The notes under the pieces were generated by a model. That model was not told the origin of the DNA. It saw only the letters and a program-made list of their open reading frames with translations, and did not search any database. DNA of 64,000 nt, taken from NCBI GenBank assembly GCA_018261755.1, contig JAGTRJ010000029.1, positions 1,009 to 65,008 on the forward strand. The letters run 5' to 3'. This stretch comes from Burkholderiaceae bacterium. Its GTDB lineage: Bacteria; Pseudomonadota; Gammaproteobacteria; Burkholderiales; Burkholderiaceae_D. The number at the start of each line of letters is the position of its first letter. The stretch's first letter is position 1. Position numbers and translations under genes: made by a program. Positions 1 to 64,000 of the stretch are shown one piece after another.

Positions 1-173
1 TTGACGCTCATCGGCCCGCCGAGCACGATCAGGAAATCGACTTCGGCCAGCGCCGGCAGCAGCGGATCAGCGTAAAACCGGGTCCAGCCGACGGTCGCTC
101 CGCGCGCATCGAGCCACGACTGGATGCTGCCCAGCCCCTCGAACGGCACATGCTGCAAAACGTGTACTTTCAT
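1..173 (-). CDS. Class I (type 1) glutamine amidotransferase, N-terminal part; the gene runs off the left edge
   Basis: Not in the ORF track because there is no stop in the window. The reverse-strand ATG at 173-171 gives MKVHVLQHVPFEGLGSIQSWLDARGATVGWTRFYADPLLPALAEVDFLIVLGGPMSV, a typical GATase1 N-terminus. Confidence 0.6.
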   Translation of the reverse strand, partial: MKVHVLQHVPFEGLGSIQSWLDARGATVGWTRFYADPLLPALAEVDFLIVLGGPMSV

Positions 174-229
174 GCTTCTCTCCAGTGGTGTTAGGTCACG
201 CAGGCTGTTGCAAGGCTCATGCCAGCCCG

Positions 230-1174
230 TCAGGCTTCACCGTGCGCCACCGCCAGCCGCAGATTTTCGATATCGCGCCGAGGCGGCGCGCCAAACAGCC
301 GGCTGTATTCGCGGCTGAACTGCGAAGGGCTTTCATAGCCAACCTGATACGCTGAGCTGGCCGCATCCAGATGCGCATCCAGCATCAATCGCCGCGCTTC
401 GCTCAGGCGCAGCCATTTCTGATACTGCAGCGGGCTCATGCCGGTCAGCTGACGGAAGTGATGGTGAAAAGATGACGAACTCATTTGAACCCGGCCAGAC
501 AGTTCATCAATGCTCAAGGGCGTGCTGTAGTTGAGCTTGAGCCAGTCAATCGCCTTGGCTATGCGGTGACTCTGGCTGCCGACCGAAACAATCTGCCGCA
601 ACCGCGCCGCCTGATCGCTCATCAACAGGCGATAGTAGATTTCCCGCAGGATCAGCGGCGACAGCACCTCGATCGCTTCCGGTTCGTCCAGCAAATCGAG
701 CAGACGCTGGAATGGCTCCAGCACCTGCGGCGTGAGCACACCAATTCCCATGCCGCTGTCGGACAATTTTCCCCGTGGCGAAGGCAGCCCGCTATGCGCG
801 ACCAGCTCGGCCATGACGCGCAAATCCAGCTTCAGCGCCAAACCGAGGCAGGGTTGCGCCGGACTGGCAACGACCACTTCCGAATTCGCAGGCAGTTCAA
901 GCGAGGTGATGAGGGTGTGGCCCGTATCGTAGTCATAGGCATTGCCGCCCAGCCACATCCGCTTTTTCCCCTGAACGACGAGAACGACACTCGGTTCCAC
1001 CAGGCAGATTGCCGGTTCGGTTGGCGCTTCGCGCCGGAAGAAGGTAAGGCTTGCGATCGGGGTTGAACAATCTTCCACCCCGCGCGTCCATCGTTCGATG
1101 ATGGGCACCAGCATCATGTGCAGTTCGACCAGCGGCGGGCGGTGGCGCGGTTGAGTCTGGTCTGGTAATGGCAT
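230..1174 (-). CDS. AraC family transcriptional regulator
   Basis: 314-aa ORF. The C-terminal AraC-type double HTH reads IAKAIDWLKLNYSTPLSIDELSGRVQMSSSSFHHHFRQLTGMSPLQYQKWLRLSEARRLM...VGYESPSQFSREYSRLFGAPP. It is divergent from the alcohol dehydrogenase gene. Confidence 0.9.
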   Translation of the reverse strand: MPLPDQTQPRHRPPLVELHMMLVPIIERWTRGVEDCSTPIASLTFFRREAPTEPAICLVEPSVVLVVQGKKRMWLGGNAYDYDTGHTLITSLELPANSEVVVASPAQPCLGLALKLDLRVMAELVAHSGLPSPRGKLSDSGMGIGVLTPQVLEPFQRLLDLLDEPEAIEVLSPLILREIYYRLLMSDQAARLRQIVSVGSQSHRIAKAIDWLKLNYSTPLSIDELSGRVQMSSSSFHHHFRQLTGMSPLQYQKWLRLSEARRLMLDAHLDAASSAYQVGYESPSQFSREYSRLFGAPPRRDIENLRLAVAHGEA

Positions 1175-1426
1175 GCCGACCTCCAGGGCATTTCATGGCA
1201 ACGAGGCCTCCAATGATGCCAGATTACGCGCCTGAAATCCTCTCGCTCGTCGGATTAGGCAAGATATCCGCAGGATTGTTCTATTGGATTTGTTTCGTCT
1301 TCGGGAAAATAGGCATCGGCAGTCATCATCCTGCAGCGCGGAGCTGGCAGGCTCATGCCGTCTGGCACCATGCCATGACCGGCAAACCCCGCTCCGAAGC
1401 GGCACACCACAAGCGGAAGGAACATC

Positions 1427-2575
1427 ATGGAAAATTTTACCTTTTTTAATCCGACCCAAATCGAATTCGGGATCGACAAGGAAAAGCAGATCGGCCAGAT
1501 TCTGGCGCAATCCGGCGTTAAAAAAGTCTTGCTCTGTTATGGCAGCGAGCGCATCAAGCGCGAAGGCCTTTTTGCCATCGTGAGCGGCAGTCTGGCGGAG
1601 CAAGGCATCGAATGGGTCGAGCTGGGCGGCATCATCAGCAACCCGGTCATCTCGAAGGTGCGCGAAGCCATTTCACTGGCACGCTCGCACCGGGTCGATG
1701 CCATCCTGAGCGTGGGCGGCGGTTCCGTGCTCGACAGCGCCAAGGCGATTGCAGCCGGCGTCAATTACGACGGCGATGTGTGGGATTTGTTTGTCGGCAA
1801 GGCCGACATCGAGTCCGCGCTGCCGCTATTCGATATTCTGACGCTGGCCGCCACCGGCAGCGAAATGAACTGCGGCGCCGTGGTCACGAATGAAGCCACG
1901 AAGGAAAAGTTTTTCATCTCGGCGCCGGCCATCTTCCCCAAGGTTTCGATTGTCAATCCGGCGCTGATGCAAGGCGTATCGCGGGACTATCTGGTGTATT
2001 CCGCCTCGGACGTGATCGCGCATGTGATCGAGGTCTATTTCACCGCGAGCACGTATCCCGCGCTGCTGTCGCGGCTGGTCGAATCGATCATCAATACGGT
2101 CATCGAAACAACCGAGGCGCTGCTTGCCAACCCGGCGGACTATGACGCCCGCGGCCAGTTCGCCTGGGCCTCGACGCTGGCCTTGAACGGCCTGACGTCT
2201 TCCGGCGCCGGCGCCTTCAGCTATCCCAACCACGCGATCGAACACTCGCTCTCGGCCCTGTTCAATGTGCCGCATGGCGCCGGTCTTTCGGTCGTGATGC
2301 CGGCGTGGATGAAGTGGTATTCCAGCCGTAATCCAGCCCAGTTCGCGCGTTTCGCCAAAAACGTGTTTGGCGTCGATAGCGGCGAGAAAGGCATCGCCGC
2401 GCTGGAAGCGTGGTTCAACCAGATTGGCACGCCCACGCGCCTGTCGCAGTTGGGAATCAAGGCAGCGGATTTGCCTGCCATCGTTGAAAACGCGGTGGGA
2501 AATGCCCACGGCTTCGGCATCGCGGACATCTATACCCGCGACGTCATCAATGCCATTCTGACCGCGGCCTTGTAG
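1427..2575 (+). CDS. Iron-containing (group III) alcohol dehydrogenase, butanol dehydrogenase/YqhD-like
   Basis: 382-aa ORF with Fe-ADH hallmarks: GGGSVLDSAKAIA, the LTLAATGSEMN motif, and the metal-binding His region SDVIAHVIE...HAIEHSLSALFNVPHGAGLS. Confidence 0.9.
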   Translation: MENFTFFNPTQIEFGIDKEKQIGQILAQSGVKKVLLCYGSERIKREGLFAIVSGSLAEQGIEWVELGGIISNPVISKVREAISLARSHRVDAILSVGGGSVLDSAKAIAAGVNYDGDVWDLFVGKADIESALPLFDILTLAATGSEMNCGAVVTNEATKEKFFISAPAIFPKVSIVNPALMQGVSRDYLVYSASDVIAHVIEVYFTASTYPALLSRLVESIINTVIETTEALLANPADYDARGQFAWASTLALNGLTSSGAGAFSYPNHAIEHSLSALFNVPHGAGLSVVMPAWMKWYSSRNPAQFARFAKNVFGVDSGEKGIAALEAWFNQIGTPTRLSQLGIKAADLPAIVENAVGNAHGFGIADIYTRDVINAILTAAL

Positions 2576-2666
2576 CCAAGCCGGATGTGCGCGAGGCGCT
2601 GATTTGCCGGGGCTGCCATTCTTGATGCCCCGGCAAAATAGCTTGCGCCCACCATGCGGCAGCGCG

Positions 2667-3449
2667 CTAAACCAGCCGGTCGTAGCTGACGGTCAGCGGC
2701 GCATGGTCTGAAAAACGTTGCTCCTTGAACACGCTGGCCGTTTGTGCGCTGGCGGCCATGCCCTGTGTGGCCACCTGATAATCGATGCGCCAACCGACGT
2801 TGTTGGCCCATGCCTGGCCGCGATTGCTCCACCAGGTGTACGCTTCGCCGGTCGCCTCCGGATGCAGCCGGCGATAGACATCGACCCAGCCGAGGCCATC
2901 GAACACCTGCGTCATCCACGCACGCTCCTCCGGCAGGAAGCCGGAATTCTTCTGGTTGCTTTTCCAGTTCTTCAGATCGATTTCCTTGTGCGCGATGTTC
3001 CAGTCGCCGCACACCACCACGTCGCGCCCGCTGGCCATCAATTGCGCCAGATGCGGCAGAAACGCATCCATGAAACGAAACTTGGCTTCCTGCCGCTCGG
3101 GCGAGGATGAGCCGGACGGCGCATACAGCGAAACCACCGACAGTTGGCCGAAATCGCAGCGCACGTAGCGGCCTTCGGCATCGAATTCTCCGCCATCAAA
3201 ACCGATCTGCACCGCATCCGGCTCGACCCGGCTGTACAGCCCGACGCCGGAATAGCCTTTCTTTTCGGCATAGTGGAAATGGCCGTGATAGCCGGCTGGG
3301 GCGAGGAATTCCGGCGTCATGTCGGCCGCCTGCGCCTTCAGTTCCTGCACGCACACGATGTCGGCCTGCTGCGCGCCCATCCAGTCGAAAAAGCCCTTGC
3401 GCGCGGCGGAGCGGATGCCATTGAGGTTGGCGGTAATGATTTTTTTCAT
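2667..3449 (-). CDS. xthA: Exodeoxyribonuclease III
   Basis: The ORF at 2667..3467 contains MKKIITANLNGIRSAARKGFFDWM...DIVCVQELKA...WNIAH..DL...SDHAPL. The likely start is the ATG at 3449 (MKKII). Confidence 0.9.
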   Translation of the reverse strand: MKKIITANLNGIRSAARKGFFDWMGAQQADIVCVQELKAQAADMTPEFLAPAGYHGHFHYAEKKGYSGVGLYSRVEPDAVQIGFDGGEFDAEGRYVRCDFGQLSVVSLYAPSGSSSPERQEAKFRFMDAFLPHLAQLMASGRDVVVCGDWNIAHKEIDLKNWKSNQKNSGFLPEERAWMTQVFDGLGWVDVYRRLHPEATGEAYTWWSNRGQAWANNVGWRIDYQVATQGMAASAQTASVFKEQRFSDHAPLTVSYDRLV

Positions 3450-3533
3450 GCCGGCATTATCCAGCACGTAGCGTAAATCGCGCTACCATCCGCGCTACAA
3501 TGGCGCTTTGATTTTCGATCTTCGAGGTTCATC

Positions 3534-4199
3534 TTGAGCAAGCTGCAACAGGAATTCATCCAGTTTTCAGTCGACGCCGGCGTGCTGCGTTTCGGCGAAT
3601 TCATCACCAAAGCTGGGCGCAAGTCGCCTTATTTCTTCAACGCCGGTCTGTTCAACGACGGCGCCACGCTCGGCCGGCTGGCCGGTTTCTACGCGCAGGC
3701 GCTGCTCGATTCCGGGGTTGAGTTCGACATGCTGTTCGGCCCGGCGTACAAGGGCATCACGCTCGCCGCTGCCACTTCGGTCGCGCTGGCGGGCAAGGGA
3801 CGCAACGCGCCGTTCGCCTACAACCGCAAGGAAGCGAAGGACCACGGCGAAGGCGGCACCACCGTCGGCGCGAAGCTGCAGGGCAGGGTGGTGATTGTCG
3901 ATGACGTGATTTCAGCGGGCACTTCGGTCGGCGAATCGGTCGAAATCATCCGCGCCGCCGGCGCCACGCCATGCGCGGTGCTGATCGCGCTCGATCGGAT
4001 GGAGCGTTCGGGCAAGGATGATGCGCTGTCGGCCAATTCGGCGGTGCAGGAAGTGAGCAAGCTGTATAACATGCCGGTGATCCCGATCGCCAACCTGAAC
4101 GACCTGATGGGCTACCTGTCCGGCTCCGGCGCGGGCGCGGAACTGGCGCAATACAAGGAGGCGGTGGCCGCCTACCGGCAGAAATACGGCGTAGCATGA
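3534..4199 (+). CDS. pyrE: Orotate phosphoribosyltransferase
   Basis: 221-aa ORF with a TTG start. It has the FGEFITKAGRKSPYFFNAGLF and PRPP-binding VVIVDDVISAGTS motifs. Confidence 0.93.
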   Translation: MSKLQQEFIQFSVDAGVLRFGEFITKAGRKSPYFFNAGLFNDGATLGRLAGFYAQALLDSGVEFDMLFGPAYKGITLAAATSVALAGKGRNAPFAYNRKEAKDHGEGGTTVGAKLQGRVVIVDDVISAGTSVGESVEIIRAAGATPCAVLIALDRMERSGKDDALSANSAVQEVSKLYNMPVIPIANLNDLMGYLSGSGAGAELAQYKEAVAAYRQKYGVA

Positions 4200-4220
4200 C
4201 GATTTGAGGCTTGACTTGCG

Positions 4221-4341
4221 GGGGTATACCATCAAAACACCCCGCCAGGCCTCGTTTTTGCTGGCTGTTTAAAAATACTGCCTGGAGTATATTTTTCAGC
4301 CTTATTTCACTCAAACGCCGTTTGGGTCAGTTATTTTGGCC
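4221..4341 (-). repeat. Full-length copy of the dispersed ~120-nt palindromic intergenic element (copy R1)
   Basis: The reverse complement reads GGCCAAAATAACTGACC...AATAAGGCTGAAAAATATACTCCAGGCAGTATTTTTAAACAGCCAGCAAAAACGAGGCCTGGCGGGGTGTTTTGATGGTATACCCC. It aligns along its whole length with the copies at 36240, 27981 and 25302. It lies between the convergent pyrE and parB stops. Confidence 0.85.
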
Positions 4342-4410
4342 TTGCCGGCCTCGGATGGCATTTTCCGTCGCTGCCGCAGCCAGCTCACGCTTTGCCAGCC
4401 AGCGCCGACA

Positions 4411-5292
4411 TCATCCCTTCAGTTTGGCAATTACGCCATCGAGTACATCCAGGTTGGCGAAGTCGATGATCATCTGGCCGCTGCCTTTCGCGCCGACCTT
4501 GAATGACACAGTGGTCGCCAGCAGGTCGGACAATTCCTGTTCGAGGTTGGCGATGTCGCCCGATTTTTCCTTTTGCCGCTTGCGGTTCGCGGCCGATTTG
4601 TCGCTCAGGCTTTTGGTCACCAGCTTTTCCGCTTCGCGCACCGACATCCGCTTGGCCACCACCTGGCTCGCGAGCGTGATTTGCATCGCGCTGTCCGCCG
4701 CCAGCAGCGCGCGCGCGTGGCCCATGTCGATGTCACCGGCCATCAGCATCGTCTGCACCGGCTTGACCAGATTCAGCAGACGCAGCAGGTTCGACACCGC
4801 GCTACGCGAGCGGCCGACCGCGGTCGCCGCCTGCTCGTGCGTGAAGCTGAAATCGGTGATCAGCCGGTGGATGCCTTGCGCTTCTTCCAGCGGATTCAGG
4901 TCTTCGCGCTGGATGTTTTCAATCAGCGCCATCGCGGCCGCGGTCTGGTCGTCCACTTCCTTCACCAGCACCGGCATGTCGGCCAGCCCGGCCAGTTGCG
5001 CCGCGCGGAAACGGCGTTCGCCGGCGATGATTTCATACGCGTCGGCGCCATTCTTTTGCCCCAGCGGACGCACCAGAATCGGCTGCATCACGCCTTGTTC
5101 GCGGATCGAGGCCGCCAGCTCGTTTAACGCGCCTTCATCCATCCTGGTTCGCGGCTGGTAACGGCCAGCCTGCAACTGCGTCATCGGCAGCGTGGTGGTG
5201 GTGCCTTGCACTGCCGCTTCGGCAAATTCCGCCGGACCGCCCAGCAGCGCATCCAGCCCGCGTCCCAGCCCTTTTTGTTTTTTGGTCGCCAT
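4411..5292 (-). CDS. parB: Chromosome partitioning protein ParB
   Basis: The ORF at 4411..5310 has a GTG at 5310. The more likely start is the ATG at 5292, giving MATKKQKGLGRGLDALL. ParB box IENIQREDLNPLEEA, plus GERRFRAA. Confidence 0.92.
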   Translation of the reverse strand: MATKKQKGLGRGLDALLGGPAEFAEAAVQGTTTTLPMTQLQAGRYQPRTRMDEGALNELAASIREQGVMQPILVRPLGQKNGADAYEIIAGERRFRAAQLAGLADMPVLVKEVDDQTAAAMALIENIQREDLNPLEEAQGIHRLITDFSFTHEQAATAVGRSRSAVSNLLRLLNLVKPVQTMLMAGDIDMGHARALLAADSAMQITLASQVVAKRMSVREAEKLVTKSLSDKSAANRKRQKEKSGDIANLEQELSDLLATTVSFKVGAKGSGQMIIDFANLDVLDGVIAKLKG

Positions 5293-5306
5293 TCGCTTTT
5301 CCCTGT

Positions 5307-6077
5307 TCACATGTTCTTGATTCGTTCCAGCATTTCGGCGCCGAATTCGATGTAGGCTTTCGCGCCGCGCGAAGCAGGGTCGAAGCTGACGCCCGGCATG
5401 CCGTACGAGGGCGCTTCAGCCAGCCGCACATTGCGCGGAATGATGGTTTTGAACACCTTGTCGCCAAAATGCTGTTCGAGCTGGGCCGATACCTGCTGCG
5501 ACAGTGTGATGCGCGGGTCGAACATCACCCGCAGCAGCCCGATGAGCTGCAATTCGCGGTTCAGGTTCGCATGCACCTTTTTGATCGTGTTCACCAGATC
5601 GGACAAGCCTTCGAGCGCGTAATATTCGCACTGCATCGGGATGATCACGCCATGCGCGGCGCACAGGCCGTTCAGGGTCAACATCGACAATGCCGGCGGG
5701 CAGTCGATCAGCACGAAATCGTAGTCGGCACTCACTTCGGCCAAGGCTTCCTTCAGCCGCGCCTCGCGCCGTTCCAGATCGACCATTTCGACTTCGGCCC
5801 CGGCCAGTTCACGGTTCGACGGCAAGACATCAAAACCGCCGGATTCCGATAGCTGGCGCGCGCCGGGAATGTTGCGCGTGCCCAGCAGCACCTGATAGGT
5901 AGAAGCCGACAGGCCGGACTTGTCGATGCCCGCGCCCATGGTGGCATTGCCTTGCGGATCGAGGTCAACCAGCAACACGCGCTGCTGCAATCTTGCCAGA
6001 CCGGCGGCGAGATTGACGGTGGTGGTAGTTTTACCGACGCCGCCTTTCTGGTTGGCGACACAGAAGATTTTGGCCAT
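5307..6077 (-). CDS. parA: Chromosome partitioning ATPase ParA/Soj
   Basis: 256-aa ORF with the deviant Walker A motif ANQKGGVGKTTT and LLVDLDPQGNAT. Confidence 0.93.
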   Translation of the reverse strand: MAKIFCVANQKGGVGKTTTTVNLAAGLARLQQRVLLVDLDPQGNATMGAGIDKSGLSASTYQVLLGTRNIPGARQLSESGGFDVLPSNRELAGAEVEMVDLERREARLKEALAEVSADYDFVLIDCPPALSMLTLNGLCAAHGVIIPMQCEYYALEGLSDLVNTIKKVHANLNRELQLIGLLRVMFDPRITLSQQVSAQLEQHFGDKVFKTIIPRNVRLAEAPSYGMPGVSFDPASRGAKAYIEFGAEMLERIKNM

Positions 6078-6083
6078 GTGAAA

Positions 6084-6713
6084 TCAGTTGAACGAGAGTT
6101 TGATGCCGAATCCAATCAGGAAAAAACCGGCCGCTTTTGCTGCAAAACCGGTGATGCGCCGATTACGCGCAAGCCGTTTGGCAACGGTGTTGCCAACCAG
6201 CACCAGCATGCTGACATACAGCAGCGTGCAGGTCGAAATGATGGCCGCCATCAGCATGAAAGTCATGCTGCCACGGTGCTGTGCCGGGTCGATGAACAAC
6301 GGAAAAAACGCCATATAAAACACTATCGCCTTTGGATTGATGAGCGTCACCAGGAAACCGCGGCGGAAATCCGCCATGTCATCGAACGGCACCGCCGCCG
6401 CCGGTGTCTGGCTGTTATTCAGCAACAGTTTCAACCCAACATAGACCAGATAGGCAGCGCCCAGATACTGCACCGCCTGAAACAGCAGCGGGTGCGCCTG
6501 CAGCAGCGCCGCCACGCCGATTGCTGCCATCAGCATCAGCACTGCGTCGCCGAGCATCAAGCCGGCACAGGCGGCAAAACCGCCGCGAAGACCGTGCTGG
6601 CCGGTGCAGGTCAGCACGCAAAATGTACCCGGTCCCGGCAGCATCAGAAATATCATGGCGGCAATAACCAGTTGCCACACGTCTGTTATGCCATAAAAGG
6701 GTAATGACATCAT
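6084..6713 (-). CDS. LysE/RhtB family amino-acid exporter
   Basis: 209-aa polytopic membrane ORF with N-terminal LMLPGPGTF and LINPKAIVFYMAFFPLFI, both typical of the LysE family. Confidence 0.8.
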   Translation of the reverse strand: MMSLPFYGITDVWQLVIAAMIFLMLPGPGTFCVLTCTGQHGLRGGFAACAGLMLGDAVLMLMAAIGVAALLQAHPLLFQAVQYLGAAYLVYVGLKLLLNNSQTPAAAVPFDDMADFRRGFLVTLINPKAIVFYMAFFPLFIDPAQHRGSMTFMLMAAIISTCTLLYVSMLVLVGNTVAKRLARNRRITGFAAKAAGFFLIGFGIKLSFN

Positions 6714-7300
6714 TGCTTTCCAACCTCGGCGGAAGCCTTCAGCACATTAGCGGGCAATCGCTGCTGGGTCTTGACCAGCTTCGTTACGTCAAACCCCTGT
6801 TTGGCCGCTTGCTGCACTGCCTGCTGGTAAACCGGTTCGGGCAGGGTAGGCGTGCGCGCCAGCAGCCACAGAAATTCACGGCTAGGATCGCCGACGACCG
6901 AATAAGAATAATCCGGCGCCAACGCAATGATCCAGTAATTGCCCCAGACTCGCGGCAACCATGACAGCCAGGCCGGCACAAACCGGACTTTCAATTTTGC
7001 ATTGCTGGCCGGATCCACAATCACCGCCTGGCCCACTGCCTGTTCAAACGTATTGTCCGCCTTTCTGCACCGATTCACGACTTCCAGCGAGCCATCATCG
7101 AGCTTGCGGTAGTCGGCCGAAACATCGCCGGCGCATTTGGTTTGAAACCAAGTGGGGAAACGTGCCACCTCGTACCACTTTCCTGCATAACGGTCGACAT
7201 CGACCGACGCTACCGTGGCAACTTCGGTTGTAGACGGTTGTGCCTGCACAGCCGCAGCCAGCAGCAACATCATGACCAACGGCAGGAATCGGTGTCTCAT
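6710..7300 (-). CDS. blc: Bacterial lipocalin (Blc-like outer-membrane lipoprotein)
   Basis: 196-aa ORF with a signal peptide, then the lipocalin signature [21 protein letters not shown] and [31 protein letters not shown]. Confidence 0.85.
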
Positions 7301-7947
7301 GTTTTTTCCCGAATCAGGAATATCAAATGTCGTTCGGCCTGCAAGGCTGGCACCGTTACCGGCCTGATTTCAGCCACTTTCCAGCCAGCCGGCAAAGCCA
7401 CGATTTCATCTTCCGGCACGACGCCCTTGAGCGCAATGAAGCAGCCGCCGGGCGCGAGCAGATGTGATGACAGCGAAACGAAATCCGCTAGGCTGGCAAA
7501 TGCGCGCGACGTGATCGCGTCGAATTTTTCCTCCGCCGGCAGTGTTTCGACCCTGCCAGCATGCACTGTAACATTGGCCAGCCCCAGTTCGGCTTTTGCC
7601 TGCGTCAAAAACGCTGTTTTTTTCTGCACTGTGTCAATCAGCGACACTTTCATTTCTGGCCGCGCAATCGCCAACACGATGCCGGGCAGACCGCCGCCAG
7701 AACCGACATCCAGCACCGATTTCACCTGTGCGAATGCCGGCACGACCGCGAGCGAATCGAGCAGGTGCTGCGCCACCATCTGTTCCGGATTGCGCACCGC
7801 AGTCAGGTTGTACACGCCATTCCACTTCGATAGCAACGCCAGATAATCGAGCAGTTTTTCCTGCTGCGCATCGGCCAGCGCAAACGGCAATTGTGCAATG
7901 CCATCAGCCAGCAGGCGTGTCAGGGCAGGGCGATCAAATCGGTTCAT
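7297..7947 (-). CDS. rsmG: 16S rRNA (guanine527-N7)-methyltransferase
   Basis: 216-aa ORF with [13 protein letters not shown] and the SAM motif [17 protein letters not shown]. It lies directly downstream of mnmG with a 4-nt overlap. Confidence 0.92.
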
Positions 7948-9866
7948 TTGTTTCCTTCCTGCATGAAGCCGACCCAGTTGCGTTTTTTCAGATACACCAG
8001 CAGCAGCGAAATCGCCGCCGGCGTGATGCCGGATATGCGCGATGCCTGCCCCAGCGTTTGCGGCCGCTGCTGCGCCAGCTTTTGCCGCACCTCGATCGAC
8101 AGCGCCGCCACGTCGGCATAATCGAGAGCGTCCGGCAGCAGCATGTTTTCGAAATTGCGGTGCCGCTCTATTTCCTTCGCCTGCCGTTCGATGTAACCGG
8201 CGTATTTAATCTGTATTTCAACCTGTTCGCGCACATCGGCTTCCGGTTCGCCCGGCCCGCCGAGATTGTGGCCATCGACACCGGTCAGCGTCAGCAGCTG
8301 GTCGTAACGTACGTTGGGCCGGGTCAGCAGCTCGGCCAGCGCATATTCATGGTCGATATTCTTGCCCAGCACCCGCTCGGCTTCGGCCGCAGCGATGATG
8401 TTCGGATTGACCCAGGTTGATTTCAGCCGTTCGATTTCACGTGAAACAGCATCTCGCTTGCGGCTGAATCGGTCCCACTGCTGATCGCCGACGCAACCGA
8501 GCTTGCGCCCGATTTCGGTCAGCCGCATGTCAGCGTTATCCTCGCGCAAACTCAAACGGTATTCAGCCCGGCTAGTAAACATGCGGTATGGTTCGGTCAC
8601 GCCCTGCGTCACCAGATCATCAACCATCACCCCCAAATAAGCTTCGTTGCGGAGTGGCGTCCATGCTTCTTTTTCCTGCGCCAGCAATGCCGCGTTGATG
8701 CCGGCCAGCATCCCTTGTGCCGCCGCTTCTTCGTAGCCGGTGGTGCCGTTGATCTGGCCGGCAAAGAACAAGCCTTGTATCTGTTTCGTTTCCAACGAGG
8801 CTTTCAAGCCGCGCGGATCGAAGTAATCGTATTCGATCGCATAACCCGGACGCAGGATATGCGCATTTTCCAGCCCGACCATCGAATGCACGATATCGAG
8901 CTGCATATCAAACGGCAGGCTGGTCGAGATGCCGTTCGGATAGTATTCATGTGTGGTCAGCCCTTCCGGCTCAAGAAAAATCTGGTGCGAATCCTTGCTG
9001 GAAAAACGGTGGATCTTGTCTTCAATCGACGGGCAGTAACGCGGGCCGACACCTTCAATCACGCCGGTAAACATCGGGCTACGATCAAGGCCACCACGAA
9101 TAATGTCGTGCGTATGCGCATTGGTGTGCGTAATCCAGCACGGCATTTGCTTCGGATGCATGTGCACATTACCCATGACGGAAAATACCGGTACGGGATC
9201 AAGGTCGCCAGCCTGTTCTTCCATCCTGGAAAAATCAATCGAGCGCCCATCTATCCTTGGCGGCGTACCTGTTTTCAATCGGCCTTGTGGCAGCCTGAGT
9301 TCCTTCAACCTGTGCGACAAACCAACCGCTGGCGGATCACCCGCTCGACCGCCAGGATAATTATTCAAGCCAACGTGGATTTTTCCATCTAGGAAAGTGC
9401 CGGCTGTCAGCACCACTGTTTTGCCACTGAAAATGATGCCGGCCTGAGTCACAGCGGCCGTAACCCGATCGCCATCGAACAGCAAGTCTTCCACCGCCTG
9501 CTGGAATAGCCACAGGTTTGGCTGGTTTTCCAGACGACCACGGATGGACTGCCGATACAGCACGCGGTCTATCTGCGCCCGGGTCGCGCGCACCGCTGGC
9601 CCTTTGGATGAATTCAGGATGCGGAACTGGATGCCGGCTTCATCTGCCGCAATCGCCATTGCACCCCCCATTGCATCCACTTCCTTAACCAGATGCCCCT
9701 TGCCGATACCGCCAATCGACGGATTGCACGACATCTGCCCCAGGGTTTCCAGGCTATGGGTCAACAACAGGGTTTGAAGACCCATACGAGCGGCTGCCAG
9801 TGCGGCTTCTGTTCCTGCATGTCCACCGCCAATGACGATGACATCAAATGTAATTGGATATTGCAT
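7944..9866 (-). CDS. mnmG: tRNA uridine 5-carboxymethylaminomethyl modification enzyme MnmG (GidA)
   Basis: 640-aa ORF with the FAD motif [22 protein letters not shown], then [20 protein letters not shown] and [19 protein letters not shown]. Confidence 0.96.
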
Positions 9867-9956
9867 TCACTTCTTTAGCAAATCTACAGGAGGCGAATTA
9901 TAAAACCATTCCAGCAAACCTGTTTTCTGTTTCACGTGAAACGTTGTGAACAGCTT

Positions 9957-10098
9957 TGTGGATATCCTCTTAACTATATGTGCCTTACCACCGAAAAGCG
10001 GCAGGCTCAATTTTTGTCCAACTTCGAGCATGAAAATTTACATCGCTTATGCGGTTCTCATCATGTTGAAATTCAACGGAATATTCAGGTTATCCACC
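9957..10098. promoter_or_regulatory. Two near-consensus DnaA-box-like 9-mers in the AT-rich mnmG-pyrC spacer
   Basis: TGTGGATAT at 9957-9965 and TTATCCACC at 10090-10098. Each is one mismatch from TTATCCACA/TGTGGATAA. An AT-rich tract follows at 10120-10160. Confidence 0.3.
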
Positions 10099-10159
10099 AA
10101 AACTGCCGCGTATCATCATCAATTTCTATATATAAAAAACATTAATAACCAATAACGAC

Positions 10160-11209
10160 TTAACCAACCAGTTGCCACGACATCGTTTCACCAGCATTCA
10201 ACGGCACAACCATGGATTCACCAAATGGCACCTGTTCAGGCAATATCCATGGCTCGCGTTTCAACGTTACCTTGTCGTGATTTCTTGGCAAACGATAGAA
10301 ATCTGCACCATTGAAACTGGCGAATGCTTCCAGCCTATCCATTGCTCCAGCCTGATCGAATGCCTGCGCATACAGTTCCAGTCCATGCAAGGCTGTATAG
10401 CAACCTGCACAACCGCACGCATGTTCCTTCAATTCCTTCGGATGTGGCGCTGAATCCGTACCAATGAAAAATCGTTTGCTGTTGCCGGTGGCTGCTGCCA
10501 CCAGCGCCTGCCGGTTGGTTTCGCGCTTTAACACTGGTAAACAGTAGTAATGTGGACGGATTCCACCCTGGAAAATCGCATTGCGGTTGTACAGCAGATG
10601 GTGAGCAGTAATCGTTGCTGCAATTTCACCTTCAGCTTCAGTTACATATTGCGCTGCTTCTTTGGTGGTGATGTGTTCAAAAACGATGCGCAATTCAGGC
10701 ATGGTCTTGCGCAACGGCAACAGCACGCGATCAATGAAAACAGCTTCGCGATCGAACAGGTCGATATCAGGATCAGTCACTTCACCATGCATCAACAATG
10801 GCAGGCCAACTTGCTGCATCATTTCCAGCGCCTTAATGCAATGCTTCAAGTCAGTCACGCCGGCATCCGAATTCGTGGTTGCCCCAGCCGGGTAAAGTTT
10901 AACCCCATGGATGAAACCGCTTTCTTTCGCGTACTTGATTTCTTCGGCAGTTGTATTGTCTGTCAGATAAAGCGTCATCAACGGTTCAAACGACATGCCC
11001 GCTGGCAATGCCACCAGAATTCGTTCACGATATGCAATTGCCTGCTCGGTGGTTGTGACTGGCGGCCGCAGGTTCGGCATGATGATTGCGCGCGCGAACT
11101 GTCTGGCTGAATGAGGCAGCACGCTTTTCAGACCGGCTCCATCACGCAGGTGCAAATGAAAGTCATCTGGGCGGGTCAGGGTAATTTGCTGTGTGTTCTG
11201 GCTGGACAT
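10160..11209 (-). CDS. pyrC: Dihydroorotase (homodimeric type)
   Basis: 349-aa ORF with the metal-binding [36 protein letters not shown] and related motifs. Confidence 0.93.
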
Positions 11210-11294
11210 GTTATTTCCTTGGTTAAAGATGGCACAATTTTACTCTGAGCACGAAAAATGCACGAATTTGTCGGATTTTCGTCAAAAAAAGCGT

Positions 11295-11375
11295 GGTATA
11301 AGCAAATTTTATGTGTTGCATATAGGAAAAATAAATATTTTAAAATACACTACCCAGTATATTTATTACTAAAAA
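11295..11375 (-). repeat. Possible AT-rich degenerate copy of the dispersed element (R2)
   Basis: GGTATAAGCAAATTTTATGTG...TTTTAAAATACACTACCCAGTATATTTATTAC parallels R1 (GGGGTATACCATCAAAACAC...TTTAAAAATACTGCCTGGAGTATATTTTTCAGCC). The match is weak. Confidence 0.3.
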
Positions 11376-11460
11376 ACAACAATCCATAAAGCTTAAACGG
11401 GTTTCTACGCATGGTTCAGCCTTACCATGATTCCACTAACCGAATTTGTTAATGACTGAC

Positions 11461-12021
11461 ATGGGCAACCGTCTTTCTAAAATTGTTACTCGTACCGGCG
11501 ATGATGGCACGACCGGGCTTGGCGATGGCAGCCGGCTAGGCAAGGGCACGGCGCGCATTGATGCGATTGGCGATGTTGATGAGCTGAATTCCCACCTGGG
11601 GCTGCTGCTGTGCGAATCCTTGCCAGCTGGCATACGCGAACCCTTGCTGGCAATACAGCACGATCTGTTCAATCTGGGGGCTGAATTATCAATCCCTGAC
11701 CATCAGGTGATGAAAGAGGAACATGCGTTGCGGCTTGAACAATGGATCAAGGAATCAAACGCTGGTTTGCCACCGTTGAAAGAGTTCATTTTGCCGGGCG
11801 GGAGCAGGGCAGCGGCGCAGGCCCATGTATGCCGCGCGGTCTGCCGGCGGGCGGAACGATCGCTGGTTCGTTTGCACAGCAAGGAAAGAATCAGCGAGCC
11901 GGCGCGGCAATACCTGAATCGTTTGTCCGACTGGCTATTCGTGTTGGCGCGGGTTCTTAATCAGCGCGCTTCGCGCGATGAGGAATACTGGGAAAAATTG
12001 CGCGAAGAAATGTACCGATAA
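11461..12021 (+). CDS. PduO-type ATP:cob(I)alamin adenosyltransferase
   Basis: The ORF at 11446..12021 has MGNRLSKIVTRTGDDGTTGLGDGSRLGK and DELNSHLG motifs. The start could be 11452 or 11461. Confidence 0.88.
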   Translation: MGNRLSKIVTRTGDDGTTGLGDGSRLGKGTARIDAIGDVDELNSHLGLLLCESLPAGIREPLLAIQHDLFNLGAELSIPDHQVMKEEHALRLEQWIKESNAGLPPLKEFILPGGSRAAAQAHVCRAVCRRAERSLVRLHSKERISEPARQYLNRLSDWLFVLARVLNQRASRDEEYWEKLREEMYR

Positions 12022-12054
12022 AAAAACGGCGCTATCAATGGCGCCGTTTTTTTT
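12021..12054. terminator. Bidirectional rho-independent terminator between cob(I)alamin adenosyltransferase and folE2
   Basis: AAAAAA-CGGCGC-tatcaatg-GCGCCG-TTTTTTTT. It has a perfect GC stem with an A-run on one side and a T-run on the other. Confidence 0.8.
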
Positions 12055-12071
12055 GGGAGTTCAAATTGCGT

Positions 12072-12959
12072 TCAATCGCGCTTGTCGCATTCAATCATCG
12101 CGTAAGCAGAATGATTGTGGATCGATTCAAAATTCTCCGCTTCCAGCGTGTAGGCGACGATACGGTTGTCACCATTAAGCATGCCGGCCACATCGCGCAC
12201 CAGATCCTCGACGAATTTCGGGTTGTCGTAGGCGCGCTCGGTCACGAATTTTTCATCCGGACGCTTCAGCAAGCCATACAGTTCGCATGAAGCCAGTGCT
12301 TCGATTTTGGCAATCATCTCGTCAAACGGGATATTCTCTGCCAGCAGTGCGCTGACTGTAATGTGCGAACGCTGGTTATGCGCACCATAGGCGGCAATCT
12401 TTTTCGAGCATGGGCACAGGCTGGTGACGGGCACCAGTACCGTCTGCGTGATTTCAACTTCGCCTTCGGCAATGTCGCCCGTCAGCGCAACTTCGTAATC
12501 CATCATGCTTTGTACGCCGGAAACAGGCGCGGTCTTGTTGATGAAATACGGGAATGACACTTCAATCTGGCCAGCTTCTGCTTCCAGCAGCGTTAGCATC
12601 TTGCGCAGCATCTGGTCGAGCACAGTAATATCCAGCGGCGCAGCATCGGCATCACCAAGCTTTTCCAGTAATGCGATGAAACGGGACATGTGCGTGCCTT
12701 TTTTCGATTCAGGCAGGCGCACGGTCATGTTCCAGGTGCCGACGGTGGATTGAATTCCGCTCGGTGTTTTCAGGCGGATAGGGTAACGCACGCCCTTGAC
12801 ACCTACTTGCTGGATAGCAATTTTTCGGGTATCAGACAGGTTTTGTACGTCAGGTATGCTGGTTTTGACAGGATTCACAATAATATTTTGCTTGTTGGTA
12901 TTGTTCTCGGTATCCAACGGGTGTTCATCACAGGTAAAGCTGCAATCGCGGGAATTCAT
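12072..12959 (-). CDS. folE2: GTP cyclohydrolase I type 2 (FolE2/MptA family)
   Basis: The ORF at 12072..13088 overlaps dxs, so the likely start is the ATG at 12959 (MNSRDCS). FolE2 motifs present: KGTHMSRF and SLCPCSK...GAHNQRS. Confidence 0.88.
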
Positions 12960-13003
12960 TATGCCTTCGCTCAAAATGCAGGGTTGGGGCAACCCGAAAA
13001 AAA

Positions 13004-14869
13004 TCAATGGTTGACAACCAGCCTGGGTTCGCCATTCATGAACCGCTGCTGGATCGAAGCCGCGATTCCGTTGGCATCCAGCCCGCACAGCGCCAGCAAA
13101 TGGGCAGCATCACCATGATCGATGAATTTGTCCGGCAGCCCCAGATGCAGGATAGGTTTGACAATGCCGGCTTCCGCCAGCGCTTCGGCCACCGCCTCAC
13201 CCGCGCCACCCATGATGCAGCCTTCCTCGACCGTTACGATAACATCGTGGCTGCGAGCAAGCTGCATAACCAGCGCGGTATCCAGCGGTTTGATAAAGCG
13301 CATGTTGGCCACGGTTGCATCCAGCTTGTCGGCTGCTTGCAGCGCGGGTTCGAGCATGGTGCCAAATGCCAGAATGGCTATCCTCTGGCCGTTGCGGCGG
13401 ATTTCTCCCTTGCCAACAGCTATGGTTTGCAAATCGCTGTCGGGAACGGCGCCAATGCCAGCACCACGCGGATAACGTACCGAAGCGGGGCCATTATAGT
13501 GGAATGCGGTCGAAAGCATCTGGCGGCACTCTTTTTCATCCGACGCGGCCATGATCACCATGTTCGGGATGCAGCGCAGGAACGCGATGTCGTAGTTGCC
13601 GGCATGGGTTGCGCCATCGGCGCCGACCAGGCCGGAGCGGTCAAGCGCGAACGTGACATCCAGATTTTGCAGCGCCACGTCGTGTATCAGCTGATCGTAG
13701 GCGCGCTGCAGGAAGGTCGAATAGATGGCGACCACCGGTTTCATGCCTTCGCATGCGAGGCCGGCGGCAAAAGTGACAGCATGCTGCTCGGCAATACCAA
13801 CATCGTAATAGCGATCCGGATATTGCTGTTCGAATTCAACCATGCCGGAACCCTCGCGCATCGCCGGCGTGATGCCAACCAGGCGCTGGTCAGTCGCTGC
13901 CATGTCGCACAGCCAGTGGCCAAAAACCTCGGTGTAGGTCAGTTTGGGACTTGGCGCAAGCTGGATACCCTTGTCCGGGCTGAATTTGCCCAAACCATGA
14001 TAGGCAATCGGGTCGGCTTCGGCCAGCTTGTATCCCTGACCTTTTTTCGTTACCACATGCAGGAAAACCGGGCCTTTGATGTCGCGGATGTTTTGCATGA
14101 TCGGGATCAGCGCATCCAGATCGTGCCCGTCAATCGGGCCGAAATAGCGGAAACCGAATTCCTCGAACACGGTCGCGGGGGCGATCACTTTCTTCGCCTG
14201 CGTTTCGATACGCTTGGCAATGTCGGCCATTGGTTTGGGCAGCATGGCCTTGGCGGCATTGCGGGTTGCGGCGTAAAACTTGCCCGACATCAGGCGCGAG
14301 AAATAGCGGTTCAACGCGCCGACCGGTGGCGAGATCGACATGTCGTTGTCATTCAGCACCACCAGCAGGTTGATGTCATCGTACACGCCAGCGTTGTTCA
14401 GCGCCTCGAACGCCATGCCGCCGGTAATCGCGCCATCGCCGATGACGGCAATCGCGCGCCGGTTTTCACCCTTGCTGCGCGCCCCCAGCGCCATGCCGAG
14501 CGCGGCTGAAATCGAGGTTGACGAATGCGCGGTGCCGAAGGCGTCGTAAACGCTTTCATCGCGTTTCGGAAAACCGGACATGCCGCCGAACTGGCGCAGC
14601 GTGTGCATCCGTTCGCGTCGGCCAGTCAGAATCTTGTGCGGATAGCATTGATGTCCGACATCCCAGATCAAGCGGTCTTCCGGTGTATTGAACACATAAT
14701 GCAGCGCGACAGTCAGTTCGACCACGCCAAGGTTCGACGACAGATGGCCGCCGGTTTTCGATACCGAATGCAGCAAGTATTCGCGCAACTCGTCGGCCAG
14801 CTGGACCAGTTGCGGTTGCGTCAGCTGCCGGAGTTCAGCCGGGTCATTGATGGTTTCAAGCAGTTTCAT
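13004..14869 (-). CDS. dxs: 1-deoxy-D-xylulose-5-phosphate synthase
   Basis: 621-aa ORF with [21 protein letters not shown], the thiamin-diphosphate motif [15 protein letters not shown], and [17 protein letters not shown]. Confidence 0.96.
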
Positions 14870-14871
14870 GT

Positions 14872-15765
14872 TCAGGCATTCCGGTGCACGATGAGTTCCG
14901 CAATCAGACGCAGGCGTTCGGCCTTGCTGCCGAACGGAAGCAGCGCGGATTGCGCTTGTTCGAGCAACTTTTCCGCCAGTTGGCGCGAAGCGTCCAGGCC
15001 AAGGATGGAAACATAGGTTGGTTTGTTGTCGGCCGCGTCCTTGCCCGCTGTTTTGCCGAGCGTAGCCGAGTCGGCGGTGGCGTCGAGAATGTCATCGACC
15101 ACCTGAAAAGCCAGGCCGATCGCTTTGGCATAGGCGTCGAGCGCGGCTTCTTCCTCAGCGGTCAGTGTTTTGCCGCACAGAGCGCCCAAGAATACCGAAG
15201 CCCGCAGCAGCGCGCCGGTTTTCAGTCGGTGCATCTGTTCGAGTTCTGGCAGGGCCAGTGATTTTCCGACGCTGGCCAGATCGATCGCCTGGCCGCCACA
15301 CATGCCGGCGGAACCAGCCGCCTGTGCCAGCAGCCGCACCATCGCCAGCGTGCGCGCCGGATCGCCGCTGCCTTCGGACAACACGGTAAACGCCTGCGCC
15401 TGCAATGCATCGCCAACCAGCAGTGCGGTCGCTTGATCGTATTTCACATGCACAGTCGGCTTGCCGCGCCGAAGCGCATCGTCGTCCATGCACGGCATGT
15501 CGTCATGCACCAATGAATATACATGGATCATTTCGACCGCCGAGGCGGCCCGCGCCAGCAGTCCAGCATCGGCATCGAACAGCGCGCCAGCGGCAAATAC
15601 CAGCAATGGCCGCACGCGCTTGCCGCCATCTAGCGCGGTATACCGCATCGCTTCATGCAGGCGCGCGGGCACCGCCTGCGCCGATGGCAGGTAAGACGAC
15701 AGCGCGCCTTCCATCGCACGCTGGCTTGACAGCATCCAGTCGTTGAAACCTTGACCGTTCGTCAT
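14872..15765 (-). CDS. ispA: Farnesyl diphosphate synthase (geranyltranstransferase)
   Basis: 297-aa ORF with both polyprenyl synthase Asp-rich motifs: [17 protein letters not shown] and FQVVDDILD. Confidence 0.93.
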
Positions 15766-16007
15766 TCTTCCGCTCCGGCATTGTCTGCAAATGGCTTGAG
15801 CATCTCGCCTTCCAGCACTTTGACCTGGCTTTCGACCTTTTCCAGTTGTACCGCGCAGTATTTGACCAGTTGCGCGCCACGCTGATAGGCGGCGACAGAC
15901 GCATCCAGCGGCAGTTCGCCCGCTTCCATGCGTGCAACCAGTTGTTTCAGTTCGCTCATCGCGTCTTCAAATGACGCTGGCTGACCGGCGGCGGATTTTC
16001 TGGACAT
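15762..16007 (-). CDS. xseB: Exodeoxyribonuclease VII small subunit
   Basis: 81-aa ORF with FEDAMSELKQLVARMEAGELPLDASVAAYQRGAQLVKYC. It sits upstream of ispA-dxs, as in the classical xseB-ispA-dxs operon. Confidence 0.9.
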   Translation of the reverse strand: MSRKSAAGQPASFEDAMSELKQLVARMEAGELPLDASVAAYQRGAQLVKYCAVQLEKVESQVKVLEGEMLKPFADNAGAEE

Positions 16008-16359
16008 AATCGGCTAAAACAGAATCAGGCGGCCATTGTAAAACAATTCGCGCCACCGGTTAGGTTCCAGAAAGATCGGCAGGATTCAATAGATCCGGTG
16101 ATCCGGTCTTTTGCTGCCCAGCCATTTGTACAAATGGACCAGAGCAGACTTGATGCGGTTGTTCATGATACGTTTGGCTTGTAATACAAAGGGATAATAC
16201 AACCTGACATTATAGGCCGACTTTGACCGACTGGCACCAGTTTGATGGTTTTTGTCGCAGTAAACGGCGAAAATCGGAGTATCATCGGCGATTTCCGCAT
16301 TTTCAGCCCGCTTCTGGCGTGTGCCGCGTTTCACCGTTCCTTCATTTCCGTCGCATCGC

Positions 16360-17331
16360 ATGCAATCACTCTGGATGTTGTTTGCCACCTTCCTGTTCTC
16401 GCTGATGAGCGTGTGCGTGAAGTTCGTGTCCGATTCCTATTCCACGGTCGAAATCGTGATGTACCGCAGCCTGATAGGTGTGGTGGTCATCGGTTTGCTG
16501 ATGGCGGTGCGCGGCGCGGCCTTCAAAACCCGCTTTCCGCTGGCGCACCTGTGGCGCGGCGTGGTTGGCGCGACTGCATTCGGCCTGTGGTTTTTTTCGG
16601 TGGCGAAGCTGCCGCTGGCAACGGCCATGACGCTGAATTACATGTCGCCGATCTGGATTGCGGCAATGCTGTTCGGCATAGGCTGGTGGCGCGGCAAGAT
16701 GCATTTCGAATGGCGGCTGGTGGCGGCTGTGCTGACCAGCTTTGTTGGCGTGGCTTTGCTGCTCAAGCCGTCGATCCACGCCGATCAATTGCTGTGGGGC
16801 GCGATAGGCCTGTGCTCCGGCATGCTGGCTTCGCTGGCCTATCTGCAGGTACGCCAGCTTGGCATTCTGGGCGAACCGGAAGACAGGGTGGTGTTCTACT
16901 TCTGCATCACCGGCACCGTCGGTGGCGCGATTGCATGCTGGATTGGAGCGATCCTGCCGGGCAGCGATGGCGTGGTCTGGCATGCGCACGACTGGCGCGG
17001 GTTCATGCTGCTGACCGCGATTGGCGTGTTTGCCGCCGGCGGTCAGATGGCGATGACACGCGCTTATCATCTGGGCAAGACGCTGGTGACGGCGAACCTG
17101 CAATATACCGGCATCGTGTTTTCCAGCATCTGGGGCATCCTGATCTGGGACGACAGCCTCGGCTGGATGGGCTGGCTTGGCATGACGATCATCATCGCCA
17201 GCGGCGTGGTTGCGACTTTCTTCGACGTGCGCCACAAGCAGGCGGTCGCGTTTACTGCCGCCAAGGACATGCTGGTTGCCGCCGATGGCACCGAAGGTAG
17301 CAAATACACCAAAGGCAAGGCGGCCGATTGA
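16360..17331 (+). CDS. DMT superfamily (EamA-like) transporter
   Basis: The ORF is 16321..17331, with the likely start at ATG 16360 (MQSLWMLFATFLF). It has ten predicted hydrophobic segments in a duplicated EamA-like layout. Confidence 0.8.
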   Translation: MQSLWMLFATFLFSLMSVCVKFVSDSYSTVEIVMYRSLIGVVVIGLLMAVRGAAFKTRFPLAHLWRGVVGATAFGLWFFSVAKLPLATAMTLNYMSPIWIAAMLFGIGWWRGKMHFEWRLVAAVLTSFVGVALLLKPSIHADQLLWGAIGLCSGMLASLAYLQVRQLGILGEPEDRVVFYFCITGTVGGAIACWIGAILPGSDGVVWHAHDWRGFMLLTAIGVFAAGGQMAMTRAYHLGKTLVTANLQYTGIVFSSIWGILIWDDSLGWMGWLGMTIIIASGVVATFFDVRHKQAVAFTAAKDMLVAADGTEGSKYTKGKAAD

Positions 17332-17394
17332 CCTTGCTCAAGACGGCAAGGGCTGTCCGTGAACGATGGCGGCAACGATGGTATGATGGCGAAT

Positions 17395-17468
17395 CTCCGA
17401 GGAGCGTTGCGACACGCGCAGCAAGCGTGCCAGGCTCGGGGAACTTAACTTTTGCAACGGCGCTCACG
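17395..17468 (+). ncRNA. SAH (S-adenosylhomocysteine) riboswitch
   Basis: CTCCGAGGAGCGTTGCGAC...GCCAGGCTCGGGGAAC...CAACGGCGCTCACG matches the conserved SAH-riboswitch core (CCGAGGAGCG.UGCGAC / CAGGCUCGG / CAACGGCGCUCAC). It sits just upstream of the ahcY RBS AAAGGAGA. Confidence 0.88.
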
Positions 17469-17505
17469 TAACTTTTTTCTGGTTGATAATGAAAGGAGAA
17501 GCGTG

Positions 17506-18827
17506 ATGACGACTGCACGCAAAGACGACTACCAAATCGCCGATATCACCCTGGCCGAATGGGGTGACAAGGAAATCCGCATCGCTGAAACCGAAATGCC
17601 GGGCCTGATGGCAATCCGCGAGGAATTGAAGCGCTCGGCGCGCGGGTGCGCTGGGCCTCGTGCAACATTTTCTCGACCCAGGATCACGCCGCGGCCGCGA
17701 TTGCCGCTGGCGGCACGCCGGTATTCGCGGTCAAGGGTGAAACGCTGGACGACTACTGGGAATTCACGCACCGCATTTTCGACTGGCCCGATGGCGGCTA
17801 TTCGAACATGATTCTGGACGATGGCGGCGATGCGACGCTGCTGTTGCACCTGGGTTCGCGCGCGGAAACCGATCCATCGGTGCTGAACAATCCGGGTTCG
17901 GAAGAAGAAGTCTGCCTGTTCAATTCGATCAAGCGTTATTTGGCCAAGGATGGCAGCTGGTATTCGAAGCGTCTGGCCGAAGTCAAGGGTGTGACCGAGG
18001 AAACCACTACCGGCGTTAACCGCCTGTACCAGATGCACAAGGAAGGCAAGCTGGCGTTCCCGGCCATCAACGTCAACGACTCGGTCACGAAATCGAAGTT
18101 CGACAACCTGTATGGCTGCCGCGAATCGCTGGTCGATGGCATCAAGCGCGCGACTGACGTGATGATCGCCGGCAAAGTGGCGATCGTGGCCGGTTATGGC
18201 GACGTCGGCAAGGGTTGCGCGCAGGCGCTGCGCGCGCTGTCGGCGCAGGTGTGGGTGACTGAAATCGACCCGATCTGCGCCTTGCAGGCAGCAATGGAAG
18301 GCTACCGCGTGGTGACGATGGATTATGCGGCCGAACATGCGGACATTTTCGTTACCGCCACCGGCAACTACCACGTGATCACGCACGATCACATGGTGAA
18401 GATGAAGGATCAGGCGATTGTGTGCAACATCGGCCACTTCGACAATGAAATCGATGTCGCTTCGATCAAGCAGTACCAATGGGAAAACATCAAGCCGCAG
18501 GTGGATCACATCATCTTCCCGACCGGACGCCGCATCATCCTGCTGGCCGAGGGCCGGCTGGTGAACCTTGGCTGCGGCACCGGCCATCCGTCCTACGTGA
18601 TGAGCTCGTCGTTCGCGAACCAGACGATCGCGCAGATTGAACTGTACAGCAACACCAAATCGTATCCGGTTGGCGTTTACACGCTGCCGAAGCATCTGGA
18701 TGAAAAGGTCGCGCTGCTGCAGTTGAAAAAGCTGAATTCGCAACTGACGCGGCTGACGGCGGAACAGGCGGCTTACATCGGCGTGCCGGTCGATGGCCCG
18801 TACAAGCCGAATCATTACCGCTACTGA
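17506..18827 (+). pseudogene. ahcY: Adenosylhomocysteinase, disrupted by loss of a conserved internal block plus a frameshift near 17625-17632
   Basis: The N-terminal frame gives [41 protein letters not shown], then runs out of frame. A second frame resumes at [25 protein letters not shown] and runs to the normal C-terminus PYKPNHYRY. The universally conserved ...PLKGARI.GSLHMTIQTAVLIETL block is absent in all frames. Confidence 0.85.
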
Positions 18828-18903
18828 TTTCAAGCACGACCCCTGCCGTGCGCGGCAGGGGGCAATACCTGCAATTTGCGACAGGGCACACGAAAGGCAA
18901 ACG

Positions 18904-19245
18904 ATGCGACTGCTGATACTTTGGGCCATCAATGCCGCCGCGCTGCTGGCGATTCCATATCTGATGGATTCGGTGCAGGTGGCGAGCATCGGTTCCGCGC
19001 TGGTCGCGGCCGCGATCCTCGGGCTGGTGAACACGCTGATCCGGCCGATCCTGCTGGTCTTGACGTTGCCGGTCACTTTCCTGACGATGGGGCTGTTCAT
19101 CTTCGTCATCAACGGCATCACGTTCTGGCTGGTGGCGCAACTGGTCAGCGGTTTCCAGGTCGCCGGCCTGTGGTCGGCGATCGGCGGCGCGCTGCTGTAC
19201 AGCGTCATTTCGTGGGCACTGTCGACCCTGATTTTGAAAGAATAA
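18904..19245 (+). CDS. DUF360 / phage holin family 4-like small membrane protein
   Basis: The ORF is 18793..19245, with the likely start at ATG 18904, giving MRLLILWAINAAALLAIPYLM...LVNTLIRPILLVLTLPVTFLTMGLF. It occupies the conserved position between ahcY and metF. Confidence 0.8.
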   Translation: MRLLILWAINAAALLAIPYLMDSVQVASIGSALVAAAILGLVNTLIRPILLVLTLPVTFLTMGLFIFVINGITFWLVAQLVSGFQVAGLWSAIGGALLYSVISWALSTLILKE

Positions 19246-20088
19246 ATGGCACAACCTACATTCAGCATCGAATTCTTCCCGCCGAAGACGCCGGAGGGCG
19301 TGGAAAACCTGCGCGGCGAGCGCAACCGGCTGGCGGAAATCGGCGCAACTTATTACTCGGTCACGCTGGGCGCGGGCGGATCGGCGCGGTATGGCAACAA
19401 CGATACCGTGACGGAAATCCAGAAAGAGGGCCGCGAGGCGGCGCCGCACCTGCTGTGCATCGGCTCGAAATGCGACGATGTGCGCACCCGGCTGCACGAA
19501 TACAAGGCGCAGGGCATCCGCCATCTGGTCGCATTGCGTGGCGATTTGCCCGAGGGCGAAGAGCGGGCGCAGGGCGAATTCCATTATGCGAATGAACTGG
19601 TCGAATTCATCCGCCGGGAAACCGGCGACTGGTTCAAGATCGACGTGGCCGCCTACCCGGAAATGCATCCGCAGGCGGTTTCGCCGCAGGCCGATCTGGC
19701 CAATTTTGTGCGCAAGGCCAATGCCGGCGCCGACAGCGCGATCACGCAGTATTTCTACAACGCCGATGCATATTTCCGCTTCGTCGATGAAGCGCGCAAA
19801 GCCGGCGTAACGATCCCGATCGTGCCCGGCATCATGCCGATCACGAACCACACGCAACTGGCGCGCTTTTCGCAAATGTGCGGCGCCGAGATTCCGCGCT
19901 GGGTCCGTTTGCGGCTCGAAAGCTATGGCGAAGACCTCGAATCGATCCGCGAATTCGGACTCGACGTGGTGACGCAATTGTGCCAGCGGCTGCTGGCTGG
20001 TGGCGCGCCGGGTTTTCACTTTTACAGCCTGAACCGGGCCGCACCAACGGTTGCAATCTGGCAACGCCTGTTTTCCGCTGGGAAGTAA
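19246..20088 (+). CDS. metF: 5,10-methylenetetrahydrofolate reductase
   Basis: 280-aa ORF with FSIEFFPPKT, HLLCIG, ALRGD, AAYPE and ITQYFYN motifs. Confidence 0.93.
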   Translation: MAQPTFSIEFFPPKTPEGVENLRGERNRLAEIGATYYSVTLGAGGSARYGNNDTVTEIQKEGREAAPHLLCIGSKCDDVRTRLHEYKAQGIRHLVALRGDLPEGEERAQGEFHYANELVEFIRRETGDWFKIDVAAYPEMHPQAVSPQADLANFVRKANAGADSAITQYFYNADAYFRFVDEARKAGVTIPIVPGIMPITNHTQLARFSQMCGAEIPRWVRLRLESYGEDLESIREFGLDVVTQLCQRLLAGGAPGFHFYSLNRAAPTVAIWQRLFSAGK

Positions 20089-20094
20089 CAAAAC

Positions 20095-20182
20095 GGGGGT
20101 ATGGGCGTAAATGCGATTGCCGGGCCAGATATTTAGCGGAAAATTATAAATACTGGCCCGAGTATGTTTTGCCGCTTCGGCC
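20095..20182 (-). repeat. Degenerate copy of the dispersed element (R3)
   Basis: GGGGGTATGGGCG...AAATACTGGCCCGAGTATGTTTTGCCGCTTCGGCC. It keeps the GGGGTAT end and the ATACTGGCCCGAGTAT palindromic core. Confidence 0.55.
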
Positions 20183-20302
20183 GAGCACGGCGCATTGCCG
20201 CAGGTTTGATGCAAGACAGACACAACCGGACGCTTTTCTGACAGAATGCGGCGATATGCCCACCAATGGATGTGACGGGTTTTCCTTGCAAGCAGTGCGC
20301 CG

Positions 20303-22801
20303 ATGAAACACATTCCCCCTTCGAGTCAGGAACTGATTGAGCGGCAAAGCAGCCCGATGCGGGTCGTGCTCGCGTATGCGGCGTTTGCCGCGCTGTGGAT
20401 CATCGCATCCGGCGCCTTTCTGACAATTTCGATGCAGGATCAGACGCTGCAGGGCTACCTCGAGGTCGGCAAGGGATTGCTGTTCGTCGTGGTCACGGCC
20501 GCCTTGCTCCATCGGCTGATCAAATGGCACCAGGCAAATGCATTGCGCCTGACCCATCTGTATGTGGCGCTCAGCCAGTGCAATCAGGCGATTGTCCATT
20601 GCGAAGATGAACAGACGCTGTTTGCCGCTGTTTGCCGCGCAGCGGTCGAACATGCTGGCCTGCGGATGGCTTGGGTCGGATTCGTCGATCCGGCCACTGG
20701 CCAGGTGCGGCCGGTGGCGCAATACGGTGCTGGCAACGAATATCTGGCGAACCTTCGCGTCACGGTGCATGCCGATGAACCCTGGGGGCGCGGGCCGACC
20801 GGCACCGCAATCCGCGAGCGGCATGCCGTCTGGTGCCAGGATTTCGGGAAAGATTCTGCCACCTCGCCGTGGCATGACAGCGGCCAGCAATATGGCTGGC
20901 GCGCCAGCGCCTCGCTGCCGCTGCTGCGCAAGGGCGCGGTCATCGGCGCGATCACGCTATATGCGGGCCGAACCAATGCGTTCGATTCACTGGCGCGCGA
21001 GCTGCTGCTGGAAATGGCGGATGACGTCAGCTTTGCGCTGGAACGGTTCGAACTGGACGAAACCCACAAGCTGGCCGAACAGCAGGCGCGCAGCGCACAG
21101 GCGCTGGTGCAGCATTTTCTGGATAAATTGCCCGGCGCGGCGTTCATCAAGGACAGCGATTTGCGGGTGCTGCTGGCCAACCGCGGCTTCAAGACCGTGC
21201 TCGGAATCGACCCGGCCAGCATGATCGGCAAGACCAACCGCGAATTGTTCCCGGAACCGTTTGCGAGCAAGATCAGCGACGACGACCGGCGCGTGCTGGC
21301 GACCGGCAAAACCGAAACGCTGGGAGAGGAATTGGACTGCCGGCACTTCGAAACGACCAAGTTCGTGATCGAGAGCGAAACCGGCGGCAAGATGATCGGC
21401 GGCATCACGATCGATGTCACCCAGCGCCATCTGCTGGGCGCGCGCCAGCAGGCGCTGCTGGAGCTGAACGAGCTTGGGATCGAAATGTCGGAGGCGGAGT
21501 TCCTGAATCGCGGACTGGCGATCGCGCAGCGGCTGACCGGCAGCACGCTGTCATTTCTGCACTTCATCAGCGATGATCAGCAAACGGTTGAAGTGACCGC
21601 CTGCAGTGAAAAAGCGCACCCGATTGCCTGCGTGGCGGATGGCGGCAGCTGTCTGGTTGGCGATGCCGGCATCTGGGCCGATTGCGTTGCCAGCCGGCGG
21701 GTGGCGCTGTTCAACAATTACCGCGCCGGCATCGCGCGCGGGCTGCCGCAGAGTGGCGAACGTCTGATCCGGCTGGTGACGGTGCCGGTGATCGAGGATG
21801 GCCTGGTGCGGATGGTGCTCGGCGTTGGCAACAAACCGGCCGATTATGATGACGCCGATATAGTCACCCTGCAACTGATAGGCAACGATCTGTGCCGCAT
21901 CGCGCGCCATCGCCGGGTCGAGGCCGCGATGCAGCAGCAACTGGCGGATTTCAGGACGCTGAACCAGAAGCTGGAAGAAACGCACAACCAGTTGGCGCAG
22001 TCGGAAAAGATGGCTGCGATCGGCCAGTTGTCGGCCGGCATCGCGCATGAAATCAACAATCCGATCAGCTTCATCCAGTCGAATTTTTCATCGCTGTCGA
22101 GCTACCTCGACGATCTGCTGGCTATCGACGCCGCCTATGCCGACATCGAAAAGGAACACGGCCAACTGCTGCCGCAGGAATTCGGACACGTGCGCGAACT
22201 CAAGCAGGCGATCGGGCATGAATTCATCATCGGCGATTTGCACCAGTTGATTGCCGAGTCGCGCGAAGGGCTGGAGCGCGTGCGCAAGATCGTGCAGGAC
22301 TTGCGCAATTTCTCCCGTGTTGGCGAAACCGGCTGGCAATGGGCCGATCTGCATGAAGGCATTTCCAGCACGCTGAGCATCGTGCGCAGCGTGATTCGGC
22401 CAGAAGTGGTGATCGAATGCGAATTCGGCGAACTGCCGCAGGTGCGCTGCATTCCGGCGCAACTGAACCAGGTCTTCCTGAATCTGCTGGTAAACGCGGC
22501 CCAGTCGATCGACGGGCCGGGCAAGGTGACGCTGCACACTGGCCGCGACGGCGATCAGATCTGGGTCGAGGTGCGAGACAACGGTTCTGGCATCGCGCCG
22601 GAAAACATGAAGCGGCTGTTCGAACCGTTTTTCACCACCAAGCCGGTCGGTCACGGCACCGGGCTGGGCTTGTCGCTGTCATGGGGCATCGTGCAGCGGC
22701 ACAACGGCAGGATCGAGGTTGATTCGGAGCCGGGGCGGGGAACCATGTTCCGCGTCGTGCTGCCGCTCGATCCGCTGGCCGAAGCGGCGGCTGGCAAATA
22801 G
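20303..22801 (+). CDS. Membrane-anchored GAF-PAS-GAF sensor histidine kinase
   Basis: 832-aa ORF. It has two N-terminal hydrophobic segments and GAF-like and PAS-like regions. The HisKA H-box is EKMAAIGQLSAGIAHEINNP, and the HATPase N, G1 and G2 boxes are LNLLVNAAQS, VRDNGSGI and GHGTGLGLS. There is no receiver domain. Confidence 0.88.
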   Translation: MKHIPPSSQELIERQSSPMRVVLAYAAFAALWIIASGAFLTISMQDQTLQGYLEVGKGLLFVVVTAALLHRLIKWHQANALRLTHLYVALSQCNQAIVHCEDEQTLFAAVCRAAVEHAGLRMAWVGFVDPATGQVRPVAQYGAGNEYLANLRVTVHADEPWGRGPTGTAIRERHAVWCQDFGKDSATSPWHDSGQQYGWRASASLPLLRKGAVIGAITLYAGRTNAFDSLARELLLEMADDVSFALERFELDETHKLAEQQARSAQALVQHFLDKLPGAAFIKDSDLRVLLANRGFKTVLGIDPASMIGKTNRELFPEPFASKISDDDRRVLATGKTETLGEELDCRHFETTKFVIESETGGKMIGGITIDVTQRHLLGARQQALLELNELGIEMSEAEFLNRGLAIAQRLTGSTLSFLHFISDDQQTVEVTACSEKAHPIACVADGGSCLVGDAGIWADCVASRRVALFNNYRAGIARGLPQSGERLIRLVTVPVIEDGLVRMVLGVGNKPADYDDADIVTLQLIGNDLCRIARHRRVEAAMQQQLADFRTLNQKLEETHNQLAQSEKMAAIGQLSAGIAHEINNPISFIQSNFSSLSSYLDDLLAIDAAYADIEKEHGQLLPQEFGHVRELKQAIGHEFIIGDLHQLIAESREGLERVRKIVQDLRNFSRVGETGWQWADLHEGISSTLSIVRSVIRPEVVIECEFGELPQVRCIPAQLNQVFLNLLVNAAQSIDGPGKVTLHTGRDGDQIWVEVRDNGSGIAPENMKRLFEPFFTTKPVGHGTGLGLSLSWGIVQRHNGRIEVDSEPGRGTMFRVVLPLDPLAEAAAGK

Positions 22802-22814
22802 GCGGCGAAAGACG

Positions 22815-25313
22815 ATGAACGCGCAAACGGCAAACGGCGGCATTTTCCACTCGATGGCATTCGTGCACCTGCTGCTCGACCGGCAATGGCGCATTCGCTC
22901 GATCAACCGCGCCGGGATGGCCGTTCTCGGCTATGCGAATGCCGAAGATCTGGTCGGCAAGTCGCTCGAAATGCTGGTGCCGCCGGGGCAGTGGGATGGC
23001 AAGCGTCTGGCGGCGGCGCTGAAGCTGCTCGAACAGGGCCAGATGCCGCCGGCGTTTGCCTTCGATTTGCAATGCCGCGATGGCCAGACGATACCGATAC
23101 TGTGGAACCTGGACCAGCCGGCGATAGAAGTCGGCGGCGAATCCGGCATTTTGCTCCTGGGGTTCGATGCGACTGCGATTCGCCACAGCCAGGAAGCGAT
23201 CGCGCTGTTCCAGAGCGTGGCTGAAAATTACAGCGGCAGCATCGTGATCACCGATGCGCAGTCGCATATCCTGTATGTGAACCCGGCCGCGCAGCGCATC
23301 ATGGGCTATCCGATCGGCGAACTGTTCGGCCGCTCGATGAAGGATTTCCGTTCCGACAAAACGCCAGTCGAGGTTTACCATCAGCTCAAGGATGCGCTGG
23401 CGCGGCGCGAGTTGTGGAAAGGCGAATTCATCAACCGCCGCAAGGATGGCGAACTGTACGTCGAAAGCAAGACCATCGCCGCGATTCAGGATGAAAACGG
23501 TGAAGTGCAGTATTACTTTGCGATTGGCGAAGACATCACGCAACGGCAGGAATATGAAAAGCAGATCGAGCGGCTGATGATGTTCGATCAGTTGACCGGC
23601 CTGCCGAACCTGGGCGCGTTCCAGCGCGAGATTGCGGCGGCGCAGGAATCGGCCCGGCTGGGCAAACAGCAGATTGCGTTGCTGCATATCGATTTCGACG
23701 ATTTTAAAAAAACCAACCGCGCCATCGGCAGCGACGCGGCCGAGCAAGTGCTGACCGAAACGGCGGTGCGGATCAAGGAAATCCTGCGCGAACACGACGT
23801 GGCTGCGCGCGTTGCCGGTGACGAATTCGCGATTCTGATCGGGCCGGGCAAAAGCGAGGTGCAGGCCGACAGCATCGAAATCGCGCGGCGCGTGCTGGCC
23901 GCGATCCGCCGCCCATACCTGCACGCGGGCCAGACGATTACGATCACCGCCTCGATCGGCATTGCCCGCTATCCGGACGCCGAAGGCAATGACGACCTGT
24001 TCGGCAACGCGATGAACGCCACGCTGCGGGCGAAAAACGGTGGCGGCAACGACATCCGCGTGTTCGAAGCGGCGATGGCGAGCGACGAGAACTGGCGGCG
24101 CGAACTGCTGCAGGCGATCGAGCGCAACGAACTGGTGCTGTACTACCAGCCGCAGATCAACCTGTATTCAGGCGCGATCGTCGGCGTTGAAGCGCTGATC
24201 CGCTGGCAGCATCCGGTGCGCGGGCTCGTGCCGCCGTCGGAGTTCATTCCGCTGGCCGAGGAAGGCAACCACATCGTCGAAATCGGCGAATGGGTGCTGG
24301 CCGAAGCCTGCCGCCAGATGCGCGCGTGGCAGGATGGCGGCCTGCCGCCGATCAAGGTCGCGATCAACCTCGCGGCGCGGCATTTCCGCCAGCCAACGCT
24401 GCCCGGTTCGATTGCGCTGGCGCTGACGTCGCAACGGCTCGATCCGAACCTGTTCGAAATCGAAATCACCGAAAGCGCGATGATGCTGGACATGGTGGCG
24501 GCGGTGCGCAACATGGGGCAACTGAAGGAACTCGGGGTGCGCATCGCGCTCGACGATTTCGGCACCGGCTATTCATCGATGGCCTACCTGTCGCGCTTTC
24601 CGATCGACGTGGTCAAGATCGACCAGTCGTTCGTGCGCGACATCACCACCAATCCGGCCAATGCGGCGATTGCGAAGGCGACCATCGCGATGTCGCACAA
24701 GCTGGGCAAGAAAGTGCTGGCCGAGGGGGTCGAAACGCTGGAGCAGATGACCTACCTGCGGCGCAGCGAATGCGACGAAATGCAGGGCTACTACTTTTCG
24801 CGTCCGGTGCCGGCGGGCGAAATCGCGCGCATGCTGCGGCAGGATCGGCGGATTGCCGCGGTGCCAAAGAGCGAAGCGCCGGCGCGCGACACGATCTTGC
24901 TGGTTGATGACGAAACCAGCATCCTGTCGGCGCTCAAGCGCACGCTGCGGCGCGAGGGTTACACCATCCTGACTGCGCAAAGTGCCAAGGATGGTTTCGC
25001 GCTGCTGGCGAAGGAACCGGTCAAATTGATCGTGTGCGACCAGCACATGAGCGAAATGACCGGCACGCAATTCCTGTCGCAGGCGCGGATGATGTATCCG
25101 GAAACGGTGCGCATCGTGCTGTCCGGTTTTTCCGAAATCGCCACCGTCACCGACGCGATCAACAAGGGCGCGGCCTACCGTTTCCTGACCAAGCCGTGGA
25201 ACGACGAGCAGCTGAAGGAAGAAATCCGCGGCGCGCTGCGCCACTGGCGCGAACTGTACGGCAGGGAGCGCGGCAGCGGGCGGCAAAGCAAGCTGTTTCG
25301 CGGGGGTATATAG
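22815..25313 (+). CDS. PAS-PAS-GGDEF-EAL protein with a C-terminal receiver (REC) domain
   Basis: The ORF is 22719..25313, with the likely start at ATG 22815, 14 nt after the kinase stop. The GGDEF domain has an AGDEF variant and an RxxD site (REHD) five residues upstream. EAL motifs: EALIRW, DDFGTGYSS, EGVE, QGYYFSRP. The C-terminal REC reads ILLVDDE...LIVCDQHMSEMTG...FLTKPW. Confidence 0.9.
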   Translation: MNAQTANGGIFHSMAFVHLLLDRQWRIRSINRAGMAVLGYANAEDLVGKSLEMLVPPGQWDGKRLAAALKLLEQGQMPPAFAFDLQCRDGQTIPILWNLDQPAIEVGGESGILLLGFDATAIRHSQEAIALFQSVAENYSGSIVITDAQSHILYVNPAAQRIMGYPIGELFGRSMKDFRSDKTPVEVYHQLKDALARRELWKGEFINRRKDGELYVESKTIAAIQDENGEVQYYFAIGEDITQRQEYEKQIERLMMFDQLTGLPNLGAFQREIAAAQESARLGKQQIALLHIDFDDFKKTNRAIGSDAAEQVLTETAVRIKEILREHDVAARVAGDEFAILIGPGKSEVQADSIEIARRVLAAIRRPYLHAGQTITITASIGIARYPDAEGNDDLFGNAMNATLRAKNGGGNDIRVFEAAMASDENWRRELLQAIERNELVLYYQPQINLYSGAIVGVEALIRWQHPVRGLVPPSEFIPLAEEGNHIVEIGEWVLAEACRQMRAWQDGGLPPIKVAINLAARHFRQPTLPGSIALALTSQRLDPNLFEIEITESAMMLDMVAAVRNMGQLKELGVRIALDDFGTGYSSMAYLSRFPIDVVKIDQSFVRDITTNPANAAIAKATIAMSHKLGKKVLAEGVETLEQMTYLRRSECDEMQGYYFSRPVPAGEIARMLRQDRRIAAVPKSEAPARDTILLVDDETSILSALKRTLRREGYTILTAQSAKDGFALLAKEPVKLIVCDQHMSEMTGTQFLSQARMMYPETVRIVLSGFSEIATVTDAINKGAAYRFLTKPWNDEQLKEEIRGALRHWRELYGRERGSGRQSKLFRGGI

Positions 25314-25422
25314 CCAAAACATGGCGCTGGGCCACGATTTTGATGGCCGTTTTTAGATACTGGCACGAGTATATTTTTCGGCCTTAATGACTGAAATGCT
25401 TGTTCTGGTCAGTTATTTCGAC
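25302..25422 (-). repeat. Full-length copy of the dispersed element (R4); overlaps the stop codon of the GGDEF-EAL gene
   Basis: GGGGGTATATAGCCAAAACATGGCGCTGGGCCACGATTTTGATGGCCGTTTTTAGATACTGGCACGAGTATATTTTTCGGCCTTAATGAC...GGTCAGTTATTTCGAC is the reverse complement of the consensus defined by R8. Confidence 0.85.
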
Positions 25423-25453
25423 TGCCGCAGCCCGGAATCAGCCCGAAAAAGAA

Positions 25454-25538
25454 GGGGTATGTGGCGAAATCGCTGGTTTTTCCCAGATTTTACGAGGCGG
25501 TTTAAAAATACCCCTGCTAGTATGGCTGCTTTCAGGCC
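25454..25538 (-). repeat. Degenerate copy of the dispersed element (R5), adjacent to R4
   Basis: GGGGTATGTGGCGAAATCGCTGG...TTTAAAAATACCCCTGCTAGTATGGCTGC. It has the same end and core layout, and it overlaps the stop of the 5-formyl-THF cyclo-ligase gene. Confidence 0.5.
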
Positions 25539-26098
25539 GGCGGTGGCAGTTCGGTCACGATTTCATCCAGCGCGATGTCGTGCGGGCCGATGGCGAACGC
25601 CGCCTGCTGGCACGCATACGCGATGCCGATGGTCAGCGGGCACGGTTCGCGCGCCAGCGTGCGGTCGTAAAAACCGCCGCCGTAGCCGAGCCGGAAGTGC
25701 TCGGCGGTGAAGCCGACGCACGGAATCAGCAGCGCCGGCGGCAGCGGCACAAAGCGCGGATTGGCCGGCGTCGGTACGCCAAACGCATCGGTGACCATCT
25801 CGTCGCCGGGCTGCCAAACGGAAAATGCCAGTGGCTGATCTTTGCCGATTACCACTGGCAGCGCGAGCGCGATGCCCGCCTGCGCCAGCAGCGCGTACAG
25901 CGGCCGCAAATCCGGTTCGCCCTGAATCGGCCAGAACACGCCCAGATGCCTGACCGCATGCGCGCGCAGCCGCGCTTCGACGTTCTTCGCCAGCGCGGTG
26001 TTGGCCGCGCCGCGCTGCGGTTCGACCATCGCACGTCGTGCCGCCAGCAACATGCGCCGCAACGCGCCCTTTTCCGTCATGCTTGGTGGTAAACTCAT
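25532..26098 (-). CDS. 5-formyltetrahydrofolate cyclo-ligase
   Basis: 188-aa ORF with KGALRRMLLAARRA..., PIQGEPD, and LLIPCVGFTAEHFRLGYGGGFYDRTL, the typical 5-FCL C-terminal motif. Confidence 0.85.
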   Translation of the reverse strand: MSLPPSMTEKGALRRMLLAARRAMVEPQRGAANTALAKNVEARLRAHAVRHLGVFWPIQGEPDLRPLYALLAQAGIALALPVVIGKDQPLAFSVWQPGDEMVTDAFGVPTPANPRFVPLPPALLIPCVGFTAEHFRLGYGGGFYDRTLAREPCPLTIGIAYACQQAAFAIGPHDIALDEIVTELPPPA

Positions 26099-26127
26099 CG
26101 TTAAAGTTCAATTTTCCGAGATGTACA

Positions 26128-27984
26128 GTGTTGCACTGGCCCAAAAACATCACGCTGGCGCTGTGCGCCGGCAGCGTTCTGGCACTGACCCAGCCGCATC
26201 TTCATGCCGCCGAATCTGGTGCCGATCAAACCTTCCTCGCGCTGCGCGATGCCGCCCGCAAGGACAAGGTCGACAAAGCGGCCGAGCTCGCGGCCAGGCT
26301 GAAGGATTATCCCATACCGTCGTACGTCGAATACTACCGTCTGAAGCCTCGGGTGAAGGATTTGCCGCACGGCGAAATCCGTGCGTTCCTGAACCGCCAT
26401 GCCGGCACAGCGATCGCCGACCGGCTGCGCAATGACTGGCTGCTGGAGCTGGGCAAGCGGCGCGACTGGGCCAGGTTTGACGAACAGTATCCGCAGTTCG
26501 TGCTCAAGGATGACGTGCAGGTGACTTGCTATGCGCTGCTGTCGCGTGCGGTCAAGGGGCAGCCGGTGGCGGCCGAGGCGCGTGAGGCGTTGACGCAGCC
26601 GAAAAAATACGGCGAAGGCTGCGTGGCGCTGATTGCCACGCTGGCGAAGAATGGCCAGTTCACGCCGGACGATGTATGGTTCCAGATCCGGCAGGCGGCG
26701 GAATACGGTTCATCCGGCGTGGCCGAGCGGCTGGCGCCGGTGGTGGGCGCGGATGAACGCCAGGTTGGCCGGGCGGCCGATCTGCCGCTGCTGACGCTGG
26801 CGCGCGGCGCGCAATCGAGCCGCGCCGCGCATGAAACCTTCATCATCGCGCTTGGCCGTCTGGCGCGGAAAAACCACGAGCAGGCGGCGGCTTACGTGCT
26901 GCAGCACGCGGTTGGCAAGTTGAGCGCGCAAGAGCAGGAGCTGGCGTGGTCGCAGATTGCGTTGCGCGCATCGTTTTCGCTTGCGCCTGAAGCATTGTCG
27001 TACTGGAAGAAGGCTGGCAACGCGCCGTTGTCCGACGAAGGCCATCAGTGGAAGGTACGCGCCGCATTGCGCGCCGGCGACTGGAAGATGGTGCAGCAAG
27101 CGATCGATGCGATGCCGGCTGCCTTGCAGCGCGACCCGGCGTGGATTTACTGGAAAGGGCGCGCGCTCGCTACCGAAGGCCAGCGCGAACAGGCACGCAA
27201 GCTGTTCCAGTCGATCAGCCATGAGCGGCAATTCTATGGCCAGTTGGCGCTGGAAGAACTGGGGCAGAAAATCACCATTCCGCCGCGCGCGAAGCCGGTG
27301 AGCGAAGCCGAGCTGGCGCCAATGGCGCACAACGGCGGCTTTGCCCGCGCGCGCAAGCTGTACGAGCTGGATCTGCGCTTCGATGGCGGGCGCGAATGGA
27401 ACTGGGAACTGCGCCGGATGAACGACCGCGAACTGCTGGCGGCGGCGGAATTCGCGCGCAAGATCGGGTTGCTCGACCGGATGGTCAACAGCTCCGACCG
27501 CACCAAACATGAATTCGATTTCACGCAGCGCTTCCCCACGCCGCACCGCAAGCTGATGCAGGATGCGACGGGCAAGCTCGGACTGGACATGGCGTGGAGC
27601 TATGGCCTGATTCGGCAGGAATCGCGCTTCATCATGCATGCGCGCTCGTCGGTCGGCGCGTCCGGCCTGATGCAGCTGATGCCGGCGACGGCGAAATACG
27701 TGATCACGCTCGGTACGAATTATCTGAAGATGGTGCTCGATCAGCTCGACGGCTCGCAGGCGATGGCCTCGGCTGCGTACAACGCCGGGCCGAAGCGGCC
27801 GAAGAACTGGCGCACGACGCTGCCGTGGAAGATCGAGGGCGCGATTTTCGCCGAAACCATCCCGTTTTCTGAAACGCGCGGCTACGTGAAAAACGTGCTG
27901 TCGAACGCGACTTATTACGCCGCGCTGTTCGAGGACAAACCGCAGTCGCTCAAGGCGCGGCTGGGCAGCGTCACGCCAAGATAA
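26128..27984 (+). CDS. slt: Soluble lytic murein transglycosylase (Slt70 family); the catalytic domain appears to lack a short internal segment
   Basis: The ORF is 26038..27984, with a probable GTG or TTG start at 26128/26131 before the signal peptide LALCAGSVLALTQPHLHA. It has superhelical U/L domains and a C-terminal SLT domain: ESRFIMHARSSVGASGLMQLMPATAKYV-ITLGTNYLKMVLD...AAYNAGP. Confidence 0.85.
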   Translation: MLHWPKNITLALCAGSVLALTQPHLHAAESGADQTFLALRDAARKDKVDKAAELAARLKDYPIPSYVEYYRLKPRVKDLPHGEIRAFLNRHAGTAIADRLRNDWLLELGKRRDWARFDEQYPQFVLKDDVQVTCYALLSRAVKGQPVAAEAREALTQPKKYGEGCVALIATLAKNGQFTPDDVWFQIRQAAEYGSSGVAERLAPVVGADERQVGRAADLPLLTLARGAQSSRAAHETFIIALGRLARKNHEQAAAYVLQHAVGKLSAQEQELAWSQIALRASFSLAPEALSYWKKAGNAPLSDEGHQWKVRAALRAGDWKMVQQAIDAMPAALQRDPAWIYWKGRALATEGQREQARKLFQSISHERQFYGQLALEELGQKITIPPRAKPVSEAELAPMAHNGGFARARKLYELDLRFDGGREWNWELRRMNDRELLAAAEFARKIGLLDRMVNSSDRTKHEFDFTQRFPTPHRKLMQDATGKLGLDMAWSYGLIRQESRFIMHARSSVGASGLMQLMPATAKYVITLGTNYLKMVLDQLDGSQAMASAAYNAGPKRPKNWRTTLPWKIEGAIFAETIPFSETRGYVKNVLSNATYYAALFEDKPQSLKARLGSVTPR

Positions 27985-28094
27985 CTGACCGGAATGCCAT
28001 TTTCGTTCAATAGGGCCAAAAAATATACTGGGGCCAGTATTTAAAAACAGCCAGCAAAACTGTGGCCTGGCATCGTGTTTTGGTTATATACCCC
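27981..28094 (+). repeat. Full-length copy of the dispersed element (R6); its left end contains the slt stop codon
   Basis: ATAACTGACCGGAATGCC...AATAGGGCCAAAAAATATACTGGGGCCAGTATTTAAAAACAGCCAGCAAAACTGTGGCCTGGCATCGTGTTTTGGTTATATACCCC. Confidence 0.85.
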
Positions 28095-28121
28095 ATTAAG
28101 TTTCGCTGAAAGGGCAGGGAA

Positions 28122-28382
28122 ATGGGCCGCACGAAGATCGAACTCGAACTGGATCACGCCACCGTCGAGGCGCTGGCCGAACTGGCGGCGCGCTGCAACC
28201 ATTGCAGCGTGGTCGGCGACGGCTTCGCTAGCCACGGCGCGGCTTTCAGCGTGGCCACACTGCTGGCGATGCTGGCCGACGATGCGGCCAAGGTCGTGAC
28301 CGAGCCGGAATCGTGGCAGGGCGCGAACCTGCGGCAGGTGCTGGCGTCGCACGGCTATCTGGTCAACCGGTTCGAGCAATGA
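28122..28382 (+). CDS. Hypothetical small protein (86 aa), apparently translationally coupled to cca
   Basis: [28 protein letters not shown]...; its stop overlaps the cca start (ATGA). I recognise no motif. Confidence 0.4.
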
Positions 28383-29644
28383 AAACCTATGTCGTCGGCG
28401 GCGCGGTGCGCGACCGGCTGCTCGGGCTGCCGGTGCAGGACCGCGACCACGTGGTGGTCGGCGCCACGCCGCAGCAGTTGGCGGCGCTCGGTTACCTGCC
28501 GGTCGGCAAGGATTTTCCGGTATTCCTGCATCCGCACACGCGCGAGGAATATGCGCTGGCGCGGACCGAACGCAGCACCGGCCCCGGCTACAAGGGTTTC
28601 ACCTTCCACACCGCGCCGGAGGTGACGCTGGAAGACGATCTGATCCGGCGCGACCTGACCATCAACGCGATTGCCGAGGAAGAAGACGGCACACTGATCG
28701 ACCCGTTCGGCGGCCAGCGCGACCTGGCGGCGAAGCTGTTCCGGCATGTGTCGCCGGCGTTCGCCGAAGATCCGGTGCGCATTTTGCGCGTGGCCCGCTT
28801 CGCCGCCCGCTTCGCCGATTTCACTGTCGCGCCGGAAACGCTGGCCTTGATGCGGCGGATGGTAGCCGCGGGCGAGGTCGATCATCTGGTGCCGGAGCGC
28901 GTGTGGCAGGAAATTTCACGCGGGCTGATGGAAGCGAAGCCGTCGCGCATGTTCGCCGTGCTGCGCGACTGCGGCGCGCTGGCGCACATCCTGCCGGAAC
29001 TCGATGCGCTGTGGGGCGTGCCGCAGCCGGAAATCCACCATCCGGAAATCGATACCGGCGTGCATGTGATGCAGGTGGTCGATCTGGCCGCCGCCAGCGG
29101 CCATCCGCTGCCGGTGCGTCTGGCCGCGCTGCTGCACGACCTCGGCAAGGGTGTGACGCCAAAGGCCGAATGGCCGCGCCACCACGGGCACGAGGCGCTG
29201 GGCGTGCCGCTGGTGCAGGCGATTTGCGAACGCTTGCGGGTGCCGAACGAATGCCGCGATCTGGCGCTGATGACCGCGCGCGAGCACGACAACATCGGTC
29301 GCGGACTGCAGTTGAGGCCGGTGACGATGGTGCATGTGTTCGAGCGTTGCGATGCGATTCGCCGGCCGGAACGCTTTCTCGACATGGTGAAAGCGGCCGA
29401 ATGCGATTTCCGTGGCCGCAGCGGCGAACAGCGCACGTTCGTCAACGAACCCTACCCGCAGGCGGCGTACTGGCGGGAGGCACTGGCGGCGGCGCGCAGC
29501 GTCGATGCCGGCGCGATTGCGCAAGCGAATCGGGAAAATCCGCCACGCATTCCGCCGGCGATCCACGAGGCGAGGGTGGCGGCGGTGCAGGCGATGGCGC
29601 GAAAGGCGGTTCCCGCGCCGGATGTGGGCGAAACCACGGCTTGA
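28379..29644 (+). CDS. cca: Multifunctional CCA-adding enzyme (tRNA nucleotidyltransferase with HD domain)
   Basis: The ORF is 28313..29644, with the likely start at ATG 28379, giving [28 protein letters not shown]. It also has RRDLTINA and the HD-domain motif LLHDLGKG. Confidence 0.92.
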
Positions 29645-29740
29645 GTTTTCACAACGCAAAAGATTTCCGGCTGCCGCACAATCGGCGGCAAACCGCAGGC
29701 ATAATGTCTGTTGCCACTCGCTTTCTCGAACCGACCGACC

Positions 29741-30442
29741 ATGCCAGCCGACCGATCCGAAAACGAAGATCTTGAATTCCACACCCTTGGCGACGAGGAC
29801 AACCGGGCTATTGTCTTCATCAAGGAATTGACCGAACGCGACCGCCCGTTCCTGCTGAACCATTTCAAGGCGCTGGATGCGAGCGACCGCTATCTGCGCT
29901 TTGGCAGCGCGCTGACCGACGAAGCGGTGGCGCGTTATGTCGACAGCATCGACTTCACCCGCGATACGATGTTCGGCGTGTTTGAAAGCACGCTCAACAT
30001 TGTCGGCGTCGGCCATCTGTCGCTGGCGCAGCCGGAAGCGTTGCCGGTGCTGACCGGCTGCGAACGGCGCGAAAGCATCGCCGAATTCGGCGTTTCGGTG
30101 CTGGCGCCGGCGCGGCGGCTGAATGTCGGCACCAAGTTGTTCGAACGCGCGGTGGTGCACTGCCGCAACAGGAATATCGACACGATGTACATCCATTGCC
30201 TGGCATCGAACAAGCCGATGCTGTGCATTGCGAAAAAGGCCGGGATGGAAATCCACCGCGACCACGGCGAAGTGGATGGCTACCTGAAACTGCCGCTGGG
30301 CGACCGGGACAGCCGCCGGCACGAAGCGGTCGAAGAACAGGCGGCGACGCTGAACTACATCCTCGGCTGCAAATTCAAAGGCTCGATCGACTGGCTGCGC
30401 AAGCTGTTCAATCCCGACGCCAACGGCAAGCCGAAGGCGTGA
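29741..30442 (+). CDS. GNAT family N-acetyltransferase
   Basis: The ORF is 29711..30442, with an ATG at 29741. The GNAT-like core reads AEFGVSVLAPARRLNVGTKLFERAVVHCRNRNIDTMYIHCLASNKPMLCIAKKAGM. Confidence 0.7.
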   Translation: MPADRSENEDLEFHTLGDEDNRAIVFIKELTERDRPFLLNHFKALDASDRYLRFGSALTDEAVARYVDSIDFTRDTMFGVFESTLNIVGVGHLSLAQPEALPVLTGCERRESIAEFGVSVLAPARRLNVGTKLFERAVVHCRNRNIDTMYIHCLASNKPMLCIAKKAGMEIHRDHGEVDGYLKLPLGDRDSRRHEAVEEQAATLNYILGCKFKGSIDWLRKLFNPDANGKPKA

Positions 30443-30477
30443 TGCGCCCAGCCTGAGCCGGGGCGGCGCAATCCCGC

Positions 30478-30550
30478 ACGAAAATACCGCCAAGGGTATT
30501 TAAAATCCGCGAAATGTATCGCGCGGAGGGTGCTTTCTCGCAGATCCCCC
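30478..30550 (+). repeat. Possible degenerate copy of the dispersed element (R7), upstream of the giant exoprotein gene
   Basis: CGAAAATACCGCCAAGGGTATTTAAAATCCGCG...GCAGATCCCCC. It has a weak core palindrome ATACC..GGTAT and a CCCC end. Confidence 0.3.
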
Positions 30551-30831
30551 AAGGATTTCATCTCAATCGCCACTGATGCTGGCTGCGCCGGGTGTTATCT
30601 CGGACGGCGGTGGCATGAACATTGCACTCATACATAATGGCTGTTTGTTGCCGACCCCAAAGTCAAATATCTGACCCGATTCCAGTAAAAGTCATTAACG
30701 CCGGTCTTTGCGTCGTCTTTTTCGGCCAAATGTAACCGGGTGGTGACAAAACAGGCGTAAAATCACAGCCGAATTGCTTGCGAGTAACGTTCAAAACATT
30801 TTAATTCTGAGGTAAACCACCTCCAGCCATC

Positions 30832-33800
30832 ATGTCCATTTGCACGCCAGCGGGCTCCGCGCCCAATTCTGTCATCTTCATCGATAGCGCCGTTTCTGAC
30901 TTCAACACCCTGATCACAGCGCTTCCTGCCGGCAGCGAATATGTTTTGCTCAATTCTGACAGCGACGGCTTCGCGCAGATGGCGGCTTATCTGCAGGGCA
31001 GAACCGGCCTCGATTCGGTGCAATTGCTGTCGCATGGTGCATCCGGGCTGGTGCAGGCGGGCAGCAGCACGCTGACGGCAGACAACATCGCCAGCCACAG
31101 CGCGCAACTAACGGCGATTGGTGCTGCGCTGAAAGACAGCGGCGATTTCCTGATCTACGGCTGCAACGTGGCCCAAGGCGCGGCCGGCGAAGCGCTGGTG
31201 CAGCAGATTGCCAGCATCACGCAGGCCGATGTGGCGGCGTCGACCGATCTGACCGGAAATGCAGCGATGGGTGGGGATTGGGTGCTGGAAGCTACCACAG
31301 GCACGGTCGAGACGGTTCTACCTTTGTCTCTAGATGTTATGCAGTCATATCAGCAAGTGCTGGCAACTTTTGATCTGACTGGCGCGACAAGTAACGGCTC
31401 GAAAACCGTAAAACAAACTGTCGGTTCCGATGAGATTGTTCTGACGGCAAAAAGCATGGATTGGGTTTTGGGAGATGCTTCTCTTATCACATACAATGAC
31501 CAATATCTGGCCGGCACGATTGCAGGCCCAGCAGGTTCTGGCGCAGAGTCAGAGATAACAATTACTGTAACCGGCGGAAAGCTTTTTAACTTGTCGTCGC
31601 TGGCAATATTCGATACCGATGGTAGTCATCAAACCTTGGTAATTACGTCTGATAAAGGTCAAGTTACATACAATCGAGAAGTATCAGAAACAGGTTATGC
31701 ATGGTCAGTCACAACAACGGATCAGAACGCACAAGGCGTGAGCTGGGTAAAGCTGACAACGAGTGATTCATCATCTTTCAATTGGTATTTCGATAATGTT
31801 GTCCTGAACAACATCCAGTCGCCACCTACCGTTAGCGCGTCTTCCCCCGACTCAGTGTGGGACACGGCAGCCGCCGACACCTTCGCCAATGTGAATGGCA
31901 CGCTGACGGCAACCATTTCCGCCATCACCAATAGTCCCATCAGCGCCTACGGCATTGTCGGCGGAACAAGCGGGACTTACAGCATTGACGATGTGACTTA
32001 CGACGTCTCCAAAACCAGCGCCTACGGCACTTTGTACGTCAACAGCCAGACCGGCGCTTACGTCTATGACCCCGACGACGCAGCGATCAACGCGCTCGGG
32101 CTTTTCTACAGTGGTGGTGGCGCCACGAGAAGTGATATTTTCAAAGTCACGGCCACGGACAACGTTAATGCCACCGGCCAGACCGATCTGTGGGTTTCCC
32201 TCAACGGCGCCAACGACACGCCGATCTTCACCTCCGCCGCCACGGCCACCGTGACCGAGAATACGACCGGCACCGTTTACACCACCACCGCCACCGATTG
32301 CGACCGTGAGCACTCCCTTAGTACGAAGGTTTATAGCACCCAGGCGCTCGCATACAGCCTCTCCGGCGGCGCCGATAAAGATCTGTTCAGCATCGACGCC
32401 AGCACCGGCGCGGTAACCTTCAAAGCAGCACCCGATTTCGAAGCCCCGACTGACAGCAACCACGATAACGTGTACGACATCACTGTCACCGTCACCGTCA
32501 CCAACAGCGGTACTGGAGGCGAGAAAACGATAGATACCGCCTCCAAGGACGTGCAGATCACCGTCACCAACGGCAGCGACTATGTGCCGGTCATCAGCAA
32601 TACCTCGGTGAGCAAAACCTTCAATGAGGATAGCGCCCAAACCTTTACGGCTTCGGACTTCGGTTTCAGCGATGTGGACAGCGGCGACATATTGCAATCC
32701 ATTACTATCGTCACCGCGCCGGGCGCTGGTGAGCTGTTTATTGATGCCAACGGCGACGGTGTGCGCGGCGCCGGCGATACATTGCTTGGCAACGGGGCGG
32801 TAGTCAACGCGGCCGATATCGGCAAATTGACCTTCCGCCCGACAGCGAATGCCAACGGCACGGGTTATGCCTCCTTTACCTGGAAGGTCAGCGACGGCAC
32901 GGCGTTGTCCGCCAACACGGGCAGCATGACGCTGAATGTTACGCCGGTTAACGATGCGCCAACGTTGTCCAGCGGCGTGACCGTCGCACTGACTCCGACC
33001 AACGAAGATGCGACGTCGTCCGCCACCACTGTGTCGTCGTTGCTCAGCAACGCGGGCTATGACGATGCAGACAGCGGGGCGTCCAGCGGCATTGCTATTA
33101 CCACGACGGCAGGGAATGGCGGCTGGCAATACTCCACCGACAGCGGGGCCAACTGGTTCAATATCGGTACGGTATCTGGTTCATCGGCACTGCTGCTTCG
33201 TTCGACGGCGCAGATTCGCTATTTGCCGGACAGCGCCAATGGCGAAACCGCAACCCTGAGTTTCAAAGCGTGGGATCAAAACAGCGGTACGGCAACAGCG
33301 GGCGCCAGCAAGGGCCTGGCGGATACGTCGACGTCTGGCGGCAGCAGCGCGTTCTCGACTAATGGCGCCCAGGCGTCGCTGGTGGTGACCAGTGTGAATG
33401 ATGCGCCCACTGTGGTTAATTCGGTCAGTGCTCAAAGCGCAACCAAAGACACGGCGTTCAGTTTCACGGTGCCGGCCAATACGTTTGTTGACGTAGACAG
33501 CAGTGATACGCTAACGCTAAGCGCAACGCGGGCAGATGGTTCCGCGCTCCCAGTGTGGTTGAGTTTTAACTCGGCAACCCGCACGTTCTCAGGCACGCCG
33601 GGCAGTGGCGATGTAGGCAGCCTGAACATCCGGATAACCGCGACCGACGGCAGCAATGCCTCGGTCAGCACCACCTTCGGGTTGACGACCAACAACAGTA
33701 ATCTTTCGCCAGTTGTTTCCAGTCCGGTGACCGATCAGAGCATCTCGCAAAACGGCAGCCTCAGTTTTACCGTTCCGGCAGGCGCCTTTACCGACCCCGA

Positions 33801-36240
33801 TGCTGGCGACACGCTGACGCTAAGTGCAACGCTGGCAAATGGTTCGGCGCTGCCGGGCTGGCTCAGCTTCAACCCGGCAACCCGCACGTTCTCAGGCACG
33901 CCGGGCAACAGCGATGTAGGCAACCTGACCATCCGGCTGACGGCGACCGACAGCCATAACGCGTTGGTCAGCACCACCTTCGGGCTTGTTGTCACCAACG
34001 TCAACGATGCGCCTGTTGTGAGCGGTGCTCTGGCAGCCCAGACAGCCACACAAAATGACGGTTTCAGTTTTGCCGTACCGGCCAACACCTTTACCGACCC
34101 CGATGCCGGCGACACGCTGACGCTAAGTGCAACGCGGGCGGATGGCTCGGCGCTGCCGGGCTGGCTGAGCTTCAACCCGTCAACCCGCTCGTTCTCAGGC
34201 ATACCCGGCAATGGCGATGCGGGCAACCTGCTCATACGGCTGACGGCGACCGACGGCAGCAATGCCTCGGTCAGCATCACCTTCGGGCTTGTTGTCGCCG
34301 CAAGTGGCGGTGGTGACACACAGGTAACGCCACCGACACCGACCAGCACCACCATCGACGGCGCGCTGGTGCAGCAGACCACGACCACCAACAGCCAGAC
34401 GGGTGTTCCGCAAACCATCATCACGGTGCCGACCATCACAGCCGGCCGGGTGGACGACCCGACCACCGCGCACACCGCGCAGGCCGACATCCCGCTTGGC
34501 CCGACCGGCAGCAGTTCATCGATCCTGGTCGGCTTGTCGACCGGCTGCGGCCTGCAAGCCGTCAGCCCGACAGTGGCGCTCACGTCAGGCCAGACGATCA
34601 CCACGCTAGGCGGCGCCATCGGCCAGATAGCCGGCGTGCTGGGAGGGACAGATCTCTTTGGGGGAATGCAAGGCTACTTTGGCGGCACAGGTGGCACGGG
34701 CGGGGCGTTTGCTGCAGGCGTCCTCGCACTCACCGGCGGCACCGGCAGTGGCGGCGCGGGTTCGAGCATCACCCTCACGGGCTCAAGCGGCACAGCGCTG
34801 GTGCTCGACACCCTGCAACTGGGCAGCAGCACCTCGATTGTGCTCAACAATGTCGGCTTTGCCGCCATCATCGGTAACGCCACGCTCACCGGCGGCGCCG
34901 GCCAGAACTACGTCATCGGTGACGGCCACTCGCAAAACTTCTACCTCGGCGCCGACGACGATAGCCTGTTCGGCGGCGCCGGCAACGACATCATCGGCAG
35001 CGCCGGCGGCAACGACTATCTCGACGGCGGCGCGGACAACGACATCGTGTACGGCGGCATCGGCAACGACACCGTCATCGGTGGCGCTGGCGATGACATC
35101 CTGTTCGGCGGACGAAGCGACGCTGGCGTATGGCAGTTCTACCTCAAGGATGGACAGATCATTGCGCGGCACAATGCCGAGCTGACGCAAACCGGCTGGG
35201 AAACCTTCACCATTAGCGAACTCGACACCACCGTGGAGGCGCTTGGCTTCAGCGGCACCGACGCGGGACGGCTGGCCTCGCTGGCGTTGCTCTATCACGC
35301 CGCCTACGGGAGTGCGGCGATACTGGTGGAATTGAATCACTGGGCCCAGAGCGACTGGAGCATCGACAAAATCGCGCAGTGCTTCACGGAAACCACCCAG
35401 TGGAAATGGAAAATGGACGGATTGGACAATGAGACATTTGTGCAAACGCTCTACCAGACCGTGCTTGGCCGGGCAGGCGATAAGGCCGGGGCTGATTACT
35501 GGGTCGGGCAGCTTAGTGGCAGCGGCACCAGCCAGCTCGGCCGCGCCGACGTGCTGAAAGCCTTTGCCTTCTGCAGCGAACACCAAAGCGTCGCACAAAC
35601 TGCGAATGGACTAGAACTGGGAGAAACTGAACTCCAGCGCGAACAGGGCTGGATCATCAACAGTGGCAATGACACCCTGAAAGGTGGCGCCGGCAACGAC
35701 ATCATCTACGGCGGAGACGGAATCGACACGGTGCAATACGACGGCAAGTTTTCAAGCTACAAGATACTGCTGGGCGACTATGGCCGCATCAAGATAGTCG
35801 ACACGGCCACGGGCGACATCGACACCATCAGCGGCATCGAATACGGCGCATTTGCCGATGGCACGATCGATCTGAGCTTTACGCAAACATCCGTCAGCAC
35901 GCTGCAAAATATCGGGTTGCTGTACCAGATCGCGCTGGGACGCGCGGGCGACCTGGCAGGCGTGGCGTACTGGTCTGGGCAGAGTATCACCGCGGAGCAG
36001 ATGAGCGCATGCTTTGTTAACTCGGCCGAATTCAAAGAGCTCTACGGGTCGTTAAGCGACATTGATTGCGTGGCGGCGATGTACCAGAATACCTTGCACC
36101 GTGCGCCGGATGCCGAGGGGTGGGCATACTGGGAAAATTACCTGCAATCGCATACCAAGGCGGAACTGGTGGCGAACTGGATCAATCAGCCGGAATTCAT
36201 CGGTAGCCAGTACGGCGCGGATGGGTTGTGGTTGGTGTAG
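30832..36240 (+). CDS. Giant (1802 aa) DUF4347 / VCBS / cadherin-like / RTX / DUF4214 repeat exoprotein; putative T1SS-secreted adhesin
   Basis: N-terminal DUF4347-like region: [20 protein letters not shown]...[12 protein letters not shown]...[14 protein letters not shown]-like region: [15 protein letters not shown]...DIFKVTATD...[10 protein letters not shown]. Cadherin-like modules end in VNDAPT. Three 101-aa He_PIG/dystroglycan-type repeats have the form [45 protein letters not shown] nonapeptides: [50 protein letters not shown]4214-like segments: [59 protein letters not shown]. Confidence 0.9.
33418..34326 (+). repeat. Three tandem 303-bp (101-codon) repeats inside the giant exoprotein gene
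   Basis: The landmark GA(Y)ACGCT(R)ACGCTAAG(Y)GCAACGC recurs at 33505, 33808 and 34111, exactly 303 nt apart. Units 2 and 3 are nearly identical over long stretches. Confidence 0.9.
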
Positions 36241-36359
36241 GCCAAAATAACTGACCGAGATGACTTTGTGGTCAATAAGGCTGAAAAATATACTCTGGGC
36301 AGTATCCAAAAACAGCCAGTAAAAATGTGGCCCAGCGTAGTGTTTTGGCTATATACCCC
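36240..36359 (+). repeat. Full-length copy of the dispersed element (R8), used here as the reference orientation
   Basis: GGCCAAAATAACTGACCGAGATGACTTTGTGGTCAATAAGGCTGAAAAATATACTCTGGGCAGTATCCAAAAACAGCCAGTAAAAATGTGGCCCAGCGTAGTGTTTTGGCTATATACCCC. It starts at the last base of the giant gene's stop codon and ends one base before the nudB stop codon. Confidence 0.88.
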
Positions 36360-36360
36360 G

Positions 36361-36834
36361 TCAAATTCGCTGCGGCAGTTGCAGGATGGCTTCCGCGTTG
36401 GACGATGAAAAGCAGCGGTCGGCTGCTTCGCGGTATGGCAGCCACGCGTATTGCAGATGCTCGCGCGGCGCCAGCACTATCGGTATCTCGCGCGGCACCA
36501 AGAGGCCAAACACATGCTCGGTATTGTGCGTCACGCCCGGCGGGTAGCGGTGGCGCCAGTTGGGGTAGATTTCGTAGATGTTGGCCAGTTGCCAGTCGCG
36601 CAGGTTTGCCAGCGGCACTTCGCTCGCCGCCAGCGGCGCGCGCTCGACCACCGCAATGCCGGTTTCTTCCCGCACTTCGCGCTGAGCGGTTTCGATCAGC
36701 GGTTCATCGACACGATCCTTCGAGCCGGTGACCGATTGCCAGAAGCCGGGCTTGTCGGCGCGTTCGATCAGCAGCACCTCCATCTCGGCGGTGTGAATCA
36801 CCACCAGAATCGATTCGGGAATTTTGTGGCCCAT
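36361..36834 (-). CDS. nudB: NUDIX hydrolase (dihydroneopterin triphosphate diphosphatase-like)
   Basis: The ORF is 36361..36852, with the likely start at ATG 36834 (MGHKIPESILVVI). The Nudix box is GSKDRVDEPLIETAQREVREETGI. It lies downstream of aspS, as in many proteobacteria. Confidence 0.82.
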   Translation of the reverse strand: MGHKIPESILVVIHTAEMEVLLIERADKPGFWQSVTGSKDRVDEPLIETAQREVREETGIAVVERAPLAASEVPLANLRDWQLANIYEIYPNWRHRYPPGVTHNTEHVFGLLVPREIPIVLAPREHLQYAWLPYREAADRCFSSSNAEAILQLPQRI

Positions 36835-36854
36835 TTTGGTTGCATGTAACAAAA

Positions 36855-36879
36855 AAGGAGCGGCAAATGCCGCTCCTTT
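36855..36879 (-). terminator. Rho-independent terminator-like hairpin downstream of aspS
   Basis: Minus-strand AAGGAGCGGC-atttgcc-GCTCCTT followed by a T-run (TTTTTGTTAC). Confidence 0.55.
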
Positions 36880-36900
36880 GATTTTACCGCTGAATGCCGC

Positions 36901-38718
<1,818 letters not shown>

Positions 38719-38782
38719 GTCTGTTACCTGTGTGAGATTCGGTGTTGCTTGTGTTGTGAAGATTGCAAAAACGGGAGGCGCG

Positions 38783-39370
38783 TCAGGATGGCGCGACCAC
38801 CCCCATCGAAATAATATACTTCAGCGCTTCGTCGACCGACATTTCCAGTTCAATCACGTCGGAACGGCGCAGCATCAAAAAGAAACCGGAGGTCGGGTTC
38901 GGCGTGGTCGGCACGTAAATGCTGACGTAATCGCCCGGCAGATGGTTGCGCACATCGCCGCCGGGCGCGCCGGTGATGAAGGCGATGGTCCACAGCCCTT
39001 CGCGCGGGTACTGCACCAGCACCGCCTGCCGGAAGGCGTTGCCGGACGATGAAAACAGCGTATCCGATACCTGCTTGACGCCGAAATAGAGCGAATTGAC
39101 CAGCGGAATTCGCTTCAGCAGCGCTTCCCACGCTTCATGCAGATATTTGCCGACGAAATTGCGCACCAGCAGGCCGGTGATGAAGATCACCGCCACCGTC
39201 AGCAAGGTGCCGGAACCGGGGATATGGAAACCGACCAGCGAATCCGGGCGCCAGGCCTTGGGCAGCAGCAGGAGCGAGTTGTCCATCGTGGCGATCACGA
39301 GGTGCAGCACCCATAGCGTGATCGCCAGCGGGATCAATACCAGCAGGCCGGTGACGAAATATTTCCGCAT
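38783..39370 (-). CDS. DUF502 domain membrane protein
   Basis: The ORF is 38783..39478, with the likely start at ATG 39370 ([22 protein letters not shown]). It has IPLVNSLY and [10 protein letters not shown] motifs. Confidence 0.8.
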
Positions 39371-39395
39371 GCGCGCAGCCACGGCAGTCAATGCT

Positions 39396-39614
39396 TCAAC
39401 CGCAGGGGCCGCCCATGCAGCTGCCGCCGAATGCGCATGGCGGCAGGCCGGCAGGAGCGCCGCTGCCTTCGCCGGCAATCGCAGGCGCGGACAATTGTTT
39501 TTTGAAGGCGGACTTGCCGCAGGACGGACATTCCGTCAGCAGCGGGTCGGAAAGTTTTTGCAGCACATCCTGCGCAAAACCGCATTCTTCGCAGCGATAG
39601 GAATAAATGGGCAT
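39396..39614 (-). CDS. FmdB family zinc-ribbon protein
   Basis: The ORF is 39396..39638, with the likely start at ATG 39614, giving MPIYSYRCEECGFAQDVLQKLSDPLLTECPSCG (CxxC...CxxC). Confidence 0.8.
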   Translation of the reverse strand: MPIYSYRCEECGFAQDVLQKLSDPLLTECPSCGKSAFKKQLSAPAIAGEGSGAPAGLPPCAFGGSCMGGPCG

Positions 39615-39740
39615 GGTGATTTCCGGAAAAACGTGCAAAACGTTGGATTATAAAGGGTTTCCGGCCATTATTGCGCATATTGCGCTGCCAGCAAAGAATG
39701 ACGCGGTGCCGGCGGCGAATCGCTGCGCCGGCACGCCGAT

Positions 39741-41174
39741 TCAGCCGACTGCGGCTTCTTCCGCCTGCGGCTGCGGGTTCCCCAGCAGCGAAAAGACCAG
39801 CATGCCGGCCAGGCTCATCAGTACACCGACCAGTTGTGGCGGCCAGTAGCCGTCCGGCGCAAAGACTTCCAGCAATATCCACGAGGTCAGCCCGAGCACG
39901 ATTGACGCCAGCGCGCCATTGCCGGTGGCGCGCTTCCAGAACAGGCCGAAGACCAGCGGCACGAACGCCGCCACCAGCGTGACCTTGTATGCGTTTTCGA
40001 CCATCTGGAAAATGCTGGAGGCGGAATTGAGCGCGAACAGCGTTACCATCGCGGTGAAAATCAGCACCACCGCGCGCATCATGAACAGCATTTGCCGGTC
40101 GCTCTGGTTCGGCAGCAATTCCTTCATGATGTTTTCCGAGAAGGTGACCGACGGTGCCAACAGGGTTGCGCTGGCGCAGCTCTTGATGGCCGACAGCAGC
40201 GCGCCAAAGAACATCACCTGCGCGAACACCGGCATCTTGGTCATGATCAGCGTCGGCAGGATTAGTTGCGGGTCCTTGCCGATCAGGCTTTCGACCATCG
40301 CCGGATCGATCATCGTGGCTGAATAGGCGAGGAACATCGGCACGAACGCGAACAGGAAATACAGCGCGCCGCCAAGCACCGACCCGTTCTGCGCGATCTT
40401 TTCATTGGCGGATGACGCCACGCGCTGGAACACGTCCTGTTGCGGAATCGAGCCAAGCATCATCGTGATCCAGGCGGCGAAGAACCACAGCACTTCCCTG
40501 CCGGTGGGCTCCGGCCAAAAATGCAGTTTGCCGGCGTTCGATGCATGTTCGATCACCGCGCTGGCGCCGCCGACCATGCCGGACACTTCCCAGCCGATGT
40601 ACAGCATGCCGACGATGATGATGATCATCTGCAGGAAGTCGGTGATCGCGACCGACCACATGCCGCCCATCAGGGTATAGATCAGGATGCTGGCGGCGCC
40701 GATCAGCATCCCCATCTCGGTCGAGATGAAGCCGCCGGACACGACGTTGAACACCAGCCCGAGCGCCTTGATCTGTGCCGCGACCCAGCCGAGATACGAC
40801 ACCACGATGCACAGCGTGACCAGCACCTCGACCTTGCGCCCGAAACGGTTGCGGTAATAGTCGCCAATCGTCAGCAGGTTCATCCGGTACAGCTTTTTGG
40901 CGAAGAACAGGCCGACCAGAATCAGGCACATCGACGAACCGAACGGATCGGACACCACGCCCTTCAGCCCTTCTTTCAGGAACGTGGCCGGAATACCGAG
41001 CACCGCTTCCGAGCCGAACCAGGTGGCGAATACGGTCGCGGTCACGACCGACATCGGCAAGGCGCGACCGGCAACGGCGAAATCCTTCGAGTTGTTCACG
41101 TAGCGCGCGGCGTAAATGCCGATGCCGACGGAGATCACCCAATAGAGTATGACGAACCAGATCAGCGCATTCAT
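39741..41174 (-). CDS. Sodium:solute symporter (SSS) family transporter
   Basis: 477-aa polytopic ORF. N-terminal NSKDFAVAGRALP and FATWFGSEAVLGIPA are typical of the SSS family. Confidence 0.82.
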   Translation of the reverse strand: MNALIWFVILYWVISVGIGIYAARYVNNSKDFAVAGRALPMSVVTATVFATWFGSEAVLGIPATFLKEGLKGVVSDPFGSSMCLILVGLFFAKKLYRMNLLTIGDYYRNRFGRKVEVLVTLCIVVSYLGWVAAQIKALGLVFNVVSGGFISTEMGMLIGAASILIYTLMGGMWSVAITDFLQMIIIIVGMLYIGWEVSGMVGGASAVIEHASNAGKLHFWPEPTGREVLWFFAAWITMMLGSIPQQDVFQRVASSANEKIAQNGSVLGGALYFLFAFVPMFLAYSATMIDPAMVESLIGKDPQLILPTLIMTKMPVFAQVMFFGALLSAIKSCASATLLAPSVTFSENIMKELLPNQSDRQMLFMMRAVVLIFTAMVTLFALNSASSIFQMVENAYKVTLVAAFVPLVFGLFWKRATGNGALASIVLGLTSWILLEVFAPDGYWPPQLVGVLMSLAGMLVFSLLGNPQPQAEEAAVG

Positions 41175-41317
41175 TATTCGGGTCAGGGAATAGGAACGGG
41201 TAAAAAATGGCGCATTATAACGGCAAGGCGATGATTTTCAACGAAATGTTGGCAAGTGTATGAATTACGCACAGATGCCCCATTTTGGCGCATCGAAACA
41301 GGGCAGTTCGCGTCAGT

Positions 41318-42883
41318 TCACAGCAGATGCGCGATGCTTGCTACCAGCCGTACTAGCAGGATTCCTGCCAGCAGGCCGCCGCCGAAATAGATGACCGCGC
41401 CGAGCCGGCGATTGATGCGTTTTTGCTCCGCTAGCAGCGTTTCGAGCTGCGCCTGATCGTTTGAGGCCGGACGGGCGAGGTTTTCCAGCGCCTGGTGCAG
41501 CAGGCGCGGCAATTGCGGCAGCATCTGGCTGTAACGCGGCGCTTCGGCCTTCAGCCGCTCCAGCAGCCCATGCCAGCCGACTTGCCGCTTCATCCAGTTT
41601 TCCAGATAGGGCTTGGCGGTTTTCCACAGGTCGAGCTCAGGATCGAGCTGGCGCCCGAGCCCTTCGATGTTGAACAGCGTCTTTTGCAGCAGCACCAGTT
41701 GCGGCTGGATTTCGATGTTGAACCGGCGCGAAGTCTGGAACAGCCGCAGCAGCACTTGCGCAAATGAAATGTCTTTCAGCGGCCGGTCGAAAATCGGTTC
41801 GCAGCACGCGCGCACCGCGCTTTCGAGTTCATCCACCCGGGTTTCCTTCGGCGCCCAGCCGGATTCGATATGCGCTTCGGCCACGCGCTTGTAGTCGCGG
41901 CGGAAGAAGGCGATGAAGTTTTGCGCCAGATAATCGCGGTCATAATCGTTCAGCATGCCGACGATGCCGAAATCGAGCGCGATGTAACGGCCGAAAGTGG
42001 CCGGTTCAACCGATATCAGGATGTTGCCGGGGTGCATGTCGGCGTGGAAGAAGCCGTCGCGGAAGACCTGCGTCAGGAAAATTTCGACTCCCTGGCGCGA
42101 TAGCTGGCTGACATCGACCCCGGCTGCGATCAGCCGCTCACGTTGCGAAATCGGGATGCCGCGCATCCACTCCATCACGATCACGGTCGGCGTGCAGTAA
42201 TCCCACATCATTTCTGGCACCAGCAGCAGTTCCGAGCCGGCGAAGTTGCGCCGCAACTGGCTGCCGTTGGCCGCTTCGCGCAGCAGGTCCAGCTCGTCGT
42301 GCAGCACGCGATCGAATTCGGCCAGCACTTCCTTCGGTTTCAGCCGCCGGCCATCGAGCCACCATTTTTCCAGCCAGCCGGCGGCAATCCGCATCAGCGC
42401 CAGATCTCCGTCAATCAGCTTTTCCATGCCGGGGCGCAGCACCTTGACCGCCACTTCGCGCCCATCTTTCAATACGGCGAAATGCACTTGCGCGATCGAG
42501 GCCGAGGCGATCGGCTCCGGGTCGAACTGCGCGAACAGTTTTTCCGGCGGCGCGCCCAGCGCCTTGGTGATTTGCGCGATCGCCAGTTGCGAATCGAACG
42601 GCGGCACCTGATCCTGCAATTTGGCCAGTTCGTCGGCGATATCGGCCGGCAGCAGGTCGCGGCGGGTGGACAGCGCCTGGCCGAACTTGACGAAAATCGG
42701 TCCCAGTTCTTCCAGCGCGCGCCGCAGCCGTTCGCCGCGTGACAGGTAGCCCGTATTGTCGAAATCGAGCGCGCGCAGTGCGCCCAGCGCGCATGCCGTA
42801 ACCATTCCCCGCGGAGCGAATTTGTCCAGTTCGTAGCGCAGCGCGATGCGCACGATTTTTATCAGACGGAACAGTTTTCGCAT
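41318..42883 (-). CDS. ubiB: Ubiquinone biosynthesis regulatory protein kinase UbiB
   Basis: The ORF is 41318..42943, with the likely start at ATG 42883 ([11 protein letters not shown]). ABC1/UbiB motifs: [27 protein letters not shown] and FHADMHPGN. It ends in a C-terminal TM segment. Confidence 0.92.
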
Positions 42884-42902
42884 GTTCAGATTCGGGATGG
42901 TG

Positions 42903-42940
42903 ACAAAACAAAACCGCCTGCAATTTCTCGCAGGCGGTTT
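42903..42940 (-). terminator. Rho-independent terminator after the Tim44-like gene, upstream of ubiB
   Basis: Minus strand: AAACCGCCTGC-gagaaatt-GCAGGCGGTTT followed by TGTTTTGT. Confidence 0.75.
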
Positions 42941-42998
42941 CAAGTGTAGCAGTGAAAGGCGGCCCGGCGATTGCCGTGCGCCGCTTTTTTGCGCTGCG

Positions 42999-43934
42999 TC
43001 AGGAATTGAGCTGCTGGATGCCTGCCAGCACCCAGCCGCCCTTGCCGGTCAGCGGACGGGTCAGGTTCCACACTTCGGTGAATGGCAGCGGCTGCGCGTC
43101 CGGCGCATCCTTGATGGTGCCGGAAAACTGCACGCTGGCCATCTGCTCGCTGCCGACATCCTCGATGCCGAGCAATTGCGCATCAAGCGTCACCACGTCG
43201 GTATTGCTGGGCGACGGGCCGCGTTCTTCCAGTTGCATCTTCAGTTCGGCATACATTTCCGGCGTGGTGTATTCGCGGATGTCGCTCGTATCCGCCTTGT
43301 CCCACGAAGCCTGCAGGCGGATGAAGTACGTCTTCGCGCTGCGCAGGAATGCTGGCACGTCGAAATCCGCCGGCACGCCATATGGCGTATAGCTGGCCGG
43401 AATGGCGGCGGACGAAGCGGGCTGTTCGTTCTGGAAGGCTGCGGGTTGCTGCGGTTCAAGCCGCGAGCCGATTTCCGGCGTGCCGCTGCCCGATGCCGAC
43501 GGGTAGCCGCCGGCGTAGGCATTCGGCTGGTACGGCGGCGGTTCTTCCTTCCGGCGGGTGAACATGCGGTAGATGAACATGGCGGCAAAGCCCAAGAGCG
43601 CGATCATCAATATCGTGCTGATCATGCCGGCTGCGGCGCCGCCAATGCCCATGTGCGACAGCAGCGCGCCCAGGCCGAGGCCGAGCAGTGCGCCGCCGAG
43701 GATGCCTTTCCACGGGCTGGACGGTTTCGGCGGCGTGGCTGCGCCAGGCTGCTGCGTCGCGCCTGGCCGGGCCTGTTGCGCGGGTGCGGCTTGCTGCTGC
43801 ATCGGCGCTTGCCGGGTTACGGTGGGGGATTGCTTGCCGATGGTGCGGCCGCCGCCCATACGGCGCTGCGCTTCGGCGGCCGACATCGTCAGCGTGCAAG
43901 CAATCACGACCAGGGTAATCAGGAGTTTTTTCAT
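42999..43934 (-). CDS. Tim44-like domain protein with signal/anchor and Pro/Ala/Gly-rich linker
   Basis: The ORF is 42999..44018, with the likely start at ATG 43934 ([22 protein letters not shown]). It has a low-complexity linker and a TM segment. The C-terminal Tim44-like fold region reads [20 protein letters not shown]...[20 protein letters not shown]. Confidence 0.8.
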
Positions 43935-43954
43935 AAGCACCTTTATAGATAAAT

Positions 43955-44689
43955 TCAGGTTTTGATGCCGGTATGCAATGCAACCACACCGGCGGTCAGG
44001 TTGAAATACCGGACGCATTCAAGGCCGGCATTATGCATCATGTTCTTCAGCGTTTCCTGATCCGGATGCATGCGGATCGATTCGGCCAGATAGCGGTAAC
44101 TGTCTTCGTCGTCGGCCACCAGTTTTCCCAGTTTGGGCAAGACCTTGAACGAATAGTCATCATACATTTTTTGCAGCGGCTGCCAGACCTTCGAGAATTC
44201 CAACACAAGAAGTTTACCGCCGTATTTCAGCACGCGCCGCATTTCGGCCAGCGCCGCGTCCTTGTGAGTCATGTTGCGCAAGCCGAAGGCGACGGTAACG
44301 CGGTCGAAGGTATTGTCGTGGAACGGCAGTTTTTCCGCGTCGCATACCGATATGGGGACGACCAGGCCATCATTCAACAGCCGGTCGCGGCCGACCTTCA
44401 GCATCGATTCATTGATGTCGGTCAGCCATACCTGTCCGCTCGGCCCCGCCTGGCGGGCAAAGGCGCGCGCCAGATCGCCGGTGCCGCCGGCGATGTCGAG
44501 CACCTTGAAGCCGGGGCGCACGCCGGCCTGCGCGATGGTGAACGCTTTCCAGATGCGGTGCATGCCGGCCGACATCAAATCGTTCATCAGGTCGTATTTG
44601 CCGGCGACCGAATCGAACACGCCAGCGACGCGTCGCGCCTTGTCGTTTTCGGCCACGGTTTCAAAACCGAAGTGGGTGGTATTGGTCAT
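43955..44689 (-). CDS. ubiE: Ubiquinone/menaquinone biosynthesis C-methyltransferase
   Basis: 244-aa ORF with [25 protein letters not shown], and the SAM motif [12 protein letters not shown]. Confidence 0.95.
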
Positions 44690-44742
44690 GGTTGCTTAGG
44701 TGATCTGTTGCGGCCAAGTCTAGCGCGTTTTGCGCGCAGGCG

Positions 44743-45174
44743 TCAGATTTGCGCCAGCCGCCGCGCGATTTCAGCCCGCAGCGCCAGCAGTTTTTCGCGC
44801 CGCGCTGCCAGCGTTGCGTTTGCGGTTTCGCGCTGCGCCGCGGCCCATACCGGCGCCGGAAACTGCGCATCGTCGGCAAAGCGCGGGATCACATGCCAGT
44901 GCAGATGCGGCACCACATTGCCCAGGCTGGCCAGATTGACTTTTTCCGGCTGCATCACCGCACGCACGGCCGCTTCGACCTGCCACACGGCCTCCATCAG
45001 TTCGCCGCGTTCGGCTGGCGACAGGTCGGTCATTTCCCTGACATGCGCGTTCCAGATCACGCGGCAAAAGCCGGGATGCGCCATTTCATCGGCCAGCACC
45101 ACGCGCCAGCGTGGCGCTTCGAACGCCAGTTCGCCGCCGGGGCGGACGCAGAGTTCACAATGGTCAGAGTTCAT
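44743..45174 (-). CDS. HIT family protein
   Basis: The ORF is 44743..45300, with the likely start at ATG 45174 (MNSDHCELC). It carries the histidine-triad motif VPHLHWHVIPR. Confidence 0.82.
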   Translation of the reverse strand: MNSDHCELCVRPGGELAFEAPRWRVVLADEMAHPGFCRVIWNAHVREMTDLSPAERGELMEAVWQVEAAVRAVMQPEKVNLASLGNVVPHLHWHVIPRFADDAQFPAPVWAAAQRETANATLAARREKLLALRAEIARRLAQI

Positions 45175-45200
45175 TTTTTGTCTTCGTGACGAGAGTTTTC

Positions 45201-45300
45201 GGGGAGTATGGATAGAAACCGGGCGATGGACCACATATTTGCTGGCTTTCCATGAATACTGCACCCAGTATTTTTCGAGACCGGTGAGCCGGAAAATCAC
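45201..45300 (-). repeat. Degenerate copy of the dispersed element (R9)
   Basis: GGGGAGTATGGATAGAAACCGGGCGATGGACCACATATTTGCTGGCTTTCCATGAATACTGCACCCAGTATTTTTCGAGACC... It is collinear with R1 and R4. It lies between the HIT gene start and the YqaA-like gene stop. Confidence 0.6.
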
Positions 45301-45788
45301 CCTAGCCAGCCGCCGATTTGCCGCCAGACGTGATCCGGCACATGCAGCAGGATCCAGGTCATCAGCACGTAGCGCAGCAACTTGCCGGCCGCCATGTACC
45401 AGACGCAGGGCCAGAACGGCAGCTTGAGCCAGCCGCCGAGCGAGCTGATCGGGTCGCCGATGCCGGGCAGCCAGGTCAGGAACATGACTTTCGGGCCGAA
45501 ACGCTCCAGCCAGCCGAACCAGCGAGTCTTGCGCTCTTTCGCGAACGCTTCATGCGCGCCGTAGCCCATCCAGTAGTTGATTACGCCGCCGATTGTGTTG
45601 CCGATGGTGGCGACGGACATCACCGGCCAGAACATCGACGGATCGGCCTTGATCACCGCGAACACGGCCGGTTCCGAGCCCATCGGCAACAGCGTGGCCG
45701 AAATCAGCGTAATGATGAAGACCGCAGGCAACCCGATTTCGGGAATCGCAAGCCAGGCCAGCAACCAGTGAACGGCGGATTCGATCAT
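45297..45788 (-). CDS. YqaA/DedA-related small membrane protein
   Basis: 163-aa ORF with four hydrophobic segments. The family assignment is from overall similarity recalled from memory, not a diagnostic motif. Confidence 0.65.
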   Translation of the reverse strand: MIESAVHWLLAWLAIPEIGLPAVFIITLISATLLPMGSEPAVFAVIKADPSMFWPVMSVATIGNTIGGVINYWMGYGAHEAFAKERKTRWFGWLERFGPKVMFLTWLPGIGDPISSLGGWLKLPFWPCVWYMAAGKLLRYVLMTWILLHVPDHVWRQIGGWLG

Positions 45789-45864
45789 GCGGTGGTCGTT
45801 TTATAAAAGAAATGGATGCCATTATAATGACCATCTTGTCCGCAAAGGCAATGCCCGCCTTATC

Positions 45865-47388
45865 ATGACCGATTACCTGAAAAAAATCCTGACTGCGCGC
45901 GTGTATGACGTCGCGCAGGAATCTCCGCTCGAACTCGCGCCGCTGCTGTCGGCGCGCCTTGGCAACCGCCTGCTGCTGAAACGCGAAGACATGCAAAGCG
46001 TGTTCAGTTTCAAGTTGCGCGGCGCCTACAACAAGATGGCGCATCTGAAGCCGGAACAATTGAAACGCGGCGTGATTTGCGCCTCCGCCGGCAACCATGC
46101 GCAAGGCGTGGCGCTGGCGGCGAAGCGGCTCGGCTGCCGCGCGATGATCGTGATGCCGGTGACCACGCCGCCGGTGAAGGTCGATGCGGTGCGCGCGCGC
46201 GGCGCGGAAGTGGTGCTGTTTGGCGATTCGTTCACCGATGCCTACACCCATGCGAAGACGCTGGAAAAGGAACACAAGCTGACCTTCGTCCATCCGTTCG
46301 ACGATCCGGACGTGATCGCCGGCCAAGGCACGATCGGGATGGAAATTCTGCGTCAGCACGCGGAACCGATCCATGCGATTTTCGTTCCGGTCGGCGGCGG
46401 CGGCCTGATTGCCGGCATTGCCGCCTACGTGAAGCAGGTGCGGCCGGAAATCAAAATCATTGGCGTCGAGACAGTCGATGCCGATGCGATGGCGCGCAGC
46501 CTGAAACAGAAGCGCCGGGTCACGCTGCCGGATGTCGGCCTGTTTTCCGATGGCACCGCGGTCAAGCTGGTCGGGCAGGAAACCTTCCGCCTGGCGAAAA
46601 AATACGTGGACGAGATCATCCTGGTCGATACCGATGCGATCTGCGCCGCGATCAAGGATGTGTTCCAGGATACGCGCAGCATTCTGGAGCCGGCTGGCGC
46701 GCTGGCCATCGCCGGCGCGAAGGAATACGCGGAGCGGGCGAAGAAGTGGAAGAAGCCGCTGAAGAATGCGGCGCTGGTGGCGGTCGCCAGCGGCGCGAAC
46801 ATGAATTTCGACCGGTTGCGTTTCGTGGCCGAGCAGGCGGCGCTGGGCGAGGCGCGCGAAGCGCTGTTCGCGGTCACGATTCCGGAAGAGCAAGGCAGTT
46901 TCCGCCGCTTTTGCGAGCTGGTCGGGCCGCGCAACGTGACCGAATTCAACTATCGCATCAGCGACGATGACGAAGCGCACGTATTCGTCGGCATCGAAGT
47001 CACGAACCGCGACGAGCCGGCGAAAATCGCGAAACATTTTGAGCGCCATCATTTCAAGACGCTGGATCTGACCGACGATGAACTGGGGCAATTGCACATT
47101 CGCCACATGGTCGGCGGCAAGAGCGCGCTGGCGCACGACGAGTTGCTGTACCGGTTCGAATTCCCGGAGCGCCCCGGCGCGCTGATGCGCTTTTTGCAGA
47201 GCATGGCGCCGAACTGGAACATCAGCCTGTTCCACTACCGCAACCACGGCGCCGATTACGGCCGCATTCTGGTCGGGCTGCAGGTGCCGAAAAAGGAAAT
47301 GAAGGCGTTCCGCGAATTCCTGTCGACGCTGGGCTACCGCCACTGGAATGAAACCAGCAACCCGGTGTACAAACTGTTTTTGGGATAA
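45865..47388 (+). CDS. ilvA: Biosynthetic threonine ammonia-lyase (threonine dehydratase)
   Basis: The ORF is 45787..47388, with the likely start at ATG 45865 (MTDYLKKILTARVYDV). It has the PLP motif SFKLRGAYN, GGGGLIAG, and two C-terminal ACT-like regulatory domains. Confidence 0.94.
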   Translation: MTDYLKKILTARVYDVAQESPLELAPLLSARLGNRLLLKREDMQSVFSFKLRGAYNKMAHLKPEQLKRGVICASAGNHAQGVALAAKRLGCRAMIVMPVTTPPVKVDAVRARGAEVVLFGDSFTDAYTHAKTLEKEHKLTFVHPFDDPDVIAGQGTIGMEILRQHAEPIHAIFVPVGGGGLIAGIAAYVKQVRPEIKIIGVETVDADAMARSLKQKRRVTLPDVGLFSDGTAVKLVGQETFRLAKKYVDEIILVDTDAICAAIKDVFQDTRSILEPAGALAIAGAKEYAERAKKWKKPLKNAALVAVASGANMNFDRLRFVAEQAALGEAREALFAVTIPEEQGSFRRFCELVGPRNVTEFNYRISDDDEAHVFVGIEVTNRDEPAKIAKHFERHHFKTLDLTDDELGQLHIRHMVGGKSALAHDELLYRFEFPERPGALMRFLQSMAPNWNISLFHYRNHGADYGRILVGLQVPKKEMKAFREFLSTLGYRHWNETSNPVYKLFLG

Positions 47389-47390
47389 CG

Positions 47391-48144
47391 ATGAGCGAAC
47401 ACAACACGCCGGCAGATTCGCCGCCTGGGGCGGACGGTGCCATTCTTTGGCATCGACATCTGGAATGCGTACGAACTGTCGTGGCTGAATCTGCGCGGCA
47501 AGCCGCAGGTCGGGATCCTGACGGTGATCGTGCCGGCCGATTCGCCCAATATCATCGAATCAAAATCGTTCAAGCTGTACCTGAATTCGTTTTCGCAGGC
47601 AAAACTGGCGGGCGCGGACGCGCTGTGCGAACTGCTGCGCGCCGATCTGTCGGCCGGCTTCGGCGCGCCGGTGCAGGTATCGGTGGTGGCGCAGGATGCG
47701 TTCGCCGGGCAGAAAATCGAGGAACTCGAAGGCTTGCAGCTGGACCGGCTCGACATCGACGCCGACGAGTATCAGCCAAACATTTCGTTTCTGAAAACCA
47801 GCCAGGATGACTCGCCGGTCGAGGAAAAGCTGGTGTCGCACCTGCTGAAAACGAATTGCCCGGTTACCGGCCAGCCGGACTGGGCCAGCCTGCAGATTCA
47901 CTATGTCGGCTTTCCGATCAATCAGGAAGGCTTGCTGAAATACCTGATTAGCCTGCGCACCGAAAGCGGTTTTCACGAACAATGTGTCGAACGGATTTTC
48001 ATGGATATCCTGCGCCAATGCAGGCCGACCAAACTCGCCATCTATGCGCGCTTCACCCGGCGCGGTGGAATCGACATCAACCCGTGGCGCAGCAATTTCA
48101 CCACCGGCATGCGGCCGTCGAATGCGCGCCACGCAAGACAATAA
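47391..48144 (+). pseudogene. queF: NADPH-dependent 7-cyano-7-deazaguanine reductase (type II QueF) with a disrupted 5' region
   Basis: The ATG at 47391 gives [11 protein letters not shown]... and then leaves the QueF frame near 47421-47432. The QueF frame (ORF 47437..48144) starts at ...[18 protein letters not shown] and is otherwise complete ([34 protein letters not shown]). About 30 residues expected between LGK and LPF.G are missing. Confidence 0.7.
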
Positions 48145-48262
48145 TGTAGCTGCATGTGATAAATTGCGGCATAAGTTGACAGTTGTTCATTTGTTGCGCG
48201 AATTTCAAAGCAGCTTATAATTCGTGCACATTCAACTCGGGTAAACACGGCCGCTCCATTTT

Positions 48263-48742
48263 TTGGACATGACCACTCTTGCCAAAATTCTATTGCGCAG
48301 CAATGTCGCGCTGGATCTCGCGGTTTCGAACAAGCAGCAGGCTTTTGAACAGGCCGGCTTGCTGTTCGAGGCTAGCAGCGGCATTGCTCGCCTGACGGTG
48401 ACCGACAACCTGCTGGCGCGGGAAGCTCTCGGTTCGACCGGCCTGGGGCATGGCGTTGCCGTGCCGCATGGCCGCGTCAAGGGACTGAAGTCGGCGCAGG
48501 CGGCGTTCGTTCGCCTGAAGGAAGCGATTCCGTTCGATTCGCCCGACGGCAAGCCGGTGAATCTGTTGATCTTTCTGCTGATTCCAGAAAACGTCACGCA
48601 GCAGCATCTTGAAATCCTGTCCGAGGTGGCGGAAATGTTTTCGAATGCTGATTTTCGCGCGTTGCTGAGCCGCGAACCCGATCCGGCCGTGTTGCATGCG
48701 GAAATTCTTGCCTGGCAGCCGGGGCGGAAAAACGCTGCCTGA
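48263..48742 (+). CDS. ptsN: PTS IIA-like nitrogen regulatory protein PtsN
   Basis: 159-aa ORF with the phosphorylatable His in GLGHGVAVPHGR. Confidence 0.9.
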   Translation: MDMTTLAKILLRSNVALDLAVSNKQQAFEQAGLLFEASSGIARLTVTDNLLAREALGSTGLGHGVAVPHGRVKGLKSAQAAFVRLKEAIPFDSPDGKPVNLLIFLLIPENVTQQHLEILSEVAEMFSNADFRALLSREPDPAVLHAEILAWQPGRKNAA

Positions 48743-48748
48743 AAGACC

Positions 48749-49678
48749 ATGAGCACCCTGACAATACAACAGCTCTATAGCCAGAATCACCAGCAGTTGA
48801 AAATGGAGTGGGTTACCGGTTTGAACGGCGGCTATCGCCTGGTGTCTGGCAATGCGGCCTCGGCCGCTGACCAGGTTGGCCACCTGAACCTGATCCATCC
48901 GGGTCGCATCCACGTGTTTGGTCGGCAGGAAGTCGGCTATTACGAACGGCTGTCGCCCGAATCGCGCGCCTACCAGATTCACGAACTTATCGATGGCAAC
49001 CCGCCGGGGATCATCATCGCGCGCGGGCTGCCGGTGCCGCCCGATCTGCAGGCGATTTGCGAAGCGAACGATATCCCGATTTTTTCGACCCCGCTGCCTG
49101 CCGCCGAAGTGATCGACTTCCTGCGGGTATTCCTGTCGAAGAAACTGGCGCAGCGCGTGATCATGCACGGCGTGTTCATGGATGTGCTCGGAATCGGCGT
49201 GCTGATCACTGGCGAATCCGGTCTGGGCAAGAGCGAACTGGGGCTGGAACTGATTACGCGCAATCACGGTCTGATCGCCGACGACGCAGTGGAATTTTCA
49301 CGCATTGCGCCCAACGTGATTGAGGGGCGCTGCCCGCCGCTGCTGGAAAACATGCTTGAAGTGCGCGGCCTGGGCCTGCTCGACATCCGGGCGATTTTCG
49401 GTGAGGCGGCAATGCGCCGCCGGATGCGGCTGAAGCTGATTGTGAACCTGACGCGCAATGCGGGCTTCGACCAGAATGTCGAGCGGCTGCAAATGCAGCA
49501 CATCACGGAAGAAGTGCTTGGCTTGCCGATCCGCAAGGTCAGCATTCCGGTTGCAGCCGGCCGCAACATGGCGGTGCTGATCGAGGCGGCGGTGCGCAAC
49601 ACCATCCTGCAACTGCGCGGCATCAATACATTGGAAGATTTTGCCGAACGGCAGCGCCGGGCGATGACTTCGGGCTAA
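48749..49678 (+). CDS. hprK: HPr kinase/phosphorylase
   Basis: 309-aa ORF with MHGVFMDVLGIGVLITGESGLGKSELGLELI (P-loop) and LEVRGLG. Confidence 0.92.
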   Translation: MSTLTIQQLYSQNHQQLKMEWVTGLNGGYRLVSGNAASAADQVGHLNLIHPGRIHVFGRQEVGYYERLSPESRAYQIHELIDGNPPGIIIARGLPVPPDLQAICEANDIPIFSTPLPAAEVIDFLRVFLSKKLAQRVIMHGVFMDVLGIGVLITGESGLGKSELGLELITRNHGLIADDAVEFSRIAPNVIEGRCPPLLENMLEVRGLGLLDIRAIFGEAAMRRRMRLKLIVNLTRNAGFDQNVERLQMQHITEEVLGLPIRKVSIPVAAGRNMAVLIEAAVRNTILQLRGINTLEDFAERQRRAMTSG

Positions 49679-49681
49679 GCG

Positions 49682-50536
49682 ATGCATATCGTTCTCATCA
49701 CCGGCATTTCAGGCTCAGGCAAATCGGTGGCGCTGAACGTGCTTGAGGATGCCGGCTATTTTTGCGTCGATAACCTGCCGCCGCTGCTGCTGTCAAAGTT
49801 GGTGGCCACCTTCATGAATGGCGATACGCCGCGGCTGGCGGTCGCAGTTGATTCGCGCAGCGCGGCCTTGCTGTCGCATTTGCCGGAGAACGTGCGCCAG
49901 TTGCAGCAGGACGGGAATGACGTCAAGGTGCTGTTCCTGACCGCCGATACGCAGACGCTGGTCACGAGGTTTTCCGAAACGCGCCGCAGCCATCCGCTGT
50001 CGCACCGCGGCAGCGACAATGTCGCCTCGCGCACGCTGGTCGAGGCGATTCGCGCCGAGCGCGAGTTGCTCGGGCCGATAGAAACGCTCGGGCATGTGAT
50101 CGACACTTCTGGCATGAGCGCCAACCGGTTGCGCAACTGGGTCAAGGAATTCGTCGATCTCGAACGCGCGCCGCTGACGCTGTATTTCGAATCATTTGCG
50201 TTCAAGCAGGGCGTGCCGCAGGATGCGGCGCTAGTGTTTGATGTGCGCGCGCTGCCGAATCCGCATTACGATCTGGCGCTGCGGCCGTTGACCGGCAGGG
50301 ATGCGGACGTGGCCGCGTTTCTCGACAGCCAGCCCGAGGTGGCCGCGATGATGGACGACATTCGCGCCTTCGTCGAAAAATGGCTGCCTTCGTTCAAGAA
50401 CGACAACCGCAGCTACCTGACGATAGCCATTGGCTGTACTGGCGGCAAGCACCGTTCGGTCTATATCGCCGAGCGGCTGGCGCAGTATTTCAGCGCGCGC
50501 GAGCAGGTGCTGGTGCGGCACCGCGATCTGGCTTGA
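49682..50536 (+). CDS. rapZ: RNase adapter protein RapZ
   Basis: 284-aa ORF with the Walker A motif [18 protein letters not shown] and C-terminal [11 protein letters not shown]. Confidence 0.92.
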
Positions 50537-51560
50537 ATTCCTGCAGCAGTTTCCTCACTGGCGCCGGCAGCGGCGCGTCATCGAGCCGGGCGAGATCGTG
50601 CCAGACCATTTCCTGCTGTGTCGCTAGCGTTGCGCGGCGTTCAAGCCGCAGCAGCCACGGTGAAATTCTCAGGCGGAAATGGGTGAAGGCATGGGAAAAG
50701 GAGGGCAACGGCTGGCAGCTTGCAACCTGGCCGAAAGCGGTGGCCATCTGTTCAACTGCGGCTGGATCATCTGTTTCCATTTCCGGCAGCGACCACAGGC
50801 CGCCCCAGATGCCGTATTCCGGCCGGCGCAGCAGCAATACCTGATGGTTGTCGAGCACCAGCAGCATCGTCACCTGCTTTTCCGGCGTTTCCTTCCTCGG
50901 CTTGCGCTGCGGCAGTTCGGCCACGCGGCCGGTTGCCAGCGCGATGCATTGCGCCGCCAGTGGGCAGGCAGGGCAATCGGGTTTGCTGCGGGTGCAGACG
51001 GTCGCGCCCAGATCCATCAAGCCTTGAGTGTAGGCTTCAATGTTTTTCTTCGGCAGCAGCGTTTCAGCCCGTTGCCATAGCGCCGTTTCAATCGTTTTTT
51101 CGCCCGGATAACCGTCGATGCCGAAGGCGCGGCACAGCACGCGCTTGACGTTGCCATCGAGGATCGCGGCCCTCGCGCCAGCGGAAAAAACGGCGATCGC
51201 GGCCGAGGTCGAGCGGCCAATGCCGGGAAGGCTGGCCAGCAGCGCGGGGTCGGACGGGAAAATGCCGTGATAATCAGTGACGATTTGCTGCGCACAACGG
51301 TGCAGGTTGCGCGCGCGCGAGTAGTAGCCCAGTCCGCTCCACAGCGCCATCACCTCATGCTGCGACGCAGCCGCGAGAGCAAAGACATCGGGAAAGCGTT
51401 CAATGAAGCGTTGGAAGTACGGAATGACGGTCGCGACCTGCGTCTGCTGCAGCATGATTTCGGACAGCCAGATGCGGTACGCATCGCGCGTGTTTTGCCA
51501 CGGCAGGTCGTGACGGCCATGCCGCTGCTGCCAGCGGATCAAACGTGCGGCTAAATCCAC
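50490..51560 (-). CDS. mutY: A/G-specific adenine DNA glycosylase
   Basis: 356-aa ORF with [24 protein letters not shown], the HhH motif [12 protein letters not shown], an Fe-S Cys cluster C..P.C..CP....C, and a C-terminal NUDIX-like domain. Its 3' end overlaps rapZ by 47 nt (convergent genes). Confidence 0.92.
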
Positions 51561-51571
51561 CGGGCACCCTG

Positions 51572-53596
51572 TCAGGCGGCTGCCTCCAGCGGAACGGGGT
51601 TGCCGCTAATGGCCGTTTTCAGCACGTCTTCCTGCACCGCCAGCTTGCCGCGTAGCGCTTCGGTGTCTGATTTCTGGTGTTCGAGCGCATCGATTTTTTC
51701 TTCCAGGCTGTCAATCGCCACGTGGATGCGCTGCACCGACTGTTGTCGGTGTTTCAGTTGTTCCTTGTGCTCCCGGATCTGTGCTTCCAGCGGCGCGATT
51801 ACGACTTTCAGCCAGGCTTCGACATCGCGATTCGATTGCAGGAAGCTGTGCTTGACGCGTGAGGCGATTGAATCGAAGAATTTCTGCATCAGCACCACGC
51901 GGGAAGTGGTCAGGAGCGTTGCCGTGCCAAACTGCTTCTGGTAGGCAACCTCGATCTGATCGAGTTCCTTGCGGTATTTTTCCATCGAGAACGGCATTGG
52001 CATCGATACGGCCAGCCCGTGCTCGTTGGAAAATTTGCGGTACATCACGCCCATCATTTCGGATATCTCGGAAATTTTCTGGTCTGACAGTTCCAGGTTG
52101 GTGCGGGTTTCGTCGAAGAATTGCTTGACCGCGCCGCGCAGGCCGGTCGAGAAGCGGCTGTTGCTCATCGCGTCGCGCGTATGGCTGATCGTTTCCTTCA
52201 GCACTTCCATGCCGAGGCTGGTGAAGACGTCTGCCGACAGCCGCGCGAACACGCCGCGTGTGCCCTGCAATTTCAGCAGGCTGCCGTCGAAATCCTTTTT
52301 CTCTGCGTCCAGCCGCTTCATCATGTGCTGGATCACGTTCGCATTCTTGCCGCGCAGGCTCTTCAGCTCGAACAGCTGCTCGACCGCGCCGCGGGTGCGC
52401 GCCGCCAGAAGCGCATGTTTCGAGTCAATCAGCGCATTGATTTCGGCAACCAGTTGCGCGCGGATGATGTCCTTTTTGGCCGGAATGAGTTCCGACGACA
52501 ATGCATTTTCCAACAGTGGCAGGCGGCTTTTGCCAAGCAGTTCGCCGTCATTGCCGATTTTCGCCACCAGCCCCTTTTGCGCCGAAACCGGGAACACCTG
52601 CTTTTCCTGCAGGCCGAGCATGCTGGCGACGCTGGTCACTTGGCTGTTGATCTGGCGTTCGATTTCTGTTTCAGTGCGCAGTTCGTCCCACATGCTGTCG
52701 ATCTTGTTCAGCACCACCATCCGGCCCGCGCCTGCGCCGATATGCTCTTTCCACACATCGATGTCGCTCTTGGTCACGCCGGTGTCGGCCGCGAGGATGA
52801 ACAGTACCGCGTGCGCGTTCGGGATCAAATTCAGCGTCAGTTCAGGTTCGGTACCGATCGCGTTCAGGCCCGGCGTGTCGAGAATCACCAGGCCTTCCTT
52901 CAACAGCGGGTGCGGGAAATTGACGATCGCGTGGCGCCAGAGCGAAATTTCAACCAGCCCATCTTCGCCGACGGAGAGGCCGGCATCCGGATCGTCCTCG
53001 TCGTACAGACCGTAGGATTTGGCTTCATCAATCGAAACGCGCTTGGTCATGCTGACCTGATTGAACGCTTCCATCATGCCGTCAGCGGAGGTGACGTTCA
53101 GCGGATACACGGTCCAGACGTGGCCCTGCAACTTGAAATCGCTGGTCGAACCGGCGCTGGCGCGGGTTTCGATCGGTAGCAGCCGGATCGATGGCGGCAG
53201 CGTTTCGTCGTACATCAGCTCGGTTGGGCACATGGTCGTGCGGCCAGCGGACGACGGCACGATGCGCTTGCCGTAGCCGGCGAAGAAAATTGCATTGATC
53301 AGCTCGGATTTGCCGCGTGAAAATTCCGACACGAACGCGATCGACAGCTTGTCATCGGCCAGCCGGCCAAGCATGTTGTGGAAGCGTTGATTGCTGCTAG
53401 CATCGGACAACCCGGCGGCATCCAGCGCCTGACGGTACTGTTCCAGCGCCGTCACCAGACCTTTGCGCCACTCGCTGTATTCCTTGAATTGCTGGACCAG
53501 ATTGCTCACTTTAGCCCCAATCTCGCTGTATGTTGAAAAACCACCAAGCACACCAACCGAGCATGCTACTACGATCGTGTTGCCTTTTTTTGACAA
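51572..53596 (-). CDS. Bacterial dynamin-like GTPase (dynamin family protein)
   Basis: 674-aa ORF with G1 SEFSRGKSELINAIF, G3 ILDTPGLNA, G4 VLNKID, and a long helical stalk. The exact start is uncertain: the ORF start at 53596 overlaps fpg by 28 nt, and an in-frame GTG near 53509 is an alternative. Confidence 0.85.
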   Translation of the reverse strand: MSKKGNTIVVACSVGVLGGFSTYSEIGAKVSNLVQQFKEYSEWRKGLVTALEQYRQALDAAGLSDASSNQRFHNMLGRLADDKLSIAFVSEFSRGKSELINAIFFAGYGKRIVPSSAGRTTMCPTELMYDETLPPSIRLLPIETRASAGSTSDFKLQGHVWTVYPLNVTSADGMMEAFNQVSMTKRVSIDEAKSYGLYDEDDPDAGLSVGEDGLVEISLWRHAIVNFPHPLLKEGLVILDTPGLNAIGTEPELTLNLIPNAHAVLFILAADTGVTKSDIDVWKEHIGAGAGRMVVLNKIDSMWDELRTETEIERQINSQVTSVASMLGLQEKQVFPVSAQKGLVAKIGNDGELLGKSRLPLLENALSSELIPAKKDIIRAQLVAEINALIDSKHALLAARTRGAVEQLFELKSLRGKNANVIQHMMKRLDAEKKDFDGSLLKLQGTRGVFARLSADVFTSLGMEVLKETISHTRDAMSNSRFSTGLRGAVKQFFDETRTNLELSDQKISEISEMMGVMYRKFSNEHGLAVSMPMPFSMEKYRKELDQIEVAYQKQFGTATLLTTSRVVLMQKFFDSIASRVKHSFLQSNRDVEAWLKVVIAPLEAQIREHKEQLKHRQQSVQRIHVAIDSLEEKIDALEHQKSDTEALRGKLAVQEDVLKTAISGNPVPLEAAA

Positions 53597-54405
53597 TTAG
53601 CACAATAAAACGTCGAACGCTGTCCCTGGCTGATCTGGCGAATGGCAGCGCCGCACTGATGGCAAGGCTGTCCCGCGCGACCGTACACCTGGCAGTGCAA
53701 CTGGAAGTAACCCGGCTGGCCGTCTGCGCCGATAAAATCGCGCAGCGAACTGCCGCCTTGCCGCAACGCTTCACCCAGTACCGAACGAATCGCTTCGGCC
53801 AGCCTGTCGCAGCGCTTGCGCGTTATCCGTTGCGCCGGCGTTCTGGGGTCGATCCCCGCGACGAATAGGCTTTCCGACGCGTATATATTACCAACACCGA
53901 CGACGATTTTGCTAGAAAGCAATGTAAGTTTGATATCGGCGCGGCGATTGCGGCATTTTTGATACAAATATTCGCCGTTGAAAGCCCGGTCGAAGGGTTC
54001 GATTCCCAGGTTGGCCAGCAGCGGATGCTGTTCCACCGGCACCGTTCCAGCCGGATGCCACAGCACGGCGCCGAAGCGGCGCGGGTCGGTCATCCTGACA
54101 GCCTGATCGCCAAACAGCAGGTCGATGTGGTCATGCTTGCCGGCCGGCGTGGCCGCCGGCAATGCGCGCAGGCGGCCGGACATGCCGAGGTGGATGATCA
54201 GCGTGCCGTGGTCGAACCCCAGCAGCAGAAACTTGCCGCGCCGGCCGGTGCGGCGCACGGTGTGTCCGGTCAGCAGTGCCGCTAGCTCATCCGGAAATGG
54301 CCAGCGCAAACCGCTGCGGCGCAGCACGACGCCGGTGATCGCGCGGCCCTCGACATGCGGCGCCAGGCCGCGACGCGTGATTTCGACTTCTGGCAATTCT
54401 GGCAT
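53569..54405 (-). CDS. mutM: Formamidopyrimidine-DNA glycosylase
   Basis: Within the ORF at 53569..55101 the start is ATG 54405, giving MPELPEVE (catalytic Pro2, Glu3). It has the H2TH region and a C-terminal zinc finger CHQCG...YCANCQ. Confidence 0.93.
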   Translation of the reverse strand: MPELPEVEITRRGLAPHVEGRAITGVVLRRSGLRWPFPDELAALLTGHTVRRTGRRGKFLLLGFDHGTLIIHLGMSGRLRALPAATPAGKHDHIDLLFGDQAVRMTDPRRFGAVLWHPAGTVPVEQHPLLANLGIEPFDRAFNGEYLYQKCRNRRADIKLTLLSSKIVVGVGNIYASESLFVAGIDPRTPAQRITRKRCDRLAEAIRSVLGEALRQGGSSLRDFIGADGQPGYFQLHCQVYGRAGQPCHQCGAAIRQISQGQRSTFYCANCQKKATRS

Positions 54406-54504
54406 ATGGATACAATATGATTCGTTGGCAACGCAGCCGGCATGGGCGCACAACAAGGGCGTAAAATCAGGCCGGTTGAATTCTTCTCCGTTACGGGAGC
54501 TCAC

Positions 54505-56280
54505 TTGAAAAACACACTGTTGATTGTAATCCTGTCGGCAGCATTGTCCGCGATCGGTGGAGCGCAGGCATGGGCGCAGGATAAACCGCAGGAAAAGCCG
54601 GCCGCCGTTACCGCACAACCAGACGCAGGCAAGGGGCAGGCGGCCGATCCGCTGCCTGAAGTGCAACTGACGCGAGAAATCCTGTTCAAGCTGCTGTCGG
54701 CCGATCTGGCATTCCAGCGCGGTTACTGGAAAGCGGCCTACAACACGACGATGAGCGTGGCCAAGCAGACGCGCGATCCCCGCATTGCGCGGCGCGCGGC
54801 GGAAATGGCGGCCGCCGTGCAGCGTCCGGGCGAGGCGCTGGCCGCGGTGCGGCTGTGGCGCGAACTGGCGCCGCATTCGGACGAGGCGGCGCGGTATTTT
54901 CTCGGTTTCGTGCTGCTCAGCGGCGAGCTGACGGAAGCAAAGCCGGTGCTGGCGCGCCAGTTGAAGGAGGCGCGGCCGCAGGATCGGGCGATCGTGATGT
55001 TCCAGATTCAGCGGCTGCTGGCGGGCGTGACCGACAAGGAAAAGGCGTTCTCGCTGCTGGAGGAATTGCTCAAGCCCTATCTGAACACGCCGGAAGCCCA
55101 CATCGCGCTGGCGCAGGGGGCGTATAACAAGGGCGACCGCGAGCGGGCCACGCAGGAATCACAGCGGGCGCTGGCGATCAAGCCGGATTCCGAACTGGCC
55201 GCGCTGACGCTGGCGCAGGCGAGCAGCGATGCCGACCACGCGGAAAAGGTGCTGGCCGATTTCATTGCCGCCCATCCGCAGGCGCGGGACGTGCGCATCG
55301 CGTATGCGCGGGTGTTGATCGCGCAAAAGAAATACGACGTGGCGCGGCATGAATTCGAGGCGCTGCTCGAGCTGCAGCCGAAGGATCTGGTGTCGCTGTA
55401 TTCGCTGGGCCTGCTGTCGGCGCAGGCGAACGATGCCAGAAATGCCGAGCGCTATCTGGCGGCCTATGTTGAAGCTGCAGGTTCGCAAAAGAGTGTCGAG
55501 CGCGAGCAGACGCAGGTGCTGCTGCTGCTGGCGCAACTGGCGGACGAGCGCGGCGATATCGATACGGCACTCAAATGGCTGGAACAGATTGAACAGCAGC
55601 CGGGCAATCAGGCTGCCTATGTCGGCGCCCGCATCAAGCGCGCGCAGATTGCCGCCAAGCGGGGCGAGATTGGCAGCGCGCGCAAGATCCTGAGCGAAAC
55701 CGAAGCGCAGGATGAAGCCGGTCAGGTGCAGTTGATCATGGCGCACGGGCAATTGCTGCGCGACGCGAACCAGTTGCCGCAGGCGATGGCGGTGCTTGAA
55801 GCCGGACTGAAGCAGTATCCGAAAAACACCAACCTGCTGTACGACTATGCGATGGTGGCGGAAAAGCTGGACCGGATCGTGGAGATGGAGACCTCGCTGC
55901 GGCTGATCATCGCGCTTGAGCCGAACAACTTCCACGCTTACAACGCGCTCGGCTATTCGCTGGCCGACCGCAATCTGCGTCTGCTGGAAGCGCAGGAGCT
56001 GATCGAACACGCGCTCAAGCTGGCGCCGGAAGATGCATTCATTCTCGACAGCATGGGCTGGGTGCAGTTCCGTCTGGGCAAGATCGATGAAGCCGAAAAG
56101 CTGTTGCGGCGCGCGCTGGGCAAGCGTGGTGATGCCGAAATCGCGGTGCATCTGGGCGAAGTGCTGTGGCACAAGGGCCAGCAGGATGAAGCCAGGAAGC
56201 TGTGGCGCGCCGCGGCAGCCAAGGATCCGGGCAATGATGCGCTGAAAAGCACACTCAAGCGGCTGAAAGTCGCGCCATGA
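54505..56280 (+). CDS. Tetratricopeptide-repeat (TPR) periplasmic protein
   Basis: The ORF is 54442..56280, with a probable TTG start at 54505 before the signal peptide LKNTLLIVILSAALSAIGGAQAWA. It has multiple TPR-like repeats and occupies the conserved position upstream of lolB-ispE. Confidence 0.82.
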   Translation: MKNTLLIVILSAALSAIGGAQAWAQDKPQEKPAAVTAQPDAGKGQAADPLPEVQLTREILFKLLSADLAFQRGYWKAAYNTTMSVAKQTRDPRIARRAAEMAAAVQRPGEALAAVRLWRELAPHSDEAARYFLGFVLLSGELTEAKPVLARQLKEARPQDRAIVMFQIQRLLAGVTDKEKAFSLLEELLKPYLNTPEAHIALAQGAYNKGDRERATQESQRALAIKPDSELAALTLAQASSDADHAEKVLADFIAAHPQARDVRIAYARVLIAQKKYDVARHEFEALLELQPKDLVSLYSLGLLSAQANDARNAERYLAAYVEAAGSQKSVEREQTQVLLLLAQLADERGDIDTALKWLEQIEQQPGNQAAYVGARIKRAQIAAKRGEIGSARKILSETEAQDEAGQVQLIMAHGQLLRDANQLPQAMAVLEAGLKQYPKNTNLLYDYAMVAEKLDRIVEMETSLRLIIALEPNNFHAYNALGYSLADRNLRLLEAQELIEHALKLAPEDAFILDSMGWVQFRLGKIDEAEKLLRRALGKRGDAEIAVHLGEVLWHKGQQDEARKLWRAAAAKDPGNDALKSTLKRLKVAP

Positions 56281-56281
56281 T

Positions 56282-56361
56282 GGTGAAAATATACTCCGTG
56301 CAGTATTTGTAAAACGTCGCGGAATATCCTGCACAGATGCGTAATTTTTTCATATACTCCC
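56282..56361 (+). repeat. Degenerate copy of the dispersed element (R10), overlapping the lolB start
   Basis: GGTGAAAATATACTCCGTGCAGTATTTGTAAAACG...ATTTTTTCATATACTCCC. It keeps the core palindrome ATACTCCGTGCAGTAT and a TATAC(T)CCC end. Confidence 0.5.
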
Positions 56362-56945
56362 TGTTTTTTGCGGTTTTTCTGGCGCTTTCCGGTTGCGTTG
56401 CGGTGACGCCGGACACGCCTGCGCCATCCGCCGCGCCGCGCGCCTGCGTTGGCGACATCGAACTCGCTGGCCGGTTCTCGGTGCGCTACTGGCAGGATGG
56501 GCGCGAAGAGGCGGCGCACGGCAGTTTCCGCTGGCGCCAGGCGGGGCTGCGTGCCAGCATCACGCTGCTGTCGCTGTTGGGGCAGACGCTGGCGACGATA
56601 GAGCTGGCGCCGGGGCGGGCGATGCTGACGCTGGCGGATCAGCCGCCGCGCGTGGCCGCCGACGCCGATGCGCTGGCGGCGCAGGCGCTCGGCTGGCCGT
56701 TGCCGGTATCCGGCCTGCGCGATTGGCTGCAGGGCTGCGCACGGCTGGCCGATGGTGGCCGCTTCGTCGCCGCTCCGGGGCGCGAGCAGGCGACTGCGGC
56801 GGATGGCTGGCGGCTGAATTATCCGGTCTGGGAGCGGGATGGCGATGCGCCGCGCCCGAAGCGCATTGATCTCGAACGGCCGGCGGATGACGGCGGCATT
56901 TCGCTGCGGCTGGTGATTGACGACTGGCAGCCGGGGGCGCGATGA
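56337..56945 (+). CDS. lolB: Outer-membrane lipoprotein insertion protein LolB
   Basis: 202-aa ORF with the lipobox LALSGC, and the position upstream of ispE. It shows LolB-like GRFSVRY...GSFRW. Confidence 0.85.
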
Positions 56946-57856
56946 CGATGCCGGCGCCGCTCGTTTTGCCGACCAGCCTGCGCAATTGCGCCGCGCCGGC
57001 GAAGCTGAACCTGTTCCTGCACATTACCGGCCGGCGGCCGGATGGCTATCATCTGCTGCAGACGGTGTTCCAACTGCTCGATTATGGCGATACGCTGCAC
57101 TTCACGCTGCGCGACGATGGCGAGGTTCGCCGCGTGACCGACATTCCCGGCGTGCCGGCGGAATCCGACCTGACGGTGCGCGCGGCCCGACTGCTGCAGG
57201 CTACGGCCGGCGAGCGTCTGGGCAGGCGCTTGCCGGGAGTGGAGATCGCGATCGACAAGCGCTTGCCGATGGGCGGCGGCCTCGGCGGCGGTTCGTCCGA
57301 TGCGGCCACGACGCTGATGGCGCTCAATCACCTGTGGCAGGCGGGGTTTGGCCGCGCCGAACTGATGGCGCTGGGGCTGAAGCTCGGGGCGGATGTGCCG
57401 TTTTTCATTTTCGGCCGCAATGCGTTTGCCGAGGGTGTGGGCGAGGAGCTGGCGGCGGTCGAAACGCCGGATTGCTGGTATCTGGTGCTTGAACCGGGGG
57501 TGTCGATCCCGACGGCAGCAATTTTTGCCGCAGGGGATTTGACAAGGGATTCGAAATCGGTCAGAATTACGGACTTTTCCAAAGGCGGCACAGGATTTGG
57601 TAACGAATCGGGTGGCTTTGGGAGAAATGATTTGCAACCCGTCGCCTGCAGGCTGTTTCCGCAGGTGGCCGCAGCGATTGAATGGCTCGGCCGGGTCGGG
57701 AATGCCAGGATGACCGGTTCTGGCGCTTGCGTGTTTTGCCCGTTTCATGACGAGGCAGCGGCAGACGAAGCGCTTGGAAAGGTTCCCGGTGAGTGGAAAG
57801 CCTGGAAAGCGCGCGCACTGGCGCGGCATCCGCTGGATTTTCTGCTGCGGGCATAG
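56942..57856 (+). CDS. ispE: 4-diphosphocytidyl-2-C-methyl-D-erythritol kinase
   Basis: 304-aa ORF with [25 protein letters not shown] and the GHMP kinase motif [14 protein letters not shown]. Confidence 0.93.
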
Positions 57857-57909
57857 CGGGCTGCACAAAGAATTTGGTTCGTCGTTGATGGCGGCGGACA
57901 GCAGAATGT

Positions 57910-57986
57910 AGGGGAATCGCCAAGTTGGTTAAGGCACTGGATTTTGATTCCAGCATGCGAAGGTTCGAATCCTTCTTCCCCTGCCA
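57910..57986 (+). tRNA. tRNA-Gln (anticodon TTG)
   Basis: Folded by hand. Acceptor stem AGGGGAA/TTCCCCT, anticodon stem-loop CTGGA-TTTTGAT-TCCAG, T-arm GAAGG-TTCGAAT-CCTTC, discriminator G, and encoded CCA. Confidence 0.9.
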
Positions 57987-58002
57987 CAAATACGCTTCGC
58001 TC

Positions 58003-58971
58003 ATGGCTCCCACAGACCTGATGGTTTTCACCGGTAACGCCAATCCGGAACTGGCACAAAAAGTGGCGCAAAATCTTGGTATCCCGCTTGGTCAGGCGAC
58101 CGTCAGCAAGTTTTCCGACGGCGAGATCACGGTCGAAATCAACGAAAACGTGCGCGGCAAGGAAGTATTCGTCGTGCAATCGACCTGCGCGCCGACCAAC
58201 GACAACCTGATGGAAATCATGCTGATGGTCGATGCATTGAAACGCGCATCGGCCGGCCGCATCAGCGCGGTGATTCCGTATTTCGGCTATGCGCGCCAGG
58301 ATCGCCGTCCGCGTTCTGCCCGTGTGGCGATTTCTGCCCGTGTGGTGGCGAACATGCTGGAAAAGGTCGGCGTCGAACGCGTGCTGATCATGGATGTGCA
58401 TGCCGACCAGATTCAGGGTTTCTTCGATATTCCGGTCGACAACGTGTATGCGTCGCCGGTCTTGCTGCGCGACTTGCAAAAGAAGCATCCTAACAACGTG
58501 CTGGTCGTGTCGCCGGACGTCGGCGGCGTGGTGCGCGCGCGCGCGCTGGCCAAGTCGCTCGGCTGCGATCTGGCGATCATCGACAAGCGCCGCCCGAAGG
58601 CGAACGTGTCTGAGGTGATGAACGTGATCGGCGAAGTCAGGGGCCGCAACTGCGTGATCATGGACGACATGGTCGATACCGCCGGCACGCTGACCACCGC
58701 TGCCGCAGTGCTGAAGGAATATGGCGCGACCAAGGTGCTGGCGTACTGTACGCACCCGGTTCTGTCCGGCCCGGCGATCGAGCGCATCACCAATTCGCCG
58801 CTGGATGAACTGGTCGTGACCGACACCATTCCGCTGTCCGAAAAAGCCGCTGCCTGCCCGAAAATCCGTCAGCTGACCTGCGCGCCGCTGCTGGCCGAAA
58901 CGATAAAGCGCATCAGCACCGGCGATTCGGTGATGTCGCTGTTCGCCGAGATGGACGAATACGGCCAGTAA
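58003..58971 (+). CDS. prs: Ribose-phosphate pyrophosphokinase
   Basis: The ORF is 57925..58971, with the likely start at ATG 58003 ([12 protein letters not shown]). Motifs: [14 protein letters not shown], and the PRPP loop [12 protein letters not shown]. Confidence 0.95.
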
Positions 58972-58984
58972 TCGCAAGTTTTTC

Positions 58985-59015
58985 CGGCGCCGGCTTTCCG
59001 CCGGCGCCGTTTTTC
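58985..59015 (+). terminator. Rho-independent terminator after prs
   Basis: GGCGCCGGC-tttcc-GCCGGCGCC-G-TTTTT. Confidence 0.8.
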
Positions 59016-59079
59016 CATCCCCTGGTCGCGGGGGATTTACCAAGTGGGGCCAGTCCCTGCGAATTTTGGAGTGTTAACC

Positions 59080-59537
59080 ATGAAAATTACTGCATTTGCA
59101 CGCACTGAGCAGGGGACCGGAGCGAGCCGCCGCCTGCGCAATGCCGGCATGACCCCGGGCATCGTGAAATCGATGGCGCGATCGAACAGGTAATGCTGCG
59201 CGATTTCCAGATGCACGCTTACAAACAGCTGGTGATGCACATCGACTTCCAGCGTGTCGATCCGACGCAAAAGATTGTCATCCGCGTGCCGCTGCACTTC
59301 GCCAATGCCGACGTATCGCCGGCGGTCAAGCAGGGCGGTTCCAGCGTGCATTACACCATCAATGCGATCGATATCGAATGCTTGCCGAAGGATCTGCCGG
59401 AATTCATCACGGTCGACCTGTCCGGCATCAAGTCGAGCCAGATGGTTTACCTCAGCGACGTGGTTCTGCCGGAAGGTGTTACCGTTGTTGCCGGCGACAA
59501 GAAACAGGCGATTGCTTCCGCTACCAAGGCCAAGTAA
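59080..59537 (+). pseudogene. rplY: 50S ribosomal protein L25/Ctc, disrupted by loss of an internal block plus a frameshift near 59164-59168
   Basis: The ATG at 59080 gives [29 protein letters not shown] and then KSMARSNR-stop. A second frame continues [32 protein letters not shown]... to the stop at 59537 (ORF 59193..59537). The expected YGG...ELDHN... block of about 33 residues is absent. Confidence 0.8.
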
Positions 59538-59556
59538 TTCCCGTCTCTGCCGCATC

Positions 59557-59594
59557 AAAACCCGCCGCGCAGTTTTTGCCTGGCGGGTTTTTTG
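59557..59594 (+). terminator. Rho-independent terminator after rplY
   Basis: AAAACCCGCC-(15-nt loop)-GGCGGGTTTTTTG. Confidence 0.75.
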
Positions 59595-59708
59595 TTGCCT
59601 GCGCGGCGCAGCCGGAATTCGGCTGGCATCTGGCCAGAATAGTGCTGCGGACTTCACCCGCGGCGTGGCGCGAATGAAGTCCGTGTCAGGATGAGGTAGT
59701 GCAGGCGC

Positions 59709-60965
59709 TCAGGCGGATTTCAGCAGTGCATCGACGGCTTGGCGCAGCAGCTTGCCGGCTTCGTCGATTTGCCTGTCGGACACGATCAGCGCTGGCACGA
59801 TGCGCACCACGTCCATGCCGGCCACCAGCAGCATCAGCCCCTGCGCTTCGGCCGCATTGACCACGTCTTTCGAGCGGCCCTTGTAGCCGTCGGCCATCAC
59901 CAGCCCGAGCAGCAGCCCCTTGCCGCGCACTTCGGCAAACACGTGCGGATAGTCGGCCACGATGCCGCGCAGGGTTTTTTGCAGTTGTTCGGACGCATGG
60001 TTCACGCGCGCGAGGAATTCCGGCGTGTTGATGATTTCCAGCACTTTCAGCGCCACCGTGGCCGCCAGCGGGTTGCCGCCGTAGGTGGTGCCGTGGGAGC
60101 CGACGGAAAATGTTTTGGCGATTTCAACCGTGGTCAGCATCGCGCCGATCGGGTAGCCGTTGCCTAGCGCCTTGGCCGCGGTCAGGATGTCCGGCGTCAC
60201 GCCGTAATCCATGTACGAAAACAGCGTGCCGGTGCGACCCATGCCACATTGGACTTCATCGAAAATCAAGAGCGCATTCTTTTCATCGCAAATCTGGCGC
60301 AGCGCCTGCAGGTATTCTGGCGTGGCCGGGATCACGCCGCCTTCGCCCTGCACCGGCTCGACCACCACCGCGCACACGTCGTCGGTGATGGCGGCGCGCG
60401 CGGCGTCAATGTTGTTGAACGGGATGTGGTCGATGTCTTCCGGCAGCGGCGCATAGCCTTCGGTGTATTTCGGCTGGCCGCCGACCGAAACGGTGAACAG
60501 CGTGCGGCCGTGGAACGACTGCAGGCAGGAAATGATGCGCGATTTCTTCGGCCCGAACTTGTCGCTGGCGTATTTGCGCGCCAGCTTGAACGCGGCTTCA
60601 TTCGCTTCCGCGCCGGAATTGCAGAAGAAGGCGCGATCGGCGAAGGTCGCCTGCGTCAGTGCCAGCGCCAGCCGCAACACCGGCTCGTTGGTGTACAGGT
60701 TGCACACGTGCCAGATCGTCCGCGCCTGCGCGCACAGCGCATCGGCCAGGATCGGGTTCGTATGCCCTAGGCTGGTGACGGCCACGCCGGCGGTGAAATC
60801 GAGATAGCGTCGGCCTTCCTGATCCCAGACATCAAGACCGGAACCGCGCACCGGCACGACCTGGCTCGGTGCATAGGTCGGCACCATCACTTGGTCGAAG
60901 GTTTTCCGGGTAACGATTGCGGGTTTGGCAGCCAGGTTGCTGCCGTTCTTGTCTAGTGTAGTCAT
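59709..60965 (-). CDS. argD: Class III PLP aminotransferase (acetylornithine/succinylornithine aminotransferase-like)
   Basis: The ORF is 59709..61070, with the likely start at ATG 60965 (MTTLDKNG). Motifs: [31 protein letters not shown], and the PLP-Lys context [12 protein letters not shown]. Confidence 0.8.
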
Positions 60966-61169
60966 GGCTTTTCCATCCAGGCGGGAGTCGGAACAATATC
61001 TGCGGCACCGGATCGCGGTGCGCAAATCAACGCGAATTGCCATTATTCCACGAAGCGGCGCGATGCCCAAGCACGAATGGCGGTTCGGCGCGATTTCTTG
61101 CGGCCGGACGGCTTGCGCATTGCCGCCGCAACCGATAAGGTGATGGTTTTGCTTGATTCTGGACTGCCC

Positions 61170-62090
61170 ATGTCATCGAATTCGCACGGTTCCCTCAGGG
61201 CGATTCTGTACGCACTCGGCGCCAATGGCGGGATTGCCGTGTGCAAGTTCGCCGCGTCGCTGTACACCGGCTCGAACACGCTGCTGGCGGAGGCGATCCA
61301 TTCGCTGGCCGACTGTGTGAATCAGGTTTTCCTGCTGTTCGGCTTGCGCGAATCGAGAAAGCCGCCGGACAGGGCGCATCCGATGGGCTACGGCCGCGTG
61401 GTGTATTTCTGGGCGATGATGGTCGCGCTGCTGCTGTTTTTCATGGGAGGCGCGTTTTCGGTGATGGAGGGCATTGCGCACCTGTCGCATCCCGAACCGA
61501 TGGCAAACACCACGGTGGCGATGGTCGTGTTGGGCGTGGCGGTCGTGCTCGAGGCGGTGTCGCTGTTTGGCGCGATGAAGGAAATCCGCCGCATCGCGAA
61601 AGGCAAATCGTTTTTGCGCTGGTTCCGCGAAACACGGCAGTCCGAACTGATGGTGGTCGCGGGCGAAGACATTGCCGCACTGCTTGGCTTGGCGATTGCA
61701 TTCGGCGCCGTCACGTTGACGGTTGTGACTGGCAACCCGGTATGGGATGCGCTGGGCTCGATCATGGTTGGCCTGCTGCTGATGGTGGTGGCCGGTTTCA
61801 TCACGCGCGAAGTGAAGGCGATGATTACCGGTGAATCGGCCGACCCGGAATTGCAGGCCGAGATCAGCGCGCATATTGAAAGCCGGCCGGAAGTCGAGCG
61901 CGTGCTGCATCTGATCACGCTGCAATGGGGCGAGCAATTGATGGTGGCGGTGCAGGCGAAAATGGCGCCGCAGCCATCCGATCGTGCGCTGATCGATGCC
62001 ATCAACTGCGTCGAGGACAGTCTGCAGGTGCGCTGGCCGCAAATCAAATGGTGTTTTTTCGAACCGGACATTGTGAAGGAACAAGAGTGA
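61170..62090 (+). CDS. Cation diffusion facilitator (CDF) family metal efflux transporter
   Basis: The ORF is 61077..62090, with the likely start at ATG 61170 (MSSNSHGSLRAI). It has six TM segments, HSLADCVNQ in TM2, and a C-terminal cytoplasmic domain. Confidence 0.8.
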   Translation: MSSNSHGSLRAILYALGANGGIAVCKFAASLYTGSNTLLAEAIHSLADCVNQVFLLFGLRESRKPPDRAHPMGYGRVVYFWAMMVALLLFFMGGAFSVMEGIAHLSHPEPMANTTVAMVVLGVAVVLEAVSLFGAMKEIRRIAKGKSFLRWFRETRQSELMVVAGEDIAALLGLAIAFGAVTLTVVTGNPVWDALGSIMVGLLLMVVAGFITREVKAMITGESADPELQAEISAHIESRPEVERVLHLITLQWGEQLMVAVQAKMAPQPSDRALIDAINCVEDSLQVRWPQIKWCFFEPDIVKEQE

Positions 62091-62183
62091 GGCCGTGTCC
62101 ATCGCTTACAATTTCCCCGTTTGTTTCCGTTTCCAGTATTTCCGCACAGATGTGCATGAATTCAACCGCAAGGCATATCCATA

Positions 62184-63563
62184 ATGAATTTTGATTCTTC
62201 ACCCATCGTGGCAATTGCGACTCCGGCCGGACGTGGCGGCGTCGGCGTGATTCGCATTTCAGGCAAAAACATCGATCCGCTGATACAGACGCTGTTCGGC
62301 AAGGTGGCATTGCAGCCGCGCCGTGCGAGCTACCAGCCGTTCAAGAGTGCCGACGGCAGCATCATCGATCAGGGGCTGGCGCTGTATTTCAAGGCGCCGC
62401 ATTCGTATACCGGCGAAGATGTGCTGGAGCTGCAGGCGCACGGCGGGACGATGGTGATGCAGATGCTGCTGGAACGTTGCCTCGAGGCGGGGGTGGCTAT
62501 TGGCCTGCGACTGGCCGAGCCGGGCGAATTCACGCGGCGCGCATTCATGAACGACAAGCTCGATTTGGCGCAGGCGGAAGCGGTGGCCGACTTGATCGAT
62601 GCCTCGACTGAAGCGGCAGTGCGTTCCGCTTCGCGCTCGCTGTCGGGCGTGTTTTCGAAGTCGATCCACGAACTGGTGGCGCAAATCACGAATTTGCGCC
62701 TGCTGGTCGAAGCGACGCTCGATTTCCCCGAGGAAGCGATCGACTTTTTTCAGAAAACCGATGCCGGTGAGCAGCTGGTGAAAATCCAGTCCGCGCTGGA
62801 CGCGGTGTTCACGCAGGCGGCGCAGGGCGCGCTGCTGCGCGAAGGTTTGAACGTGGTGCTGGCTGGGCCGCCGAATGTCGGCAAATCGTCGCTGCTGAAT
62901 GCGCTTGCCGGCGCGGATGTGGCCATCGTGACGCCGATTGCCGGCACTACACGCGACAAGGTGATGGAAACCATCCAGATCGAAGGCGTGCCGGTGAACC
63001 TGATCGATACCGCCGGCATCCGTGCGAGTGATGACGCTGGCGACGAGGTCGAGCGCATCGGCATCGAGCGCACCTGGAGCGAAGTGGGCCGCGCCGATGT
63101 GATCTTGCACTTGCTCGATGCCGACCGCGGGCCGACCCGCACCGATGAAGAAATCGCCGACGGCTTCCCGGAAGGCGTGCCGGTGATTCGCGTCTGGAAC
63201 AAGATCGACCTGTCCGGCCATAAACCGGCGGTGGACGTGATGGAAGGGCTGTCCAGCGTTTATCTGTCGTCGTACGAAAAGACCGGCATTGATTTGCTGC
63301 GGGCCGAACTGCTGCGCATCGCCGGCTGGCAACCGAGCGGCGAATCGTTGTACTTGGCGCGCGAGCGCCACCTGATTGCGCTCAAGAATGCGCACGAGCA
63401 TCTGGATCTGGCGGTGGCGCGCGCGGCTGAAAACGATCAGGCGCTGGACCTGTTTGCCGAGGAACTGCGGCTGATGCAGGAACAACTGGGCAATATCACC
63501 GGCGCGGTATCGTCGGACGATTTGCTCGGGATGATTTTCTCGCGCTTTTGCATCGGGAAATGA
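62184..63563 (+). CDS. mnmE: tRNA modification GTPase MnmE (TrmE)
   Basis: 459-aa ORF with [20 protein letters not shown], the G domain [14 protein letters not shown] / DTAGIR / NKIDL, and the C-terminal CIGK motif. Confidence 0.95.
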
Positions 63564-63616
63564 AAGTATTTTTACGGGTTTGCGTCACTTTATAACGGAT
63601 GTCAGAAAGGTAAAAA

Positions 63617-64000
63617 ATGCGGAAAACGCTTGTTGCAGCAGCGGTGCTTAGTGCGGGTAGTCTGGCACAGGCCCAATCGAATATGACGATTTACGGTACG
63701 GTGGATGCCGGCTATGTCAAGTCGACGGGAACCAAAGCGGCGATGGGAGAGAAATACAATAACCGGCTGGGTTTCATGGGGACGGAAGACTTGGGCAATG
63801 GTCTGAAGGCGACCTTCCAGCTGGAACAGCGCTTTAACCTGTTTGACGGTTCAAGCGCGAACAGCAAGACGTTTGAAGGCGCATCGAATCTGGGGCTGAA
63901 AGGCAGCTTCGGCCAGGTGCGTTTCGGGCGGGTCGATGAACTGTCGACCGAAACCTTCCGGAGAATCGATCCGTTCGAGCAGTACGGCGTTGGCAGCATG
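63617..64000 (+). CDS. Gram-negative porin (Porin_4/OmpC-like), N-terminal part; runs off the right edge
   Basis: Not in the ORF track because there is no stop. The ATG at 63617 gives MRKTLVAAAVLSAGSLAQAQSNMTIYGTVDAGYVKS...NRLGFMGTEDLGNGLKATFQLEQRFNL...GLKGSFGQVRFGR, the typical betaproteobacterial trimeric porin N-terminus. Confidence 0.8.
   Translation, partial: MRKTLVAAAVLSAGSLAQAQSNMTIYGTVDAGYVKSTGTKAAMGEKYNNRLGFMGTEDLGNGLKATFQLEQRFNLFDGSSANSKTFEGASNLGLKGSFGQVRFGRVDELSTETFRRIDPFEQYGVGSM

Follow-up and report, generated by a model that had tools for sequence, protein, structure and literature searches.

The window, a stretch of 64,000 nt (~64 kb) of DNA from an uncultured soil bacterium, carries ten copies of a non-coding repeat whose host clade is uncultured Oxalobacteraceae (Burkholderiaceae in GTDB naming). 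We interpret the repeat as an old insertion family that would now be kept by selection on sequence and spacing as a putative protein-recognition module, a reading in which our confidence is about even.

Results

Copies in the window and beyond

The first-pass annotation had described a dispersed, non-coding intergenic family present in both orientations at high density, with four full-length copies, four shorter or divergent ones and two possible ones. This description is borne out by a family HMM, by alignment and by comparison with chance expectation. Of the ten copies, 4 are full (~120 nt), 4 are short and consist of just the right ~75 nt, and 2 are decayed, a density of about one per 6–8 kb:

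4221..4341, minus strand: full copy with left and right modules (HMM E=3.6e-31); convergent gap, phosphoribosyltransferase gene (+) / parB (-)
11290..11366, minus strand: decayed AT-rich short copy, the weakest member (E=1.8, not significant; match 11338-11364); divergent promoter gap, cobalamin adenosyltransferase / amidohydrolase-like gene
20096..20175, minus strand: short copy, right module (E=2.5e-10; signature 20097-20165, 69 nt); MTHFR / sensor kinase gene gap, tandem, antisense
25303..25422, minus strand: full copy (E=1.5e-31); at the end of a GGDEF-EAL-REC gene
25454..25523, minus strand: short copy, right module only (E=5e-6; signature 25455-25523, 69 nt); adjoins the 3' end of the 5-formyl-THF cyclo-ligase gene
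27975..28094, plus strand: full copy (E=3.5e-34); SLT transglycosylase gene / gene for an 86-aa product, tandem gap, sense
30482..30548, plus strand: decayed short copy (E=0.095; aligned with copies in L111 and L112); directly 3' of an acetyltransferase gene
36240..36359, plus strand: full copy (sequence read; E=8.6e-34); occupies the whole convergent gap, RTX-type adhesin gene encoding 1802 aa (+) / NUDIX gene (-)
45204..45279, minus strand: short copy (E=8e-10; signature 45204-45271, 68 nt); HIT / VTT-domain gene gap, tandem, sense
56285..56360, plus strand: short copy (E=5e-8; signature 56291-56359, 69 nt); TPR-protein gene / lolB gap, tandem, sense

The full copies match the family HMM with E = 1e-31 to 1e-34 and align with a mean column identity of 78% over ~120 nt and with sharp ends. 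Their limits needed little adjustment (4221-4341(-), 25303-25422(-), 27975-28094(+), 36240-36359(+)); the copy previously placed at 27981-28094(+) is indeed full-length, with its start moved to 27975. All four shorter copies are significant (E=2.5e-10 to 5e-6) and correspond to the right module only (HMM positions ~42-121). The two possible copies, reported at 11295-11375 and 30478-30550, score weakly (E=1.8 and 0.095), while synteny supports both as decayed members. Specifically, two other species (L111, L112) have short copies orthologous to 30482..30548 in their acetyltransferase/NUDIX gap; in the window the RTX adhesin gene separates this copy from the one at 36240. The copy at 11290..11366 has a still discernible core AAATATACTGGGTAGTGTATTTT and TATACCAC end, and the orthologous gap of species C holds a clearer copy (L105:4539-4609) with a 71-nt two-end signature.

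The core pattern matches 15 times in the window (8 sites, both strands) as compared to 0.07 expected. Matches to the two-end signature ATAC-N6-10-GTAT-N36-60-ATACYC are exactly the 8 definite copies, and there are none in 100 simulated sequences. A further 85 full and 30 short copies, each unique, come from public sequence; this set is skewed towards copies that fit a strict core pattern. The element has 41.5% GC in a genome of ~60% GC. Rfam gave no match, in agreement with the earlier statement that no named family was recognised, and neither did plasmid and phage collections or 5,426 E. coli genomes. A literature search with the conserved sequence strings returned nothing relevant. Gene calls at most loci come from a codon-usage caller built for this analysis.

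Anatomy of the element

The basic unit is the right module of ~75 nt. It has an A-rich start, an invariant palindrome ATAC-N8-GTAT and an end of the form TTTT-N5-6-ATACYCC. The palindrome spacer is 8 nt in 118/123 copies, and the distance from the palindrome start to the ATACYCC end is 69 nt in 106/123. An optional left module of ~45 nt lies 5' of it and forms a AAATAACTGACC-loop-GGTCAGTAAGG hairpin (AAATAACTGACC…GGTCAGT). For example, the copy at 36240..36359 has its left hairpin module at ~36240-36284, ATAC-N8-GTAT at 36290-36305 and the ATACCCC end at 36353-36359. Modules are gained and lost at orthologous sites, and the left module can be duplicated in one species and missing from another at a given site.

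At the consensus level, the approximate consensus proposed earlier, its internal ATACT/AGTAT inverted repeat and its TATACCCC end are all correct. The GCCAAAA/TTTTGGC pair is also correct at this level, but it is not a terminal inverted repeat: the true termini carry no such repeat, and the whole left arm is missing from short copies. Neither a target-site duplication nor a conserved target motif in the 5' flank of the left end was found. As had been noted, the copies keep no consistent ORF on inspection of the alignment.

Position relative to genes

The reported location at gene boundaries holds for the larger set, with 39 copies in convergent, 32 in tandem and 1 in divergent gaps. In tandem gaps 15 copies are sense and 17 antisense, so no strand is preferred, and there is no leading/lagging strand bias among 8 window copies. 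The TATACCCC end lies at most 21 nt from a stop codon in 27/56 cases, and in about 9 copies the stop codon of the upstream gene is inside the element. Some copies are flanked by a stop codon on one side and an intrinsic terminator on the other and are therefore transcribed; many copies are probably transcribed within 3' UTRs. Enrichment at 3' ends can stem simply from selection against insertions in promoters. Copies bracket accessory genes in two places: in the window an RTX adhesin gene, in L012 a Sel1-repeat gene.

It is scarcely probable that the element serves as an intrinsic transcription terminator that is portable and perhaps works in both directions. The enrichment in convergent gaps and at 3' ends would fit, as would, on the reverse strand, the left hairpin followed by TATTTT(G), and a terminator scan flags one copy. 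However, the hairpin is weak (mean dG -7.4 kcal/mol; <= -8 in only 44% of copies) and absent from short copies, a terminator-like match falls inside the element at only 17% of 3' ends, and ordinary terminators per 3' end number 0.23-0.24 with and 0.22-0.24 without the element, respectively. The lack of orientation bias in tandem gaps also argues against a terminator.

Insertion origin and age

Orthologous spacers differ in presence and absence of the element: four junctions that carry it in the ingroup are gapless in outgroups. Since the empty junctions are gapless, these are true insertions made in the common ancestor. No target-site duplications accompany the occupied and empty sites. Orthologous copies are kept in at least 5 species, in which ParB is 89-90% and SLT 72-79% identical to the proteins of the window. 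The copy at 4221..4341 has orthologues in MAG CTSoil_108 (L002) and in a third species (L105:10905-11019), the copy at 20096..20175 in species D and C, and the copy at 36240..36359 at L023:2907-3027.

As the empty junctions of the outgroups show, the elements entered the extreme 3' ends of genes in the common ancestor, and insertion often replaced the last codons and provided a stop codon. At 27975..28094 the SLT stop codon is the TAA within ATAACTGA; in outgroups SLT has 9-10 more residues, and the two genes overlap or are separated by 11 nt. MAG108 and species D have a full-length orthologue of this copy, species E and C one with the right module only. Similarly, the GGDEF-EAL-REC gene (C-terminus ...RGGI-stop) ends at a stop codon provided by the TATATAG end of the copy at 25303..25422. 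This copy is a lineage-specific extra insertion beside the older short copy at 25454..25523, which is the ancestral occupant of the gap and has orthologues in L110, L111 and L112; species C, D and E have one short copy only in this gap. In the outgroup the matching gap is empty and the genes overlap by 4 nt.

Near-identical non-orthologous copies were not found, variable-column identity never exceeding 0.79 in any such pair. The family is old and lineage-restricted, without sign of recent copying, and no young copies were seen.

We consider it improbable that the element is a non-autonomous one (an IS200/IS605-type PATE, an IS110-type element or a recombinase site) that is still mobilisable in trans, in which case its conservation would reflect the requirements of the enzyme. 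Such elements would explain the asymmetric ends without terminal inverted repeats or target-site duplications, the hairpins near the ends, the rigid distance from hairpin to cleavage-like end, the gain and loss of the left module at fixed sites, the bracketing of the RTX adhesin and Sel1-repeat genes, and the one extra full copy limited to the window lineage. Against this, near-identical non-orthologous copies, a conserved target motif 5' of the left end and a strand bias (8 window copies) are all missing, and conservation in place at orthologous sites exceeds what enzyme needs alone explain. Nor was a source of mobility found: as first noted, no transposase lies nearby among the Pfam-annotated genes of the window (6/53 called genes were neither scanned nor paired with an annotated orthologue), and ~0.86 Mb of related sequence contains no IS-like repeat.

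Selection on sequence and spacing

Orthologous comparisons number about 8-12 in all; in 7 orthologous pairs the difference is 3.2% (14/434) in conserved columns versus 41% (111/268) in variable ones. In the flanking genes identity is 95-99% at codon position 1 and 79-90% at position 3. At a deeper split identity is 88% in conserved columns as compared to 70% at codon position 3. The non-coding spacers next to the elements have 74% identity and contain 410 gap columns for every 719 aligned ones. Thus, conserved columns change about as slowly as first codon positions; in variable columns and in the flanking spacers, substitutions are close to saturation and indels abundant. Among paralogues the variable columns are saturated (mean identity 0.45), yet 62 columns are still ~95% identical.

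These comparisons point to purifying selection on base identity at ~62/121 positions and on exact length, not on base-pairing. Part of this signal could instead come from gene conversion among copies, and in species C a variant GCCGCAGAA, shared by 4 non-orthologous copies at columns conserved elsewhere, hints at concerted evolution. Differences in conservation from column to column are not easily explained by gene conversion.

A functionless, decaying relic of a MITE burst, with shared ancestry as the only source of apparent conservation, is disfavoured and very unlikely. It would account for a dispersed non-coding insertion family in one lineage with deleted remnants and decayed copies. It does not fit the contrast between saturated variable columns (0.45) and the 62 columns at ~95% identity in paralogues, the conserved columns of orthologues that are intact past ~20-30% synonymous-site divergence, or a length that is fixed while adjoining spacers gather indels.

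RNA structure

The first-pass annotation had left open a structured RNA and suggested looking for compensatory base pairs. No covariation was found among the copies. Compensatory changes in the ATAC/GTAT pairs were never seen, pairing does not improve on that of column shuffles (78.2% versus 77.8% and 74.4% versus 73.5%), and the covariation term of RNAalifold is ~0, with a single invariant 5-bp hairpin kept. G-U and A-C show no consistent asymmetry, neither strand has an excess of G-U over A-C, and folding energy in most copies is no better than that of shuffled sequence. These results, together with the lack of orientation bias relative to genes, lend no support to a structured RNA, and a stably folded RNA form of the element is less likely.

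A sequence-specific 3' UTR RNA element acting on mRNA decay, processing or translation termination is possible, though unlikely. It would be part of the upstream gene's transcript and be recognised by an RNA-binding protein or an RNase, not through a stable fold. Consistent with such a role are the closeness of copies to stop codons (27/56 ends within 21 nt; ~9 contain the stop), the transcribed copies between stop codon and terminator, the local hairpins present at the consensus level and the similar roles known for ERIC and REP (PMC3184786). However, a strand-specific signal is expected to be biased and tandem gaps have 15 sense versus 17 antisense copies. Absence of covariation and of a G-U over A-C excess on either strand, and folding energies that in most copies do not beat shuffled sequence, also speak against it.

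Discussion

The best reading of the element is that it is of the ERIC/BIME/MITE kind and distinct from the named families compared. It resembles ERIC/IRU of Enterobacteriaceae (~127 bp) in size, non-coding nature, long and short variants, intergenic or 3' UTR sites in either orientation, and dozens to hundreds of copies per genome. Orthologous ERIC copies were reportedly found by Wilson and Sharp in 2006 to be conserved unusually well between species. There is, however, no sequence similarity (the 5,426 E. coli genomes again), the host lineage is another one, and the Oxalobacteraceae element has local palindromes only, not a full-length one. ERIC-type sequences carry TIRs, target duplications and a flanking TA (PMC3184786), all absent here. 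Effects on mRNA fate have been described for ERIC, including in Yersinia, and likewise for REP next to stop codons (PMC3184786).

REP/BIME share the bias to convergent gaps and 3' ends, both orientations and mosaic modules, and their proposed roles are protein-binding sites (IHF, gyrase, Pol I) and mRNA stability (PMC3184786). Membership, considered at first, does not hold: REP units are short G+C-rich palindromes of 20-40 nt, whereas the element (41.5% GC in a ~60% GC genome) is 75-120 nt, lacks palindromes over most of its length and is conserved in base identity. The part of the genome searched showed no RAYT gene. Bacterial MITEs (Correia/CREE, RUP, Nezha and others) are likewise small non-autonomous insertions with occupied and empty sites that can shorten ORF ends and provide stop codons. 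The suggested MITE membership fails on the defining terminal TIRs and target-site duplications; moreover, the element has no known parent IS, and young copies were not found. PATEs derived from IS200/IS605 also have asymmetric ends, no TIR, no TSD and hairpins near the ends, but in our element the left flank shows no conserved target tetra- or pentanucleotide, 8 copies show no strand bias, and no Y1 transposase was seen. The Betaproteobacterial repeat element BRE of Bordetella is a dispersed intergenic Burkholderiales repeat with full and partial forms, of ~90 bp and 69% GC and often in tandem (VNTR-like) (PMC3110155). We rejected it as the identity of the element, because by description its size, GC content and tandem arrangement differ.

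Of the options raised at first, a protein-binding module is the one that the evidence favours; we infer the binding, which is probably at the DNA level, by exclusion of other readings. Each copy would be an orientation-independent, sequence-specific recognition platform. Its likeliest form would be double-stranded DNA, in which a protein or complex may contact two sites set a fixed distance apart, the palindrome and the ATACYCC end. Similar roles would be binding of the IHF/gyrase type, as in BIMEs, or a recombination or architectural site. Key motifs and exact spacing appear to be kept by selection, and therefore the cell probably uses these elements.

Results

Copies in the window and in related genomes

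The first-pass annotation described a recurring intergenic element in the window, and this recurrence is real. The four full copies align over ~120 nt with 78% mean column identity and abrupt ends. They score E = 1e-31 to 1e-34 with a profile that was first built from these four and then from 85 copies. Four shorter copies were also confirmed by profile search (E = 2.5e-10 to 5e-6), and all of them consist of the right ~75 nt only:

20096-20175, minus strand, short copy
45204-45279, minus strand, short copy
56285-56360, plus strand, short copy
25454-25523, minus strand, short copy

For two more copies, proposed as possible ones, the HMM match is weak (E = 0.095 and 1.8), but orthologous gaps in other species carry a clearer copy and we therefore read both as decayed members. 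The tally for the 64 kb is 4 full, 4 short and 2 decayed copies. The core pattern has 15 matches (8 sites, both strands) as compared to 0.07 expected in the window.

The strict core pattern, i.e. the exact core of the young full-length subfamily, was found in 24 stretches of a species-representative genome set. The soil MAG 'Burkholderiaceae bacterium CTSoil_108' holds 21 of the 24, MAGs CTSoil_114 and 3L_29 hold one each, and Undibacterium griseum has a single core-only match. Three related metagenomes gave 78 stretches by the same pattern. These yielded 85 unique full copies and, with loci added later, 30 unique short ones, a set that is skewed to the strict core pattern and comes entirely from MAG and metagenome assemblies. 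A very narrow host range, as obtained from the exact-core scan, proved too strict a conclusion, since a looser signature made of the two ends also picks up copies in more distant genomes, beyond the strict-core host range. Judged by its ParB and SLT transglycosylase homologues, the host organism is assigned to Oxalobacteraceae; ParB is 75-79% identical to that of the nearest named genera Noviherbaspirillum, Undibacterium, Herbaspirillum and Herminiimonas.

In the U. griseum locus (L009:724-830) the core AAAAATATACTCCCCCCAGTATCTTAAAACAGCC occurs once, in a different context and without the canonical ATACYCC end. The same locus has a 10-nt inverted repeat, TACTCCCCCC … GGGGGGAGTA, with arms ~55 nt apart. 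This match may belong to a related but distinct element.

Anatomy of the element

The consensus of the element is ggccaAAATAACTGACc-nAAAnTGnATTTTn-GGTCAgTAAGGcc-AAAAAATATACTCCnGCCAGTATTTaAAAACaGCCAGcAAAaatGTGGCCcgGcg..gtgTTTTggctATATACCCC, with a weak nnnnAWTT trailing the right end. Full copies are 119-123 nt long and have a mean GC content of 41.5% as compared to ~60% for the genome. The structure is modular: the right module stands by itself in short copies, while the left module, AAATAACTGACC…GGTCAGTAAGG, is found in full copies. At locus L060 the left module is duplicated, and the extra unit is missing from the orthologous locus L003. At the junction that follows the SLT transglycosylase gene, the left ~30 nt of the element are kept in three species and missing in two. 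As a group, short copies have their own middle-segment consensus, GCCnnGGAAnnnnnGGCC, perhaps a result of concerted evolution or of co-evolution with a trans factor.

The right module is most durable at its two ends, with the palindrome ATAC-N8-GTAT at one and ATACYCC at the other. A loose pattern of these two ends, with a total length of 43-105 nt allowed, has 123 unique matches in the 1.09 Mb examined, where ~2 are expected by chance at any spacing. The span is exactly 69 nt in 106 of the 123 matches and 68-70 nt in 118; the palindrome spacer is 8 nt, also in 118. In the window this two-end signature finds exactly the 8 definite copies, and nothing in 100 simulations.

Position relative to genes

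Gene calls came mostly from a codon-usage caller that reproduced the collection's own calls. Of 72 classifiable copies, convergent gaps hold 39, tandem gaps 32 (15 sense, 17 antisense) and a divergent gap one. Counted by gaps in the loci examined, the element occupies 45/77 convergent, 46/249 tandem and 2/76 divergent ones. The TAA/TGA of ATAACTGA is the stop codon of the upstream gene in ~9 cases, and the TATACCCC end is no more than 21 nt from a stop codon in 27 of 56 cases. Relative to GC skew, the 8 definite window copies are oriented four each way.

The window is made up of housekeeping genes (parAB, gidAB (mnmG, rsmG), dxs, ahcY, metF, aspS, prs, mnmE and others), and annotation of these genes gave no transposase, integrase or recombinase. 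The origin-proximal genes parB, parA, rsmG and mnmG lie at ~4.4-9.9 kb and mnmE at 62.2 kb (62208-63563). Cumulative GC skew has its minimum at ~12-16 kb, which suggests a replication origin or strand switch nearby, and the region at 8-12 kb is AT-rich (52% GC).

Some genes next to copies are accessory. A gene for an 1802-aa RTX/He_PIG/DUF4347 adhesin (30832-36240) shows presence/absence polymorphism: it is found in the window and in species D, and is missing in species C, E and F. It is also missing in MAG CTSoil_108, which has kept just the full repeat copy (L023). In the window (region 30443-36359) the gene has the decayed short copy (30482-30548) on one side and the full one (36240-36359) on the other. 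A second accessory gene bracketed by copies is the Sel1-repeat gene of locus L012:1641-3126 (1808-2734, minus strand), which stands between a truncated copy (1641-1704) and a full one (3009-3126); a 63-nt fragment of its 3' end is duplicated adjoining the full copy. Elsewhere, some copies (L062:8511+, L080:3975+, L086:1525-, L102:3148- and L041) are immediately followed by a common module of ~60 nt, CCCAC…GGTGATCCACAGTGGGTAAATTGCCAGTT, and in L086, L102 and L041 then by a highly palindromic repeat of ~250-300 nt, which means that the genome has at least one further dispersed repeat family.

Insertion origin and age

We compared syntenic loci from five further genomes at four gaps: MTHFR/kinase, GGDEF-EAL/5-FTHF ligase, SLT/86-aa gene and acetyltransferase/NUDIX. 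In three related species (C, D and E; SLT 72-79% identical) the compared gaps carry a copy orthologous to that of the window, with the exceptions that the MTHFR/kinase gap falls outside the species E contig and that species D has the RTX gene after the acetyltransferase. In outgroup F (L113) three of the four compared gene pairs overlap, and in outgroup G (L114) the two comparable junctions are 11-18 nt apart, both without a copy. The comparison of orthologous spacers recommended in the first-pass annotation thus gave four junctions at which ingroup species carry a copy while the outgroup genes abut without a gap or overlap, and from the empty outgroup sites it follows that the family arose by insertion. 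Outgroup SLT proteins end in …LGTITPKNNGGTSLP*; in all element-carrying species the protein is shortened to …LGSVTPR* or …LGSVASN*, with the stop codon within the element. In species D (L110:6831-9302) gene calling splits GGDEF-EAL-REC into three successive ORFs of 537, 113 and 150 aa; the gene is either a pseudogene or has frameshift errors from a long-read assembly.

The copy in the parB gap is orthologous in species C, although genomic GC is 55% there and 61% in the window; even the 'variable' hairpin interior is recognisably common to both. In the distant genomes L107 and L109 a right-module copy sits in the common murB/ppnP gap, so the short form goes back further and is spread more widely than one would conclude from the strict-core scan. 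The full copy at 25303 in the window is an extra, lineage-specific insertion next to an ancestral short copy. There is no sign of recent copying in the identities of non-orthologous pairs, which are at most 0.79 with a mean of 0.45 over the 39 variable columns. With copies orthologous in at least five species and none of them young, the family is old. Locus L099:7877-8191 has two tandem copies, and the orthologous L014:4400-4737 keeps a ~20-nt right-end remnant of the first, which shows that copies disappear through internal deletion rather than being excised precisely. The family is insertion-derived, modular, non-coding and ancient, and it has been retained at orthologous sites.

Constraint on sequence and spacing

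Orthologue comparisons are few. In seven orthologous pairs, the 62 high-information columns of the element differ at 14 of 434 sites (3.2%) and the 39 low-information columns at 111 of 268 sites (41%). In the flanking genes of the same species pair, identity is 95-99% at the first codon position and 79-90% at the third. For a deeper split, conserved columns are 88% and variable columns 53% identical, with 90-92% at codon position 1 and 70% at position 3. Non-coding spacers from the gaps that hold the copies show 74% identity, with 410 gap columns for every 719 columns of alignment. Unlike these indel-bearing adjacent spacers, the element stays fixed in length. Together, the column rates and the fixed length indicate that the conserved blocks and their spacing are under purifying selection in place. 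A functionless relic, third in rank among the alternatives, would agree with the decayed copies and with loss by internal deletion; the column rates and the invariant length argue against it.

Gene conversion could contribute to the conservation signal, but it does not readily explain why conservation differs from column to column. Four non-orthologous copies of species C have GCCGCAGAA where the main consensus has GCCAGCAAA, a variant that may have come from concerted evolution or from co-evolution with a trans factor:

L021:4399-4518, copy carrying GCCGCAGAA
L105:10950-11018, copy carrying GCCGCAGAA
L111:9335-9403, copy carrying GCCGCAGAA
L111:11957-12025, copy carrying GCCGCAGAA

Tests for RNA structure, promoters and terminators

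One suggestion had been that the element is a structured RNA. The tests gave it no support. In the 85 full copies, pairing in four candidate helices (three helices plus the 3' hairpin) is 78.2% as compared to 77.8% after shuffling, and 78 of 500 shuffles were at least as high; in the 30 divergent short copies the values are 74.4% and 73.5%. RNAalifold gave -1.42 kcal/mol with a covariation term of -0.01 and kept only an invariant 5-bp hairpin. The ATAC/GTAT pairs show zero compensatory changes, and the few deviations just break the pair. Comparing G-U with A-C pairs pointed to no consistent strand and was inconsistent between helices, and z-scores from thermodynamic folding of both strands were mostly within noise. 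Copies in tandem gaps have no orientation preference (15 sense, 17 antisense), which is not the one-sided orientation expected of a structured RNA. At the gathering threshold, Rfam found none at the copies, and permissive scans of two copies gave chance-level matches only.

Elsewhere in the window the Rfam search returned a SAH riboswitch and a tRNA. The riboswitch (RF01057, 67.4 bits; 17393-17472, plus strand) lies upstream of the S-adenosylhomocysteine hydrolase gene (17646-18827), which is followed by a holin-like gene and then metF. The tRNA-Gln(UUG) gene (57910-57986, plus strand) lies between a GHMP-kinase (ispE-like) gene and prs.

An RNA element in 3' UTRs that is read by its sequence ranks first among the alternatives. 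The closeness of copies to stop codons at gene 3' ends speaks for it, and the lack of covariation and the near-equal numbers of sense and antisense copies speak against it. Reading of the consensus on both strands gave no convincing sigma-70 or sigma-54 promoter and no IHF core WATCAANNNNTTR, a promoter scan did not flag the copies, and no conserved ORF was evident on reading the alignment. A terminator comes last in the ranking. The reverse-strand left hairpin followed by TATTTT has the look of one, and it is weak (mean dG -7.4 kcal/mol); a terminator-like match lies inside the element at only 17% of 3' ends. That the element substitutes for ordinary terminators was judged unlikely: gaps that carry it have these as often as gaps that lack it.

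Comparison with known kinds of elements

Small dispersed repeats are common in bacteria, and it is rarely clear whether the cell makes use of them. Of the MITE-like reading proposed at first, insertion is borne out by occupied and empty sites, while terminal inverted repeats and target-site duplication are not. Instead of the terminal inverted repeats expected of a MITE, full copies have only a sub-terminal, imperfect complement of 9-10 nt, GCCAAAAYA / TGTTTTGGC; its arms pair in 73.6% of cells and do not covary. For the true right terminus, ATATACCCC, there is no inverted counterpart, and short copies lack the left arm. An exact k-mer test for target-site duplication (k = 3-9, all offsets) found at most 9 of 83 copies, at a non-adjacent offset, and in a per-position diagonal test the largest z among 5,388 tests was 3.1, away from the element boundaries; both tests lose power with old copies. 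No cognate IS or transposase was found in the window, and no IS-like repeat in ~0.86 Mb of related loci. Nor was an autonomous parent found: locus L012, where a left module stands alone at 1.3 kb from a full copy, contains the Sel1-repeat gene and not a transposase.

Membership in REP/BIME (REPIN) had also been proposed. It is contradicted by the unit itself, a G+C-rich palindrome of 20-40 nt, as compared to 119-123 nt and 41.5% GC here; no such unit was found, only local palindromes, and no RAYT (TnpA_REP) gene was seen in the window. ERIC is described from E. coli (PMC3184786); a blastn search of 5,426 complete E. coli genomes with the consensus of our family gave no match. An IS200/IS605-derived PATE should have a conserved target of 4-5 nt 5' of the left end. 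None is seen at positions -12 to -1 of the left flank, and the first five positions of the element fade gradually. A substrate that an IS200/IS605-like enzyme or a recombinase can still mobilise is the second-ranked alternative. The absence of terminal inverted repeats and target-site duplication and the accessory genes bracketed by copies would suit such a substrate, and the lack of a conserved target and of recent copying speaks against it. Integron attC sites form co-oriented cassette arrays near intI, whereas the copies are scattered between housekeeping genes and point either way; no integrase was found in the window, and AAATAAC and GTTTTGG, by reading, fit the consensus of the attC R''/R' core sites (RYYYAAC / GTTRRRY) poorly.

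The element fails the defining tests of MITE, ERIC, REP, PATE and attC. Closest in behaviour are ERIC and BIME, by size, location, mosaic structure and persistence. What sets it apart are ends that resemble direct repeats (ATATACTCC … ATATACCCC), a spacing held rigidly at 69 nt, and clear purifying selection in the absence of RNA covariation. The consensus had no match in plasmids, phages, E. coli genomes or viral contigs, and a literature search by keyword and sequence string gave nothing relevant. The Bordetella BRE was checked as the same family and is a different element. The element is best placed with the small dispersed intergenic repeats, and it has no sequence relative in the libraries searched.

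Discussion

Both the base identity of the family and its exact spacing are constrained; it is orientation-independent and sits at gene 3' ends. We infer that each copy would be recognised, most likely as double-stranded DNA, by a sequence-specific protein or complex touching two points a fixed distance apart, the palindrome and the ATACYCC end. It is conceivable, though we consider it rather doubtful, that the copies make up a 'genome punctuation', i.e. a host-maintained system in which a bipartite recognition module (palindrome and ATACYCC, 69 nt apart) was spread by an ancient mobile element to gene 3' ends across an Oxalobacteraceae clade, and is read by a putative trans-acting protein or complex. 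Such a system might serve chromosome architecture or topology, recombination bracketing accessory genes, or a termination- or translation-coupled function. If this is true, species-specific variants common to several copies of one species would represent co-evolution with the trans factor.

Regarding the genes themselves, the family alters their ends, providing new stop codons and C-terminal tails and separating genes that formerly overlapped, and it coincides with the presence or absence of accessory genes. It also allows insertion origin, age and constraint to be told apart, the constraint being on base identity and the exact 69-nt spacing and not on base-pairing. This combination points to a trans-acting partner that can be searched for, and the family offers, in an uncultured soil lineage, a concrete and testable case of an intergenic element that has been domesticated.
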